Source: Mustelus asterias (Eukaryota). Taken from it: a DNA stretch of 64,000 nucleotides. Below the pieces are notes generated by a model, which did not search any database, was not told the origin of the DNA, and worked only from the letters and a program-made list of their open reading frames with translations. The stretch lies in assembly GCF_964213995.1 (NCBI RefSeq), contig NC_135830.1:9858001-9922000 (forward strand), in the 5' to 3' direction. Within the stretch, counting starts at the first letter, position 1; every line of letters begins with the position of its first letter. The translations under genes and the position numbers were made by a program. Of this stretch, positions 1 to 64,000 are shown piece after piece.

Positions 1-114
1 AGAAACCTGGGCCAACCTTTCCAGAGTCTGCAGCCTCCCTGGATTCACTTCCTTTCCCTTCAGTTGCTGCAAGTCCCCAATTCCCCCCAGAATGAGAAAA
101 GAAATGGAAAGGGG
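1..114 (-). repeat. Inverted copy of the ZNF intron-1 block at 915-1028
   Basis: 1-114 is the near-exact reverse complement of 915-1028. Confidence 0.9.
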
Positions 115-180
115 GAAACACTGATTTCCTCCCAGATGTTGTACAGAGGAAGTTTTGAGTCTGAATCTGAATCAATCGAG

Positions 181-580
181 CTTCCGCATTGTGACGTCCA
201 CAATGGAGCCTGCCTGAATGACCCAATAAGAATCAGTCTCTTCCGCAATTACGTCATGGGGTTCCAGTGCGCAGGCGCGAGGACCCGGGAGCTCCGCCCC
301 CACCTATTGTTCCCCCTCCCCCTGCACATCTTCGAGCCAAGGTTTGCAGACAGCCGGCTGGCGGGAGCGAGAAGCCGCTTGGAGATTTCCCCCGGCCCGG
401 GACTGCGCATGTCCGGGGAAATGGGACACTGCGCATGAGCGGGGTAGCCCGCATCCTGACCTGAGGTGTTGACCAATGGGAAGACCTGGAGGACCGGAAG
501 GACACTGGTCCTCCAGCAATCAGGTCTTTGTGACGCTCAGATTGAGCTGCACACAGACTGAAACTTCCTCCTGTCTGAAG
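181..580. promoter_or_regulatory. CpG-rich promoter / non-coding first exon of ZNF-1
   Basis: CCAAT at ~223 and ~473, TGACGT/ACGTCA, GC box ccgcccc ~294, tgcgcatg at ~403 and ~430, GGAGGACC-N11-GGTCCTCC at 488-514; homologous to 38831-38950 and 34090-34155. Confidence 0.7.
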
Positions 581-747
581 TGAGTTATTTTAGATGACAT
601 GAATTACACTTCTGAGGATTATGCTTCATATCCCAGATGAAGCGAGGTACCTAAGTATGTTTTATTCTCCAAACAAGCGGTCAGATGACATCGGACTCTG
701 GCGGATAACTTATTTATCACTTATTTCCTTAAAAGAGGCCAACATCT

Positions 748-868
748 CGCTTTTTCCTTTGTACTTTGATTTCTGTTCTGGCTGCTCCCCCTCCTTTTGG
801 GGAGCTGCCCCTTTTACTTTGTCCCGATTTAATTTGAGTTTGTTTATTTGGTTTGACCTTAAAAGAGG
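748..868 (+). mobile_element. Tx1-like LINE 3' UTR fragment
   Basis: Matches 20310-20430 (3' UTR of the Tx1 copy); ccttaaaagaggccaacatct is duplicated at 727-747 and 857-877, just before a GTGAGT donor at 878. Confidence 0.75.
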
Positions 869-1438
869 CCAACATCTGTGAGTAACACACTTTCTCCCCC
901 CCCCCCCCCCCCCACCCCTTTCCATTTCTTTTCTCATTCTGGGGGAAATTGGGGACTTGCAGCAACTGAAGGGAAAGGAAGTGAATCCAGGGAGGCTGCA
1001 GACTCTGGAAAGGTTGGCCCAGGTCTCTCTCTTAAAGACATTGACATCCTTTGCTTCCTCAGCTTGACTCATTTATTTATCTGGCTAAAAGGATGGTCTC
1101 TTTCCTGATGTTCACATTTAAAGGCTGGTTTCCACCGGAGATGGCTGACATTTAAGGGAACAATAAACTAATATAGGACAGAGATATGTCGAGTTTTGTT
1201 CTATTGTACAGATTAGATTTTATTTATGGTCCTGCAATAAAGTACATTTATTTGGAAAGAAAGCGAAGATGAGGTGGGATTTCTTCACTCAAGGATGTGG
1301 TGAAGTTTTGGAATTCTTTACCTCAGAGGACTGTAAAGCTCAGTCATCAAGAATTTTCAAGTGAGGGTTTGATAGGTTTATTCAAGATATCAAGGGATCC
1401 AGGGGATACTGTGGGGAAAATGGTGCTCAGGTACATCT

Positions 1439-1757
1439 GGGCGGCACGGTGGCTCAGTGGTTTTCATGGCTGTCTCACAGCGTCACGGACCTGGCTTCCA
1501 TTCCTGGCTTGGGTCACTCTCTGTGTAGAGTTTGCATGATCTCTGCGTGGGTTTCCTCCAGTGCTCCGGTTTCCTCCCACAATCCAAAGATGTGTGGATT
1601 GGATTGATTGGCCATGATAAATTGACCCTTCGTGTTAGGGGATTCGAAGGGTAAATATGGGGGGTTACGGGGATTGGATCTGGTTGGGATTGTTGTTGGT
1701 GCAGGCTCGATGGGCCTAATGCCTTCCTTCCGGACTGTAGATTCCATGATTCTATGA
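1439..1757 (+). mobile_element. HE1/V-SINE-like tRNA-derived SINE
   Basis: ggggcggcacggtggctcagtgg tRNA-like head, gggtttcctcc..gtgctccggtttcctcccaca core, gattctat tail. Confidence 0.85.
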
Positions 1758-1825
1758 ATGGTTGAGCGGACTCGATGGGCCGAATTGCTGATTGCAGCTC
1801 CTTTTAGTTATGATTTGTGTGTGCT

Positions 1826-2060
1826 GGACAGGAAGCAGTGAGCATGGATCTGTCAATCAGCCTCAATCAGTACCTTCAGGAGAATTGGGAGGGTGAATAT
1901 TAGATACAGCAGAGTGAGAATGGAGGGAGAGTGTGTGGGATGGAGATTTACAGCTTTTGGGGAATGAGAGAGGAAAGAATGTTCCATAGAAACTAGAACT
2001 GTCTGTTCTGAATTTCTATCCTGCACTGACACTGATGGCTTTTATAAACTCCTTTTACAG
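1826..2060 (+). promoter_or_regulatory. Conserved ZNF intron block ending in splice acceptor ttttacAG (2060)
   Basis: Near-identical to 20965-21198 and 33306-33530 (minus); partial copies precede ZNF-6, -7 and -10. Confidence 0.8.
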
Positions 2061-2402
2061 GATATCAGAAGGTGAAGATTTACAGACAGAAATCTCAAAC
2101 CAAATAACTGACAGAGTCACTCAATTCATCTGGACCTGAATATCATCAGCCTTTGAATCTAGAAGGAGAAATGTTTCTCTGTTCTGTCTGCGAGAGAAGA
2201 TTTTAAACATCAGCATCACTGGAAAAGCACCAAGACACAGACACACTCAATTGAGAGTGTTCCAGTGCACTGAGGAAAAAGCTTTAACCAGATACACAGC
2301 CCGAAAATACATCGCAGCATTCAGTGGGGAGAGACTGTACTTGTGTTCTGTGTGAGTTTTAACTGATTGTTTAACCTGGAGAGTCACAAGGACACCCGCA
2401 CC

Positions 2403-3329
2403 ATGGAGAAACCGTGGAAATGTGGGGACTGTGGGAAAGGATTCAAAGCTCCATCTGATCTGGAAATTCATCGGCGCAGCCACACTGGGGAGAGGCCGTT
2501 CACCTGCTCTGTGTGTGGGAAGGGATTCACTTTATCATCCAGACTGCAGAGACACCAGCAAGTTCACACTGGGGAGAGACCGTTCGCCTGCCCTCAGTGT
2601 GGGAAGGGATTCAGTCAGTTTTCCAACCTGCGGACACACCAGCGAGTTCACACTGGGGAGAGGCCATTCAGCTGCTCTCAGTGTGGGAAGGGATTCACTC
2701 TGTCATCCAGCCTGCGGACACACCAGCGAGTTCACACTGGGGAGAGACCATTCACCTGCTCTCAGTGTGGGAAGGGATTCAGTCAGTTATCCAACCTACG
2801 GACACACCAGCGAGTTCACACTGGGGAGAGACCATTCACCTGCTCTCAGTGTGGGGAGGGATTCAGTCAGTTATCCAGCATGCAGACACACCACCGAGTT
2901 CACACTGGGGAGAGGCCATTCACCTGCCCTCAGTGTGGGGAGGGATTCACTCAGTCATCCCACCTGCGGACACACCAGCGAGTTCACACTGGGGAGAAAC
3001 CGTTCACCTGCTCTCAATGTGGGGAACGATTCACTCAATTATCCATCCTGCAGATACACCAGCGAGTTCACACTGGGGAGAAACCGTTCACCTGCTCTCA
3101 GTGTGGGAAGGGATTCACTGACTTATCCAACTTGCAGAAACACCTGCGAATTCACACTGGGGAGAGGCCATTCACCTGCCCTCATTGTGGAAAGAGATTC
3201 ACTGACTCATCCAGCCTGCAGAAACACCAGCGAGTTCACACGGGGGAGAGGCCATTCGTCTGCTCTCAATGTGGGAAGGCATTCAGTGTTTCATCTGCCC
3301 TATTGAGACACCAACAAGTTCACGAGTGA
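2403..3329 (+). CDS. C2H2 zinc-finger protein ZNF-1, 11 tandem fingers, no effector domain seen
   Basis: accATGg start, [14 protein letters not shown], 11 CxxC-x12-HxxxH units with TGE[RK]PF linkers, TGA at 3327-3329. Confidence 0.92.
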
Positions 3330-3589
3330 TTCCAGGGGTTGGATTCTGCTGTTGTTGTTCCTGCTCTCAGTTACATCCAGGACTGCATTTTATTCATTCT
3401 CACAGTTGGTCAATGGGGAGGGTCAGAGGGTTTCTTTCTGCTGGACTGGTCGGTCTCATGATTTTGCCTCCAGTGGGCTGATGCTCTTTGAGTCTTGTTG
3501 CGAATACCTGGTTTCAAATTTCACACGGATCACAGAGTGACCGGGTGTTAGGAAGTTCAGAGATATTTAGTCAGCATTTCTGTTTGAAA

Positions 3590-3900
3590 CCTCCCAAATG
3601 CCCATCCAATTTCCTTTGTAATTGTTTATTGTCTCCACTTCCTCCACCCTCGTAGGCAGCGAGTTCCAGGTCATTACCATTCGCTGCATCAAAATATTCT
3701 TCCTCACATCCTCCTCACCCCCCCCCCCCCACCTGCATCTCTGACCCAAAACCTTAAATCTGTGACCCCCTCGTCCTTGTCCCATCAGCGAATGGGAACA
3801 GCTTTTCTTTGTCCACCTTATCTAAATCTGTCAGAATCTTGTCCACCTCTATCAAATCTCCCCTCAACCTCCTTTGCTCCAAGGGAAACAACCCCAGCCT
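3590..3900 (-). mobile_element. Degenerate CR1 3' fragment
   Basis: Minus ORF 3567-3785 contains QRMVMTWNSLPTRVEEVETI, a CR1 ORF2 C-terminal signature. Confidence 0.7.
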
Positions 3901-4739
3901 GACATTGACAATAAAGAACAAACTAACAGAATATGTTAATACCTGAAATCAAATGGGAATGTTTAATTTCTGTTTTAAAGATATTGTAAATATATTGTCC
4001 TGGACAATAAAGGAATTGGAATAACTCACCTTGGGTGTGGTTGAATGGAATATATCAATCTGATATCCACCTACAGTCTAGTGAAAGTCTGGAATGTGTA
4101 GCTGGAAATCCCTCCCTAACAGCACTGTGGATGTCCTGACACCTCAGGCATTGTAGCAGTTCAGGAAGGCAGTGTTGGGGTTGACCATGGCCGAGGCAGC
4201 TACATACAGCCACATATCCTGTTATAGTTGAAGGACAGCAGATTGAATGTGAGGCATTATGGGACTGGACTACCTTGACCACATTCCTGTGACTGCTCAG
4301 TTTCTGCAATCACGGACCATTAAAGCTGCTTAGCAGGGCCCCGATAGAGGACCTGGTGAGAATATTTACTCAGAAGAGTTAGAGGTAAATTTGTTCAGCG
4401 GCTGAGATACCAAATCTGTGAACAGGGGGTCTGACCAATCAACAAACAATCAACAGTTGACTAAAAAATTAAGAAGCGTTCTCATGCATTGTTTAAATCA
4501 ATTTATCCTAAATTTGTGATAAGAACTGTGAGGGACTTGTGACCCAATAGTCGGTGGTGACGGTATACTCCAAGTAGCACTGCACTGAAAAGCGGACCTC
4601 TGAGAGTAGATTCTAATGGTTATAATCCTACCCAAGCATGGCCAGTGAAAAATCAGAGCTCAAGTGGGAACCGGACAGGTCTCTTACCTGCTATTTGGAA
4701 ACTAAGAACAAGAAACTTATCGATTAAATGATTCGAGAA

Positions 4740-4905
4740 TAGAACCAACGTTTCGAGTCTGGATGACACTTCGTAAGAGCGCTTATGAAGGATCATCCAG
4801 ACTCGAAACATTGGTTCTGTTCTCTCTCCACGGATGCTGTCAGACTTGTTGAGATGTTCTGGCATTTTCTGTTTTTGTTTCAGATTCCAGCATCCGCAGT
4901 ATTTA
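4740..4905. mobile_element. Penelope-like terminal repeat (family 2), inverted pair
   Basis: aacgtttcgagtctggatga faces its complement tcatccagactcgaaacatt; the same repeat occurs at ~5980, ~8040, ~17715, ~20620, ~47330-47575 and ~51645. Confidence 0.6.
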
Positions 4906-7509
4906 ACTTTTACGATAAAATGTTTAATCAAAATAGAGGGAGTGGTGGCAAAAAGATAAACAGGGTAAGGATGATAAATTCTGGGTTCTGATTCTCCGAG
5001 CCCATATAGAATTTTTAAAAATGAGTGAACCAGTTTATAAAGAACAGAAGTTACCCATCCCTAACAAAAACTGATCATATTAAAATAATTAAGGTGAGGA
5101 ATATAACAAAAATATTAATAGATGAAGTTTAAAATCAAGTTTGTTTTATTGTTAGAGAAGTTTTTTAAACTTGTGTAAAGTGATGTAATTGTGTGCCAAG
5201 TTTTTGCTGCTCACCCCCCACCCCTTTAGATTCTGTAGAAAAGTTCACCCTTTCAGCACACAGCTCATTTGTTTTTAAATTGCCTGAAAACTCATGTATA
5301 TTTTAGTTTATAATTGAAGATTTATGGGAATTTGCTGAGGTAGCTGTTTGACATTTTTAAAGGATTGAAAAGTGGTCTTGAGAAGCCACTTTGGTAGAGA
5401 GAGGTGGAGGGAGAGATGTTTACATAGAGGTGTTGAGAGCTGTTGGTTTTACAAGTTATCCCCATTTTCAGAGCCGTCACTTCATGTCCTGGTCTGAGAG
5501 GGAGAGAAGTCTGTTCAACTGTTAAAGTAAAGCTTTCTTTATTAACTCTTAATCGATACTTTGTTTTTTATCTTTCTGACTTGGTGCATTTTTAATGGTG
5601 AATAAACTTTCTGAATTCACCATTTAAAGTGTTCTTTCTTGCCATATGGTTAAGTCACTGGAACCTGGTGTGATTTACGATGAGGGAGGTTATTGTAAAT
5701 AAGAGAACCCCCATAAATCTTAGTTCAAATAAATCAAAGTTCTTACAAATGGAATACAATCCGTTATTCCGAGAAAAATTGAACATAGAAGTAAAGATGT
5801 TATACTTCAGTTATACAGGGCATTGCTGAGGCCACATCTTGAAAACTGGATGTAGTTTTTGTCTCCCATTTAAGAAATGATACAAATGCATTGAAAGTGG
5901 TTCAGAGGAGGTTTAATAGATTGCTTCCCAATTGTTGACCCTTACAGTATAACTTTTGTCCAATTTTCCTTGTCTTCAGCTGACAAAGATTCATCCTGAC
6001 TCAAAGTGTTGTCTCTATTCTCTCTCTACAGATGCTGTCAGACTTGCTGAGATTCTCCAGCATCTTCTGTCTCTGTTTCAGATTCCAGCAACAGCAGAAT
6101 ATTGCCGTTATCCCAATTCTTATTGGATCAGGGAATCAAAAGTATCGGCTGTAGAATGAGAATGTGGAACTCCACACAAACAGATCAGCCATGATCTAAA
6201 TAAACGGTGGAGCAGATTCAAAGGGCCAAATGGCCGACTTCTGCTCCTATATCGAATTTGGTAACAAATTCCTGAAAATTGCAAAACAAGGCTGGAAGAT
6301 TCGCCTTGCTTGTGTTAGTGGGAAAATGTCCAGGAGAACCATCACTGTGAAGGACAGTTCTGGGATTAAAGGTTGCCAGACTGGAAAAGGAAAACAATGG
6401 AAATAAACCCTTGAGGAGTAAAGAATCACTTTGGACTCATTCTTGGAGAATTGAGTGTCAACATTCCAAGGCAGAGTAAAATATAACCGTTGACTGGGAT
6501 ATTTCATTGTGTTAAGAGTAAAAGGGCAAAGTTCAATTTTTTAGTTTAAGGGCAATGTTCCCTACGAAGAACAGTGTTTAGTCATTGTTGCTTCCAGTTT
6601 GTTGGAGTAAACATCATAGAACCTGAAGTTTTGTCTTGTGATTCTTTAATTTACTCACTGGGTTTAGAATTCATTTTTAAAAATTATCGATCGTTAGAGA
6701 GATGCTAACAGTTCATTTAAATTCCTGTGTTTCGACTTCCCATTTGAGCCTGGGGCACCTTTCTGTCTCTCTATTGCTCGTGTCAATGACAGCCAGGCAA
6801 CGGAGCTGAGGGCTGAATTTAGCTGAGAATAATGGGGCCTGCGCCCCAGTTGGGAAACTGCCCTGGGCGTCGCACTGATAGAGAGACAGGAAGGTGCTGG
6901 AGGACTGAGTGGGAAATGGGCCTCCAACCAATTGTTATATCAGTCACTCAGAGCTAAAGAGAAACCCGTCTCTTTAAATACAGATACAGGGAAGAGGCTG
7001 CACTGAAATCTGTCCCTTTTAACCTGCACAGAAGCAGGAGGCTGAGATTGACAGGCTGCAGGAGTCCATTTAGCCCATCATGCCCCTGCTATCTCTTTGA
7101 AAGGATTCATGCTACCACTCTGCCCTGTTCCCACAGTCCTGCAAATTCTTCCCTTCAAGTCTTTACCCTTTGGAAAGATTCTATTGAATCTGCTTTCAGG
7201 CAGATCAGAACAACTCGCTGTGTCAAAAAATAAAATAAAATCTCATCTCCCCCTCTGGCTCCTTTGCCAATTACCTTAGAGGGACTCACTTTCTGTTAAA
7301 GAGCCTGCCAACCCCTCTCACCCACTTTCCCTAAAGTGCATCAATCAGGAAAAGACCAGAAAAATCAAATATTTTTACTGATAAAATGTATTAATGAAAC
7401 AGAACATGATTAAAACAAACAGAAAATGACTTGAGGATCAAAGACAACCAGAGTAAAAGGATGTTCACAATGTTCTGGACACAAATGGTTTCTCTTGAAT
7501 TCATCTGTA

Positions 7510-8145
7510 GCCTGTTCCCTGCCCTCTTTGTGGAACACCTCTGCTCAGTCCACAAGCATGACCCTGACCTTCCGCTTGCCATTAGAATTCACCACCTTGC
7601 TCTCACACTCACATTTCTGTCCTCGGCCTGCTGCAATGTTCCGGAGAAGCCCAACACAAGCTGGACAAACAGCCCCTCATCTTCCGATGAGGCACTTTAC
7701 AGCCTTCTGGACTCAACATTGAGTTCAACAACTTCACACCCTGAACTCTCTCCTCCATTTTGATTTGTTTTTATTTGCTGAGTCAGCCTGCATCTTGTTT
7801 TCATGTTTTTTTCCTTCCAGACAGAGCTGTCCTTTATTCTGCCATTAACACTTACTCTGGACCAATGCTTTGTTTCTTTACCACAACCATTACCTCTCCC
7901 TTTGCCTTTTATTCCAGAACATTTTTGTCATTTAATCTTCACCCGCCCTCTAACCAATCCCTGACTTTCCCTTTTGTTCTATCTGACCCTCCCCCCTTTC
8001 TCACCAGCATCAAACCCATCACATTTCTCCCTCTCTTTATTTCTGAAGTAGAGTTACATTGGACGTGAAATATTAACTCTGTTTCTCTCTCCACAGATGC
8101 TGCCAGACCTGCCGTGTTTTTCCACACTTTCTGTATTTATTTTAG
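7510..8145 (+). mobile_element. Decayed Penelope-like element 3' end (family 2)
   Basis: Remnant reading ..LIFR*GTLQPSGLNIEFNNF, typical of the GIY-YIG C-terminus, followed by the family-2 terminal repeat. Confidence 0.6.
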
Positions 8146-8410
8146 ATCTCCCTGTAATGGGTGGAAAAATACTATTTACGACCCAGGATAAAATAAATGT
8201 CCTTCACCAGCTTTTGTGGATCATTTCAGTGGAAATGTGCTCTCCCAGGCTCAAAAAGCATCAGCCCACTGGAAGCAAAGTCGTGAGAGCGGCCAGTCCA
8301 GCAGAAAGAAACCCTCCGACCCTCCCATTGACGAACAGTAAGAATGAACAAAATGCAGTCCTGATGTAACTGAGAGCAGAAACAATAACAGCAGAATTCA
8401 ACCCCTGTAA

Positions 8411-8640
<230 letters not shown>

Positions 8641-9179
8641 GGTGCCAGTATCCTTGTGTCTCTCCGGGTTGGACAATCAGTTCAAGATTCATCTGCACAC
8701 AGAACATGTACAGTTTCACCTCACTTTGAATGGTGTGATATTTTTTCAAGCTGTGTAACTGGTGAAAGTTCTTTCCACAGTCAGTTCACTGGAACGCGCT
8801 CACTCCAGTGTGTGCATGTGTCTCGGTGCTTTTCCAGTCACACTGATGTTTGAAATCTTTTCCCACAGACAGAACAGAGAAACATTTCTCCATCCACATT
8901 CTAAGGTTGACAGTGTTCGTGTGCTGATAAATTGAGCAACTGTGAAATATTAGTAAGAATTTTGATTTGAGTTTCCTGTCTGTAAAACTTCCACTTCAAA
9001 TATTCTGCAAAAGAAGTTTACAAAATCACTGTCAGTATAGGAAAAAAAATCGAAACAGGCAATTCTCGTTTCTCTGGAATATTTTTTCCTCTCTTGTTCC
9101 CCTAAATCAGTAAATCCCCGTCCCACACACTCTCCCTCCTCCCTGGACTGAAATCCAAACCCATCTCACCATTTCTTTC

Positions 9180-9580
9180 CTCCACTCCCAGTTTTCTCCC
9201 TCCCTCTCCTCTGTCTGGGTTCAGTTCTCCAGCTCCTGTCTGCAGACTGACAATAAAACCAATGGGTCTTATTGGGGGTGTTGGGGCCTCCAGCGGGTGT
9301 TTGTGAATCCTCCCCGCCCACCTCCCAGGGTTTCCTTCCTTCCCAGAGATCAGAGTCCTCATTGATTTGAGGCCAAAGTGTAACCTTATTTATTGTCTCC
9401 CTCCCCCATCCTCTGATGTGAACCATCCTCCAGTGGCTGAGCCAGGATGGGGCCGTTAACCTGGGCCTGTTCCCGGGAGGGAGGGAGGGAGAAGCCCCGC
9501 AGCTGCAAACCAGGGAGCTGACAATGATTCTGAAGGGTTTGCGGATCCACAAAGTGTTTCCAAATCCTCCCAGCCACCGC
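9180..9580 (-). repeat. Duplicated ~400-bp 5'/intron-1 block
   Basis: Nearly identical to 55530-55940. Confidence 0.9.
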
Positions 9581-9630
9581 CTAACGCTGACTCCGCTTCT
9601 CCGGGACAAACAAGCGCCAAGGACAGCAAT

Positions 9631-10240
9631 GACACTGCGCATGCTCCACATCACAATGCCCCGGGACTGATTGACGGCAGCTCCGGACCAATAGGAAGAG
9701 GGGGCGGGGCTGGAGGACCGAGCGGGAGCGGCTGGTCCCCCAACCAATCGGAGTGAATGAGGGGCGGGACTGGAGGAACGAGCGGGAGCGGCTGGTCCTC
9801 CAACCAATCGGAGTGAATGAGGGGCGGGACTGGAGGACCGAGCGGGAGCGGCTGGTCCTCCAACCAATCGCACTGAATGAGGGCCCGGACCAATAGGAAG
9901 AGTTCCCTATTCTTTGCATGGGAGAGATGCACATGCGCAGTAAGCAACGGCGTTCGCAGTGCGGGTGACAGCGACTGGAGAGAAGTTCCTCTGTTTTATT
10001 AGCAGCCGGTAAGGATGCAGAAACATAGAGGGAGCAATGGAAGCGGCAGATGGACGTAGAGGGTTTCTAAATATCTGGTGAAGGCCTCAAACCTCGAATA
10101 TGAGCCCGTAGGTCCCGTGTTTGCAGCTTCAGGTCTTTTTCCCGAGACGAAGCTCAGGTTAACGGCCGCCATCTTGATTCAGCGGGGAGCAGAGCGCACG
10201 CGTTGGTGTCTTGGTGACGCAACCGTGAGTGGGCGGGTCT
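9631..10240. promoter_or_regulatory. Bidirectional promoter core between ZNF-2 (minus) and ZNF-3 (plus), with 3 x 60-bp repeats
   Basis: Outward NRF1-like actgcgcatgc (9634) and catgcgcagt (9932); 60-bp period (9711, 9771, 9831), each unit with CCAAT, GGGGCGGG and the palindrome; GTAAGG donor ~10008; YY1-like gccgccatctt ~10165. Confidence 0.8.
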
Positions 10241-10429
10241 TTGTGTTTCTGCTCCCACCGGGTCCTAATGCACCCATCGGGACTAATGCATTCCAACAAT
10301 GAGCAATAGATTTTCAAACAGCTTCACCCACTCCCAGGCTGCACCTCACGTTTGCAGCCGAGAGAAGTTGATGGGTCATGTACATATTCAGTGTGAGAGG
10401 TTGCATCCCTGTGTACTTAGCTGAAGCGG

Positions 10430-10855
10430 TTACACGGCTTTTGTACTCATTGGAGTTTAGAAGGTTGAGGAGGAATTTATTAAAACTTACAGGATACTTC
10501 GAGGCCTGGACAGAGTGGACGTGGAGAGGATGTTTCCACATCACAATGTTGGAAAAACTAGAACTAGAGGGCACAACCTCAGACTAAAGGGATGATCCTT
10601 TAAAACAGATGAGGAGGAATTTCTTCAGCCAGAGAGTGGTCAATCTGTGGAACTCTTTGCCACACGAAGGCTGTGGAGGCCAGGTCATTGAGTGTCTTTA
10701 AGATAGAGATAGATAGGTTGTTGATGAATAAGAAGATCAGGGGTTATGGGGAAAAGGTAGGAGAATGGGGATGAGAAAAATATCAGTCATGATTGAATGG
10801 TGGAGCAGATTCAATGGGCCGAGTGGCCCAATTCTGCTCCTATGCCTTATAGCCT
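10430..10855 (+). mobile_element. CR1 3' fragment
   Basis: LYSLEFRRLR, ttcttcagccagagagtggt and CR1 3' UTR motifs. Confidence 0.8.
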
Positions 10856-11179
10856 TTTCGTTACACTTCAGCCCCAGGCTCCTCATGTTTACATAGAAGC
10901 GGAAGTAGACCATTCAGCTCTTTCAGCATTCCCTGCCATTCATTATAGTCATGGCTGATCCTCAAATTCAATACCCTAATCCCACCCCCCACCCCATAAT
11001 ATCCCTTTAGCCCCAAGAGATATATCTAATTGAAATCAGGCTCTACTTCCACTTTTGAGGAACGGAGATCCAAAGAGTCACAACCCACTGAGAGAAAAAC
11101 ATCTCATCTCTGTCTCTATGGGCAGCACTGTTTTTTAAATAGTGACCGCAAGATTCTCCCATAAGAGTAAACAACAGTT

Positions 11180-12640
11180 CTAACAAGTTTTTAGAAGGTA
11201 TTTTGAGAGACAGAATCTACAGGCATTTAGAGACACAAGGACTGATTAGAGACAGTCATGTGAGTGGCATTTAGAGACAGCATGGCTTTGGAGTGGAAAA
11301 TCATATCTCACAAATTTGATTGAGTTTTTTGAAGGAGTAACCAAGAAGGTAGATGAGGGCAGTGCAGTTGATGTTCTCTACATGACCTTTTGCAAGGCCT
11401 TTGACAAGATACCACATGGTAAGTTGTTGCATAAGGTTAAATCTCACGGGATCCAGGGTGAGGTGGCCAATTCGGTACAAAATTGGCCTGATGACAGAAA
11501 AAGTCTCACAACACCAGGTTAAAGTCCAACAGGTTTATTTGGTAGCACAAGCCACAAGCTTTCAGAACACTGCCCCTTCATGAAAGAAGACAGAGGATGG
11601 TTGTAGAGGATTGTTTTTCAAACTGGAGGCCTGTGACCAGCGGTGTGCCTCAGGGATTGGTGTTGCGTCCACTGTTATTTATCATTTATATTAATGATGT
11701 GGATGAGAATTTAGGAGGCATGGTTAGTAAGTTTGCAGACACCAGGATTGTGGCATAGTGGACAGTGAAGAAGATTATCTCTGATTGCAACGGAATCTTG
11801 ATCAATTGGGCCAGTGGGCTGACGAATGCCAGATGGAGTTTAATTTAGATAAATGCGAAGTGATGCATTTTGGTAGATTGAACCAGGGCAGGACTTACTC
11901 AGTTAATAGTAGGGCATTGGGGAGAGTTATAGAACAAAGAGATCTGGGGGAACAGATTCATAGCTCCTTGAAAGTGGAGTCACAGGTGGACAGAGTGGTG
12001 AAGAAGGCATTCGGCATGCTTGGTTTCATTGGTCAGAACATTGAATACAGGAGTTGGTACATCTTGTTGAAGTTGTACAAAACATTAGTAAGGCCACACT
12101 TGGAATACTGTGAACAGTTCTGGTCATCCTATTATAGAAAGGATGGTATTAAACGAGAAAGAGTGCAGAAAAGATTTACTATGATGCTACCGGGACTTGA
12201 TGGTTATAAGGCGAAACTGGATAGACTGGGACTTTTTTTTCTGGAGTGCAGGAGGCTGAGGGGTGATCTTATAGCGGTCTATAAAACAATGAGGGGCATA
12301 GATCAGCGAGATAGTCAATATCTTTTACCAAAGGTAGGGGAGTCTAAAACTAGAGGTCATAGGTTTAAGGGGAGAGATAAAAAGAGTCCAGAGGGGCAAT
12401 ATTTTCATACAGAGGGTGGTGAGTGTCTTGAACAAACTGCCAGAGGTAGTAGTAGAGGCGGGTACAATTTTGTCTTTTGAAAAGCGTTTCGACAGTTACA
12501 CGGGTACGATGGGTATAGAGGGATATGGGGCAAATGCGGGCAATTGGGACTAGCTTCGGGGTTAAAAAAAGGGGCGGCATGGACAAGTTGGACTGAAGGG
12601 CCTGTTTCAATGCTATAAACCTCTATGACTCTATGAATCT
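11180..12640 (+). mobile_element. 5'-truncated CR1 (RT remnant), interrupted by a Penelope terminus at ~11500-11582
   Basis: IEFFEGVTKKVDEGSAVDV..KAFDK and MEFNLDKCEVMHFG..RPHLEYC; (ctatgact)n tail. Confidence 0.9.
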
Positions 12641-13599
12641 CTGCATCCAAGACCTTTCAGGATGTGAAAGGTTTCAATTAAGTTGCCTCTTACTCTTTTA
12701 AACTCGAGCAGAAGCTAAACTCGAGCAGAGACTGTCTCACTGCTCCTCATCAGACAATCCACCTATTCCAGGTATTAGTCTACTAAACCTACTATGAACT
12801 TCTTCTAATGCACTTATATTTTTCCTTAAATAAGGAAATCGATAATGTAGACATTGCTCCAGATACAGACTCACCGTGTGCAACTGAAACATAACTTGCC
12901 TGCTTTTACTCCATTCCCCTCATAACAAATAATAGCTTTCTGAACTACTTGTACCTGTATTTTCTATCGTGATGGATTTTGAACACTTTTTTTTTACAGT
13001 GGGTTAGAAATTGAGGATTTACACACAACAAGCTCAAACCAAGAGAAAATGTTGTCTCTTCTGATATAGGCTTTCTGAATGGGATAAGTAGGTAGATGTG
13101 AATGGAATGTTTCCACTTGTTGGTTTTTCCTTTACTGGGAACCATGAACAGACAACAAATAAATCAAACAGGAAAATAGGAGATGTTTCTTTCTTCAGAC
13201 AGTTGTTAGAATTTGGAACTCACTGCGACTGGAAGTGGTTGACACAAATACTTTAGATGCTTTCAAAAGGAAAATATATGAGCCTATGAGAGAAAAGGGA
13301 TTGGAAAAATAAACTGAAAAGCTGAGATGTGGTGATCAGAATGAGAGGAGACTCATGTGGAGTATAAACTCCAGTACAGACTCGATAAACCGAATGGCCT
13401 GTTTGTGTATTCTCCTTCCATGTTCAAAGACAATAACAATCAGCTCCTAATGATCCGAGTGACTGTCAGATCTCAACGTGATGTTTGGTTTGTGTTTTCT
13501 TGCTGTAAATCCTCCTTTCCAATATCCTGTAACGGGAGTTTACAAAAGTCATCACTGTCAGTCCAGGATAGATATATTCATAGAATTCCACAGCTCGGA

Positions 13600-13915
13600 A
13601 GGAGGCTATTTGGCCCATCAAGTCAACTCTCCGACAGAGCATCCCACCAAGGCCCCAACAACATAACCCAACTTATTTACCCCACTAATCTCCCTCACGT
13701 ACACATCCTGGGGGAAAAATTGATAATTTAGCATGGCCAATCCACCTAACCTGAATATCTTTGGACTGTGGGAGAAAACCGGAGCACCCGGAGGAAACCC
13801 ACGCAGACAAGTGGAGAATGTGCAAACTCCACACAGACAGGTAACCAAGGCCGGAATCGAACCCAGGTCCCTGGCGCTGTGAGGCAGGAGGACTAACCAC
13901 TGTGCCACCGTGCTA
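13600..13915 (-). mobile_element. HE1/V-SINE-like SINE
   Basis: Reverse complement of the tRNA head (..ccactgtgccaccgtgc) and V core. Confidence 0.85.
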
Positions 13916-14130
13916 GCCACGTAATTCTTTGTAAACTTATTTTGCAGGAAATAGAAGAGGAGGATTTGCAGTCTGGACAAACAAATCTCACGTCAGACAG
14001 AGTCAATCGGTTCATTGGGATTTGAAGATTTGTACATCTGAAGGGATTTAATTGACCATCTCAGTTGGAAACTGGTGAGAATCTGTTTCCTTGCTCCTCC
14101 TGTGGGGAGGGATTGATACAGCTGGAAAAC

Positions 14131-15336
14131 ATGCTGACACGACAGCGAACTCGCAATAGTGAGAGTTCATTCACCTGCTCCGTGTGTGGGAAGAAATTCA
14201 TGTGTTCGTCCAACCTGCTGGCTCACCAACTCAATCACATTATTCAGAAGCCTCTTCAAAGCTCTGACTCTGGGGAAAGCATTGAAACCTCTGAGGGACA
14301 GGCCCAACACCAGCTCCTTCACACTGACGAGAGACCGTTCAGCTGCTCCCACTGCGGGAAGAGGTTCAGCCAGTCCTCCCGCCTTGCAGAGCACCAGCTC
14401 CTTCACACACACGAGAGACCGTTCAGCTGCTCCCACTGTGGGGAGTCATTCAGCGACTCAGTGCATCTCACTGAGCACCAACAAGTTCACACCAAGGACA
14501 GGCCATTCAGCTGCTCCCAGTGTGGGAAGAGATTCACTCAGTCCTCCCACTGCACCGTTCACCAACAGATTCATTTTCAGAAGAGACATTTTAAATGCTT
14601 TAAATGTGAGAAGACCTTCAAAAGAAGGATTAGTCTGCTGAGACACCAGGGCACTCACACTGGGGAGAGGCCATACGTTTGCCCTGTGTGTGGGAAAACA
14701 TTTACTTGTTTGCAGCATCTGCTGAGTCACCGGCCTATTCACACCGGGGAGAAGGCATTCATCTGCTCCGTGTGTGGGAAGGCTTTCACGGAGTCATCCA
14801 GCCTCTGGAGACACCGCCGCATTCACACAGGGGAGAAGCCGTTCTCCTGCTCCATTTGTGGCAAAAGATTTGCTCAGATTTCCTCCTGCAATCAACACCA
14901 ACACATTCACTCTGATAAGAGACCTTTTCAATGCTCAGAATGCAATAAGACCTTTAAAAGAAGTGATGATCTGCTGAAACACAAACGCATTCACACCGGG
15001 GAGAGGCCGTCCCTGTGCTCTGTGTGTGGAAAGGGATTCGCTCAGTCGTCTGGCCTGCTGAGACACCAACGCATTCACACCGGGGAGAAGCCGTTCACCT
15101 GCTCTGTGTGTGGGAAGGGATTCACTGATTCATCCTATATGCTGAAACACCAGCGAGTTCACACTGCGACAGAACCGTTCACCTGCTCCCTGTGTGGGAA
15201 GGGATTCACTGATCCATCCCGCCTGCAGAGACACCAGCGAGTTCACACTGGGGCAAAACCTTTCAACTGCTCCATGTGTGGGAAGGGATTTAATCAGTAT
15301 TACAGCCTGCTGAAACATAGACGACTTCATGTGTGA
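14131..15336 (+). CDS. C2H2 zinc-finger protein ZNF-3, 13 intact fingers plus degenerate ones; divergent subfamily
   Basis: Open frame 14065-15336 with first ATG at 14131; acceptor ttttgcAG at 13947; lacks the MEKPWKC finger. Start codon uncertain. Confidence 0.88.
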   Translation: MLTRQRTRNSESSFTCSVCGKKFMCSSNLLAHQLNHIIQKPLQSSDSGESIETSEGQAQHQLLHTDERPFSCSHCGKRFSQSSRLAEHQLLHTHERPFSCSHCGESFSDSVHLTEHQQVHTKDRPFSCSQCGKRFTQSSHCTVHQQIHFQKRHFKCFKCEKTFKRRISLLRHQGTHTGERPYVCPVCGKTFTCLQHLLSHRPIHTGEKAFICSVCGKAFTESSSLWRHRRIHTGEKPFSCSICGKRFAQISSCNQHQHIHSDKRPFQCSECNKTFKRSDDLLKHKRIHTGERPSLCSVCGKGFAQSSGLLRHQRIHTGEKPFTCSVCGKGFTDSSYMLKHQRVHTATEPFTCSLCGKGFTDPSRLQRHQRVHTGAKPFNCSMCGKGFNQYYSLLKHRRLHV

Positions 15337-15399
15337 CCGGCAACGTTGGATTCTGTTGTTTCTGCGCCCTGAGATAAACAATAACAATTGGATGAATAG

Positions 15400-15745
15400 G
15401 GGAGGCAGCGGCACAGTGGAATTATCGCTGGACTCAGGGTAAGGCTCTGGGGACCCAGGTTCGAATCCCACCACAGTCGATGGTGAAATTTGTATTCAAT
15501 TAAAATCTTCAATTAAAAGTCTAATGACAAACCTCAACCTTTAATCAATTGTCGTAAAAACCCATTTGATTCAGTAACGCCCTTTAGAAAAGGAAACCTG
15601 CCGTCCTTACTTGGTCAGGCCTACATGTGACTCCAGACCAGCAATGTGGTTGACTCTCAAATGCCCTCTGAAATGGAGGGCAGTTAGGGATGGGAAAGAA
15701 ATGCTGGCCCAGCCAGTGACGCCTACATTCCGTAAAAATGAACTG
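15400..15745 (+). mobile_element. SacSINE1/DeuSINE-like SINE
   Basis: B-box ggttcgaatccc; body shared with 23175-23510 and 60185-61125. Confidence 0.7.
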
Positions 15746-17278
15746 AAAAAAGTTCCTCAGTATCTCAGTAACCTCCTCCAGCCCCACAACACTCTGTGTA
15801 AATACAAGTTGTTGATGATTATGCCCTGAGATTGATAACGTGAACCCGATTCCCCTCGTCCGCCAACTTGGCAACTTCTTCACAAAAAGTAAAGCACATG
15901 GGATTGGGGCTGTTGTACTGAGATGGGTAGAAAACTGATTGGCAGACAGGAAACAAAGAGTAGGATTAAACGGATCTTTTTCCAACTGGCAGGCAGTGAC
16001 TATTTGGGTAACGCAGGATCAGTGCTGGGGCCTCGGTTACTCACCTGCCATGGGTCTTGTTTTTTTCCCCCTGTTTATTACGCATCATTTTTAAATTGTT
16101 GCTTCCTAAGAATCTAATTTAAAACCATGGATAAGCTCAAACCACTTTAGGAAAATCTGTGACTCTCTGATCAAGAATCTTACTGACTACTGCACACCAT
16201 TCTAGTCACCGTATTATTAAAAAATATCCAGGCACTGGAAAGGGTGCAGAGAAGATTTTAATGATGAGATTTTAATGTAGAAGGCAGCTCACCACCACCT
16301 TCTCAAGGGCAATCAGGGATTAGCCATAAATGCTGGCCAAGCCAGCAATGCCCACATCGCATAAATGATTTTCAAAACGTGTGTGTTTTTTTTATCAGGA
16401 AAGGATTGACAGGCTAGTTCTTCTTTCTTGAGAAATGAAGGCTGAGGGGTAACCTGAGCAGAGGTCTTCAAAATTATAAAAGGTTTAGATACAGAAATAG
16501 TGTTTCCTCTTGTGGGGAAGAGCAAAAAGTAAAGTTTTTATTTATTAGTCACAAGTAGGCTTAGATTAACACTGCAATGAAGTTACTGAGAAACTGGAGA
16601 CAATCAATATAAAACAGTCACTAAGAAATCCAATAGGAAATCCAGGATAAATTTCTCTACAAAGAGTGGCGAGAATATGGAAATCACAACTACAGGGAGT
16701 GAAATGAACAGTATAGAAGTCTTTCAGGGGAATCTCAACAAGTACTTCTGAATGATTTTATAGTTCATTCAGGATTTATTTCAAAAAGACTAAAAACAAT
16801 AAAGTGACAGGAGATAATTTGCAGGGTGTGAGACTCTGTGTGTGAGGGTGTCTGTGAGTGAGTGTGTTGCTTTTCATTGGTGTCACAGAAACCTTCCTCT
16901 TTCTGAGCAGACAATCTGGCCCCTGAAATGATGTGAATTGTACAACTCAGAGATTCTCCATTCAGAATGACCATGTGCTGTGTAAAACCTGACATCTCCA
17001 CAACCAGACGCCACTTCTGGAACAACGTGAAGTGACTACAATTTTTTAGATTGATTTCTTTGCTCTCAATATTTTCTCAGTTCATAAGTTCATAAATTCC
17101 ATCATTATCCTTGAACACACCTATGGTCTCCACTTTAAATACTTCTCTCAGTCTTACCAACATATAGCAATTGGATTGTTGCTATGACAGGAACCAATTC
17201 TGTAAATCTGATTCCCACCAAACACCAACCCATATCCCCATCCGAGTTCCAGATTTTAATGAGATTTCTTAAAACACA

Positions 17279-17585
17279 GGCAGCCTGGCAGCACAGTGGT
17301 TAGCATTGCTGCCTCACAGCGCCAGGAACCCGGGTTCAATTCATGCCTCAGCTGACTGTGTGGAGTCTGCACATTCTCCCTGTGTATGCGTGGGTTTCCT
17401 CCGGGTGCTCTTGTTTCCTCCCACACTCCAAAAATGTGCAGATTAGATTGATTGGCCATGCTAAATTGGCCCTTAGTGTCGGGGATAAGCAGGATAACTA
17501 CATGGGTTACGGGGATAGGGCTGGGGGTGGGATCATTGTTGGTATAGGCTCAATGACCTCCTTCTGCACTGTAGGGATTCTATAC
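17279..17585 (+). mobile_element. HE1/V-SINE-like SINE
   Basis: tRNA head, V core, gattctat tail. Confidence 0.85.
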
Positions 17586-17929
17586 CCTCTGTACTATCAT
17601 TACATTGGATCCAATACTGTGTTCACTAACACACTGCAGCCTGACTTATTATTGGAATAAACACTGTGTTTGTTACACTCAGAGTAAGTAATCTAAAGTA
17701 AATCAAGGCAATCCATGACGAAGGGTCATCCAGACTCGAAACGTTGGCTGGAATCTCTCTCCACAGTTGCTGTCAGACCTGCTGAGGTTTTGCAGCATTT
17801 TCTGTTTTGAAGTCAGTGCTTTGCTGTGTTGTCTCTGTGCTCCATCCCCACTCTGATTGTATTGGAGCCTGTGTGGGTCATTGTTACACTGAGACTCTGT
17901 CACTGTGATTATTGGACAAACAGCAAGTC

Positions 17930-18875
17930 ACCGTCACAATGCCCGGCTGATTGACGGCAGCGCGGACCAATGGGAAGAGAAGGGGCGCGGTTGGAGGTCC
18001 GAGCGGAGAGGCTGGTACATTGGGGAAACTATGCAGACGCTGCGACAACGGATGAATGAACACCGCTCGACAATCACCAGGCAAGACTGTTCTCTTCCTG
18101 TTGGGGAGCACTTCAGCGGTCACGGGCATTCGGCCTCTGATATTCGGGTAAGCGTTCTCCAAGGCGGCCTTCGCGACACACGACAGCGCAGAGTCGCGGA
18201 GCAGAAACTGATAGCCAGGTTCCGCACACACAAGGACGGCCTCAACCGGGATATTGGGTTTATGTCACACTATTTCACATAAATATTTCTGCTTTTTTCC
18301 TCCTGAGTCTTTATCATGCGATCCTAGAATCAGAATTTATGTCACACTATTTGTAACTCCCACAGTTGCGTGGACCTGCAGAGTTTCACTGGCTGTCTTG
18401 TCTGGAGACAATACACATCTTTTTAGCCTGTCTTGATGCTCTCTCCACTCCCATTGTTTTGTTTCTTAAAGACTGGATTAGTTGTAAGTATTCGCATTCC
18501 AACCATTATTCATGTAAATTGAGTCTGTGTCTTATAAGTTCTGTTTGTGAACAGAATTCCCACTCACCTGAAGAAGGGGCTCAGAGCCTCGAAAGCTTGT
18601 GTGGCTTTTGCTACCAAATAAACCTGTTGGACTTTAACCTGGTGTTGTTAAACTTCTTACTGTGTTTACCCCAGTCCAACGCCGGCATCTCCACATCATG
18701 ACCTCCAACCAATCACAGTGAATGAGGGGCGGGGCCCGTTCTGACTGGAGCATGCGCAGTGTGGATAATGGCGACGGAGACGGGCTGTTTTTTCGTCTCG
18801 GAGATAGGTCAGAGGTGATTGACGGTACGGAGGGGGCGAGGGATCTCGAGGGTGGACGGAAACGCTGCGTAAGCA
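17930..18875 (+). promoter_or_regulatory. ZNF-4 promoter core split by a Penelope insertion
   Basis: 17930-18015 and 18700-18775 rejoin into the 9650-9960 module; GTAAGC donor at 18869. Confidence 0.75.
18014..18699 (+). mobile_element. Penelope-like element 3' part (GIY-YIG C-terminus plus terminal repeat with hammerhead motif)
   Basis: WYIGETMQTLRQRMNEH..VAEQKLIARFRTHKDGLN; ctgaagaaggggctcagagcctcgaaagc at 18568. Confidence 0.9.
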
Positions 18876-18964
18876 GGTTGTGTGAGCCGTGAACCTCGGT
18901 AAAGAGCTTCACGGCCCCAGTTTGTACCGAGCGGTACCGCAGCTCCTCATGTTCGGGCCGCGTT

Positions 18965-19076
18965 CACAACACCAGGTTAAAGTCCAACAGGTTTATTTGG
19001 TCGCAGAAGCCACGAGCTTTCGGAGCGCTGCCCCTTCATCAGGTGAGTGGGAGTTCTGTTCACAAACAGGGCATAT
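18965..19076 (-). mobile_element. Penelope terminal fragment with intact hammerhead core
   Basis: Minus strand reads cacctgatgaaggggcagcgctccgaaagctcgtgg. Confidence 0.85.
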
Positions 19077-20430
19077 TGGGGCGGCACGGTAGCACAGTGG
19101 TTAGCACTGCTGCTTCACAGCTCCAGGGTCCCGGGTTCGATTCCCGGCTCGGGTCACTGTCTGTGTGGAGTTTGCACATTCTCCTTCCGACCACCCTGCA
19201 GGAGTTGCCCGTCTTTTACCAGGACCTCCTCACTGTCTGGAACAAGGTCGCCTCGCGACGCAGCTCTCCCCCGTCAGGAATCCGCTCCTCCAGCCGTATG
19301 ACTTCAGGTGGCTGGCGGAGAGGAGGGCTGTGGACGCCGGGGTGACCAGAATCGGGGACGTGCTCGATGGCGGAGGAGCGGGCTGGATGAGTCCCCACGT
19401 GCTGGCTGAGCGCGCGGGGACGTCCGTCTGGCGCGCGGCCAAAGCCATCCTAGACCTTAGGACGGTCGTGCTCGGCCCCGAAACTGCACGCAAACTTGAG
19501 ACGGCGCAGGCGTGCGGTGGGATCCCGCCCGAGCGTTCCCCTGTTCGGGCGGAATTCCACATTGGCCCAAAGCCTCAGCCCCCTCCCCTGGGTGAGGTGC
19601 CCCACAGCCTGAGCCGCCTCGCGGAAATGCCCTCCGTGCCTTTTTCTACCGCGCGGAGGCGTTTCCTGTGCGGGCTGCTGCTGCACATCCTCCACTACTG
19701 CCTCCTCGCCTGTCGCCCGGATACACCTTGGCGGGCCTTGTTGCCGCCGGGCGGCGGAGGTCCCCGCTGGAGGTCCCTCTACGGAGGGATCTCCCCCAAT
19801 TACGTCGGGGACCTGGGGTGGAGGGTGATGCATGCAGCAGTTCCGCACAACCGTAGGGTTCACTGGTTCACGGGCTCCGAAGACTGCCCTTTCTGCGGCC
19901 TTGTGGAGTCCGTGGACCATGTCTTTGTTGTGTGTCTTAGGCTGCACTCCCTTTATGTTTTCCTGAAGAACCTTTTGTTGATGTTTTGTCTGCACTTCAG
20001 TCCCACGCTCCTGATCTACGGACACCCGGTGCGGAGAGGGGAGGGTCGGGATGGCGACCTCCTCGTGAACCTGCTCCTGGGCCTGGCGAAACGCGCCATT
20101 TACCGGTCCAGGCTGCGGGCGATCGAGGGGGCCGTCCATCCTGACTGTCTTCCCCTCTACCGCGGCTACGTTCGCGGCCAGGTGTCCCTGGAGAGGGAGC
20201 ATGCGGTGTCCACGGGCGAGGTTGACGCTTTCCGCGCCCGCTGGGCACCGCAGGGGTTGGGGTGCATTATTGACCCCAATAATCACATTTTAATTTGATG
20301 TTTTTAAGTTTCCTTTGTACTTTGATTTCTGTTCGGGCTGTTCCCCCTCCTTTTTGGGGAGCTGCCCCTTTTACTTTGTCCTGATTTAATCTGAGTTTGT
20401 TTACTTGGTTTGGTTTGACCTAAAAAGAGG
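19077..20430 (+). mobile_element. Chimera of HE1-type SINE head (19077-19184) and Tx1-like LINE ORF2 3' end plus UTR
   Basis: LQELPVFYQDLL, DLGWRVMH and CPFCGLVESVDHVFVVC (L1/Tx1 C-terminal CCHC); agggcatat duplicated at 19068-19076 and 20428-20436. Confidence 0.8.
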
Positions 20431-21551
20431 GCATATATGCAACAAGGCGCATGCGCAGCCGGCATCGTTTTCGGGGGTAATATTGTCATTGACTGGGAGG
20501 AGCTTGTTCCCCAGTGTTCAGAATGGAGACAACTTGTCCATCAAACTGCATCAACCCTCTGAGTCCCAATGTCTTATTGATGAGGCAGAGCGGTGGCAGA
20601 GAAGGAAAGAAAGGGAAAGAGCTTTGACAAAGGGTCATCTGGCCTCAACGTCAGCTCTTTTCTCTCCTCACAGATGCTGCCAGACCGGCTGAGATTTTCC
20701 AGCATTTTCTCTTTTGGAAAGGGAAATAAATTCTGCTTTCCAGATCCCACTATATCATGGGATGTTTTTCCCATTCATCTTCTGTTCCACCATCCTCATA
20801 GGTAGCGAGTTCCAGATCATGTGCTCTCCCTACCCAAGTATAAATCTTCCTCAAATCCCTGCTCTATCACTCTGCAAATAATGTCCTGTATATTACACTT
20901 TTATCCAGTATTATAGATATCTGTCTGGCAGTCTGCATGGAGATTTTCAGCTCCCTGTGTCCAGGACAGGAAGCAGTGAGCATGGATCTGTCAATCAGCC
21001 TCAATCAGCACCTTCAGGAGAATTGGGAGGGTGAATATTAGACACAGCAGAGTGAGAATGGAGAGAGAGTGTGTGGGATGGAGATTTACACCTTTTGGGG
21101 AATGAGAGAGGAAAGAATGTTCCATAGAAACTTGAACTGTCTGTTCTGAATTTCTATCTTGTACTGACATTGATGACTTTTGTAAATTCCTTTTACAGGA
21201 TATTAGAAGGTGAGGATTTACAGACAGAAATCTCAAACCAAACGTCACATCAATATCTGACAGAGTCCTCAATTCGTCGGGATCTGAATATTATCGACCT
21301 TTGAATCCAGAATGGAAATGTTTCTCTGTTCTGTCTGCTTCAGGAGATTTTAAATTTCAGTGTGACTGGAAAAGCACCAAGGCACACACCCGAGTGAGAG
21401 TGTTCCAGTGCACTGAGTGTGGAAAGAGCTTTAACCAGTTACACAGCCTGAAAATACATCGCAGCATTCACAGCGGGGAGAGACTGTACCCGTGTTCTGT
21501 GTGAGATTTAACTGATTGTTTAACCTGGAGAGTCACAAGGACACCCGCACC

Positions 21552-22397
21552 ATGGAGAAACTGTGGAAATGTGGGGAATGTGGGAAAGGATTCAGTTTTC
21601 CATCTCAGCTGGAAATTCATCGACGCAGTCACACTGGGGAGAGACCGTTCACCTGCTCTGTGTGTGGGAAGGGATACACTCAGATAATTGATTTACAGAG
21701 ACACCAGCGAGTTCACACTGGGGAGAGGCCATTTACTTGCTCTGAGTGTGGGAAAGGATTCACTCGGTTATCCAGTCTGCAGAGACACCATCAATTTCAC
21801 ACTGGGGAGAGACCTTTCATCTGCTCTGTGTGTGGGAAGGGATTCACTCAGTTAATTGATTTGCAGAGCCATCAGCGAGTTCACACTGGGGAGAGGCCGT
21901 TCACTTGCTCTGTGTGTGGGAAAGGATTCAGTGTGGCATCAGGCCTGCGGAGACACCAGTTAGTTCACACTGGGGAGAGGCCGTTCACATGCTCTGTGTG
22001 TGGGAAAGGATTCAGTCAGTTGCCCTACTTGTTGAGGCACAATGTCACTCACACCCAAGAGAGACCCTTTAAATGCTCTGACTGTGGGAGGGATTTCAAA
22101 AGCTCTCAGCTAATGATGTCCCACCAGCGAATTCACACTGAGGAGAGACCTTTCAGCTGCTCTCACTGCACAAAGAGATTCAGATCATCATCTGCCCTGC
22201 GGACACACCAGCGAGTTCACACTGGGGAGAGGCCATTCCCCTGCACCGTGTGTGGGAAGGGATTCACTCAGTCATCCCGACTGCAGAAACACCAGCGAGT
22301 TCACACTGGGGAGAGGCCATTCCCCTGCACCGTGTGTGGGAAGGGATTCACTCAGTCATCCCGACTGCAGACACACCAGCGAGTTCACAAGTCATAG
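21552..22397 (+). CDS. C2H2 zinc-finger protein ZNF-4, 10 fingers
   Basis: accATGg [14 protein letters not shown]; acceptor at 21198; stop TAG supplied by the adjacent CR1 tail. Confidence 0.92.
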
Positions 22398-22950
22398 AGT
22401 CATACAGTACAGAAGAGGCCTTTCAGCCCATCGAGTCTGCACTGACAAAACTATACTAAATTTACACTCATCCATTTTCCAGCACTTGGCTGATGGTGTT
22501 TGAACTGTCAAAACATTCAAGTGCTCATCCGTGCGCTTTTTAAAGGTTGTGAGGTTTCCTGCCTCCACTCCCCTCCCAGACAGTAAATTCCAGACTCCCA
22601 CCACCCTCTGGGTGAAAACATTTTTCTTCAAATCCCCCAAAACCTCCTGTCCCTCACCTTAAAATGATGCCCCCTCGTTATGGACCCTTCAACTAAGGGG
22701 AACAGCTGCTTCCTATCCACCCTGTCCATACCCCTCACAATCTTATACACCTCAATCATGTCCCCCCTCAGCCTTCTCTGCTCGAAAGAAGACAATCCAA
22801 GCCTATCGAGTCTCTCTTAGAACAATGTGGTTGACAATGTGGTTGTCTCTCCTTATCGCTCAGCTGCTCCATCCCAGGCAACATCCTGGTGAACCTCCTC
22901 TGCACCCCCTCCAGTGCAATCACATCCTTCCTATGGTGAGGCGATCAGAA
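22392..22950 (-). mobile_element. CR1 3' fragment abutting the ZNF-4 stop
   Basis: Minus ORF FTQRVVGVWNLL; gtcatagagtcata tail. Confidence 0.85.
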
Positions 22951-23174
22951 TGAGTACAAACTGGGGTCAAGCAGGGCTGCGTCATCGCACCAACATTCAT
23001 CCCCACCTTCCCCGCAGCAACTCTCCACCCCAGCACCATGAAGCTTCCCACTGCAGTCGAGCTAACTGACTGGACCAGTGGGAAACTTTCAATCTCCGAC
23101 CCCTCCAGGCCAGAACCAAGAACCAGCCCAGCCTCAGTCATCGGGCTGCAGTACGCAGACTCTAAGGGGGGTGG

Positions 23175-23510
23175 AGGGGAGGTGATGGCCCAGTGGGTAT
23201 TATTGCTAGACTATTAATCCAGAAATTCAGCGAATGTTCTGGGGGTCTGGGTTCAAATCCCGCCACAGCAGATGGTGGAATTTGAATTCAATTTTTTAAA
23301 AAGTTAAGAACCTACTGATTATCATGAAACCATTGTCGATTGTCGGAAAAACCCATCTGGTTCACCAGTGCCCTTTAGGGAAGGAAATCTGCTGCCCTTA
23401 CCTGGCCTGGCCTACATGTGACTCCAGAGCCACAGCAATGTGGTTGTCTCTCGAATGCCCTACAAGGGCAACTCGGATGGCAATAAATGTCCCATAAATG
23501 AATGAAGAAA
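23175..23510 (+). mobile_element. SacSINE1-like SINE
   Basis: ggttcaaatccc B-box and shared body. Confidence 0.7.
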
Positions 23511-23518
23511 ATGCCTAT

Positions 23519-23905
23519 TTGATTTGATTTATTATTGACACGTATTAGTACACAGTGAAGAGGATTATTTCTTGCACGCGATACAGAAAAACCATAAAGT
23601 ACATAAGGAAGGAAATGAGAGAGTGCAGAATGTTACAGTCATAGCTGGGGTGCAGAGAAACATCAACTTAATGCGAGGTAGGTCCATTCAAAAGTTTGAT
23701 GGCAGCAGGGAAGAAGCTGTTCTTGACTCGGTTGGTTCGTGTCCTCAGACTTTTGTTTCTTTTTCCCCGATAGAAGAAAGCGGAAGAGAGAATGTCCGGG
23801 GTGTGTGGGGTCCTTAATTATGCTGGCTCCGAAGCAGTGGGAAGTGTCGACAGTGTCAATGGATGGGAGGCTGGTTTGAACGATGGACTGATCTTCGTTC
23901 ACGAC
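23519..23905 (-). mobile_element. Rex1/Babar-like LINE 3' end
   Basis: IIKDPTHPGHSLF..LLSGK; (aatca)n tail; same family at 44805-45030, 50505-50635 and 62779-63281. Confidence 0.75.
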
Positions 23906-24592
23906 CTGAGTGAGTCTGTGCGCACACTCAGAGGTTGATCAAGGGCATTTTTACAGTAACTTCATTGCAGTGTGAATGTAAGCCCACTTGTGACATTAAT
24001 CAAAAAGCTTAAACTCGTCAACATATTCACTGAGACATATGAGAGAATGGGCCTCAGACTAAACATCTGGGAAACAAAGGTTCTTTCCCAGCCCACTCCT
24101 GCTCCCCCTCCCCGACCCATCAAGATCCACAGTGCCCCTGGATAACGTGGATCATTCCCCACACCTCGCGAGCCCCCTGTCGGCACGGGCAGACATCGAC
24201 GATGAAATCCAGCATCGACTCCAATGGGCCAGTGCAGGCTTCGGACGCCTGAGGAACAGAGTTCAAAGCCCGAGACCTCAAATCCAGCACCAAGCTCATG
24301 GTCTACAGAGCAGCCATGGTCCCTGCCCTCCTGTATCCATCAGAAACATGGACAATGCACAGCACACACCTCAAATCCCTGGAGAGATGTCACCAACGTT
24401 GCCTCCACAAAATCCTGCAAATCCACTGGCAGGATAGGCTTACCACCGTGAGTGTCCTCTCCCAGGCCAATATCCCCAGTATCGAGGCACTGGTCACACT
24501 TGACCAGCTGCGATGGGCGGGCCACATTGTACACAAGCCCCACACAAGACTCCTGAAACAAGTGCTGTACTCCGAGCTCCGCAATGGCAAGC

Positions 24593-25497
24593 TGTTGGAG
24601 AAAATTCCTAATAGTTTGGAGAAATGTTAAACCATGAGGCATCTCAGACACTAACAGAACTACCAGCATTGAGTTAAATGACTAAATCAGACTGAGAAGC
24701 TAACAAGGGAACAGTCTACAGACATGTGAACACAGTAAGAGATTTAAACAAGTAATTCTGATTTAAACATGAATTTTCTGATTTTAAAATGTATGTTAGC
24801 TGTATTTTTAAAAGCAATTGTAAACTTTAGCCAAAGGCAGGCTGCTGCAAGGCATGATGGTACAGAACACTGACAGACAGGCTACATTCTTTGGAACAAT
24901 GCAGTCACAGAATGCGCCAACCTTTATTCAGGAAGTTTCTAATAAAGTTTCTAAAGGCAGCTTCATGAATATGATTGATTCACACTGGCCAGACAAGACA
25001 GTGTCTTCTCAGACGTGAGAACGTGCATTTGTCTGGTTTGGCCAGTGATGGAATAAGAGCCGATGGGAACATTAACTTTGACCTTTGGAGCTAAGCTTCT
25101 GGGGTTGCTCAGCAACAAGGGGAAGCAGAGTCAGCAATAGGGGGAGGAAGTGTCCGGATTCTACGGACCAATGAAATCCCATTATGTCAGAGGGTAAAAT
25201 GCAATTGGTTAAAGTATATGACGTGTAATTAATGATTGATTTGTATTGAAAATGATTGGTTTACACCTGATGAAAGGCAGGAGAATTGATATGAAGAATG
25301 TATTATTGATCCATCCTAATGATTGTCTGTCAGAGTTATTAGATCAGGATGCTTCTCTTCCAGAGCAGGATTAACACTGTCCAATAATTTCTCCCTTCAA
25401 TCGTTGGTCAAATAAAAGATAAGTCTTTAAACTGGGATACTGGCTTTCATGAGTCTTTGTATTGTCTGAAGGTTTTGGCAATACCTGGTCTCCAACG
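24593..25497 (+). mobile_element. Probable solo LTR (~900 bp)
   Basis: Terminal inverted repeat TGTTGGAGA...TCTCCAACG, CCAAT ~25168, AATAAA ~25411; no TSD found. Confidence 0.45.
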
Positions 25498-25601
25498 GTA
25501 ATGTACCCAGTGTGTTTTGGGAATGAACTCAGAAGAATCATTCAACACTCAAGCCTGATTCAATTGACAAACAGTTTATTGAGTTATGCCAGTGGGGAGA
25601 A

Positions 25602-25864
25602 GTATGCCTGTCTGGAGACAATACACATCTCTTTAACCTGTGCTTAATACTCCGTCCAACTCACATTGTCTGTATCTTTAAGACCTGGTTGGCTGTAGAG
25701 ATTCGCATTCTAATCAGTATTCTGTAACTTGATTTTGTGTCTCTGTGCCCTGTTTGAGAGCAGATTTCCACTCCATCTGACGAAGGAGCAGCGCTCTGAA
25801 AGCTAATGGCATTTGCGACCAAATAAACCTGTTGGACTTTAACCTGGTGTTGTTAAAGCTCTTA
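25602..25864 (+). mobile_element. Penelope terminal fragment with 13-bp TSD, inside an unidentified LTR-like sequence
   Basis: cagtggggagaag / cagcggggagaag flanks; ctgacgaaggagcagcgctctgaaagc. Confidence 0.8.
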
Positions 25865-26814
25865 CAGCGGGGAGAAGCCAGGGGCTGATCATGTACAACT
25901 CCACCCCACAAGGAAAATCATCAATTCTTATACAGTTACTCAGCCCATCCCACCTGGACACAATCCAATCAGAATGGTGATAGATTACATACATTATATA
26001 CAGGTCCAATCAATTAGTATCTGGGCATCATGGGGCTTTGCGATGATCTCATGAACAGATCAGTGCCCCCATCATGATGTTTTCCAGACCCCCTTATCTA
26101 CCATCCCTGGGCTTTCTTAGTTTGAAAAGCGTGGATTAAAAGTTCTCAAATGGATATCAGTGCCCTTCCTTTGTTTTAATCGAACAACCACACGGTCTGG
26201 GAATCATTTCTATTTATAATCTCTCCTTTTAAACTCTTTCCTTCAGTATCCAATTTCCTTTTCATTGTGTTAATTGCATCAGGATTAAATCTTTGGACCT
26301 GACAGGAGGTTTAACCCAAGATCAATCCAACACAGGATTGGTCAGAATCATTTCACATGTCCCAAATTTTAAATAACTATTACAAGTTAAAACTCTCATT
26401 CTCACATGTGTGAATTTATCCGGATTAACATTCCCACATGTTTAGTAAAATGTCCTGGAAACATATCCCTGGCCAGTAAATATGGGTCCAGGTTCATAAC
26501 TTTTGAAAAAAAAGCTTTATTAATGACACTTCCATTTTAAAGTGCATTTGATTTAAATCACAGACACAAAACCTCAAAGCTTGAAGCATTCAACACACAA
26601 ATGTCATCCATATACAAGCAGAGGATCTTAGCATGTGCTTTACAGCAACAATAACCAAAATAAATTCCTTAAGCGTTCTTGTGGTTCTGTTTTTAAACTT
26701 CCAGGAATGCCTTTAATTAAAGACTCACGGTAAGGTTAAACCCCAGAAAGATAAACCTTAACAAATGTAGCCCAAAACAATGATAAAACACATTTACAAA
26801 CATCCACATAAAAC

Positions 26815-29800
26815 AAGAGATGGGTGAGATCCTGAATGAGTATTTCTCATCAGTATTTACTGTTGAGAAAAGCATGGATGTTAGGGAACTCGGGGAAATA
26901 AATAGTGATGTCTTGAGGAGTGCACATATCACAGAGAAGGAGGTGCTGGAAATCTTAAAGCGCATCAAGGTAGATAAATCCCTGGGATCTGATGAAGTGT
27001 ATCCCAGGACACTTTGGGAGACGAGGGAGGAAATTGTGGGTCCCCTCGCAGAGATATTTGAATCATCAATAATCACAGGTGAGGTGCCTGAAGATTGGAG
27101 GGTGGAAAATGTTGTGCCTTTGTTTAAAAAGGGCTGCAGAGAAAAGCCTGGGAACTGCAGGCCGGTGAGCCTCACATCTGGGTAAGTTGTTTGAAGGTAT
27201 TTTGAGAGAGAGGATCTAATGGCATTTAGTGATGCAAGGACTGATTAGGGACAGTCAGCATGGTTTTGTGAGTGGAAAATTATGTCTCACAAATTTGATT
27301 GAGTTTTTTGAACGGGTAACCAAGAAGGTAGATGAGGGCAGTGCAGTTGATGTTGTCTACATGGACTTTAGCAAAGCCTTTGACAAGGTACCGCATGGTA
27401 GGTTGTTGCATAAGGTTAAATCTCACGGGATCAAGGGTGAGGTAGCTAAATGGATACAAAATTGGCTTCTTGATGACAGAAGCCAGAGGGTGGTTGTAGA
27501 GGGTTGTTTTTCAAACTGGAGGCCTGTGACCAGTGATGTGCCTCAGGGATCAGTAATGGGTCCCCTGTTACTTGTCATTTATATTAATGATTTGGATGAG
27601 AATTTAGCATGCTTGGTGAGTAAGTTTGCAGATGACACCAAGATTGGTGGCATAGTGGACAGTGAAGAGGGTTATCCAGGATTGCAACAGGATCTCGGTC
27701 AATTGGGCCAGTGGGCTGACAAATGGCTGACGGAGTTTAATTTAGATAAATGCGAGGTGATGCATTTTGGTCGATCGAACCAGGGCAGGACTTATTCAGT
27801 TAATGGTAGGGCATTGGGGAGAGTTACAGGACAAAGAGATCGAGGAGTACAGGTTCACAGCTCCTTGGAAGTGGAGTCACAGGTGGACAGAGTGGTGAAG
27901 AAAGCTTTCGGCATGCTTGATTTCATTGGTCAGAACATTGAATACAGGAGTTAGGATGTCGTGTTGAAGTTGTACAAGACACTGGTAAGGCCACACTTGG
28001 AATACTGTGTACAGTTCTGGTCACCTTATTATAGAAAGGATAGTATTAAACTAGAAAGAGTTCAGAAAAGATTTATCAGGATGTTACCGGGACTTGATGG
28101 TTTGAGTTATAAGGAGAGTGTAAGTTGATAGGGATTCAGGACCGGCACATTCCTGTAAGGATGAAGGATAAGTATGGCAAGTTTTGGGAACCTTGGATAT
28201 CGAGAGATGTTGTGAGTCTAGTCAAAGAGAAAAAAGTAGCATTTGTCAAAGAGAGAAAGCTGGGAACACACGAAGCAAGTGTGGAATACAAGGAAAGTAG
28301 AAAGAAACTTAAGCAAGGAGTAAGGAGGGCTAAAAGGGGTCACAAAAAAGCCTTGGCCAACAGGATTAAGGAAAATCCCAAGACTTTTTAAACATATATA
28401 AAGAGCAAGAGGGTAGCCAGAGAAAGGGTTGACCCACTCAAGGACGGGGGAGGGAATCTATGCGTGGAGCCAGAGGAAATTTGTGATATATTTGTGATAT
28501 ATATAAATGATTTGGAAGAAGGTGTAACTGGTGTAATCAGCAAGTTTGCGGATGACACGAAGATGGCTGGAATTGCGGATAGCGAAGAGCATTGTCGGGC
28601 AATACAGCAGGATATAGATAGGCTGGAAAATTGTGCGGAGAGGTGGCAGATGGAATTTAATCCGGATAAATGCGAAGTGATGCATTTTGGAAGAAATAAT
28701 GTAGGGAGGAGTTCACACAATAAATGGCAGAGTCATCAGGAGTATAGAAACACAGAGGGACCTAGGTGTGCAAGTCCACAAATCCTTGAAGGTGGCAACA
28801 CAGGTGGAGAAGGTGGTGAAGAAGGCATATGGTATGCTTGCCTTTATAGGACGGGGTATAGAGTATAAAAGCTGGAGTCTGATGATGCAGCTGTATCGAA
28901 CGCTGGTTAGGCCACATTTGGAGTACTGTGTCCAGTTCTGGTCGCCGCACTACCAGAAGGACGTGGAGGCATTGGAGAGAGTGCAGAGAAGGTTTACCAG
29001 GATGTTGCCTGGTATGGAGGGTCTTAGCTATGAGGAGAGATTGGGTAGACTGGGGTTGTTCTCCTTGGAAAGACGGAGAATGAGGGGAGATCTAATAGAG
29101 GTATACAAGATTATGAAGGGTATAGATAGGGTGAACAGTGGGAAGCTTTTTCCCAGGTCGGAGGTGACGATCACGAGGGGTCACGGGCTCAAGCTGAGAG
29201 GGGCGAAGTATAACTCAGACATCAGAGGGACGTTTTTTACACAGAGGGTGGTGGGGGCCTGGAATGCGCTGCCAAGTAGGGTGGTGGAGGCAGGCACGCT
29301 GACATCGTTTAAGACTTACCTGGATAGTCACATGAGCAGCCTGGGAATGGAGGGATACAAACGATTGGTCTAGTTGGACCAAGGAGCGGCACAGGCTTGG
29401 AGGGCCGAAGGGCCTGTTTCCTGTGCTGTACTGTTCTTTGTTCTTTGAAATGGGCGAGGTATTAAATGAGTACTTTGCATCAGTATTCACCAAAGAGAAG
29501 GACTTGGTGGATGATGAGTCTGGGAAAGAATGTGTAGATAGTTCGAGTCATCTTGAGATCAAAAAGGAGGAGGTATTGGGGTTCTTGAGAAACATTAAGG
29601 TAGACAAGTCCCCAGGGCCTAAAGGGATATACCCCAGAATACTGAGAGAGGCAAGGGAGGAAATTGCTGGGGCCTTGAGAGAAATCTTTGTATCCTCACT
29701 GGCTACAGGGGAGGTACACACAGTAAGAAGTCTCACAACACCAGGTGAAAGTCCAACAGCTTTATTTGGTAGCAAAAGCCACGGGCTTTCGGAGTGCTGC

Positions 29801-31230
29801 TCCTTCGTCAGATAAGTGGGAGTTCTGTTCACAAACAGGGCATATAAAGACACAAACTCAATTTACAAAATAATGGTTGGAATGCGAGTCTTTACAGGTA
29901 ATCAAGTCTTAAAGGTACAGACACTGTGAGTGGAGAGAGGGCTAAGCACAGGTTAAAGAGATGTGTATTGTCTCCAGACAGGACAGTTAGTGAGATTTTG
30001 CAAGCCCAGGCAAGTCGTAGGGGTTACAGATAGTGTGACATGAACCCAAGATCCCGGTTGAGGCCGTCCTCATGTGTGCGGAACTTGGCGATCAGTCTCA
30101 GGGGAGGTCCCAGAGGATTGGAGAATAGCCAATGTTGTTCCTTTGTTTAAGAAGGGTAGCAAGAATAATCCAGGTAATTACAGGCCGGTGAGCCTTACAT
30201 CAGTGATAGGGAAATTATTGGATAGGATTCTTCGAGACAGGATTTATTCCCACTTGGAAATAAGTGGACGTATTAGTGAGAGGCAACATGGTTTTGTGAA
30301 GCGGAGGTCATGTCTCACTAACTTGATCGAGTTTTTCGAGGAAGTGACGAAGATGATTGATGAGGATAGGGCAGTGGATGTTGTCTACATGGAGTTCAGT
30401 AAAGCCTTTGACAAGGTCCCTCGTGGCAGACTGGTGCAGAAGGTAAAGTTGCATGGGATCAGAGGTGAGCTGGCTACGTGGATACAAAACTGCTCAGTCA
30501 AAGAAGACAGAGGGTAGCAGTGGAAGGGTGCATTTCTGAATGGAGGACTGTGACAAGTGGCGTCCCTCAGGGATCAGTGCTGGGACCTTTGCTGTTTGTA
30601 ATATATATATAAATGATTTGGAGGAAAATGTAGCTGGATTGATTCGTAAGTTTGCAGATGACACAAAGGTTAGTGGATTTCCAGATAGCAGTGAGGACCA
30701 TCAGAGGATACAGCAGGATATAGATCAGTTGGAGACTTGGGCGGAGAGGTGGCAGATGGAGTTTAATCCGGACAAATGTGAGATAATGCATTTTGGAAGG
30801 CCTAATCCAAAAAGGAAATATACAGTAAATGGCAGAACCCTTAAAATAGGTCAAGGGACCTGGGTATACAGGTACACAGGTCACTGAAAGTGGCAATGCA
30901 GGTGGAGAAGGTAGTCAAGAAGGCATACAGCATGCTTGCCTTCATCGGCCGGGGCATTGAGTTTAAAAATTGGCAAGTCATGTTGCAGCTTTATAGAAGC
31001 TTAGTTAGGCTGCACTTGGAATATAGTGTTCAATTCTGGTCGCCACACTACCAGAAGGATATGGAGGCTTTGGAGAGGGTACAGAAAAGATTTACCAGGA
31101 TGTTACCTGGTATGGAGGGCATTAGCTATGAGGAGAGGTTGGAGAAACGTGGTTTGTTCTCACTGGAACAGCGGAGTTGAGGGGTGACCTGATAGAAGTC
31201 TACAAGATTATGAGAGGCATGGACAGAGTT
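26815..31230 (+). mobile_element. Nested stack of CR1 ORF2 fragments plus a Penelope insert
   Basis: CR1-a 26815-28120; CR1-b 28120-31230, interrupted by CR1-c 28482-29446 (TSD gaaat, gttcttt tail) and by minus-strand Penelope 29716-30098 (TSD caggggaggt); PQGSV and FADD motifs. Confidence 0.9.
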
Positions 31231-31247
31231 CATGCTGCACTATATAA

Positions 31248-31760
31248 TTATGCCGCACTATATTCCAAGTGTGGCCTAATTAAGGTTTTATAAAGCTGCA
31301 ACATGATTTGCCAATTTTTACATTCAATGCCCCAGCCGATGAAGGCAAGCATGCCGTATGCCTTCTTCACTACCTTCTCCAACTGTGTTGCCACTTTCAG
31401 TAACCTGTGTACCTGTAAACCCAGGTCCCTCTGCCTATCAATACCCTGCAGGGTTCTGCTATTTACTGTATATTTCCTATCTGTATTAGACCTTCCAACA
31501 TGCATTACCTCACATTTATCCGGATTAAACTCCATCTGCCATCTCTCCACCCAACTGATGTATATCCTGCTGTATCCTCTGATGGTCCTCATCGCTATCC
31601 GCAAATCCAACAACCTTTGTGTCGTCCACAAACATTTTCCTCCAAATCATTTATATATATTACAAACAGCAAAGGTCCCAGCACTGATCCCTGAGGGACG
31701 CCACTGGTCACAGCCCTCCATTCAGAAACGCATCGTTTCACTGCTACCCTCTGTCTTCTG
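31248..31760 (-). mobile_element. CR1 RT fragment, inverted relative to 30520-31050
   Basis: WQMEFNPDKCEVMH..RPHLEYS on the minus strand. Confidence 0.85.
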
Positions 31761-31784
31761 CTGACTAAATATTTCTGAACTTAA

Positions 31785-31975
31785 CACCCTGTCACTCTGT
31801 CACCCCGTCACCCCGTCACCCCGTCACCCCGTCACCCCGACACCCCGTCACCCTGTCACTCTGTCACCTTGTCACCCTGTCACCCCGACACCCCGTCACC
31901 CCGACACCCCGTCACCCTGTCACTCTGTCACCTTGTCACCCTGTCACTCTGTCACCCTGTCACTCTGTCACTCTG
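31785..31975. repeat. 8-bp tandem repeat (CACCCYGT)n
   Basis: Direct reading; more than 20 units. Confidence 0.9.
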
Positions 31976-32150
31976 AGATCCTTGTGATATTTGACTCAAA
32001 GAGCAGCAGCCCACTGGAGGCTGAGACCAGCCAGTCCAGCAGAAAGAAACCCTCCGACCCTCCCCATTGACCAACTGTGAGAATGAACAAAATGCAATCC
32101 TGGATGCAACTGAGAGCAGAAACAATAACAGCAGAATCCAACCCCTGGAA

Positions 32151-32993
32151 TCACTCGTGAACTTGTTGGTGTCTCAGCAGCCGGGATGAAACTGTGAATC
32201 CCTTCCCACACTGAGAGCAGGTGAACGGCCTCTCTCCAGTGTGAACTCGCTGGTGTGTCCGCAGGTCGGATGACTGAGTGAATCCCTTCCCACACTGAGA
32301 GCAGGTGAATGGTTTCTCCCCAGTATGAACTCGCTGGTGTCTCTGCAGGTCGGCTGACTGAGTGAATCCCTTCCCACACTGAGGGCAGGTGAACGGCCTC
32401 TCCCTGGTGTGAATTCGCTGGTGTCTCTGCAGGTCGGCTGACCGAGTGAATCCCTTCCCACACTGAGAGCAGGTGAATGGCCTCTCCCTGGTGTGAATTC
32501 GCTGGTGTGTCCGCAAATGCGACGACTGAGTGAATCCCTTCCCACACTGAGAACAGGTGAACGGCCTCTCCCCAGTGTGAACTCGCTGGTGTGACTGCAG
32601 GTTGGATGACTGAGTGAATTCCTGCCCACACTGAGAGCAGGTGAATGGCCTCTCCCCAGTGTGAACTCGCTGGTGTGTCTGCAGGTGGGATGACCGAGTG
32701 AATCCCTTCCCACACTGAGAGCAGGTGAATGGTCTCTCCCCAGTGTGAACTCGCTGGTGTGTCCGCAGGTTGGATAATTGAGTGAATCCCTCCCCACACT
32801 GAGAGCAGGTGAATGGTCTCTCCCCAGTGTGAACTCGCTGGTGCATCCGTAGGCTGGATAAATAATTAAATCCCTTCTTACACTGAGAGCAGATGAATGG
32901 CTTCTCCCCAGTATGGCTGCGCCGATGAATTTCCAGCTTAGATGGGGCTCCGTATCCCTTCCCACAGTCCACACATTTCCATGGTTTTTCCAT
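32151..32993 (-). CDS. C2H2 zinc-finger protein ZNF-5, 10 fingers
   Basis: [23 protein letters not shown]; acceptor at 33306; close paralog of ZNF-1. Confidence 0.92.
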
Positions 32994-34019
32994 GGTGCAG
33001 GTGATCTTGCCTCAGTTGAAGCCTCGTCCACACACAGAATACGGGTACCGTCTCTCCCAGCTGCGAATGGTGTGATATTTATTCAGGCTGTGTAACTGGT
33101 TAAAGCTCTTTAGTCAGTGCACTGGAACGCTGTTGGTGCTTTTCCAGTCACACTGATGTTTGAAATCTTTTCAAATCAACAGACCGGACAACCATTTCTC
33201 CTTCTAGATTCAAAGGCCAATGATATTCAACTCCCAAGGAATATGATTCTGTTGGGTCTCGATGTGATTTTTGAGATTTCTGCCTGTGATTCCTCTTTCA
33301 ACATCCTGTAAAACGAGTTTACAAAAGTCATCAGTGTCAGAACAGAAATTCAGAACAGACAATTCTAGTTTCTATGGAGCATTCTTTCCTCTCTCATTCC
33401 CCAAAAGCCGTGAATCTCCATCCCACTCACTCTCCCTCCATTCTCACTCTGCTGTATCTAATATTCACCCTCCCAATTCTCCTGAAGGTACTGATTGAGG
33501 CTGATTGACAGATCCATGCTCACTGCTTCCACTCCAGCACATAGAAATCATAAGAAATAGAAGCAACAGTTGGCCATTCAGCCCATCGAATTGCCACAAC
33601 CATTCAGTGAGAATTGGCCGATCTACCTCAGCACCATTTCCCACGCTCTCCCCCAGATCACTCAATGTCTTCAATATCTCAAAACTTATCAATCTCCGGC
33701 TTGAAATTTCTCGATGACTGAGGCTCCACAGTCCTCTGGGGTGCAGAATTCCAAAACTACACCACATACTTGAGTGAGGAAATCCCTCCTCATCTTAACT
33801 TTCTCTCCATTTCCCTACCTGTTTCCCATAACCCTTGACACCTTTATCAATCAAAAATCAGTGTAACTCACCCTGGAATATATTCAATGGCCCTCAACCT
33901 CCACTGATCCCTGTGGAGAAGAAATCCAAACACGAATGACTCTAATAGGCAAGAGATGAATGACTGGAAATATCTAAGGTAGCGACAGTACAATATTAAT
34001 CTGTCTGAAGCTCAATCTT

Positions 34020-34330
34020 CATTCAGAGAGAGAGGAGCAGCAGCTTTGCTGGGCAACAATGGAGGAAGCTCCATGCGGCCATGCACACAAGTCCCAGACT
34101 CTGATTGGCTGGAGGACCAGCGCCCATCTGGTCCTCCACGCGTTGCCATTGGTCAATCTGCCGCATGTGGACAATGAGGGGGCGGTACCCGAGCCCACGT
34201 GGGGGTGGGCGGGGCTTTGACCGCCAGCCGCGCTGAGCTGGTGTCCAATCCGCAGTGTGCTGCTTCTGTAACCAGTGATATTGCTGCCAATGGGACACTG
34301 TGTGCTGGGAACGCCCCTCTGAGTCATTGT
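34020..34330 (-). promoter_or_regulatory. ZNF-5 promoter half (left of the CR1 insertion)
   Basis: ATTGG at ~34104 and ~34148 flank GGAGGACC-N11-GGTCCTCC (34111-34137); GC boxes ~34178 and ~34207. Confidence 0.7.
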
Positions 34331-34406
34331 AGAACAGTAGAACAGTACAGCACAGAACAGGCCCTTCGGCCCACGATGTTGTGCCGAGCTTTATCTGAAA
34401 CCAAGA

Positions 34407-37400
34407 TCAAGCTATCCCACTCCCTATCATCCTGGTGTGCTCCATGTGCCTATCCAATAACCGCTTAAATGTTTCTAAAGTGTCTGACTCCACTATCACT
34501 GCAGGCAGTCCATTCCACACCCCAACCACTCTCTGCGTAAAGAACCTACCTCTGATATCCGTCCTGTATCTCCCACCATGAACCCTATAGTTATGCCCCC
34601 TTGTAATAGCTCCATCCACCCGAGGAAATAGTCTTTGAACGTTCACTCTATCTCTCCCCTTCATCATTTTATACACCTCTATTAAGTCTCCCCTCAGCCT
34701 CCTCCGCTCCAGAGAGAACAGCCCTAGCTCCCTCAACCTTTCCTCATATGACCTACCCTCCAAACCAGGCAGCATCCTGGTAAATCTCCTCTGCACTCCT
34801 TCCAGCGCTTCCACATCCTTCCTATAGTGAGGTGACCAGAATTGCACACAATATTCCAAATGTGGTCTCACCAAGGTCCTGTACAGTTGCAGCATAACCC
34901 CACGGCTCTTAAACTCCAACCCCCTGTTAATAAAAGCTAACACACTATAGGCCTTCTTCACAGCTCTATCCACTTGACTGGCAACCTTTAGAGATCTGTG
35001 GATATGGACCCCAAGATCTCTCTGTTCCTCCACAGTCTTCAGAACCCTACCTTTGACCCTGTAATCCACATTTAAATTTGTCCTACCAAAATGAATCACC
35101 TCACATTTATCAGGGTTAAACTCCATTTGCCATTTTTCAGCCCAGCTTTGCATCCTATCTATGTCTCTTTGCAGCCTACAACAGCCCTCCTCCTCATCCA
35201 CTACTCCACCAATCTTGGTGTCATCAGCAAATTTACTGATCCACCCTTCAGCCCCCTCCTCTAAGTAATTAATAAAAATCACAAAGAGCAGAGGACCAAG
35301 CACTGATCCCTGCGGCACACCGCTAGCAACCTGCCTCCAATCCGAAAATTTTCCATCGACCACCACCCTCTGTCTTCGGTCAGACAGCCAGTTGCCTATC
35401 CAATCGGCCAACTTTCCCTCTATCCCACACCTCCTCACTTTCATCATAAGCCGACCATGGGGGACCTTATCAAACGCCTTACTAAAATCCATGTATATGA
35501 CATCAACTGCCCTACCTTCATCAACACACTTAGTTACCTCCTCAAAAAATTCTATCAAATTTGTGAGGCACGACTTGCCCTTCACGAATCCGTGCTGACT
35601 ATCTCGGATTAATCCGCATCTTTCTAAATGGTCGTAAATCCCATCCCTAAGGACCCTTTCCATCAATTTACCAACCACCGAAGTAAGACTAACCGGTCTA
35701 TAATTACCAGGGTCATTTCTATTCCCTTTCTTAAACAGAGGAACAACATTCGCCATTCTCCAGTCCTCTGGCACCATCCCCGTGGACAGCGAGGACCCAA
35801 AGATCAACGCCAAAGGCTCTGCAATCTCATCCCTTGCCTCCCAAAGAATCCTAGGATACATTTCATCAGGCCCAGGGGACTTATCGACCTTCAGTTTATT
35901 CAAAACTGCCAAGACATCCTCCCTCCGAACATCTATTTCCTCCAGCCTATTAGCCTGTAACACCTTCTCTTCCTCAAAAACATGGCCCCTCTCCTTGGTG
36001 AACACTGAAGAAAAGTATTCATTCATCACCTCGCCTATCTCTACTGACTCCATACACAAGTTCCCACTACTGTCCTTGACCGGCCCTAACCTCACCCTGG
36101 TCATTCTTTTATTCCTCACATAAGAGTAAAAAGCCTTGGGGTTTTCCTTGATCCGACCCGCCAAGGACTTCTCATGTCCCCTCCTAGCTCTCCTAAGCCC
36201 CTTTTTCAGCTCATTCCTTGCTAACTTGTAACCCTCAATCGAGCCATCTGAACCTTGTTTCCTCATCCCTACATAAGCTTCCCTCTTCCTTTTCACAAGA
36301 CATTCCACCTCTTTTGTGAACCATGGTTCCCTCACTCGGCCATTTCCTCCCTGCCTGACAGGAACATACCTATCAAGGACATCCAGTATTTGTTCCTTGA
36401 AAAAATTCCACTTTTCATTAGTTCCTTTCTCTGACAGTTTCTGTTCCCAACTTATGCCCCCTAATTCTTGCCTAATCGCATCATAATTACCCCTCCCCCA
36501 ATTGTAAACCTTGCCCTGCCGTACGGCCCTATCCCTCTCCATTGCAATAACAAAAGACACCGAATTGTGGTCACTATCTCCAAATTGCTCTCCCACAACC
36601 AAATCTAACACTTGGCCCGGTTCATTTCCCAGTACCAAATCCAATGTGGCCTCACCTCTAGTCGGCCCATCCACATATTGTGTCAGGAAACCCTCCCGCA
36701 CACACTGCACAAAAACTGCCCCATCCAAACTATTTGACCTACAAAGGTTCCAATCAATATTTGGAAAGTTAAAGTCCCCCATGACAACTACCCTGTGACC
36801 CCCACACATATCCATAATCTGCTTAGCAATTTCTTCCTCCACATCTCTATTACTATTTGGGGGCCTATAGTAAACTCCTAGCAATGTGACCGCTCCTTTC
36901 CTATTTCTAACTTCAGCCCATATTACCTCAGTGTGCAGATCCCCCACGAAGTGCCTTTCCGCAGCCGTTAAACTATCCTTGATTAACAATGCCACTCCTC
37001 CACCTCTTTTACCAGCTTCCCTACACTTAGTGAAACATCTATACCCCGGAACGTCCAACAACCATTCCTGTCCTTGTTCTACCCACGTCTCCGTAATGGC
37101 CACAACATCGTAGTCCCAAGTACCAATCCACGCCCCAAGTTCATCTACCTTGTTCCGGATGCTCCTTGCATTGAAGTAGACACACTTCAACCCACCTTCC
37201 TGTCTACCAGTACCCACCCTTGACCCTGATACCTTCCCCAATACCTCACCACCCTCACTGACTTCTGGACTACAACTCCCTTTCCCACTCCCCTGACAAA
37301 TTAGTTTAAACCCCCCTGAAGAGCCGTAACAAATTTCCCTCCGAGGATATTGGTGCCCCTCTGGTTCAGGTGCACCCCGTCCTGTTTGTACAGGTCCCAC

Positions 37401-37421
37401 CTTCCCCAGAACGTGTTCCAA
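34407..37421 (-). CDS. CR1 ORF2: APE endonuclease plus reverse transcriptase (open frame of 1004 aa; true start uncertain)
   Basis: YFNARS, AITETW, YRPPN, MGDFN, SDHN (APE); [28 protein letters not shown] (RT). Confidence 0.95.
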   Translation of the reverse strand: MEHVLGKVGPVQTGRGAPEPEGHQYPRREICYGSSGGFKLICQGSGKGSCSPEVSEGGEVLGKVSGSRVGTGRQEGGLKCVYFNARSIRNKVDELGAWIGTWDYDVVAITETWVEQGQEWLLDVPGYRCFTKCREAGKRGGGVALLIKDSLTAAERHFVGDLHTEVIWAEVRNRKGAVTLLGVYYRPPNSNRDVEEEIAKQIMDMCGGHRVVVMGDFNFPNIDWNLCRSNSLDGAVFVQCVREGFLTQYVDGPTRGEATLDLVLGNEPGQVLDLVVGEQFGDSDHNSVSFVIAMERDRAVRQGKVYNWGRGNYDAIRQELGGISWEQKLSEKGTNEKWNFFKEQILDVLDRYVPVRQGGNGRVREPWFTKEVECLVKRKREAYVGMRKQGSDGSIEGYKLARNELKKGLRRARRGHEKSLAGRIKENPKAFYSYVRNKRMTRVRLGPVKDSSGNLCMESVEIGEVMNEYFSSVFTKERGHVFEEEKVLQANRLEEIDVRREDVLAVLNKLKVDKSPGPDEMYPRILWEARDEIAEPLALIFGSSLSTGMVPEDWRMANVVPLFKKGNRNDPGNYRPVSLTSVVGKLMERVLRDGIYDHLERCGLIRDSQHGFVKGKSCLTNLIEFFEEVTKCVDEGRAVDVIYMDFSKAFDKVPHGRLMMKVRRCGIEGKLADWIGNWLSDRRQRVVVDGKFSDWRQVASGVPQGSVLGPLLFVIFINYLEEGAEGWISKFADDTKIGGVVDEEEGCCRLQRDIDRMQSWAEKWQMEFNPDKCEVIHFGRTNLNVDYRVKGRVLKTVEEQRDLGVHIHRSLKVASQVDRAVKKAYSVLAFINRGLEFKSRGVMLQLYRTLVRPHLEYCVQFWSPHYRKDVEALEGVQRRFTRMLPGLEGRSYEERLRELGLFSLERRRLRGDLIEVYKMMKGRDRVNVQRLFPRVDGAITRGHNYRVHGGRYRTDIRGRFFTQRVVGVWNGLPAVIVESDTLETFKRLLDRHMEHTRMIGSGIA

Positions 37422-38227
37422 TTATCCATGTATCTGAAACCCTCCCTCCTACACCATCCCTGCAACCACATATTTAACTGCACTCTCTCCCTGTTCCTCA
37501 ACTCGCTATCAGGTGGTACCGGCAACGTACCAGAGATGACCACATGTTTCGTCTTGGCTCTCAGCTTCCAGCCCAGCTCCAGAAATTCCTGCTTTAAATC
37601 CCCGTCCCTTCTCTTACCTATGTCATTGGTACCAATGTGCACCACGACTTGTGACTGTTTCCCCTCCCCCTTCAGAATCTGGAAAACACGGTCTGAGACA
37701 TCACGGACCTTGGCATCCGGTAGGCAACATACCATCCGTGAGTCTCTTTTGCTGCCACAGAACCTCCTATCTATCCCTCTAACTAACGAGTCCCCAATAA
37801 CTATCGCCCTCCCGCTCTCCCCCTTTCCCTCCCGAGCCACAGAGACGGACACAGTGCTGGAGATCCTCTCACTGCGGCTCCCCACTGGTATGTCATCCCC
37901 CTCAACCGTATCCAAAGCGGAATACTTGTTGCTAAGGGGAACGACCACCGGGGATCCCTGCACGGACTGCTTCCTCCCAGCCCCTCTCACCGTCACCCAT
38001 CTGTTTTCAATCCTCGGAGTAACTGTATTCCTAAAGCTTGTGTCTATGGCCATCTCTGCGTCCCTGATGATCCTAAGTTCATCCAACTCCAGCTCCAGTT
38101 CCCTAACACGGTTTTGGAGGAGCTGCAGATGGGTGCACTTCCCACAGGTGTAATCAGCAGGGACACTGTCGTCGTCCCTCACCTCAAACATAGTGCAAGA
38201 GGAACATTGCACTGCCTGCACACCCAT
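37301..38227 (-). CDS. CR1 ORF1: CxxC..CxxC zinc module, coiled coil and SGNH esterase
   Basis: CSSC..CGKC, LQNRVRELELELDEL, IVIGDSLVRG, HIGTND, DGVHLN. Confidence 0.92.
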   Translation of the reverse strand: MGVQAVQCSSCTMFEVRDDDSVPADYTCGKCTHLQLLQNRVRELELELDELRIIRDAEMAIDTSFRNTVTPRIENRWVTVRGAGRKQSVQGSPVVVPLSNKYSALDTVEGDDIPVGSRSERISSTVSVSVAREGKGESGRAIVIGDSLVRGIDRRFCGSKRDSRMVCCLPDAKVRDVSDRVFQILKGEGKQSQVVVHIGTNDIGKRRDGDLKQEFLELGWKLRAKTKHVVISGTLPVPPDSELRNRERVQLNMWLQGWCRREGFRYMDNWNTFWGRWDLYKQDGVHLNQRGTNILGGKFVTALQGGLN

Positions 38228-38305
38228 CCCCTCGAGATACCTTGCCAGTACCAGGTAGAAAGTGCAAAAATGAATTCAACTCACCCCTGCTCGCCCTTTC
38301 AGCCT

Positions 38306-38560
38306 AAGCCCTGTGAGCCAAAGTCTTATAGCTCACACTCTGCTTCCCACACACTCAAGCCCTGTGAGCCAAAGTCTTATAGCTCACACTCTGCTTCCCA
38401 CACACTCAAGCCCTGTGAGCCAAAGTCTTATAGCTCACACTCTGCTTCCCACACACTCAAGCCCTGTGAGCCAAAGTCTTATAGCTCACACTCTGCTTCC
38501 CACACACTCAAGCCCTGTGAGCCAAAGTCTTATAGCTCACACTCTGCTTCCCACACACTC
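38306..38560. repeat. 5 x 51-bp perfect tandem repeat in the CR1 5' UTR
   Basis: Unit aagccctgtgagccaaagtcttatagctcacactctgcttcccacacactc. Confidence 0.95.
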
Positions 38561-38830
38561 CACTGCCCGCTCCCGACGCTGCCCGCTGTATACTGCAGCC
38601 TACCTTTTATACTTCACGCGCTTAAAAAACCCTTCCCAGACTCCTTTGCTGCCCACTTCTAGTTTTCACTTTAAACTTGAAAAACTGCTGTTAAAGTAAA
38701 GGCCAAAAAAATACACACACTAGCTGACTAATTAAATAAATAAACAATTCAATTAATCCAATTAATCTCTTACCAGCACTGCTGCTTTCAATCACCCCTC
38801 TCAGCTTGCTCCAGTGGATCAATGAGCACA

Positions 38831-38955
38831 ATTGTGACGGCACAATGGAGCCCTGCCTCAATCAGCCAATAGCAATCACTCTGCTCCGCGGTGACATCTC
38901 CAGGTTCAGGCGCGCGGACCCGGGAGCCCCGCCCCCACCCATTGTTCCCCCAGTC
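38831..38955 (+). promoter_or_regulatory. ZNF-6 promoter half (right of the CR1 insertion)
   Basis: Homologous to 188-320; CCAAT ~38866, GC box ~38928. Confidence 0.65.
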
Positions 38956-39041
38956 TGTACATTCCACACATTGTTAGTCCAGTCAGATAGACATCTGGCC
39001 GCCTGCATGGAGATTTCCAGCTCTCTGTGTCCAGGACAGGA

Positions 39042-39423
39042 GTAAGAAGTCTCACAACACCAGGTTAAAGTCCAACAGGTTTATTTGGTAGCAAATACCA
39101 CTCGCTTTCGGAGCGCTGCCCCATCATCAGGTGGAGTGGAGAAATACTCACAAACAGGGCATACAGAGACACAAACTCAATTTACAGAATAATGATTGGA
39201 ATGCAGTCTTTACAGATCATCAAGTCTTAAAGGTACAAACAATGTGAATGGAGGGAGCATTAAGCACAGGTTAAAGAGATGTGTATTGTTTCCAGACAGG
39301 ACAGCCAGTGAGATTCTGCAAGTCCAGACAAGCTGTGGGGGTTACAGATAGTGTGACATGAACCCAAGATCCCGGTTGAGGCTGTCCTCATGTGTGCGGA
39401 ACTTGGCGATCAGTTTCTGCTCA
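39042..39423 (-). mobile_element. Penelope 3' fragment with 12-bp TSD
   Basis: tccaggacagga at 39030-39041 and 39424-39435. Confidence 0.88.
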
Positions 39424-39732
39424 TCCAGGACAGGAAGCAGTGAGCATGGATCTGTCTATAGAACGGGGTAAGGGTTTGCTCTGCAGAGAGCCAGCATTGA
39501 ATCAGTGGTCCGAATGGCCCCATTCCAAGCCCTGATGTCTGGCTGATCTAAAGAGAGAAATTTCAGCTGCTCCAGTCTCTCCAACTAACTGAATTGCCTC
39601 AGCATAGAACCGTGCAGTGCAGAAGAGGCCCTTCAGCCCATCGAATCTGCACCGACACGCAAGAAACGCCTGACTTCCCACCTAATCCCATTTACCAGCA
39701 CCTGGCCCATAGCCTTAACTGTTCTGACTTGC

Positions 39733-41884
39733 TGTGGTAAACCACCGTTAGCTTATTACCTGTACATGTGACATGCCTGGACACATCCCTGCCGGCCCTA
39801 CCTGAGACTCCTCCCCCCCCGGTCCAGGTATAAAGGCGACTGCTCCCCACCCCCCTGCCTCAGTCTCTGGACGGACCAGTTCATCGGCATGAGTGTGCTC
39901 CAAGTCTTTTGCTAATAAAAGCCTATTTGTTCTTGCATACAAACTAGTCTTTGCTCGATTGATGGTGCATCAATTTTATTCGCAAAAGTTTTGGGATGGA
40001 GCTGATACTAAAACCTGACAAACTCGAACTGGACCCTCAAGCTGTCAGAGCCTCTAACAGCTTAGATCACTGGCTGCGCTGTTTCAAAACTTTCCTCACC
40101 TCCTCCTCCGTCGTCCGGACCGACACCGACAAGCTACACGTGCTCCACGCCTGGGTAAGCGATCAAGTATTCTCGATGATTAGAGACGCTGAAACTTACA
40201 AGGATGCGATTGAACTTTTAAAAGGCCAGTACAACAAACAGTCTAATGAAATCTACGCCAGACATCTTCTGGCTACTTGCAGACAACAGCCAGGAGAATC
40301 GGGTGATCAATTCCTGCGTGCGTTGCGAGCATTGGCAGGGCCTGCAACTGCATGACCGTAACAGCCGCCCAAAACACTGAGGACTTAATCAGAGATGCCT
40401 ATGTCACAGGTATCAGGTCAAACTATATCTGACAACGACTGCTGGAACAGGATGGGCTGCACCTACAAAAGATTGTGGCACTTGCCGACTCGTTAGAGGT
40501 GGCCTCCCGTAATCTCGAGGCCCACACCCCCGACCACGGGGGCGCATCGTGCACACCGCAGCCGCCGCCACCTCTGTACTCGGGAGGGCCGCAGGCCTAT
40601 GCCACGCCACGTGCCACCAATGACCCGACCGCTGCGGCAGTCTCCGGAGGCCCGAAGTGCTACTTCTGTGGCCTGGGGAAGCACCCTGACAATGCCGCCC
40701 AGCGAAGGATGCGATCTGCTCCGGGTGTGGAAAGAAGGGCCATTACGTGAAGGTATGCAGAGCAAAATCGACCTCCAAGCCCAGTAGCGCCACGTGTGAC
40801 CCGAGGGGGCCACCATCTTGGGCGCCGGTAGCCGTGTGTGAGCCGTGCGGGCTGCCATCTTGGATGCCATCAGCCGCGTGTGGGCCGCCATCTTGGATGC
40901 CATCGACCGCGTGTGGGCCGCCATCTTGGACGTCATCAGCCGCGTGCGACTACTCGCAAAATCCAACGGTGGCTTCGATTACGCTGGACCAATCCAGGCC
41001 TCACCAACTCGCCAGGTCCATGATGGACATCGAGGTAAACGGTCACATTACAAACTGTTTGTTTGACTGTCGGAGTACGGAGAGCTTTATTCACCCTAAC
41101 ACAGTGAGTCACTATGCCCTTTCAGTTCTGCCAGTGAAGCAAACGATCTCCATGGCTTCAAAGTCCCACTCGGTGGATGTCCTTGGGTACTGCGTGGCGA
41201 CCCTGACTGTACGGGGCACAGTGTACAAAAATTTCAGGCTCTTCGTGCTGCCACAACTCTGCGCTGCCGTACTCCTGGGGCTAGATTTCCTGAGTCACCT
41301 TAAGAGCGTCACCATGGAGTATAATGGGCCTTTCCCCCCGCTCTCCGTTTGCAATCAGCAGTTCTTAGATCGCCCACCGCGTACCACCTGCAGCCTCTTG
41401 ACCCTTAAAGTCGCCCCTCCCTCACTGTTTGAAAATCTCACCCCCGATTGCAAGCCCATCGCCACCAAGAACAGACGGTACAGTGCTGGAGACAGAGCTT
41501 TTATCAGGTCCGAAGTGCAACGGCTCCTAGGGGAGGGGATCATTGAGGCCAGTACCAGCCCCTGGAGAGCCCAAGTAGTAGTTGTTAAAACTGGAGAGAA
41601 ACATCGAATGGTCATTGACTACAGTCAGACTATTAACCGATACAGGCAGCTGGACGCGTACCCCCTTCCCCGCATAGAAATTGATAAATTCTTGATTTCT
41701 CGAGGAATTAAGGGCTATGGGGAGAGAGCGGGTAAATGGAGTTGAAATCAACCATGATTGAATGGTGGAGTGGACTCGATGGGCCGAATGGCCTTACTTC
41801 CGCTCCTATGTCTTATGGTCTTATGGTCTTATATCTGACATGGTTAATCAAATTGCGCAATATCGGGTGTTCTCCACCATCGAT
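39733..41884 (+). mobile_element. 3'-truncated Ty3/Gypsy LTR retrotransposon
   Basis: TG..CA LTR 39733-39972 with TATAAA and AATAAA; frameshifted gag from 39996 with zinc knuckles; protease LFDCRS; RT SPWRAQVVVV..RMVIDY..YPLPRI, resuming as SDMVNQIAQYRVFSTID after a CR1 tail insert (41677-41830, TSD ata). Confidence 0.9.
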
Positions 41885-42364
41885 GTTTTGTGTCTTAGGC
41901 TGCCCTCCAGGGGAAGACTTTGGGAAATGAGAGAGAAAAGAATGCTCCATAGAAATTAGAATTGTCTGTTCTGAATTTCTATGTTGTACTGACACTGATG
42001 ACTTTTGCAAATTCCTTTTGCAGGATATCAGAAGGTGAAGATTTAAAGACGAATATCAAACCAAACTTCACATCAAAATCTAACATAGTCACTCAGTTCA
42101 TTGGGACCTGAATATCATCGACCTTTGAATCTAGAATGGAAATGTTTCTCTGCTCTGTCTGCTTCAGGAGATTTTAAACATCAGTGTGACTGGAAAAGCA
42201 CCGAGACACACACACACTGAAACATGCACACACCTGAGTGACTGTGGAAAGAACTTTAACCAGTTAAACAGCCTGAAAATACATTGCAGCAGAGAGACCG
42301 CACCCATGTTATGTTGTAATTGAACTGATTGTCAAACCTGGAGAGTCACAAGGACACCCGCACC

Positions 42365-42871
42365 ATGGAGAAACTGTGTAAATGTGGGGACTGTGGGAAA
42401 GGATTCAGGTTCCCATCTGCACTGGAAACTCATCGGCGCAGTCACACTGGGGAGAGAACATTCACCTGCTGTGTGTGTGGGAAGGGATTCACTCAGTTAT
42501 CCCATTTACAATTACACCAGGCAGTTCACACCGGGAAGAGGCCATTCACCTGCTCTGTGTGTGGGAAGGGATTCACTCAGTTGCCCAACCTGTTGAGCCA
42601 CAAGGTCACTCACACCCAAGACAGACCCTTTCAATGCTCTGACTGTGGGAGTGGCTTCAAAAGCTCTCGGGAACTGATGGTCCACCAACCCATTCACACT
42701 GACGAGAGACCGTTTAGCTGCTCTCACTGCTCAAAGAGGTTTAGGAGGTCATCCACACGGCGGAGACACCAGCGAGTTCACACCGGGGAGAGACCGTTCA
42801 CCTGCTTTGTGTGTGGGAAGGGATTCAATCGGTCATCCAACCTGCAGAGACACCAGCAAGTTCACAAGTGA
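42365..42871 (+). CDS. C2H2 zinc-finger protein ZNF-6, 6 fingers
   Basis: accATGg [23 protein letters not shown]; acceptor at 42023; paralog of ZNF-4. Confidence 0.82.
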   Translation: MEKLCKCGDCGKGFRFPSALETHRRSHTGERTFTCCVCGKGFTQLSHLQLHQAVHTGKRPFTCSVCGKGFTQLPNLLSHKVTHTQDRPFQCSDCGSGFKSSRELMVHQPIHTDERPFSCSHCSKRFRRSSTRRRHQRVHTGERPFTCFVCGKGFNRSSNLQRHQQVHK

Positions 42872-42954
42872 TTACAGGGTTTGGATTCTTTCTCTCTCAA
42901 TCTTTCTCTCTTTCTCTTCCCCCCCCTGCTCTTTCCCCCCCCCCCCCCGCCCAC

Positions 42955-43181
42955 AGGATGGATGAATCTCTGACTCCCTTCCCACACTGTGAGCAGGTGA
43001 CTAGCCTCTCCTCAGCGTGAATTCACTGGTGTCTCAGCAGATTCGATGAATGATTGAATCCCTTCCCACAAGTGCAGCATATGAACGGTCTCTCCCCGGT
43101 GTGACTGCGTCGATGAGATTCTACCTCAGATGGGGCTCTGAATCCCTTCCCACAGTCTCCACATTTCCATGGTTTCTCCAT
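42955..43181 (-). pseudogene. ZNF-7 pseudogene
   Basis: MEKPWKC finger, TGA (43023-43025) before the last His of finger 2, broken third finger, 3' part deleted. Confidence 0.85.
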
Positions 43182-43504
43182 GGTGTCGGAGTCCTTGTGT
43201 CTCTCCACAATCAGTGCACTGGAACACTCTGATACGGGTGTGTGAATCTCAGTGCTTTTCCACTCACACTGATGTTAAAAAGGTTGATGATTTTCACGTC
43301 CTTATGAATCAAGTGACTCTTTTGAGATTTCCATTTTCCAAACCTCTCCTTCCAATATCCACTGAAAGCAGTTTACAAAAATCATCACTGTCAGCACATG
43401 ATAGAAATTCAAAACAGACAATTGTAGTTTCTATGGAACATTCTTTAAATTTCCACCCACGCCCCTCACACATACACTCTCTCTCTCATTCCATTGAGCA
43501 TTCT

Positions 43505-43770
43505 GCAGCACGGTAGCACAGTGGTTAGCACTGCTGCCTCACAGCTCCAGGGACCCGGGTTCGATTTCCGGCTTGGGTCACTGTGTGTGTGGAGTTTGCA
43601 CGTTCTCCCCGTGTCTGCATGAGTTTCCTCCCACATTCTGAAAGACGTGCTGGTTAGGTGCATTGACCCGAACAGGTGCCGGAGTGTGACAACTAGGGGA
43701 ATTTCACACTAACTTCATTGCAGTGTTAATATAAGCCTTACTTGTGACTATTAAATAAACTTTAAACTTT
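43505..43770 (+). mobile_element. HE1-related SINE with alternative tail
   Basis: tRNA head plus ..cttacttgtgacta..aataaacttt tail; same type at 60655-60932 (minus). Confidence 0.8.
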
Positions 43771-44024
43771 AATATACACTACCCAATTCCCCTGAAGGTG
43801 CTCATTAATGCTGATCGACACTCACCATTTCATGTTCCTGACAGATCGTAAGAAATAGTTAGAAATTCAGCCCACCAAGCTGTTCAATTGAATTCTTTTT
43901 ATTCATTTATGGGACATGGATGTCGCTGGCTGGCCAGCATTTATTACCCATCCCTAGTTGCCATTGGAGGGCAGTTGAGAGTCAACCACATTGTTGTGGC
44001 TTTGGAGTCACATGTTGGCCAGAC

Positions 44025-44800
44025 CAAGTGTGAGGTATTGCACTTTGGAAGGACAAACCAAGGTAGAACATACAAGGTAAATGGTCGGCACTGAAGAGTG
44101 CAGTAGAACAGAGGGATCTGGGAATACAGATACATAATTTCCTAAAAGTGGCGCCACAGGTAGATAGGGTCATAAAGAGTGCTTTTGGTACATTGGCCTT
44201 TATAAATCAAAGTATCGAGTATGAGAGTTGGAGTGTCATGGTGAGGTTGTATAAGACATTGGTGAGGCCGAATTTAGAGTATTGTGTGCAGTTTTGGTCA
44301 CCTAATTACAGGAAGGATATTAATAAGGTTGAAAGAGTGCAGAGAAGGTTCACAAGGATGTCGCCGGGACTTGAGAAACTGAGTTACAGAGAAAAGTTGA
44401 ATAGGTTAGGACTTTATTCCCTGGAGCATAGAAGATTGAGGGGAGATTTGATAGAGGTGTATAAGATTTTGATGGGTATAGATAGAGTGAATGCGAGCAG
44501 GCTTTTTCCACTGAGGCTAGGGGAGAAAAAAACCAGAGGGCGTGGGTTAAGGGTGAAAGGAGAAAAGTTTAAAGGGAATATTAGGGGGGGCTTCTTCACG
44601 CAGAGAGTGATGGGAGTCTGGAATGAGCTGCCGGATAAAGTGGTAAGTGCTTTTAACATTTAAGAAAAACTTGGACGGGTTCATGGATGAGAGGGGTGTG
44701 GTCCAAGTGCAGGTCAGTGGGATGAGGCAAAAAAATGGTTCAGCACAGCCAAGAAGGGCCAAAAGGCCTGTTTCTGTGCTTTAATGTTCTATGGTTCTAT
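44025..44800 (+). mobile_element. CR1 3' fragment
   Basis: RPNLEYCVQFWSP..FFTQRV; ttctatgg tail. Confidence 0.9.
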
Positions 44801-45664
44801 GGTCTGAAAACATGTACCAAACGACTCAAGAACAACTTCTTCCGACTGTCATGTTTGAATGGTCATATCATATATTAAGCTGATCTTTCTCTTCACCCTA
44901 CCTGTACCTGCACCCTATCCTTTCCTTCTCCCCATGTACTCCATGAAAGGTATGCTTTGTCTGTATAGCGTGCAAGAAACAATACTTTTCAGTGGATCCC
45001 AATACATTTGACAATAAATCAAATCAAAATTTAATGCACATATTGTGAAGTAGAAATCATGCAGGGCAATTGCCACACTTGAGGGACAGTGCAAGGCTCC
45101 CTCTACACTTTCCCATCAAACACTCCTGAGGTATGTACAACCCATCTAAGGTACAGAGGAAAGTTCTCTCCAAATCATCCTGTGAAAAACTCGCAGGGGA
45201 AGCACTGCCCAAGCTAGGTACAAAGGAAAACTCCCATTATGTGCCAGATCAGTGTCAGAGAGGAGGAACATTTTAGATAAGAAAAACTCCATCTGCATTG
45301 CCCCACCAAACACTCCCAGCCCATAATGAGCTGGGTTCCAGGTTAGTTACCAGGCGATTAAATTATGTCATAAAGCATAATCCAGTTGGTCCTCTCTTTG
45401 ACCTTTTAAAGATGGCGAATTGGGACATCCTGTCCCCAAACAGCGCCAGAGAGTAGGCACAGTTTTCATAAACTCCCTCTACACCGCCCCATCAAACACT
45501 CCTAGCCCAGAATGAGCTGAGCTCAAGGAGGTTAGTGACCAGGCAATGAAATGATGTCTTAAAACATCCCCATTTGGTCTAGCATCTTATTCATACTGGG
45601 AATGTCAGGGTGAAAACTGGAACATTCTGTCTCCAAACACATCCCCTCCTGTTTACACCGGGAA

Positions 45665-46478
45665 TGATGTGGAGATGACAGTGTTGGACTGGGGTAAACA
45701 CAATAAGAAGTCTCACAACACCAGGTTAAAGTCTAACAGGTTTATTTGGTAGCAAAAGCCACTAGCTTTCGGAGAGCTGCTCCTTCGTCAGGTGAATGGG
45801 ATTTCAGTTCACAAACAGGCCATATAAAGACACAAACTCAATTTACAAAATAATGGTTGGAATGCGAGTCTTTACAGGTAATCAAGCCTTAAAGGTACAG
45901 ACAATGCGAGTGGAGGGAGCGTTAAGCGCAGGTTAAAGAGATGTGTATTGTCTCCAACCAGGACAGTTAGTGAGGCTGTCCTCATGTGTGCGGAACTTGG
46001 CTATCAGTCTCTGCGTTCTCCAAGGCGGCCTTCACGACACACGACAACGCAGAGTCGCTGAGCAGAGACTGATAGCCAAGTTCCGCACACGAGGACGGCC
46101 TCAACCGGGATATTGGGTTCATGTCACACTATCTGTAACTCCCATGACTTGCCTGGGCTTGCAAAATCTCACTAACTGTCCTGGCTGGAGACAATACACA
46201 TCTCTTTAACCTGTGCTTAACCCTTTCTCCACTCACATTGTCTGTACCTTTAAAGACTTGATTACCTGTAAAGACTCGTATTCCAACCATTATTTTGTAA
46301 ATTGAGTTTGTGTCTTTATATGCCCTGTTTGTGAACAGAACTCCCACTTACGTGATGAAGGAGCAGTGCTCCGAAACCTAGTGGCTTGTGCTACCAAATA
46401 AACCTGTTGGACTTTAACCTGGTGTTGTGAGACTTCTTACTGTGTTTACCCCAGTCCAACACCGGCATCTCCACATCT
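45665..46478. mobile_element. Fold-back Penelope insertion (two inverted terminal repeats)
   Basis: 45665-~46005 is the reverse complement of ~46060-46478, with a GIY-YIG tail between. Confidence 0.88.
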
Positions 46479-46899
46479 TGGAAATATATCGTCGTTCCTT
46501 CGCAGTCGCTGGGTCAAAATGCTGGAATTTCCTCCCTACCAGCAGGGTGGATGTACCCGCACCACATGGACTGCATTGGGTTCAGGTCCCATACATCACA
46601 AAGGTGGACACTCCTGCGCCCCCTACAAACATGGCGATCGCACCTGCACCCTGTTGCACATTGCCCCTTACAAAGATGCCGGCCGCACATGCGCACTGAT
46701 AGACATTGCCACCGACAGATTGACGGCCGTCAGCCTAGGTCCAACACGACAAGTTGCGCCTCCAATTTGGTACCAACAGGGCGCCCGGAAAGTTATTTAT
46801 CGGGGTTTGAGTTTGAACAACATGTTTACGAAACCTCTCCACCCACCCGCCACATTCATCGCTCTCTGCGCGCCGCCCTTTACCTTGAACTGATCTCGG

Positions 46900-47095
46900 A
46901 TTCGAGTTAAAACCGTCCGTCCGTCGCCATTACCCGCACTGCGCATGCTTCAGACCCCTCCCCTATTCACGCTGGTTGGAGGACCAGCCGCTCCCGCTCG
47001 GTCCTCCAGCTCCGCCCCCTTTCCCTATTGGTCCAGAGCTGCCGTCAATCAGTCCCCGGCATTATGACGTTGGGCATGCGCAGTGCGGCTCATGT
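46900..47095. promoter_or_regulatory. ZNF promoter core copy upstream of ZNF-7
   Basis: Reverse complement of the 9631-9960 module; palindrome at 46978-47007. Confidence 0.78.
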
Positions 47096-47324
47096 CCAGG
47101 GACAGGCGCTTGTTTGTCTGATCAGAGGGTTGGTGCAGACTTGCTGGGCCAAATGGCCTCCTTCTGCACCAGAAGAATTCTATGGAGTATGGAAAGGGAG
47201 GGAAGCAGCAGAGGCAGCTGATTGGATTGTCTCAAACTTAGCAACAAAGAAGATCATGAGTTTCTCCTCCTTGAGCATTTGTGGGAGGTGAAGATGGAGG
47301 AAGAACAAGGGGAGATATTTCAAA

Positions 47325-47575
47325 AGGAGCCAAAAGAGAAAATATTGGAAAATCTCAGCAGGTCTGGCAGCATCTGTAAGGAGAGAAAAGAGCTGACGTT
47401 TCGAGTCCAGATGACCCTTTGTCAAAGCTGGTGTTTTGAGCTTTGACAAAGGGTCATCGAGACTTGAAACATCAGCTCTTTTCTCTCCTTACAGATGCTG
47501 CCAGACCTGCTGAGATTTTCCAGCATTTTCTCTTTTGGTTTCAGATTCCAGCATCCACAGTAATTTGCTTTTATC
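47325..47575. mobile_element. Family-2 Penelope-like terminal repeats in inverted pair
   Basis: 47330-47428 is the reverse complement of 47440-47540. Confidence 0.7.
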
Positions 47576-47779
47576 CATATATTTCAAAAGGAATTCATTT
47601 ATGTTGATGTTATTAAAAAGATTCAGTGCACAGTATTGAACACAAAGCTAATTTATTTGACTTTCATCCAGAATATTAACCCCATAACTGGGTTGGATTT
47701 CATCAACTCCAGCAGAAACAGACCTATTGAACACATTTAAGTCCTGAATGTGATTAACAGTAGAATCCGATCACTATGG

Positions 47780-48370
47780 TTAATTGTGGATTCGTTGGTG
47801 TTTCAGGAGGTTGGATGACTGAGAGAATCCCTTGCCACAATCAGAGCAGGTGAACGGCCTCTCCCCAGTGTGAATTCGCTGATGTACAGTGAGGTTATAT
47901 GATTGTCTGAATCCAGTCCCACAGTGTATGCATCTGAATGGCCTCTCGTCAGTGTGAGCACATTGATGGCGCATCAGTACACCAGATCTTTTAAAGCACT
48001 TCCCACAGTCTGAGCATTTAAAAGGTCTCTCATCAGTGTGAACATGCTGGTGTGTCAGCAGGTAAGATGAAGCAGTGAATCCTTTCCCACATTCGGAGCA
48101 GGTGAATGGTCTCTCCCCAGTGTGAACTCGCTGGTGTGATAGCAGTTTGGATGACTGAGTGAATCCCTTCCCACATTCGGTGCAGGTGAATGGTCTCTTC
48201 CCAGTGTGAATTTGCTGGTGTGTCAGCAAGTGGGAGGACCTAACGAATCCCTTCTCACACTCAGAGCAGGAGAATGGCCTCTCCCCAGTGTGACTACGAC
48301 GATGGATTTCCAGTTTGGATGGGTAACGGAATCCCTTCCCACAGTCCACACATTTCCACGATTTCTCCAT
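47780..48370 (-). CDS. C2H2 zinc-finger protein ZNF-8, 7 fingers
   Basis: [23 protein letters not shown]..; acceptor at 48575; intron end shared with ZNF-11. Confidence 0.88.
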
Positions 48371-48739
48371 GGAGTGACTGCACTAACGTTTCGACAGGCT
48401 GAAGCCTTGTCCACACGCAGAACACATGTACAGTTTCTCTCCACTGTGAATGGAGCTTTTCAGTTCTGTGTTCAAAATCTGACGATATTCAGGCTAGGAT
48501 GCATTCAGCAGCTGTCAGACTTTGATGCGATGATGAGGTTGTTTCCAGACTGTAACTCCTCCCCTTCCGATACTCTGTGAATAGGATTTCAAACAGAAAA
48601 AAAGGAGTGAGAGAGAACCTACAGAAACAAAAAGGCAGGTTGTGAAATTGAGCTGAATGAACCTGGGAATGGGTGGGACCGGCACAAGGTGAAAGTGACC
48701 CTGGCAGCTGTCGCTCTGTCCACATTGGGTGCACATCAT

Positions 48740-49012
48740 TTCCAACTGGAGCCACCTCCACACTGGATGCACACTTTGCCAGCTATGCCACCTCCGCACT
48801 GGATGCACACATTGCCAGCTGGAGCCTCCTCCGCACTGGATGCACACATTGCCAGCTGGAGCCTCCTCCACACTGGATGCACACATTGCCAGCTGGAGCC
48901 TCCTCCACACTGGATGCACACATTGCCAGCTGGAGCCTCCTCCACACTGGATGCACACATTGCCAGCTGGAGCCTCCTCCACACTGGATGCACACATTGC
49001 CAGCTGGAGCCT
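48740..49012. repeat. 37-bp minisatellite, about 7 copies
   Basis: Unit tgccagctggagcctcctccacactggatgcacacat. Confidence 0.92.
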
Positions 49013-49099
49013 GCAACCTGGGACTGGGAAAAGGGATGAAGGAGAAAAGGTAACAAAGCCCCAGAGGGACTGGGCTCTGAGGCATGAGCATGTTTTACT

Positions 49100-49320
49100 A
49101 AGGCGTTTCCCCGCTCCCCCGGCCCCACAAGACGGTTCCATTTCTTCCCCGGCCCCATTCCTCTCCAGTCGCTTCTCACCCGATGTTGATCGAACCGACC
49201 GACACCCGGACCGCGCATGCTCCAATCACAACATTTTTTCCCCCACGCCTGCGCAGTCTCTCCCTGTAGTGAGGATAGAGCACTTTCTGGCCCGCGGAGG
49301 ATGATGGGTAATCACTCCAC
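49100..49320 (-). promoter_or_regulatory. Putative ZNF-8 promoter / first exon
   Basis: CpG-rich; cgcatgc, gcctgcgcagt and CCAAT at ~49222. Confidence 0.5.
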
Positions 49321-49872
49321 CATTAAAGTGCAATTTTGGTAATTCTGTTTTCTGATCCGTTTGCGATTGCATCCAATGATCCAGATATACAATTATCATT
49401 TTTTCTTCATAAACTGCACTTAATTAGTTCTCTGCCATAGTGCTGTCCTGGATATGCTGGTGGCGTTTGCTACCAAATACACCTGTTGGACTTTAACCTG
49501 GTGTTGTTAGAATCCTTCATCTGGATATGGTCAACAGCAACAGCTACATTAGAAACTATCCCTACTCTATGTGATGAAAGAGCTCATTTTATTTTCTGTA
49601 TTAAACACATATATTAATCAAATTCTGAAGGGAGTAACCAGTCATGAAACAGATGATTGTACAATTGATGAACCTTGATTAAGTTATAGATAATGAATCA
49701 ATAATCATATTGGAAAGACTGGATTTTCATTCAAAACTTGTGAAGTTGAATTATTGCATGTCTCTCTGTTTGCGTGAGAAACAGTAATTTCAGACAAACG
49801 GTTCTAATAATGAAGGATCCCTGATAAAGGTCCTGAGGAATGGTACATTACAATGTTTAGTTTGATCCAATG

Positions 49873-50150
49873 TCATAGAGTCATAGAGGTTTACAGCATG
49901 GAAACAGGTCCTTCGGCCCAACTTGTCCATGCCACCCTTTTTTTTAAAAACCCCTAAACTAATCCCAATTGCCCACATTTGGCCCATATCCCTCTATACC
50001 CATCATGTAGCTATCTAAATGCTTTTTAAAAGCTAAAATTGTACCTGCCTTTACTACTACCTCTGGCAGCTTGTTCCAGACATTCACCACCCTCTGTGTG
50101 AAAAAATTGCCCCTCTGGACACTTTTGTATCTCTCCCCTCTCACCTTAAA
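49873..50150 (-). mobile_element. CR1 3' end (same subfamily as 12360-12640 and 63285-64000)
   Basis: FFTQRVVNVWNKLP; gtcatagagtcatag tail. Confidence 0.88.
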
Positions 50151-51229
50151 TAGTGGATAGCAAAGTATTTGAAAGTCAAGAGATTTTACTCTTTTGTATT
50201 CTTGTCTGATGTCCTGAGGTTGGGTGGCCACTGTGCCTAAGAACTAATTGAATTTACCCGAGCAGCAGCTTGAGGTAATTATTTTAACTGAGGAAAAGGT
50301 TGACTCTGACACAGGGTGCTGGCCACTCAGGGGTGAAAAGTCAGGGCTCCATAATGATTTGTGGCTGGCTGATTAATGAAGACACTCACTCGAGGCAAGA
50401 ATCACATGTACATCTCAGCAAGTGGGACTGTGTCTGAGACAGAGTCTTGAGAGGGGAGCACTGTGATGGATCAACACCTCGATAAAGTTGTAAAAATCAT
50501 TGTCTGATTTGATTTGATTTATTATTGTCATATGTATTAGCATACAGTGAAAAGTATTGTTCTTGTGTGCGATACAGACAAAGAGTACCATACGTAGAGA
50601 AGGAGAGGATGCAGAATGTAGTGTTACAGTCATAAGAGTTAGAATAAAGTTTTAGAAGCATAGAACGAGTCAAAGATAGAATTAGAGGGTATGCTGGGCA
50701 CAACTTGCAAGAAGTTGCCACACTCCAGCACCATCTTGGAAGTTTTCCTGAATTGATATGCAAATCTCTTTCCTTTAATAATAATTTTAATGTTAATTTA
50801 ATGTTGTAAAATTTATTATTCAAAGAATCCTGTCCTGCCTTAATTAAGTCTTGTTTGAACAGACATTTTCTTTTCATGGGGTGTGGGTGTCACTGGCCAG
50901 ACCAGTATTTTTATTGCCTATTCCTAATTGCCCTTGAGGTGGTGGTGAGCTGCCCTTCCTGAACCGCTGCAGTCCCTGTGGTTTGAGGGACACTCGCAGT
51001 GCTGTTAGAGAAGGAATTTACTCAGTCATTCGCAGATTGGGGCGGCTGAGGTTAGTTGTGTTACTGATAAGAAAATCAGAATACAATCAGATAACACAGG
51101 TGGGAAAGACAAAAAATCTACTCTGATGTTTTAATCAAGCTGATTTCACATTTATCCAGAATATTACACTACAGCCCAGTTCGAGGAGTTATTAACATCA
51201 GCAGAAACAAACTCCAACTGTCAGAACTG

Positions 51230-53280
51230 AAATATAGAAAATTCACTGAACAGCAGGAGGCCATTCAGCCCATCAGGTCTGTGCTGGCTGGAAAAGTACT
51301 GTCCAGTTTCACCCTACTTTCCAGCTCTTGATCTGTCCCTCTGTGTGTTACAGAATCTCAACTGCCTATCTGAGTTCCTGTTTAATGTGATGAGGGTTTC
51401 TGCCTCTCCCGTCCTTTCAGGCAGTGAGTTCCAGATCCCCATCACTCTCCGGGTGAAATGATTCCTCCACGAACCCTCCTAATTCTTCAATCCTTTATTC
51501 ACTAGATTTGAAAATTGAACAGATTGTAATTATATTAAAAAATCACCAACTGACTTCAGCTTTCTGCCACTTCAGCTTTCATCTGGTAACCAGAACTGTG
51601 CTCAGTACTCCAGCTTGCTCTAACTAGCATTTTATAAATATAAACAGACTATGCTGGGCAACCTCAGCAGGTCTGGCAGCATCTGTGGGGAGAAACAGAG
51701 TTAATCTTTTGGATCTAAATGATCCTTCGACAGAACGTTTTATGAACCGTTTTATAAACATAGAAAATAGGTGCAGGAGTCGGCTATTCGGCCTTTCGAG
51801 CCTTCACCACCATTCAATATGATCATGGCAGATCATGCACTTTCAGTATCACAGTCCCACTTTCTGTCCATACCCCTTGGTCCCTTTAGTCACAAGAGTC
51901 ACATCCAGCTCCCTTTTGAACATATTTAACAAACTGGCCCCAACAGCTTTCTGTGGGAGAGAATTCCGCAGGTTCACAACAAGAAGTTCTTCCTCATCTC
52001 AGTCTAAGATTGTAACCCCGAGTTCTGGACTTCCCCAATATCGGGAACATGTTGGGACAGCATCGAGCCTGTCCAGTCCCATCAGGGTTTTAAATGTTTC
52101 TATGAGATCCCCTCTCATTCTAAATTCCAGTGAGTAAAAGCCCAGTCGATCCAGTCTCTCTTCATCTGTCAGTCCTGCCATTCCAGGAATCAGTCTGGTG
52201 AACCTTAGCTGGACTCCCTCAATAGCAAGAATGTCCTTCCTCAGACTAGGAGACCAAAAATACACACAATACTCAAGGTGTGGCTTCACCAAGGCCCTGT
52301 ACAACTGAGCAAAACATCTTTACTCCCACACTCAAATCCTCTTGCTATGAAGGCCAGCATGCCATTAGCTTTCCTCACTGCCTGCTGTACCTGCATGCCA
52401 ACCTTCAGCAACTGTCCCACCATGACACCCAGGTCACGATGCACTTCCCCTTTTCCTAAACTGCCACCATTCAGATAATAATCTTTCTTCCTGTTTTTGC
52501 CACCAAAGTTGATAACCTCACATTTATCCACATTATATTGCATTTGCCAAGTATCTGCCCACTCAGCCTGTCCAAGCCACCCTGTAGCCTCTAAGGATCC
52601 TCCTCACAGCACACACTGCCACCCAGCTTAGTGTCGGCTGAAAATTGGAGATATTGCATTCAATTCCTTCATCCAAATCATTAATGTATATTATGAACAG
52701 CTGGGGTTGCAGCACTGAACCTGCCGGACCCACTCGTCACTGCTTCCCACTCTGAAAAGGATCCATTTATTCCCACTCTCTGCTTCAGTTTGAGCATAAT
52801 CTCCCTCCTCTTATATACTAGGCTTGGGCCAAATGTCTTCTTGACCACCTGATTGAGACACTTATCAGCCTTGATTGAATTGCAGAGCAGACTCAATGGG
52901 CTGAATGGCCTCATTCTGCTCCTACATATTATGGTCTTATGATATACCTGTCCAGCCTCCTTCACAGATGCCTGGATGTTGACTCCAGGTTCTCTCTGAT
53001 CCTCTATAATTCTCAGCATCATCCCTTTATTGTTCATTCCCTTGTCTTGTCTAATGTCCCAAATTCATTCTCTCTCACTGCTCCAGATCGAATTCCATGT
53101 GCCATTTTTCTGCCCATCTGACCAGCCCACTGATATCTTCCTGCAGTCCACGGCTTTCTTCTGGATTGTTAAACACAAATACAATTGTTGTATCATCTGC
53201 AAACTGAATCATGAGCCTTACATTTAAGTCTAAGTCATTGATGTATACCACAAAACTGTGGAACCTCACTGGTAACCAGA
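51230..53280 (-). mobile_element. Series of CR1 fragments inserted in the ZNF-9 3' region
   Basis: KPHLEYCVYFWSP, MQYNVDKCEVINFG and QFADDT remnants. Confidence 0.85.
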
Positions 53281-53286
53281 CACTAT

Positions 53287-54435
53287 TCAGTCCTGGGTGT
53301 GATTAACAGCAGCAATAACAGCAGAATCCAACCCCTGCTGTCGCCTGTGAACTTGCTGGTGTTTCAGCAGGTTGTTTGACTGAGCGAATCCCTTCCCACA
53401 CATGGAGCAGTTGAACGGCCTTTCCCCAGTGTGAACTCGCTGGTGTTTCAGCAGATTCTGTTTACTTTTAAATCTCTTCTCACAATCAGAACATTCAAAA
53501 GGTCTCTGATCAGTGTGAACAAGTTGGTGTGTAGTCAGGTGGGATGACTGAGTGAATCTCTTGCCGCACAGGAGGCAAGTGTAAGGTCTCTCTCCAGTGT
53601 GAACTCGCCGGTGTATCAGAAGGTCGGATGTATCAATGAATTCCTGACAACACACAGGGCAGGTGAACGGCCTCTCCCCAGTGTGAACTCGATGGTGTCT
53701 CAGAAGGTGAGCTAACCGAGTGAATCCCTTCCCACAGAGAGAGCAGGTGAATGGCCTCTCCCCAGTGTGAGTGTGCTGGTGTTTCAGAAGATCCTTTTTG
53801 CTTTTAAATGTTTTCTCACATTCAGAACAATTGAAAGGTCTCTGATCAGTGTGAACAAATCGATGTTTCAGAAGCTGGGATGAACAAGTGAATCCCTTCC
53901 CACACACGGAGCAGATGAACGGCCTCTCCCCAGTATGAGTGCGTTGGTGAATCAGTAAATCCTTTTTACTTTTAAAGTTCTTCTCGCAATCAGAACATTT
54001 AAATGGTCTCCGATCAGTGTGAACACTTTGGTGTGTCAGGAGGTGGGATGACTGAGTGAATCCCTTACCACACATGTTACAGATGAATGGCCTCTCCCCA
54101 GTGTGAGTGCGTTGGTGAATCAACAAATCCTTTCTGCTTTTAAAGCTCTTCCCACACTCACAACATTTAAACGGTCTCTGATCAGAGTGAACCTGGTGGT
54201 GAGTCCGGAGGTTTGATAAAGCATTAAATCCCTTCCCACATTGAAGACAGGTGAATGGCCTCTCACCAGTATGGACATGCTGGTGTGTGTACAGGCTGGA
54301 TGACTGAGTGAATCCCTTCCCACACACACAGCAGGTGAATGGTCTCTCCCCAGTGTGAATACGTCGATGGGTTTCCAATTCAGATGGGTAATTGAATCCC
54401 GTCCCACAGTCCGCACATTTCCACGGTTTCTCCAT
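53287..54435 (-). CDS. C2H2 zinc-finger protein ZNF-9, 13 fingers plus C-terminal tail RRQQGLDSAVIAAVNHTQD
   Basis: atcATGg MEKPWKCADCGTGFNYPSELETH; acceptor at 54904. Confidence 0.92.
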   Translation of the reverse strand: MEKPWKCADCGTGFNYPSELETHRRIHTGERPFTCCVCGKGFTQSSSLYTHQHVHTGERPFTCLQCGKGFNALSNLRTHHQVHSDQRPFKCCECGKSFKSRKDLLIHQRTHTGERPFICNMCGKGFTQSSHLLTHQSVHTDRRPFKCSDCEKNFKSKKDLLIHQRTHTGERPFICSVCGKGFTCSSQLLKHRFVHTDQRPFNCSECEKTFKSKKDLLKHQHTHTGERPFTCSLCGKGFTRLAHLLRHHRVHTGERPFTCPVCCQEFIDTSDLLIHRRVHTGERPYTCLLCGKRFTQSSHLTTHQLVHTDQRPFECSDCEKRFKSKQNLLKHQRVHTGERPFNCSMCGKGFAQSNNLLKHQQVHRRQQGLDSAVIAAVNHTQD

Positions 54436-54436
54436 G

Positions 54437-54561
54437 ATTATTGACAGGCTATCGGGTGTAGGCGGGATGCAGATTTGAGCTCACTATCAGATCAGCCATG
54501 ATGTTATTAAATGGCGGAACTGGCCCGTGGGGCCGAATGGCCTATTGCTGCTCCTTGTTCA
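54437..54561 (+). mobile_element. CR1 3' UTR fragment inserted at the ZNF-9 start codon
   Basis: agatcagccatgat..ggccgaatggcct..ctgctcct motifs; CATG duplicated at 54433-54436 and 54562-54565. Confidence 0.8.
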
Positions 54562-55529
54562 CATGGTGCCGGTGTCCTCCTGTCTCTCCAGGTTATATAA
54601 TCAGTTGAAACCAGGTCCACACAGAGAACACGAGTACGGTGTCTACCTGATGTAAATGTGCTATTTCTTTTCACGCTGTGTGACTGGTTAAAGCTCTGTT
54701 CCAGCTGACTGTGGAAAAATAACTGAGATGTCTGTGTCTCGGGGCTTTTCCAGTCACACTGATGTTGAATAATTTCCCAAAGACAAAATAGGCAAACGTT
54801 TCTCCTTCCACATTCATAGGCCTTTGAAATTCAGATCCTGAAGAACCATGTGACACTGTCAGATCCCGAGACGTTTGGTTTGAATCGCCCGTCTGCAGAT
54901 ATTCTGGAAAAGGAGTTTACATTGAATTACTTTGAATATACAAGACACAAACAAGCCATTCAGTTTAATTCTTTATACTTGACACATCTTCTCCTGTCCC
55001 ATAGACCTAATCTCAGCCTTTCAGTTGATTTTTCTATTTCTTTTTCTCTCGTGTGTTTCTCCCATTTCCTTTTGAAACAATCTCAGCACTTTCCTCAACT
55101 CATTTCTATGGTGTTTCTAAACCTGTGAGTGAAGACGTTTGTCCTCATTGCCTTCTTGGATTTATTAGTAACTGTCTGGTATTTATGACTCTTTGTTTAT
55201 TGATCGTTCCTTCTTTTAGACTCTGTCACGAGTGGAAACATTCTCTCTACATTTCCCCTGTCCAAGCCACTAATAATTTTAAAGACTTCTATCAGGTCAC
55301 TGCTCCATAGGAAAAACCTTCAATCCATTTAATCTTTCCTGAAAGCTGTAATCTCTGTTGACAAACATCATCACAGTCAATGCAGAATAGAAATCACAGA
55401 GAGACAAACATTCCTCTTGGAGTTGAGTTTTCTGTGTGCAAATCGTCAATTTGTAACAATGTGTAAAAGCAGTTTTCAAACATCTTTCAGTGTCAATCCA
55501 CAATAGAAATGCTGAACAGACAATTCACT

Positions 55530-55940
55530 TTCCTCCACTCCCAGTTTTCTCCCTCCCTCCTCTGTCTGGGTTCAGTTCTCCAGCTCCTGTCTGCAGACTA
55601 ACAATAAAACCAATGGGTCTGATTGGGGGGTTTGCAGCCTCCAGCGGGTGTTTGTGAATCCTCCCCGCCCACCTCCCAGGGTTTCCTTCCTTTCCAGAGA
55701 TCAGAGTCCTCATTGATTTGAGGCCAAAGTGTAACCTCTTATTTATTGTCCCCCTCCCCCATCCTCTGATGTGAACCATCCTCCAGTGGCTGAGCCAGGA
55801 TGGGGCCGTTAACCTGGGCCTGTTCCCGGGAGGGAGGGAGGGAGAAGCCCCGCAGCTGCAAACCAGGGAGCTGACAATGATTCTGAAGGGTTTGCGGATC
55901 CACAAATTGTTTCCAAATCCTCCCCAATGTCCAGCCACCT
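55530..55940 (-). repeat. Second copy of the ~400-bp 5'/intron-1 block
   Basis: Nearly identical to 9180-9580. Confidence 0.9.
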
Positions 55941-56136
55941 GCTGTCCCTGCGGTAAAGCCAGGGCCTGTTTCCTGGGCCAGAAGTTGGTGCTGTTTCCAG
56001 TACAGCCGTGGTTTCCATTCCTATCCTGTGCTCACAAACTCCTCCCGAACCCTCCCCAGCACCATGACTGACACTGAGCATGCTCAGAGCGTGCACCCAC
56101 ACCACCTGATGTGGAGATGCCGGTGTTGGACTGGGT

Positions 56137-56180
56137 GAGTCACCTGATGAAGGGGCGGCGCTCCGAAAGCTCCTGATTCC
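56137..56180 (+). ncRNA. Minimal hammerhead ribozyme motif in a short Penelope terminus (56107-56228)
   Basis: CTGATGA (56144) - A - GGGGC/GCTCC stem II - GAAA (56165) - GCTC, with gagtca/tgattc stem I. Confidence 0.65.
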
Positions 56181-56229
56181 AAATAAACCTGTTAGATGTG
56201 AACCTGGTGTTGTGACTTCTTACTGTGCA

Positions 56230-56910
56230 CACCACACCTGCGCAGTGCGTTCCCAGGCTCCCCAGCGCTTTATCATCTTTGCGCATGCTCCACTCCCAGC
56301 CTGGGCCCGCCCCTCATTCACTCCGATTCGTTGGAGGACCAGCCGCTCCCGCTCGGTCCTCCAGCCCCGCCCCTATTCACTCCGATTGGTTGGAGGATCA
56401 ACCGCTCCCGCTCCGTCCTCCAGCCCCGCCCCCTCTTCCTATTGGTCCGGAGCTGCCGTCAATCAGTCCCCGGGCATTGTGATGTGGAGCATGCGCAGTG
56501 CCTGCGGCAGACGGTAAGGCGCTCGAGCGAGCAGGTTTTAAATGGAGATTTTTACAAAGATCCAGTGCGGATCCAGAGCCCAAAATAAAATTGGAAACAT
56601 AAATGGAGTTGGCGGGTGGATGGTGAGGCTTTATAAACACCCGGTGTCGGCCACAAACCCTCAATTTGCAAAGCAAATTCCTCGGGCCTTCCGAAGGCTT
56701 CAGACCCGAGTTCACATCCGCCATCTTTAGAGGGAACCAAGTATTGCAAAGCGCATGCGCATCCGCCATCTTTGTTGAGGTAAATTGGAATAACGCATGC
56801 GCAGCCACCATACTTCTTGAGGGTGAAACCAAATGAATAACCCACTGGAGACAAAAAAAATCAGACAGTTTGTTATAAAATCAATGTGTTGTTGTAAAAC
56901 CGGAAGTTAG
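56230..56910. promoter_or_regulatory. Bidirectional promoter between ZNF-9 (minus) and ZNF-10 (plus)
   Basis: Two ~60-bp units with ATTGG, GC box and palindrome (56333-56362); NRF1-like gcgcatgcgc ~56751 and ~56795; YY1-like ccgccatctt ~56718 and ~56763; ETS ccggaagt ~56900; GTAAGG donor ~56514. Confidence 0.8.
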
Positions 56911-56959
56911 GGTTACAGCCAACAACAACTTCTATTTATATAACACCATTAATATCAGG

Positions 56960-57770
56960 GTGGTTAGCACTGCTGCCTCACAGCTCCAGGGACTCAGGTT
57001 CGATTCCAGCCTTAGGTCACTGTCTGTGCAGAGTTTGCACGTTATCCCTGTGACTGTGGGTTTCCTCTGGATGCTCTGGTTTTCTCCCACCGTCCAAAGA
57101 TGTGATGCTTAGGGGAATATATTGCCCCTTCGTGTACAAAGATGTGCAGGTAAGGTGGGTTAGAGGTATAGATCAGGGGTAAAATATTCAGAGTTGGTCC
57201 AGACTTGATGGGCCAAATGGTTTCCTTCTGCATGGTCGGAATTCTTTGAGAAGTCATCCTTGTGCAGTGAAGGTCTCGTCACTAATGGTGGAGTGATTAA
57301 AAAATGGAATGTGTAGGAAGCCAGAATCAGAGCAGTACGAGAGGTGATTCCAGAGATGGGGAGGAACAGGCCTTGGAGTGATTTGTATAAATTAGTTGTA
57401 AGGATGCATGAAAAAATGCAACATTTCATTTGGATCTCATAGAATCCTACAGTGCAGAAGGAGGCCATTGGGCCCATCGAATCTGCATTGACCACAATCC
57501 CACCCAGGCCCTATCACCGTTACCCCATGCATTTACCCTAGCGAGACCCCCCCCTCCCCCGCAACACTCAGGGTTAATTTAGCATTGCCAATCTACTTAA
57601 TCCACACCTGTTTGGACTGTGGGAGGAAACTGGTGCACCCGGAGGAAACTAATGCAGAAACAGGGAGAACCTGCAAACTCCACACAGACAGTGAACCAAG
57701 CTGGGAATCAAACTCGGGTTCCTGGTGCTGTGAGGTAGCAGTGCTAACCACTGTCCCACCGTGCCGCCCT
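56960..57770. mobile_element. Two HE1-like SINEs, tail to tail (56960-57250 plus; 57437-57770 minus)
   Basis: tRNA heads and V cores on opposite strands. Confidence 0.8.
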
Positions 57771-58242
57771 CAGCTCAGGGAGGAGGGGAGAGGGAGAGCT
57801 CAGGGAGGAGGGAGACATAGATTTACTGTTTTGGGGAACCAGACCAGAAAAGTTGTTCCTTAGAAATTAGACTTGTCTGATCAGAATTCTATCCTGGACT
57901 GACAGTAGTTTTGTAAACTCCTTTTGCAGGATATTTGAAGGGGAAAATTTACAGTCAGCAAAATGGAATCAAGTTTCACACCAAGATTTAACAGTTGCTC
58001 AATTCACCAGCACCTGAACACTATCAGCCTTTGAATGTGGAGTGTGGGGAAATATTTCAAACTTCAGTGTGACTGGAAAAGCACCGAGAGAGAGACACAC
58101 CCGAGTGAGAGTTTTCCAGTGAACTGACTGTGGAAAGAGCTTTAACCAGTTACACAGCCTGAAAAAACATCACACCATTCACAGCAATGTGAATCTGTGC
58201 ATGTGTTCATTGTGTGGATGAGGCTTCAACTAATCACCCAAT

Positions 58243-58776
58243 ATGGAGAGACATGATGATATTGACACCATAGAAAAAACGTGGATATGTGTGGACTGTG
58301 GGAAAGCATTCACTTGCCCATCCAAACTGGAAACTCATCGACGCACCCACACTGGGGAGAGGCCCTTCACCTGCCCCGTGTGTTGGAAGGAATTTACTCA
58401 ATCATCCTGCCTAACATTACACCAGCGAGTTCACACTGGAGAGAGACCGTACACTTGCTCTGTGTGTGGGAAGGGATTCGTCCAGATGTATAACCTACAA
58501 TTACACCGGAGAATTCATACTGGGGAGAGGCCGTTCACCTGCTCCGTGTGTGGAAAGCGATTCATTAATTCATCCAACCTCGTGACACACCAGAGAGTTC
58601 ACACTGAGGAGAGGCCGTTCAGCTGCACTGACTGTGGAAAGAGCTTCAGACATTCATCCAGCCTCAAAGCACATCAGCGACTTCACACTGGGGAGAGACC
58701 ATTCACCTGCTCAGAGTGTGGGAAGGGATTCACTACCTCCTCCCACCTGGTGACACACCAGCGACTTCACGAGTGA
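58243..58776 (+). CDS. C2H2 zinc-finger protein ZNF-10, 6 fingers
   Basis: aatATGg start; [19 protein letters not shown] first finger; acceptor at 57929. Confidence 0.85.
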
Positions 58777-60184
58777 GTGCAGGGAGTGGATTCTGCTGTA
58801 CTTGCTGCTGTTAATCATCCAGGAGTGAGCCACATTCATTGACATTTGAGGTTTGTTTCTGCTGATGTTAATAATCCCTGTAGGTGGGCTGCAGGTTAAT
58901 ATTCTCAATCTAGAGCTGAGTGTGTTTTTGGGGTTGCAGTTTCCCTTTAAGAACCACTGTCTGTGATCTTTCCCCATCATTCAGGAATTCTCATCACAGA
59001 TTCTTTACAGTACAGAAAGAGGCCATTCAGCCCATCAAGTCTGCACTGGCTCACTGAAAGAGCTTAATCCCATTCCCCTGCCATACCCCTGTAACCTTGC
59101 ACACTCTTTCTTTTCAGATAACAATCCAATTCTCTTTTGAGTACCTTGATCAAACCTGCCTCCACTGCTCTCACAGGAAGTTTATTCCAGACTCCAACCA
59201 CCCACTAGGTGAAAATAATTTTCCTCACATCAGTTTGACTCTGTTTTCCCCATTAAGGTAGGTCTGTGCCCTCTAGTTCTTGACGTTCTCTTGGTGGGAA
59301 CATTTTCTCACTATTTCACCTGCCCAACTCCTCAGGATCTTGAATACCTGTATCAATCTCCTCTCGACCATCTTCAATCAGACAATTAACATTTATTTCT
59401 TCAGATGTTAATCTCTACCTGACCTGGAACTTAATATTCTGACATCTGTTAAATAAATCAGCTTTGTTTCAAACACACGGTGTGTTAAATCCTTGATTTC
59501 TCAGGATAGGAGATTAATTGATGTCCTGCTACTGACTGTTCTGTTTTTTGGATCTTTTCTCCTTTCTAACTCTAGATTATTTCAGTCTCAGACCTTCAGT
59601 TACACTCATTTTTTAAAATTTGATTTATTATTGTCACAAGTATTAGCATAAAGTGAAAAGTATTGTTTCTCATCATGGACAAGTCCCAGCTCCCGATACC
59701 TTTCAGAGTGTCTCTCCCAGCCTTGAGATCCAGGGAAGTTTTCAAGATTTAAAAACACAAAATACTGGAAATTATAATCCATACTTTTCCAAGTATCAGT
59801 TGATTGTGTCCCAGATTATTGGCTTTTCCCCACCGCTGATGTTAAGCTGATTGTTCTGTAATTGCTGTGTTTTTGAACAGGGATGTAACATTTACACACT
59901 CTGTCCTTTGTCACCACGACTCGATAAGGATTGGAAGGTTCTGGCCAGTGCGCCACAAGCTCCATGTGAAGGACAGTGTGTGTCAGAGTGCAGCAGTCCC
60001 TCAATGTCAGACTGCAGTGTCAGCCTAGATAATGTGCTCAGCTTGATGAGTATTTCCTGTTGTTATTGATGTGGATCATTCAGAAACAATGGACTCTGAT
60101 GATGTCATCCAGTCCTGCTGTGATGATGTCATAGAGACTATTACATCACAGCAGAGCCTGAGTAGTGAAAACAGTTTTGTTCCA

Positions 60185-61125
60185 GGTGGGAGGTGATGGC
60201 CCAATGGTATTATCCCTAGACTTAATCCATAAGCTCCGCTAATGTTCTGGGGACCGGGTTCAAATCCCACCACAGCAAGTGGTGTAATTTGAACAAAGAA
60301 CAAGAAAAAAGAAAATTATAGCACAGGAACAGGCCCTTTGGCCCTCCAAGCCTGCACTGATTATGCTGCCCGTCTGAACTAAAAAGGCCTCCGGGGACCA
60401 TATCCCTCTATTCCCATCTTATTCATGCATTTGTCCAGGTGTCCCTTAAAGGTCACTATCATATCTGCTTCCACTACCTCCCCCGGCAGCGAGTTCCAGG
60501 CACCTGCCACTCTTTGTAAAAAAAAACTTGCCTCGTACATTTAATTCAATAAAAATAATTGAATTCAATTTAAAAAATCAGAATTAAGAATCTACTGCTG
60601 ACCATGAAACCATTGTCAATTGTCAGAAAAAAACCATTTGGTTCAGTAAAGCAAAAAGTAAAGTTTATTTATTAGTCACAAGTAGGCTTACATTAACAGT
60701 GCAGTGAAGTTACTGTGAAATTCCCCTGGTTGCCACACTCCAGTATTTGTTCGAGTCAATACACCGAACCAGCATGTCTTTCAGACTGTGGGAGGAAACT
60801 GGAGCACCCGGAGGAAACCCATGCAGACACGCAGAGAACGTGCAAACTCCACACAGACAGTGACCCAAGCCGGGAATCGAACCCGGGTCCCTGGCGCTGT
60901 GAGGCAACAGTGTTAACCACTGTGCCACCCCATGAATGTCTGTTTGGGGAAGGAAACCTGCTGTCCTTACCTGGTCTGGCCGACATGTGACTCCAGAGCC
61001 ATAGCATTGTGGCTGACTGTCAACTGCCCTCTGAAATGGCCTAGTGAGCCACTCAGTTCGATGGTAACTGGGGATGGGCAATAAATGCTGGCCATGCAGT
61101 GACGCCCATGTCCCACAAATGCATA
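60185..61125 (+). mobile_element. SacSINE1-like SINE split by a CR1 tail (60295-60540, minus) and an HE1-related SINE (60655-60932, minus)
   Basis: Three collinear pieces match 23175-23510. Confidence 0.75.
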
Positions 61126-61326
61126 AAAAATCCTCACAGTTTAAATTCACACAGACATTCTGTCTCCTTTTCTAATTACCACTCACTTCACCCGTTTAAA
61201 AAAAATCAGAAATTACCCACAAAAAATATTTTAATTTCTCAGATTTTCTTGACATATCAGTAGAAATGGACGTCAATGAACATAGTTCATTCCTGGATGT
61301 GATTTACAGTAAAATCCAGTCACTGA

Positions 61327-62280
61327 TTATTTGTGAACTCGCTGGTGACTCATCAGGGTGGATGAGCGAGTGAATCTCTTCCCACACTGAGAGCAGGTGA
61401 ATGGTCTCTCCCCAGTGTGAACTCGCTGGTGTCTCTGCAGGGTGGCTGATTGAGTGAATCCTTTCTCACACTGCAAACAGATGAACGGCTTCTCCCCAGT
61501 GTGAACCCGCTGGTGTGCAGTCAGTTGACATAATTGTCTCAACCCAGTTCCGCAGTGAGAGCACCTGAACGGTCTCTCGTCAGTGTGAACAAGCTGATGG
61601 CGCATCAGGTCCACAGAACCTTTATAGCATTTCTCACAGTCAGCACATTTAAAAGGTCTCTCCCATGTGTGAACTCGATGGTGTTGTAGAAGCCCTGATG
61701 ATCGAGTGAATCTCTTCCCACATTTGAAACAGATGAACGCCTTCTCCCCAGTGTGAATTCGCTGATGTGCAGTGAGTTCAGATGATTGTCTGAACCCAGT
61801 CTCACAGTGAGAGCATCTGAAGGGTCTCTCCTCAGTGTGAACATGCTGATGTCGCATTAGGTTCTGAGAACTTTTATAGCACTTCCCACAGTCCAGGCAT
61901 TTAAATGGTCTCTCATCAGTGTGAACTTGCTGATGTTTCAGCAGAGTGGATGAATCAGTAAATCCCTTCCCACACTTGGAGCAGGTGAATGGCCTCTCCC
62001 CAGTGTGAACTCGGTGGTGTTGTTGCAGCCCAGATGATCGAGTGAATCCCTTCCCACACTCGGGACAGGTGAATGGCTTCTGCCCATTATGAACACGCTG
62101 GTGCCTCAACAGGTTGGATGACCAAGTGAATCCCTTCCCACACTCAGGGCAGGTGAATGGCCTCTCCCCAGCGTGACAGGGCTGATGAGTTTCCAGCTCA
62201 GACGGGGATCTGAATCCCTGCTCACAGTCCCCAGATTTCCACGGTTTATCTACACTGTGAACATTGCTGTTTTCTTGCAT
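61327..62280 (-). CDS. C2H2 zinc-finger protein ZNF-11, 10 intact fingers plus 1 degenerate
   Basis: [26 protein letters not shown]; acceptor at 62361. Confidence 0.9.
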
Positions 62281-62778
62281 GTTAAAAACCCGATGATATT
62301 CAGATCCTGATGTGATGTTTGGTTTGTTTCCCTGACTGCAAATCTTCCCCTTCTAATGCCCTGTGAAACTGATTTAAAACAGAAAAAAGGGAGTGAGAGA
62401 GAACTCTCAAAAACAGAAATGCAGATTGTTAAATTGAGCTGCTTTTAGCGCCAATTTCCCACCCCCTCCCCGAATCCTTTGATTCCCTGAAAAAGCTCTC
62501 CAGCTCTGGGCTAGAATTTTCCTCCATTTTAATCCTGGGAAAACTGCAGTTATTGTCACCGCTCTCTGCTACAAATTCTACCCATTGACTCCATCCCTCT
62601 CCTCGGAAACTGTCTGAGACTGAGCCACAACCAGAGCAAAATATTTCACCCAACCTGAGAATCTGACCACAAATCCACATCATTACCAAGACCAGTTCCA
62701 CCTCAGTAACATCACCCAACTCCAGTCTACTCTCAGTTCATCTGCGGCTGAAACCATCACCCATTCCTTTGTTTTGTT

Positions 62779-63281
62779 TTGATTTGATTTATTATTGTCA
62801 CATGTATTAACATACAGTGAAAAGTATTGTTTCCTGCGCGCTATACAGACAAAGCATACCGTTCATAGAGAAGGAAATGAGACTGTAGTGCTACAGTCAT
62901 AGCTAGGGTGTCGAGAAAGATCAACTTAATGCAACGTAGGTCCATTCAAAAGTCTGATGGCAGCAGGGAAGAAGCTGTCCTTGAGTCGGTCGGTACGTGA
63001 CCTCAGACTTTTGTATCTTTTTCCTGACGGAAGAAGGTGAAAGACAGAATGTCCGGGGTGTGTGGGGTCCTTGATTATGCCGGCTGCTTTAGCAAGGCAG
63101 CAGGAAATGTAGACAGAGTCAATGGATGGGAGGCTGGTTTGAGTGATGGATTGGGCTACATTCACGACCTTCTGTAGTTCTTTGCGGTCTTGGGCAGAGC
63201 AGGAGCCATACCAAGCTGATGCTAATGCTTTCTATGGTGCTTCTGTAAAAGTTGGAGAGAGTCATAGCTAACATGCCAAAT
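62779..63281 (-). mobile_element. Rex1/Babar-like LINE 3' end
   Basis: LLPSGKRYKSLRSRTDRLKDSFFPAAIRLLN; (aatca)n tail. Confidence 0.85.
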
Positions 63282-63284
63282 TTC

Positions 63285-64000
63285 ATAGAGTCATAGAGGT
63301 TTACAGCAAGGAAACAGGCCCTGAGGCCCAACTTGTCCATGCTGCGCTTTTTTTTTAAACCCCCAAGCTAGTCCCAATTGCCCGCATTTGGCCCATATCC
63401 CTCTGTACCCATCTTACCCATGTAACCGTCTAAACGTTTTTTAAAAGACAAAATTGTACCCACCTCTACTACTACCTCTGGCAGCTTGTTCCAGACACTT
63501 TGCCCCTCTAGATCCTTTTGTATCTCTCCCCTCTCACCTTAAACCTATGCCGTCTAGTTTTAGACTCCCCTACCTTTGGGAAAAGATATTGACTATCCAG
63601 CTGATTGATGCCTCTCATTATTTTATAGACCTCTATAAAATCACCCCTCAGTCTTCTATGCTCCAGAGAAAAAAAGTCCCAGTCTATCCAGCCTCTCCTT
63701 ATAACTCAAACCATCAAGTCCCGGTAGCATCCCAGTAAATCTCTTCTGCACTCTTCTAGTTTAATAATATCCTTTCTATAATAGGGTGACCAGAACTGAA
63801 CACAGTATTCCAAGTGTGGCCTTACCAATGTCGTGTCCAACTTCAACAACTCCTGTATTCAATGTTCTGACCAATGAAACCAAGCATGATGAATGCCTTC
63901 TTCACCACTCTGTCCTCCTGTGACTCCACTGTCAATGAGCTATGAATCTGTACCTCTGGATCTCTTTGTTCTGTATCTCTCCCCAATGGCCTACCATTAA
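63285..64000 (-). mobile_element. CR1 3' part running off the window
   Basis: Reverse complement of the 11960-12640-type sequence. Confidence 0.88.

Follow-up and report, generated by a model that had tools for sequence, protein, structure and literature searches.

Promoter modules with two CCAAT boxes bound by NF-Y have been described from human data, and in the available part of that work the partner factors are stated as not known for the 43-bp class (PMC4889920). The DECA-CCAAT composite, in the accessible portion of the preprint, is bound by PBX1/PREP1, NF-Y, and Sp2, with a canonical gap of 11 and models that tolerate 12 (bioRxiv 10.64898/2026.02.16.706105). Bidirectional housekeeping promoters carry NF-Y, SP1, NRF1, YY1, and GABP/ETS sites (PMC10887517, in extract), and ZBTB7A/FBI-1 sites are given as G(a/c)CCC (PMC9932118, in extract). 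The element discussed here is a palindrome of two inverted arms in a 64-kb stretch of shark DNA (the window). It is part of a cassette that has been copied approximately 2,000 times with a large family of C2H2 zinc-finger genes.

Copies of the motif in the window and the genome

A pattern search of the window identified five exact copies of the motif, and none in each of 100 shuffles. They are at 488-514 and 34111-34137 (spacer of 11 bases) and at 9832-9861, 46978-47007, and 56333-56362 (spacer of 14), and all are among the copies of the earlier note. The one-mismatch copies it reported within 9712-9861 are present at 9712-9741 and 9772-9801, as is the degenerate copy beside 56333-56362 (56392-56421, two mismatches). 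A further two-mismatch copy, at 6899-6925, was absent from its list. The features are collected in Table 1. The factor names on the sites of the 473..520 cassette are those of motifs that we take, by sequence pattern only, to mark candidate sites. The insert at 18017..18701 is presumably Penelope-like; its GIY-YIG match is weak (E 0.01, below the Pfam cut-off).

Table 1. Cassettes, arms, and neighboring features in the window.
Feature	Position	Strand	Details
11-base-type cassette	473..520	+	CCAAT box 473-477; arms 488-495 and 507-514
ETS-like CCGGAAG (candidate)	494-500	+	within 473..520 cassette; overlaps left arm and spacer
Degenerate second CCAAT box	516-520	+	within 473..520 cassette
Predicted first-exon splice donor, 488 cassette	580-581	+	from paralog alignment and contigs ending at homologous site
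C2H2 zinc-finger exon, 11 fingers	2367..3326	+	downstream of 488 cassette
Fourth, CpG-poor motif variant (2 mismatches), then CCAAT	6899..6925	+	pattern search, type comparison
14-base-type cassette	9668..9868	+	DECA-like site (9668), CCAAT, GC box, then three 60-bp tandem units
Tandem-unit arms of 9668..9868 cassette	9712-9741, 9772-9801, 9832-9861	+	CCAAT after each unit
13-base-spacer cassette, left part	17948..18016	+	DECA-like site, CCAAT, left arm, spacer, first three bases of right arm
Left arm of 13-base-spacer cassette, A-to-T change	17993-18000	+	paralog comparison
5'-truncated Penelope-like insert splitting right arm	18017..18701	+	microhomology at left junction
Remainder of ordinary right arm, second CCAAT	18702..18713	+	paralog comparison
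Finger exon toward which 34103..34151 cassette points	32154-33011	- (cassette strand)	exon position
Third cassette type, spacer 11	34103..34151	-	linker and spacer different; both CCAAT boxes intact
14-base-type cassette	46978..47051	-	exact arms 46978-47007; DECA-like site 47042; second box degenerate
14-base-type cassette, two units	56333..56465	-	56392-56421 with 2 mismatches; 56333-56362 exact
Divergent finger exons on either side of 56333..56465 cassette	53290-54480; 58234-58773	-; +	exon positions

The genome-wide search that the earlier note had proposed resulted in 1,952 exact matches, compared with 17 for the reversed control. The ninth arm pair (T...A) together with a spacer of 11-14 is found in 642 + 1,138 of these, and the spacing between the arms is not fixed (642 copies at 11-12 and 1,138 at 13-14). 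A direct-repeat arrangement of the arms gave 310 matches vs. 1,670 for the control, and the matches listed were largely minisatellites.

Cassette copies cluster in finger-gene clusters with paralogous gene flanks and are not dispersed. Of the 49 cassette sites left after merging, 40 have a finger exon no more than 5 kb downstream, compared with 39% of random points (binomial p 1e-9, which overstates independence because the paralogs are related). Finger exons with the motif number 58/108 and those without it 50/108, and 6 of 12 outlying 10-kb loci are without a finger exon. The cassette is also present in contigs from four coded organisms. These results bear out the description of the element as conserved and as enriched in the promoter regions of paralogous zinc-finger genes. 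The placement of the motif between CCAAT boxes holds for the family: among the 52 copies of the 11-base type that could be scored, 49 have boxes 44 bp apart (56-60 in the 14-base type). At 488, 46978, and 56333, however, the second box is degenerate. In two RNA-like runs, contig depth increases about 4- to 6-fold at some 20-30 bases beyond the second box and the contigs end at the splice donor, and in a DNA-like run depth peaks over the motif. This is a weak hint; no RNA run was listed for the window, the runs used are guesses from other organisms, and contigs cannot map starts.

Change in arms and spacers

The arms are identical in three cassette types whose spacers differ, as the earlier note had claimed of arms across diverged promoter types (modal sequences among copies with intact arms; the third type is one copy). 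The spacers match between types at 7/14, 7/11, and 9/14 positions; shuffling gives a mean of 6 when the spacers of 11 and 14 are compared. Beyond the second box, 7-9 of the next 20 bases match. There is also likeness between types at other core positions, such as the linker that follows the first CCAAT. Rates were estimated on the flank tree from 84 flank-anchored copies of the 14-base type and 72 of the 11-base type. Equal decay of arms and spacers, which the earlier note had named as refuting its reading, was found in the 11-base type (0.049 vs. 0.052 changes per site per copy), in which the spacer overlaps the ETS-like site. It was not found in the 14-base type, where the arms change 2.5-fold less than the spacer (0.035 vs. 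0.088; 0.031 vs. 0.075 without CpG sites). Both arms are intact in 28/72 copies of the 11-base type and 51/84 of the 14-base type. The right arm is better kept than the left in the latter (0.027 vs. 0.043), which is partly an anchoring effect. On other contigs, copies that have diverged retain the arms and lose much of the spacer, and many cassette copies are near-identical and recent.

The arms change one side at a time. No compensated arm pair was found among the 156 flank-anchored copies, compared with 123 single changes and 1 double change, and a hairpin or cruciform, as suggested in the earlier note, is thus unlikely. Genome-wide, pair 4 has 251 singles, no cassette-type double among 28 matches, and no compensated pair, while pair 6 has 121 singles and 2 cassette-type doubles, 1 of them complementary. 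Three 'compensated' pairs of the first pass all came, in one alignment, from a single non-homologous row (L214), which was dropped; in another first-pass alignment non-homologous rows (4/65 and 15/53) were dropped before counting. Roughly 4-11 doubles were expected at pair 4 (the first 100 of 251 rows, split by eye), and finding zero suggested that the two arms might be redundant. We rejected this as unproven: many of the right-arm changes belong to a single clade (18 copies, 7 events), and there is no shortage of copies in which both arms are altered (13, with 11.2 expected, and 6, with 4.3 expected).

A compensatory right arm had been proposed at 17991 once the insert is removed. That form has no match genome-wide, and a genome-wide search for pair 6 changed on both sides gave 4 matches, none of the proposed form. 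Three empty paralogs, in which the left arm carries the identical change and the spacer is also 13 bases long, have a right arm of the ordinary form, as do the two paralogs nearest to this cassette (91-95% identity). On the absence of matches and the state of the empty paralogs, we rejected compensation at this locus. The extra GA at the junction is the commonest insert ending (6/31 insert copies).

Possible readings of the motif

The motif probably comprises two inverted candidate sites for one DNA-binding protein and belongs to a promoter module of NF-Y type that gene duplication has spread. A protein site, also raised in the earlier note, stays the leading reading; arms that change one side at a time are likely a pair of protein binding sites rather than a folded hairpin. 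The two 9-base arms would be read on double-stranded DNA by one transcription factor in the predicted promoter, and selection for binding would keep them. Going from a spacer of 11 to one of 14 turns the helix by about 100 degrees, so each arm may be bound by its own monomer, or both by a dimer that is flexible; a rigid dimer would fit poorly with two spacers 3 bases apart. The cassette appears to be a housekeeping-type proximal promoter with two putative NF-Y boxes, to which the 14-base type would add a GC box and a PBX/PREP-like site and the 11-base type an ETS-like site. The main start site is probably a short distance downstream of the element. It would have spread by gene and local tandem duplication, the motif not moving on its own. 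Weighing against this reading are the equal rates and the 28/72 copies with both arms intact in the 11-base type, the absence of depletion among copies with both arms altered, the outlying loci without a finger exon, and the finger exons without the motif. The tolerance profiles of the left and right arms may also count against a shared reader, since one reader is expected to give correlated profiles and these show no correlation (Spearman 0.19, p 0.63; 9 positions, few events).

This lack of correlation would favor a composite of ordinary sites, with each arm held for a different reason and no single reader of both. The left arm overlaps an ETS-like CCGGAWG, spanning arm and spacer, in 50/72 copies of the 11-base type, and the right arm, the better kept in the 14-base type, is 2 bases from a CCAAT (NF-Y box). 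However, the left arm is kept in the 14-base type although the ETS-like site occurs in 0/84 copies, and the overlap concerns the last two arm bases only. We consider a composite rather unlikely. Passive inheritance of roleless arms, in a young cassette that was copied and homogenized and whose symmetry goes back to a single ancient inverted duplication, is unlikely. It accords with the equal rates in the 11-base type, the likeness of other core positions, and the many recent copies, but less well with identical arms beside spacers near shuffle level, the lower arm change in the 14-base type, and the diverged copies that keep their arms.

Selection on pairing, in an RNA hairpin of the 5' leader or a DNA cruciform, is quite improbable. 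The predicted folds are -20 to -23 kcal/mol for RNA, with a 7-base loop in all three types, and about -11 to -12 for DNA; an inner spacer pair is swapped from G-C to C-G in 2/84 copies of the 14-base type, and the one compensated arm pair genome-wide, at pair 6, and some RNA-like contigs that cover the motif also fit. Against this are the one-sided changes described above, no excess of sense-strand G-U changes with the CpG site left out (8 vs. 17; 9 vs. 9), no Rfam match at gathering score in the whole window, and the 14-base cassette being without a fixed orientation relative to the genes (8 same, 11 opposite). Arms of 9 bp with a loop of 11-14 bases also make poor cruciforms. That the motif is the terminus or an internal part of a transposable element is extremely improbable. 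The copy number is high and a 9-mer that resembles the arms without being the same occurs as palindromes at the ends of a Penelope-like repeat, but the copies are concentrated in finger-gene clusters with paralogous flanks, and sequence flanking one end is never found flanking the other (0 cross matches). Nor was there support for recurrent flipping between NRF1-like repeats in inverted orientation, with both repeats in 19/77 cassettes and 0 cross-side flank matches.

If the arms are a factor site, then roughly half the members of a very large and little-studied zinc-finger family would have one orphan motif in their promoters, and the approximately 2,000 natural variants would be a ready mutational series. 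It is doubtful that one dedicated regulator, perhaps a family member, co-ordinates at least a thousand shark zinc-finger genes through the shared cassette as a master switch or feedback loop. Under a finger code, 1/176 arrays (near 10,099,910, minus strand) has three consecutive fingers that would fit the 9-mer, and 19/300 shuffled sites also match. For autoregulation by a cluster protein, this weak code match may be a lead only. At present the motif is an orphan, the duplicated module that holds it is of the ordinary NF-Y promoter kind, and the structural claim is set aside.

Comparison with known promoter systems

ZBTB7A/FBI-1 reads inverted half-sites with flexible spacing. GACC, common to the cassette arms, is shared with its sites as given in the extract (PMC9932118), but the core does not fit. 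The arms read GACCG and GACCA: where GACCC has its third C, the modal 11- and 14-base types have G or A in both arms, and so does the copy of the third type in the window. The motif was in none of the titles listed on the arm sequences or on shark or fish zinc-finger promoter motifs, a set with few subscription papers, and the available part of PMC8455134 has nothing on these zinc-finger promoters.

The 11-base type resembles the 43-bp NF-Y class in its two same-strand CCAAT boxes, 44 bases apart. The cassette differs from that class in that the 14-base type has the wider spacing and that the NF-Y sites here are candidates by sequence; the sites named between the boxes in the available part of that study are Sp1 sites and E-boxes, not the palindrome of the cassette (PMC4889920). 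The 14-base type shares with the DECA-CCAAT composite, as far as the accessible preprint text describes it, a GAnnGAC upstream of CCAAT (52 times in 84 copies), but the gap is 12 in 51 and 11 in 1, and the DECA-like site is absent from the 11-base type (bioRxiv 10.64898/2026.02.16.706105). This composite flanks the palindrome and does not explain it. The inverted 9-mer is absent from the site list in the extract on bidirectional housekeeping promoters, and the ETS-like site of the cassette is CCGGAAGG, not the strict CCGGAAGTG (PMC10887517). The cassette is like these promoters in having, by pattern, the same set of motifs, and in being found between divergent genes and in either orientation (PMC10887517, in extract).

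The cassette and its copies

The positions at which the earlier note had placed the motif, two inverted 9-base arms around a spacer, were borne out: the window holds five exact and three degenerate copies, and no match arose in 100 of 100 shuffles. Across the genome the exact pattern occurs 1,952 times and its reversed control 17 times, which upholds the enrichment. Requiring the ninth pair and a spacer of 11–14 leaves 642 copies (11–12) and 1,138 copies (13–14) genome-wide; among the matches listed, the spacer is 11 or 14 in almost all of them.

The motif occupies the centre of a cassette: a linker joins the first CCAAT to the left arm, the spacer and right arm follow, and two bases separate the right arm from the second CCAAT. 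The CCAAT boxes are 44 apart in 49/52 copies of the type with the 11-base spacer, where CCGGAWG extends from the left arm into the spacer in 50 of the 72 copies. In the 14-base type a GC box stands 5′ of the left arm, GAnnGAC occurs 12 bases ahead of the first CCAAT (51 instances among 84 copies), and the unit frequently recurs in head-to-tail arrays with a 60-base period. C2H2 finger exons cluster in the window. Across 1.06 Mb of contiguous blocks, 40/49 merged cassette sites lie at most 5 kb upstream of a finger exon, compared with 39% of random points, and 58/108 finger exons have a cassette. The link is not exclusive, as 6/12 outlying loci have no finger exon within 10 kb. The 11-base types are mostly gene-directed (same strand only 10/26, opposite only 3/26), and the 14-base type has no such bias (8/34 and 11/34). 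Contigs from all four coded organisms contain the cassette.

Several variants accompany these types (Table). The fourth, CpG-poor variant carries a single CCAAT, with an AT-rich box some 45 bases further downstream. Of its copies, 6/7 are found 3′ of a finger gene and in antisense orientation to it, the window copy being placed by a finger-gene remnant; it could be an antisense promoter or merely a co-duplicated segment. At loci L174–L189 (contigs C28–C67), 14-type cassettes that are almost identical occur on many small contigs, with no finger exon nearby; they could be a unit amplified recently or haplotype duplicates. On large contigs, an old dispersed repeat (L196–L206, L212, L213, L215) has the 16-base CCAAT-linker stretch of the 11 type and lacks the arms. 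Between 9175–9828 and 55528–56500 of the window the cassette is inverted (95%) while the gene-side flank is co-oriented (97%). This is one local rearrangement, and we found no sign of recurrent flipping of the cassette. Near 18180601, 18864816, 18896613 and 18933710 of G000:C71 the cassette first exon joins the finger region directly; these intronless copies keep 300 bases of upstream promoter, and intron loss is possible.

Positions of cassette variants and associated features
Feature	Sequence	Position
Third cassette type	window	34111
Further motif copy, two mismatches	window	6899
CpG-poor variant	window	6860–6960
CpG-poor variant	C71	near 9662581, 10095126, 18178056
CpG-poor variant	C87	near 126676
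CpG-poor variant	L044, L053	
Finger-gene remnant	window	8480–8622
Penelope-like ends, head to head	window	47390–47460

Changes in the arms

The left arm at 17993 has an A-to-T change, and the right arm is split by a Penelope-like insert (weak GIY-YIG match). The ordinary right arm is kept in the two nearest empty paralogs (91–95% identical) and in three empty copies with the identical changed left arm and a 13-base spacer. None of the four both-sides-changed matches of a genome-wide search has the compensated form that was claimed, and the extra two bases at the junction match the commonest insert ending (6/31 copies). The compensatory right arm that had been proposed at 17991 is refuted.

Copies were gathered from 1.69 Mb by their flanks, not their arms, and collapsed at 97% identity, with one non-homologous row excluded; these 72 11-type and 84 14-type copies hold 123 one-sided arm changes, one two-sided and none compensated (1.8 expected by chance). 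Genome-wide, arm pair 4 has 251 one-sided copies, and the cassette spacer occurs in 0/28 two-sided matches; by eye, 27 of these are ends of another repeat and one is apparently unrelated. At pair 6, 121 copies are changed on one side and two of cassette type on both, one of these being complementary, about the independence level. There was no sense-strand excess of G-U-preserving changes after CpG site removal. A hairpin or cruciform is therefore improbable: the predicted folds are stable, with a 7-base loop in all cassette types, and an inner pair is swapped in 2/84 14-type copies, but not one arm pair is compensated in all 156 flank-collected copies.

The 27 repeat ends are Penelope-like ends lying head to head; like those in the window, they form palindromes with a 9-mer one base away from the promoter arm. 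These ends carry apparent minimal hammerhead cores. Such cores are described in Penelope-like elements in PMC6155905. A search of the window gave no Rfam match.

Between types, modal copies with intact arms have identical arms and spacers matching at only 7/14, 7/11 and 9/14, the third type being a single copy. The proposal that arms outlast spacers held for the 14 type (0.035 arm vs. 0.088 spacer changes per site per copy) and failed for the 11 type (0.049 vs. 0.052, about equal), in which an ETS-like site is the conserved half of the spacer. Both arms are intact in only 28/72 11-type and 51/84 14-type copies, and the left and right tolerance profiles showed no correlation. Selection on the arms is thus probable, though of moderate strength, and one factor reading both would be a candidate.

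A candidate reading and its relatives

At L243, a typical 11-type copy, contigs from two RNA-like runs, both of other organisms, reach depths of 54–56 and 78–121 over the motif, and 338–345 and 407–478 about 30–50 bases past the second box. The window copy has a similar trend. In one RNA-like run, three contigs terminate with loose ends at the predicted donor. The opposite trend is seen in a DNA-like run (about 8,400 over the motif vs. 2,300), a fourth run is DNA-resembling, and some contigs start within or before the motif. Since contigs cannot map starts, this gives a weak indication that most often the motif lies upstream of the principal start.

We favor, with some confidence, two sites for a candidate factor that would read each arm on double-stranded DNA, singly or as a flexible dimer, within a predicted housekeeping-type proximal promoter; gene duplication and tandem duplication would have spread the cassette. 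We infer arm occupancy, factor identity and the effect on transcription. Passive inheritance of the arms is unlikely, the 11-type rates speaking for it and the 14-type rates against it, and a composite of ordinary sites, such as the ETS-like one, is somewhat more so. That the motif is part of a transposon is very improbable. One 8-finger gene lies near 10,099,910 of G000:C71 (minus strand); under a permissive recognition code its final three fingers match the arm 9-mer (chance ~6%). ZBTB7A was considered as reader of the arms; the arms do not match its core (PMC9932118).

No paper describing the motif was found in the literature at title level; it stands as an orphan within a promoter cassette that has been duplicated. 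The cassette frame matches the 43-bp double-CCAAT class, whose partners are unknown according to PMC4889920, as well as DECA-CCAAT with a 12-base gap (bioRxiv 10.64898/2026.02.16.706105) and bidirectional-promoter motifs (PMC10887517).

Follow-up and report, generated by a model that had tools for sequence, protein, structure and literature searches.

All 11 zinc-finger genes of the window (the whole 64-kb stretch of DNA analysed) carry one cassette, in which a dead coding leader, interrupted by stop codons that predate the expansion of the family, precedes a finger array under purifying selection, with no known effector at either end. Intact copies are probably fingers-only proteins translated behind this non-coding leader, possibly binding transposon sequence.

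Architecture of the cassette

A motif count in the 64-kb window gave 90 C2H2 motifs spread over 11 arrays. Nine of the 11 genes contain ORFs of 6–13 fingers, each with at least 5 C2H2 fingers and TGEKP-type linkers in one ORF, and the remaining two are broken. PF00096 and PF13465 were matched on the four window arrays scanned. The genes and the acceptor remnants are listed below.

2061..2402, + strand: ZNF-1 leader with acidic spacer, three broken fingers and one short upstream ORF
2403..3329, + strand: ZNF-1 ORF, 308 aa, 11 fingers, MEKPWK start
8398..9004, - strand: ZNF-2, leader and broken ORF (ATG 8640, one finger, then frameshift)
13376..13575, - strand: orphan acceptor and partial leader without array
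13948..15336, + strand: ZNF-3, divergent subtype, ATG 14131, 401 aa, 13 fingers, without W-finger
21199..22397, + strand: ZNF-4, long leader, ATG 21552, 281 aa, 10 fingers
32151..33305, - strand: ZNF-5, long leader, ATG 32993, 280 aa, 10 fingers
42024..42871, + strand: ZNF-6, long leader, ATG 42365, 168 aa, 6 fingers
43023..43361, - strand: ZNF-7, pseudogene with degraded acceptor, ATG 43181 and a stop in its second finger
47780..48574, - strand: ZNF-8, short leader, ATG 48370, 196 aa, 7 fingers
53287..54903, - strand: ZNF-9, insertion of ~130 nt at the start codon, ATG kept at 54435, 382 aa, 13 fingers
55417-55530, - strand: degenerate acceptor
57930..58776, + strand: ZNF-10, linker ATG lost (ATA), in-frame ATG 58243, 177 aa, 6 fingers
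61327..62360, - strand: ZNF-11, short leader, ATG 62280, 317 aa, 10 fingers

The initial annotation had proposed homologous splice acceptors at ten positions, and each was found to consist of a pyrimidine tract and AG followed by a homologous leader. The ZNF-7 acceptor (near 43362, - strand) is degraded as described: the family AG reads TG, and an AG is present 2 nt upstream. A profile made from 8 of the window's copies matched full-length leaders, also those outside the window, with E below 1e-100, and the acceptor was present at 88 of 95 arrays of at least 3 fingers in 864 kb, so chance resemblance is excluded. Promoter and first-exon elements lie upstream of the acceptors.

453..579, + strand: promoter/first-exon element with CCAAT-type repeats, closed by a candidate GT donor for ZNF-1
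821..1012, + strand: 3' portion of the first exon, lacking coding constraint; donors follow 877 and 1012
10059..10202, - strand: YY1/TISU-like promoter element containing a MAAVN-type ATG, upstream of ZNF-2; the family donor position lacks GT
55600..56900, no strand assigned: promoter region shared head-to-head by ZNF-9 and ZNF-10; either strand carries promoter elements of the family

The 453..579 element belongs to the family, with 64 profile matches in 864 kb. Contigs of all four runs cover 462-617 and none cover 618-695, and the first-exon part 915-1012 was found upstream of 27 of the 88 genes. Two contigs from runs of related organisms, presumed to be RNA, support a spliced link between first exon and acceptor at this one locus, one for the joint 877->2061 and one for 1012->2061. 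Among the runs listed with the exact sequence of the window, none was RNA.

Genome-wide, about 4,090 first-look candidates for the cassette were counted. The proposed chondrichthyan radiation is borne out for sharks and rays, with no chimaera among the named matches; it is large, and its fingers-only ORFs follow a fossil leader that is non-coding. Spread as a mobile element was considered less likely: intron and promoter are present, and no common terminal repeats were found in a self-comparison of the window. Segmental duplication fits better, and the copies would be segmentally duplicated two-part genes, with a promoter and first exon followed by one finger exon.

The leader as a coding fossil

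The decayed frame reported behind the acceptor (ISEGEDLQ..EYHQPLNLEGEMF) is present, and so are as many as three broken fingers. A 1-nt offset of this fossil frame makes the intron phase 2 by the usual convention, not phase 1. The leader is a coding fossil, dead and decaying neutrally. Its dN/dS in the ancestral frame was 0.75 (0.60-0.97), with values of 0.75, 0.89 and 0.69-0.80 in the shifted and reverse control frames. Among 41 long leaders, chosen by a start-motif pattern that inflates conservation at the matched residues, the same codon of fossil finger 1 is TGA in 38 and a codon of fossil finger 3 is a stop in 32. The sawshark model P0063 terminates at the same position of fossil finger 1, and the stop common to 38 of the 41 copies together with the end of this model indicates that the decay predates the expansion.

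That the conserved TGA stops are read through or recoded was ruled out, since 132 of 199 indels in the leader break the frame and the frame of the array is random relative to the acceptor (32/23/32 over the three frames). A function of the leader as an RNA or DNA element was unsupported: the leader diverges from consensus by 0.137, third codon positions by 0.143 and the final 60 bases of the intron by 0.129. Upstream ATGs occur in the leaders of 39 of the 41 long-leader genes. Upstream ORFs ended before the main ATG in 93 of 103 cases against 81% expected, which was not counted as selection against overlapping upstream ORFs because the copies are not independent.

The demonstrably dead front part comprises the acidic spacer and three fingers. 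The suggested loss of an N-terminal module stands for these parts, but not for an effector module.

Start codons, finger arrays and the search for effectors

An array-frame stop between acceptor and start was found in all 11 window genes, in agreement with the claim that translation could restart only downstream. Of the 11 genes, only 5 have the exact restart motif accATGGAGAAA and another 3 a near variant; the genes at 13947, 57929 and 62361 use other ATGs. Constraint begins at an ATG derived from a TGEKP linker: among 73 W-fingers, the residue four positions ahead of the W is M in 62 and G, as in the canonical linker, in 3. MEKPWK opens the public models of a sawshark, a Mustelus and a Chiloscyllium.

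The first live finger had a dN/dS of 0.37 (0.21-0.61), and over 58 finger pairs, picked by a C/C/H/H pattern that inflates conservation at those residues, the values were 0.38 for linkers and 0.40 for other non-contact residues. Finger frameworks and linkers are therefore under purifying selection, contrary to what untranslated ORFs with a dN/dS near 1 would give. At least 5 fingers lie in one ORF in 76 of the 88 arrays in 864 kb; in 21 no single ORF reaches 90% of the fingers, in 14 the first finger is not preceded by a Met, and 3 lack any ORF of at least 3 fingers. ORFs most frequently end in VHE or VHK, directly after the last finger. Residue diversity is highest at helix positions -1, 3 and 6. 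The dN/dS of contact residues was 1.41 over 14 pairs (1.4–1.6 over all pairs), with mis-pairing of fingers possible, and 0.56 (0.24-0.95) over the 7 closest pairs (at least 95% identity), which leaves an arms race at these residues no more than a possibility.

The absence of KRAB, SCAN and BTB coding exons noted at the outset was confirmed within 206 upstream ORFs of at least 42 aa, the scope to which the BTB result applies. Genome-wide, KRAB gave 8 matches among 76 candidates, on C20 and C19 only and none on C71, and SCAN gave 150 scored matches of 604 candidates, none on C71. Between acceptor and array, every reading frame is closed in all 11 window genes, which speaks against an effector exon joined in frame to the fingers. 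Read from the acceptor in the spacer frame, none of the 11 stays open, and of the 88 copies just one does; this copy and three ray models may represent a minority of members that are still coding at the front. A FiNZ exon (28 aa) would lie below the ORF scan, which covered at least 42 aa; the first exons found here are without coding constraint, and the leader blocks an in-frame join. Among the 21 of 27 library matches examined, the sequence 5' of the spacer varies, with no domain in common.

It is rather improbable that the family has, or had, a short coding first exon acting as a type of effector not described so far, which some members retain, with the fingers-only genes a derived majority. 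The first-exon consensus contains 57 open codons that meet the spacer in phase 2, the catshark model P0062 splices a first-exon tail to the spacer in phase 2, and in paralog L050, open from the acceptor, a MAAVN first exon is joined in frame, likewise in NCBI model P0002. The MAAVN-type ORFs P0001 and P0002 both leave the finger frame internally, however, and the first-exon frame, even when open, ends in the leader. Stops interrupt 13 of the best 30 first-exon copies; among unique unselected copies, 1 of 6 is open and in phase, with a dN/dS of 0.59 (0.34-1.21). As a candidate effector the peptide was rejected, having neither a Pfam match nor a homolog among the longer proteins of the collection. 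In ray models P0004, P0041 and P0045 the spacer lies in frame behind a common peptide with 20 of 37 columns invariant, including a PRVVL that fits the PxVxL HP1 box as given in PMC12126490; these models may represent one orthologous gene, and the PRVVL peptide was found neither in G000 (one query) nor in the 864 kb (profile). A search of the ESM Atlas with the ray N-terminus gave a best score of 0.85, a lead at most.

We also consider it unlikely that the family reflects birth-and-death drift of an easily duplicated block, encoding weakly constrained, redundant DNA binders without a special anti-transposon role. The two broken window genes, the orphan leaders and the 21 incomplete arrays are in keeping with such drift, as are several loci 100% identical over 351 nt (recent or assembly duplicates) and close pairs, in which contact residues show no surplus of amino-acid replacements. 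Against it, arrays remain in frame beside a decaying leader, the dN/dS of non-contact residues is about 0.4 where about 0.75 marks neutrality, and the cassette is kept across sharks and rays.

The reading preferred here is that of fingers-only proteins. A former N-terminal coding region would have become the neutrally decaying leader, so that intact copies likely translate from the ATG inside the old TGEKP linker, the predicted start, and consist of fingers only. This start may be reached by leaky scanning or re-initiation past the short upstream ORFs. The arrays are predicted to bind DNA sequence-specifically and might repress repeats by occupancy or via a partner that binds the fingers, for which the invariant W-finger would be the first candidate.

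Relation to known zinc-finger families

Human ZNF146/OZF is an 'only zinc fingers' protein. It likewise consists of fingers alone but represents isolated genes, not thousands on one fossil-leader cassette. The KRAB-ZNF clusters of tetrapods and lobe-finned fish, whose layout and role are described in 10.1101/2022.11.29.518450, share with the present family tandem C2H2 arrays, TGEKP linkers, a spacer-led single finger exon, birth-and-death turnover and diversity highest at contact residues. Unlike them, the shark family has no KRAB exon, a non-coding spacer and a start codon inside the finger exon. PMC8455134 and PMC11603059 describe cartilaginous fish as lacking KRAB-ZNFs.

Cyprinid FiNZ-ZNFs and actinopterygian KRAB-like ZNFs, as covered in 10.1101/2022.11.29.518450 and PMC11603059, are also KRAB-free, clustered, lineage-specific radiations of hundreds of two-exon genes. 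According to the same sources, the 28-aa FiNZ exon is conserved, coding and acidic, TRIM33 binding is proposed for the KRAB-like domain, and FiNZ-ZNFs show positive selection and transposon effects on knock-down. Both groups keep a coding N-terminal exon, whereas the first exon of the shark family is without coding constraint. The discussion of Wells et al. (10.1101/2022.11.29.518450) suggests that the fingers themselves drive the role. No description of this family was found in a literature search that covered mainly non-subscription papers; the ORF counts of Wells et al. for 3,221 genomes may include sharks.

A bolder proposal, which we hold to be doubtful, is that sharks and rays possess a third independent anti-transposon zinc-finger system of thousands of genes without effector. 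A short ancestral N-terminus resembling an HP1 box, kept in a ray gene, would have been truncated once, a new start would have arisen in a finger linker, and the bare arrays, having then expanded, would silence or block repeats via the invariant lead finger.

With the fossil leader common to its copies, the family comes with its own neutral clock, by which it can be dated, and with a diagnostic marker by which its members can be counted. A fingers-only family of this size would offer a direct test of whether zinc-finger expansions require effector domains, and it bears on the question of retroelement control in cartilaginous fish. The fingers-only proteins may police transposons without the silencing domain of land vertebrates.

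Copies of the cassette

The window, a stretch of C71 (contig NC_135830.1) in a genome of 3.68 Gb, contained 90 C2H2 motifs by motif scan, grouped into 11 arrays (ZNF-1 to ZNF-11) on both strands and interspersed with LINE and LTR-type retroelement fragments. Three elements of the window are given here.

34410–38275, minus strand: LINE in which ORF1 (esterase-type, 324 aa) and ORF2 (endonuclease-RT, 1004 aa) are both open
40690–41742, plus strand: LTR-retroelement fragment with zinc knuckle and aspartyl protease, just upstream of ZNF-6
17893–18279, plus strand: likely Penelope-like element fragment with a weak GIY-YIG match

Nine genes are intact (ORFs of 168–401 aa, 6–13 fingers) and two are broken. 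The initial annotation had proposed a homologous splice acceptor at all arrays, and this was confirmed: the 10 acceptors it listed are canonical and that of ZNF-7 is degraded. A homologous leader of 80–470 nt, the decayed former coding stretch between acceptor and array start, lies 3′ of every acceptor, and in 11/11 genes one or more stops interrupt the array frame before the start is reached from the acceptor. The 464 kb around the window hold 56 arrays of at least three fingers. In 864 kb from five contigs, the acceptor was present at 88 of 95 arrays, and three of the seven misses fall where a retrieved segment ends; the four outside regions of this set were picked around leader hits and are therefore not a random sample. 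Genome-wide, the cassette gave 4,090 first-look candidates, of which 40 were scored. The nearest named relatives of the first finger are from sharks and rays, mostly at 72–88% identity. The cassette family is real. Three loci (L001, L002 and L004, located on C118, C111 and elsewhere on C71) are 100% identical to window 1980–2330 over 351 nt, and are either very recent duplications or assembly duplicates.

The leader as a coding fossil and the start codon

Removal of 9 near-duplicates from 50 long-leader genes left 41 leaders. Translated, their consensus gives an acidic spacer followed by three fingers, then a linker that leads into MEKPWK, the usual start peptide. The pooled leader dN/dS was 0.75 in the ancestral frame and 0.69–0.89 in five control frames, alike enough that the leader is without coding constraint. 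Frame-breaking indels made up 132 of 199 in the leader, and the array frame relative to the acceptor was distributed 32/23/32 among the three possible offsets. The leader was dead already in the founder of the long-leader subfamily, since the finger-1 stop is TGA in 38/41 copies, the finger-3 codon is a stop in 32/41, and the sawshark protein model P0063 terminates at the same finger-1 position. A short-leader subtype is without fossil fingers 1–2; MEGKST-like ATGs allow it to start one finger further upstream.

The start ATG stands where a former TGEKP linker had its Gly codon (of 73 W-fingers, 62 have M and 3 have G at this site), and the preceding Thr codon supplies the strong context CCATGG in 40 of 41 genes, a set chosen by this motif. 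The mismatch to the consensus was 0.168 in the interval immediately preceding the ATG and fell to 0.086 in the one following it; the first finger showed a dN/dS of 0.37, with W, P(+1) and E(+5) near-invariant. Among 88 genes, 57 have MEKPW-type starts and 14 start at another Met; in 14 the first finger is not preceded by any Met, and 3 lack an ORF. Upstream ATGs occur in 39/41 leaders, most of their ORFs ending before the main ATG, and translation from the latter would require leaky scanning or re-initiation. ZNF-9 carries an insertion of ~130 nt at its start codon (54436–54565, minus strand), with an ATG still directly before the first finger and the array intact.

Effector domains and first exons

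The proposed lack of KRAB, SCAN and BTB upstream of the arrays stood up to a profile check, as Pfam detected none of them in 206 upstream ORFs of at least 42 aa. A C-terminal effector is likewise absent from most copies, because the commonest ORF ends, VHE and VHK, come immediately after the last finger. Genome-wide, 8 of the 76 KRAB candidates proved to be matches; seven of them form a tandem series on C20, and C71 has none. SCAN matches were dispersed, often with stops, with none on C71 among 150 scored of 604 candidates. The seven KRAB-like exons (L121–L126 and L128; C20, 1.39–1.71 Mb) are spaced by ~27 kb, their peptide appears similar to the ancestral PRDM9-type KRAB, and they suggest a tandem PRDM9-like array.

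A spacer profile searched against 1.84 billion proteins found 27; the sequences 5′ of the spacer were mutually unrelated in the 21 of these that were read, as expected of gene finders translating UTRs. Three ray models (P0004, P0041 and P0045, from Hemitrygon, Pristis and Mobula) depart from a purely effector-less picture. In them the spacer follows in frame a conserved common peptide with PRVVL, which fits the PxVxL HP1 box (PMC12126490). By their sequence, these models, which may be a single gene, are candidates for a family member that recruits HP1; one query with the PRVVL peptide found no match in the M. asterias genome.

Contigs from four runs of other organisms, only guessed to be RNA, showed a leader depth 3–10x that of the intron end. 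The ZNF-1 acceptor at 2061 was joined to 1012 in one contig and to 877 in another, both with GT donors. The first-exon element lies upstream of 27/88 genes, with 2,355 candidates genome-wide. In 11 genes it differs from its consensus by 2.0%, against 13.8% for the leader, and so varies far less. This low divergence (window 915–1012 and 4–115) may reflect strong constraint, gene conversion or recent spread of the promoter module. The consensus has a 57-codon frame that is open and shares the phase of the spacer; stops interrupt 13 of the best 30 copies, only one of six unselected unique copies is both open and in phase, and dN/dS was 0.59 (0.34–1.21). The best reading of the first exon is that of a promoter or UTR; it may be a former coding exon, now fossil.

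Another promoter element has a YY1/TISU-like ATG; its 78 hits include sites upstream on the same strand of 26/88 genes. It joins the open spacer in frame at one paralog that is open from the acceptor (L050), a join also seen in NCBI model P0002. The TISU element is treated in PMC2518114.

The ZNF-1 first exon also contains the 3′ end of a non-LTR element (753–871; compare 20309–20433), flanked by direct-repeat copies of ~21 nt. The ORF of the element, at 19105–20295, has a weak zf-RVT match, and similar junctions were seen at other genes.

Selection on the arrays and proposed origin

Array dN/dS was 0.40 at non-contact residues and 0.38 in linkers, against a neutral baseline near 0.75, and 0.02 at the C/C/H/H/F/L residues, where the search pattern itself accounts for part of the low value. 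Of the array residues, those at contact positions showed the highest diversity and the weakest constraint. Their dN/dS was 1.41 over 14 pairs and 0.56 (0.24–0.95) over the 7 closest; because distant pairs may mis-pair fingers, positive selection there is not established.

Most likely, a founder was truncated, with a start codon derived from the linker, and was then copied many times along with its promoter, the predicted outcome being bare, purified DNA-binding arrays. The main text of the preprint by Wells et al. (10.1101/2022.11.29.518450) does not contain "shark", "chondrichth" or "cartilaginous". The shark arrays resemble the DNA-reading half of the KRAB-ZNF and FiNZ-ZNF systems, although the family belongs to neither; by analogy with the systems described in the literature (Wells et al., 10.1101/2022.11.29.518450; PMC11603059; PMC10380595), it is plausible that these arrays would act in transposon control.
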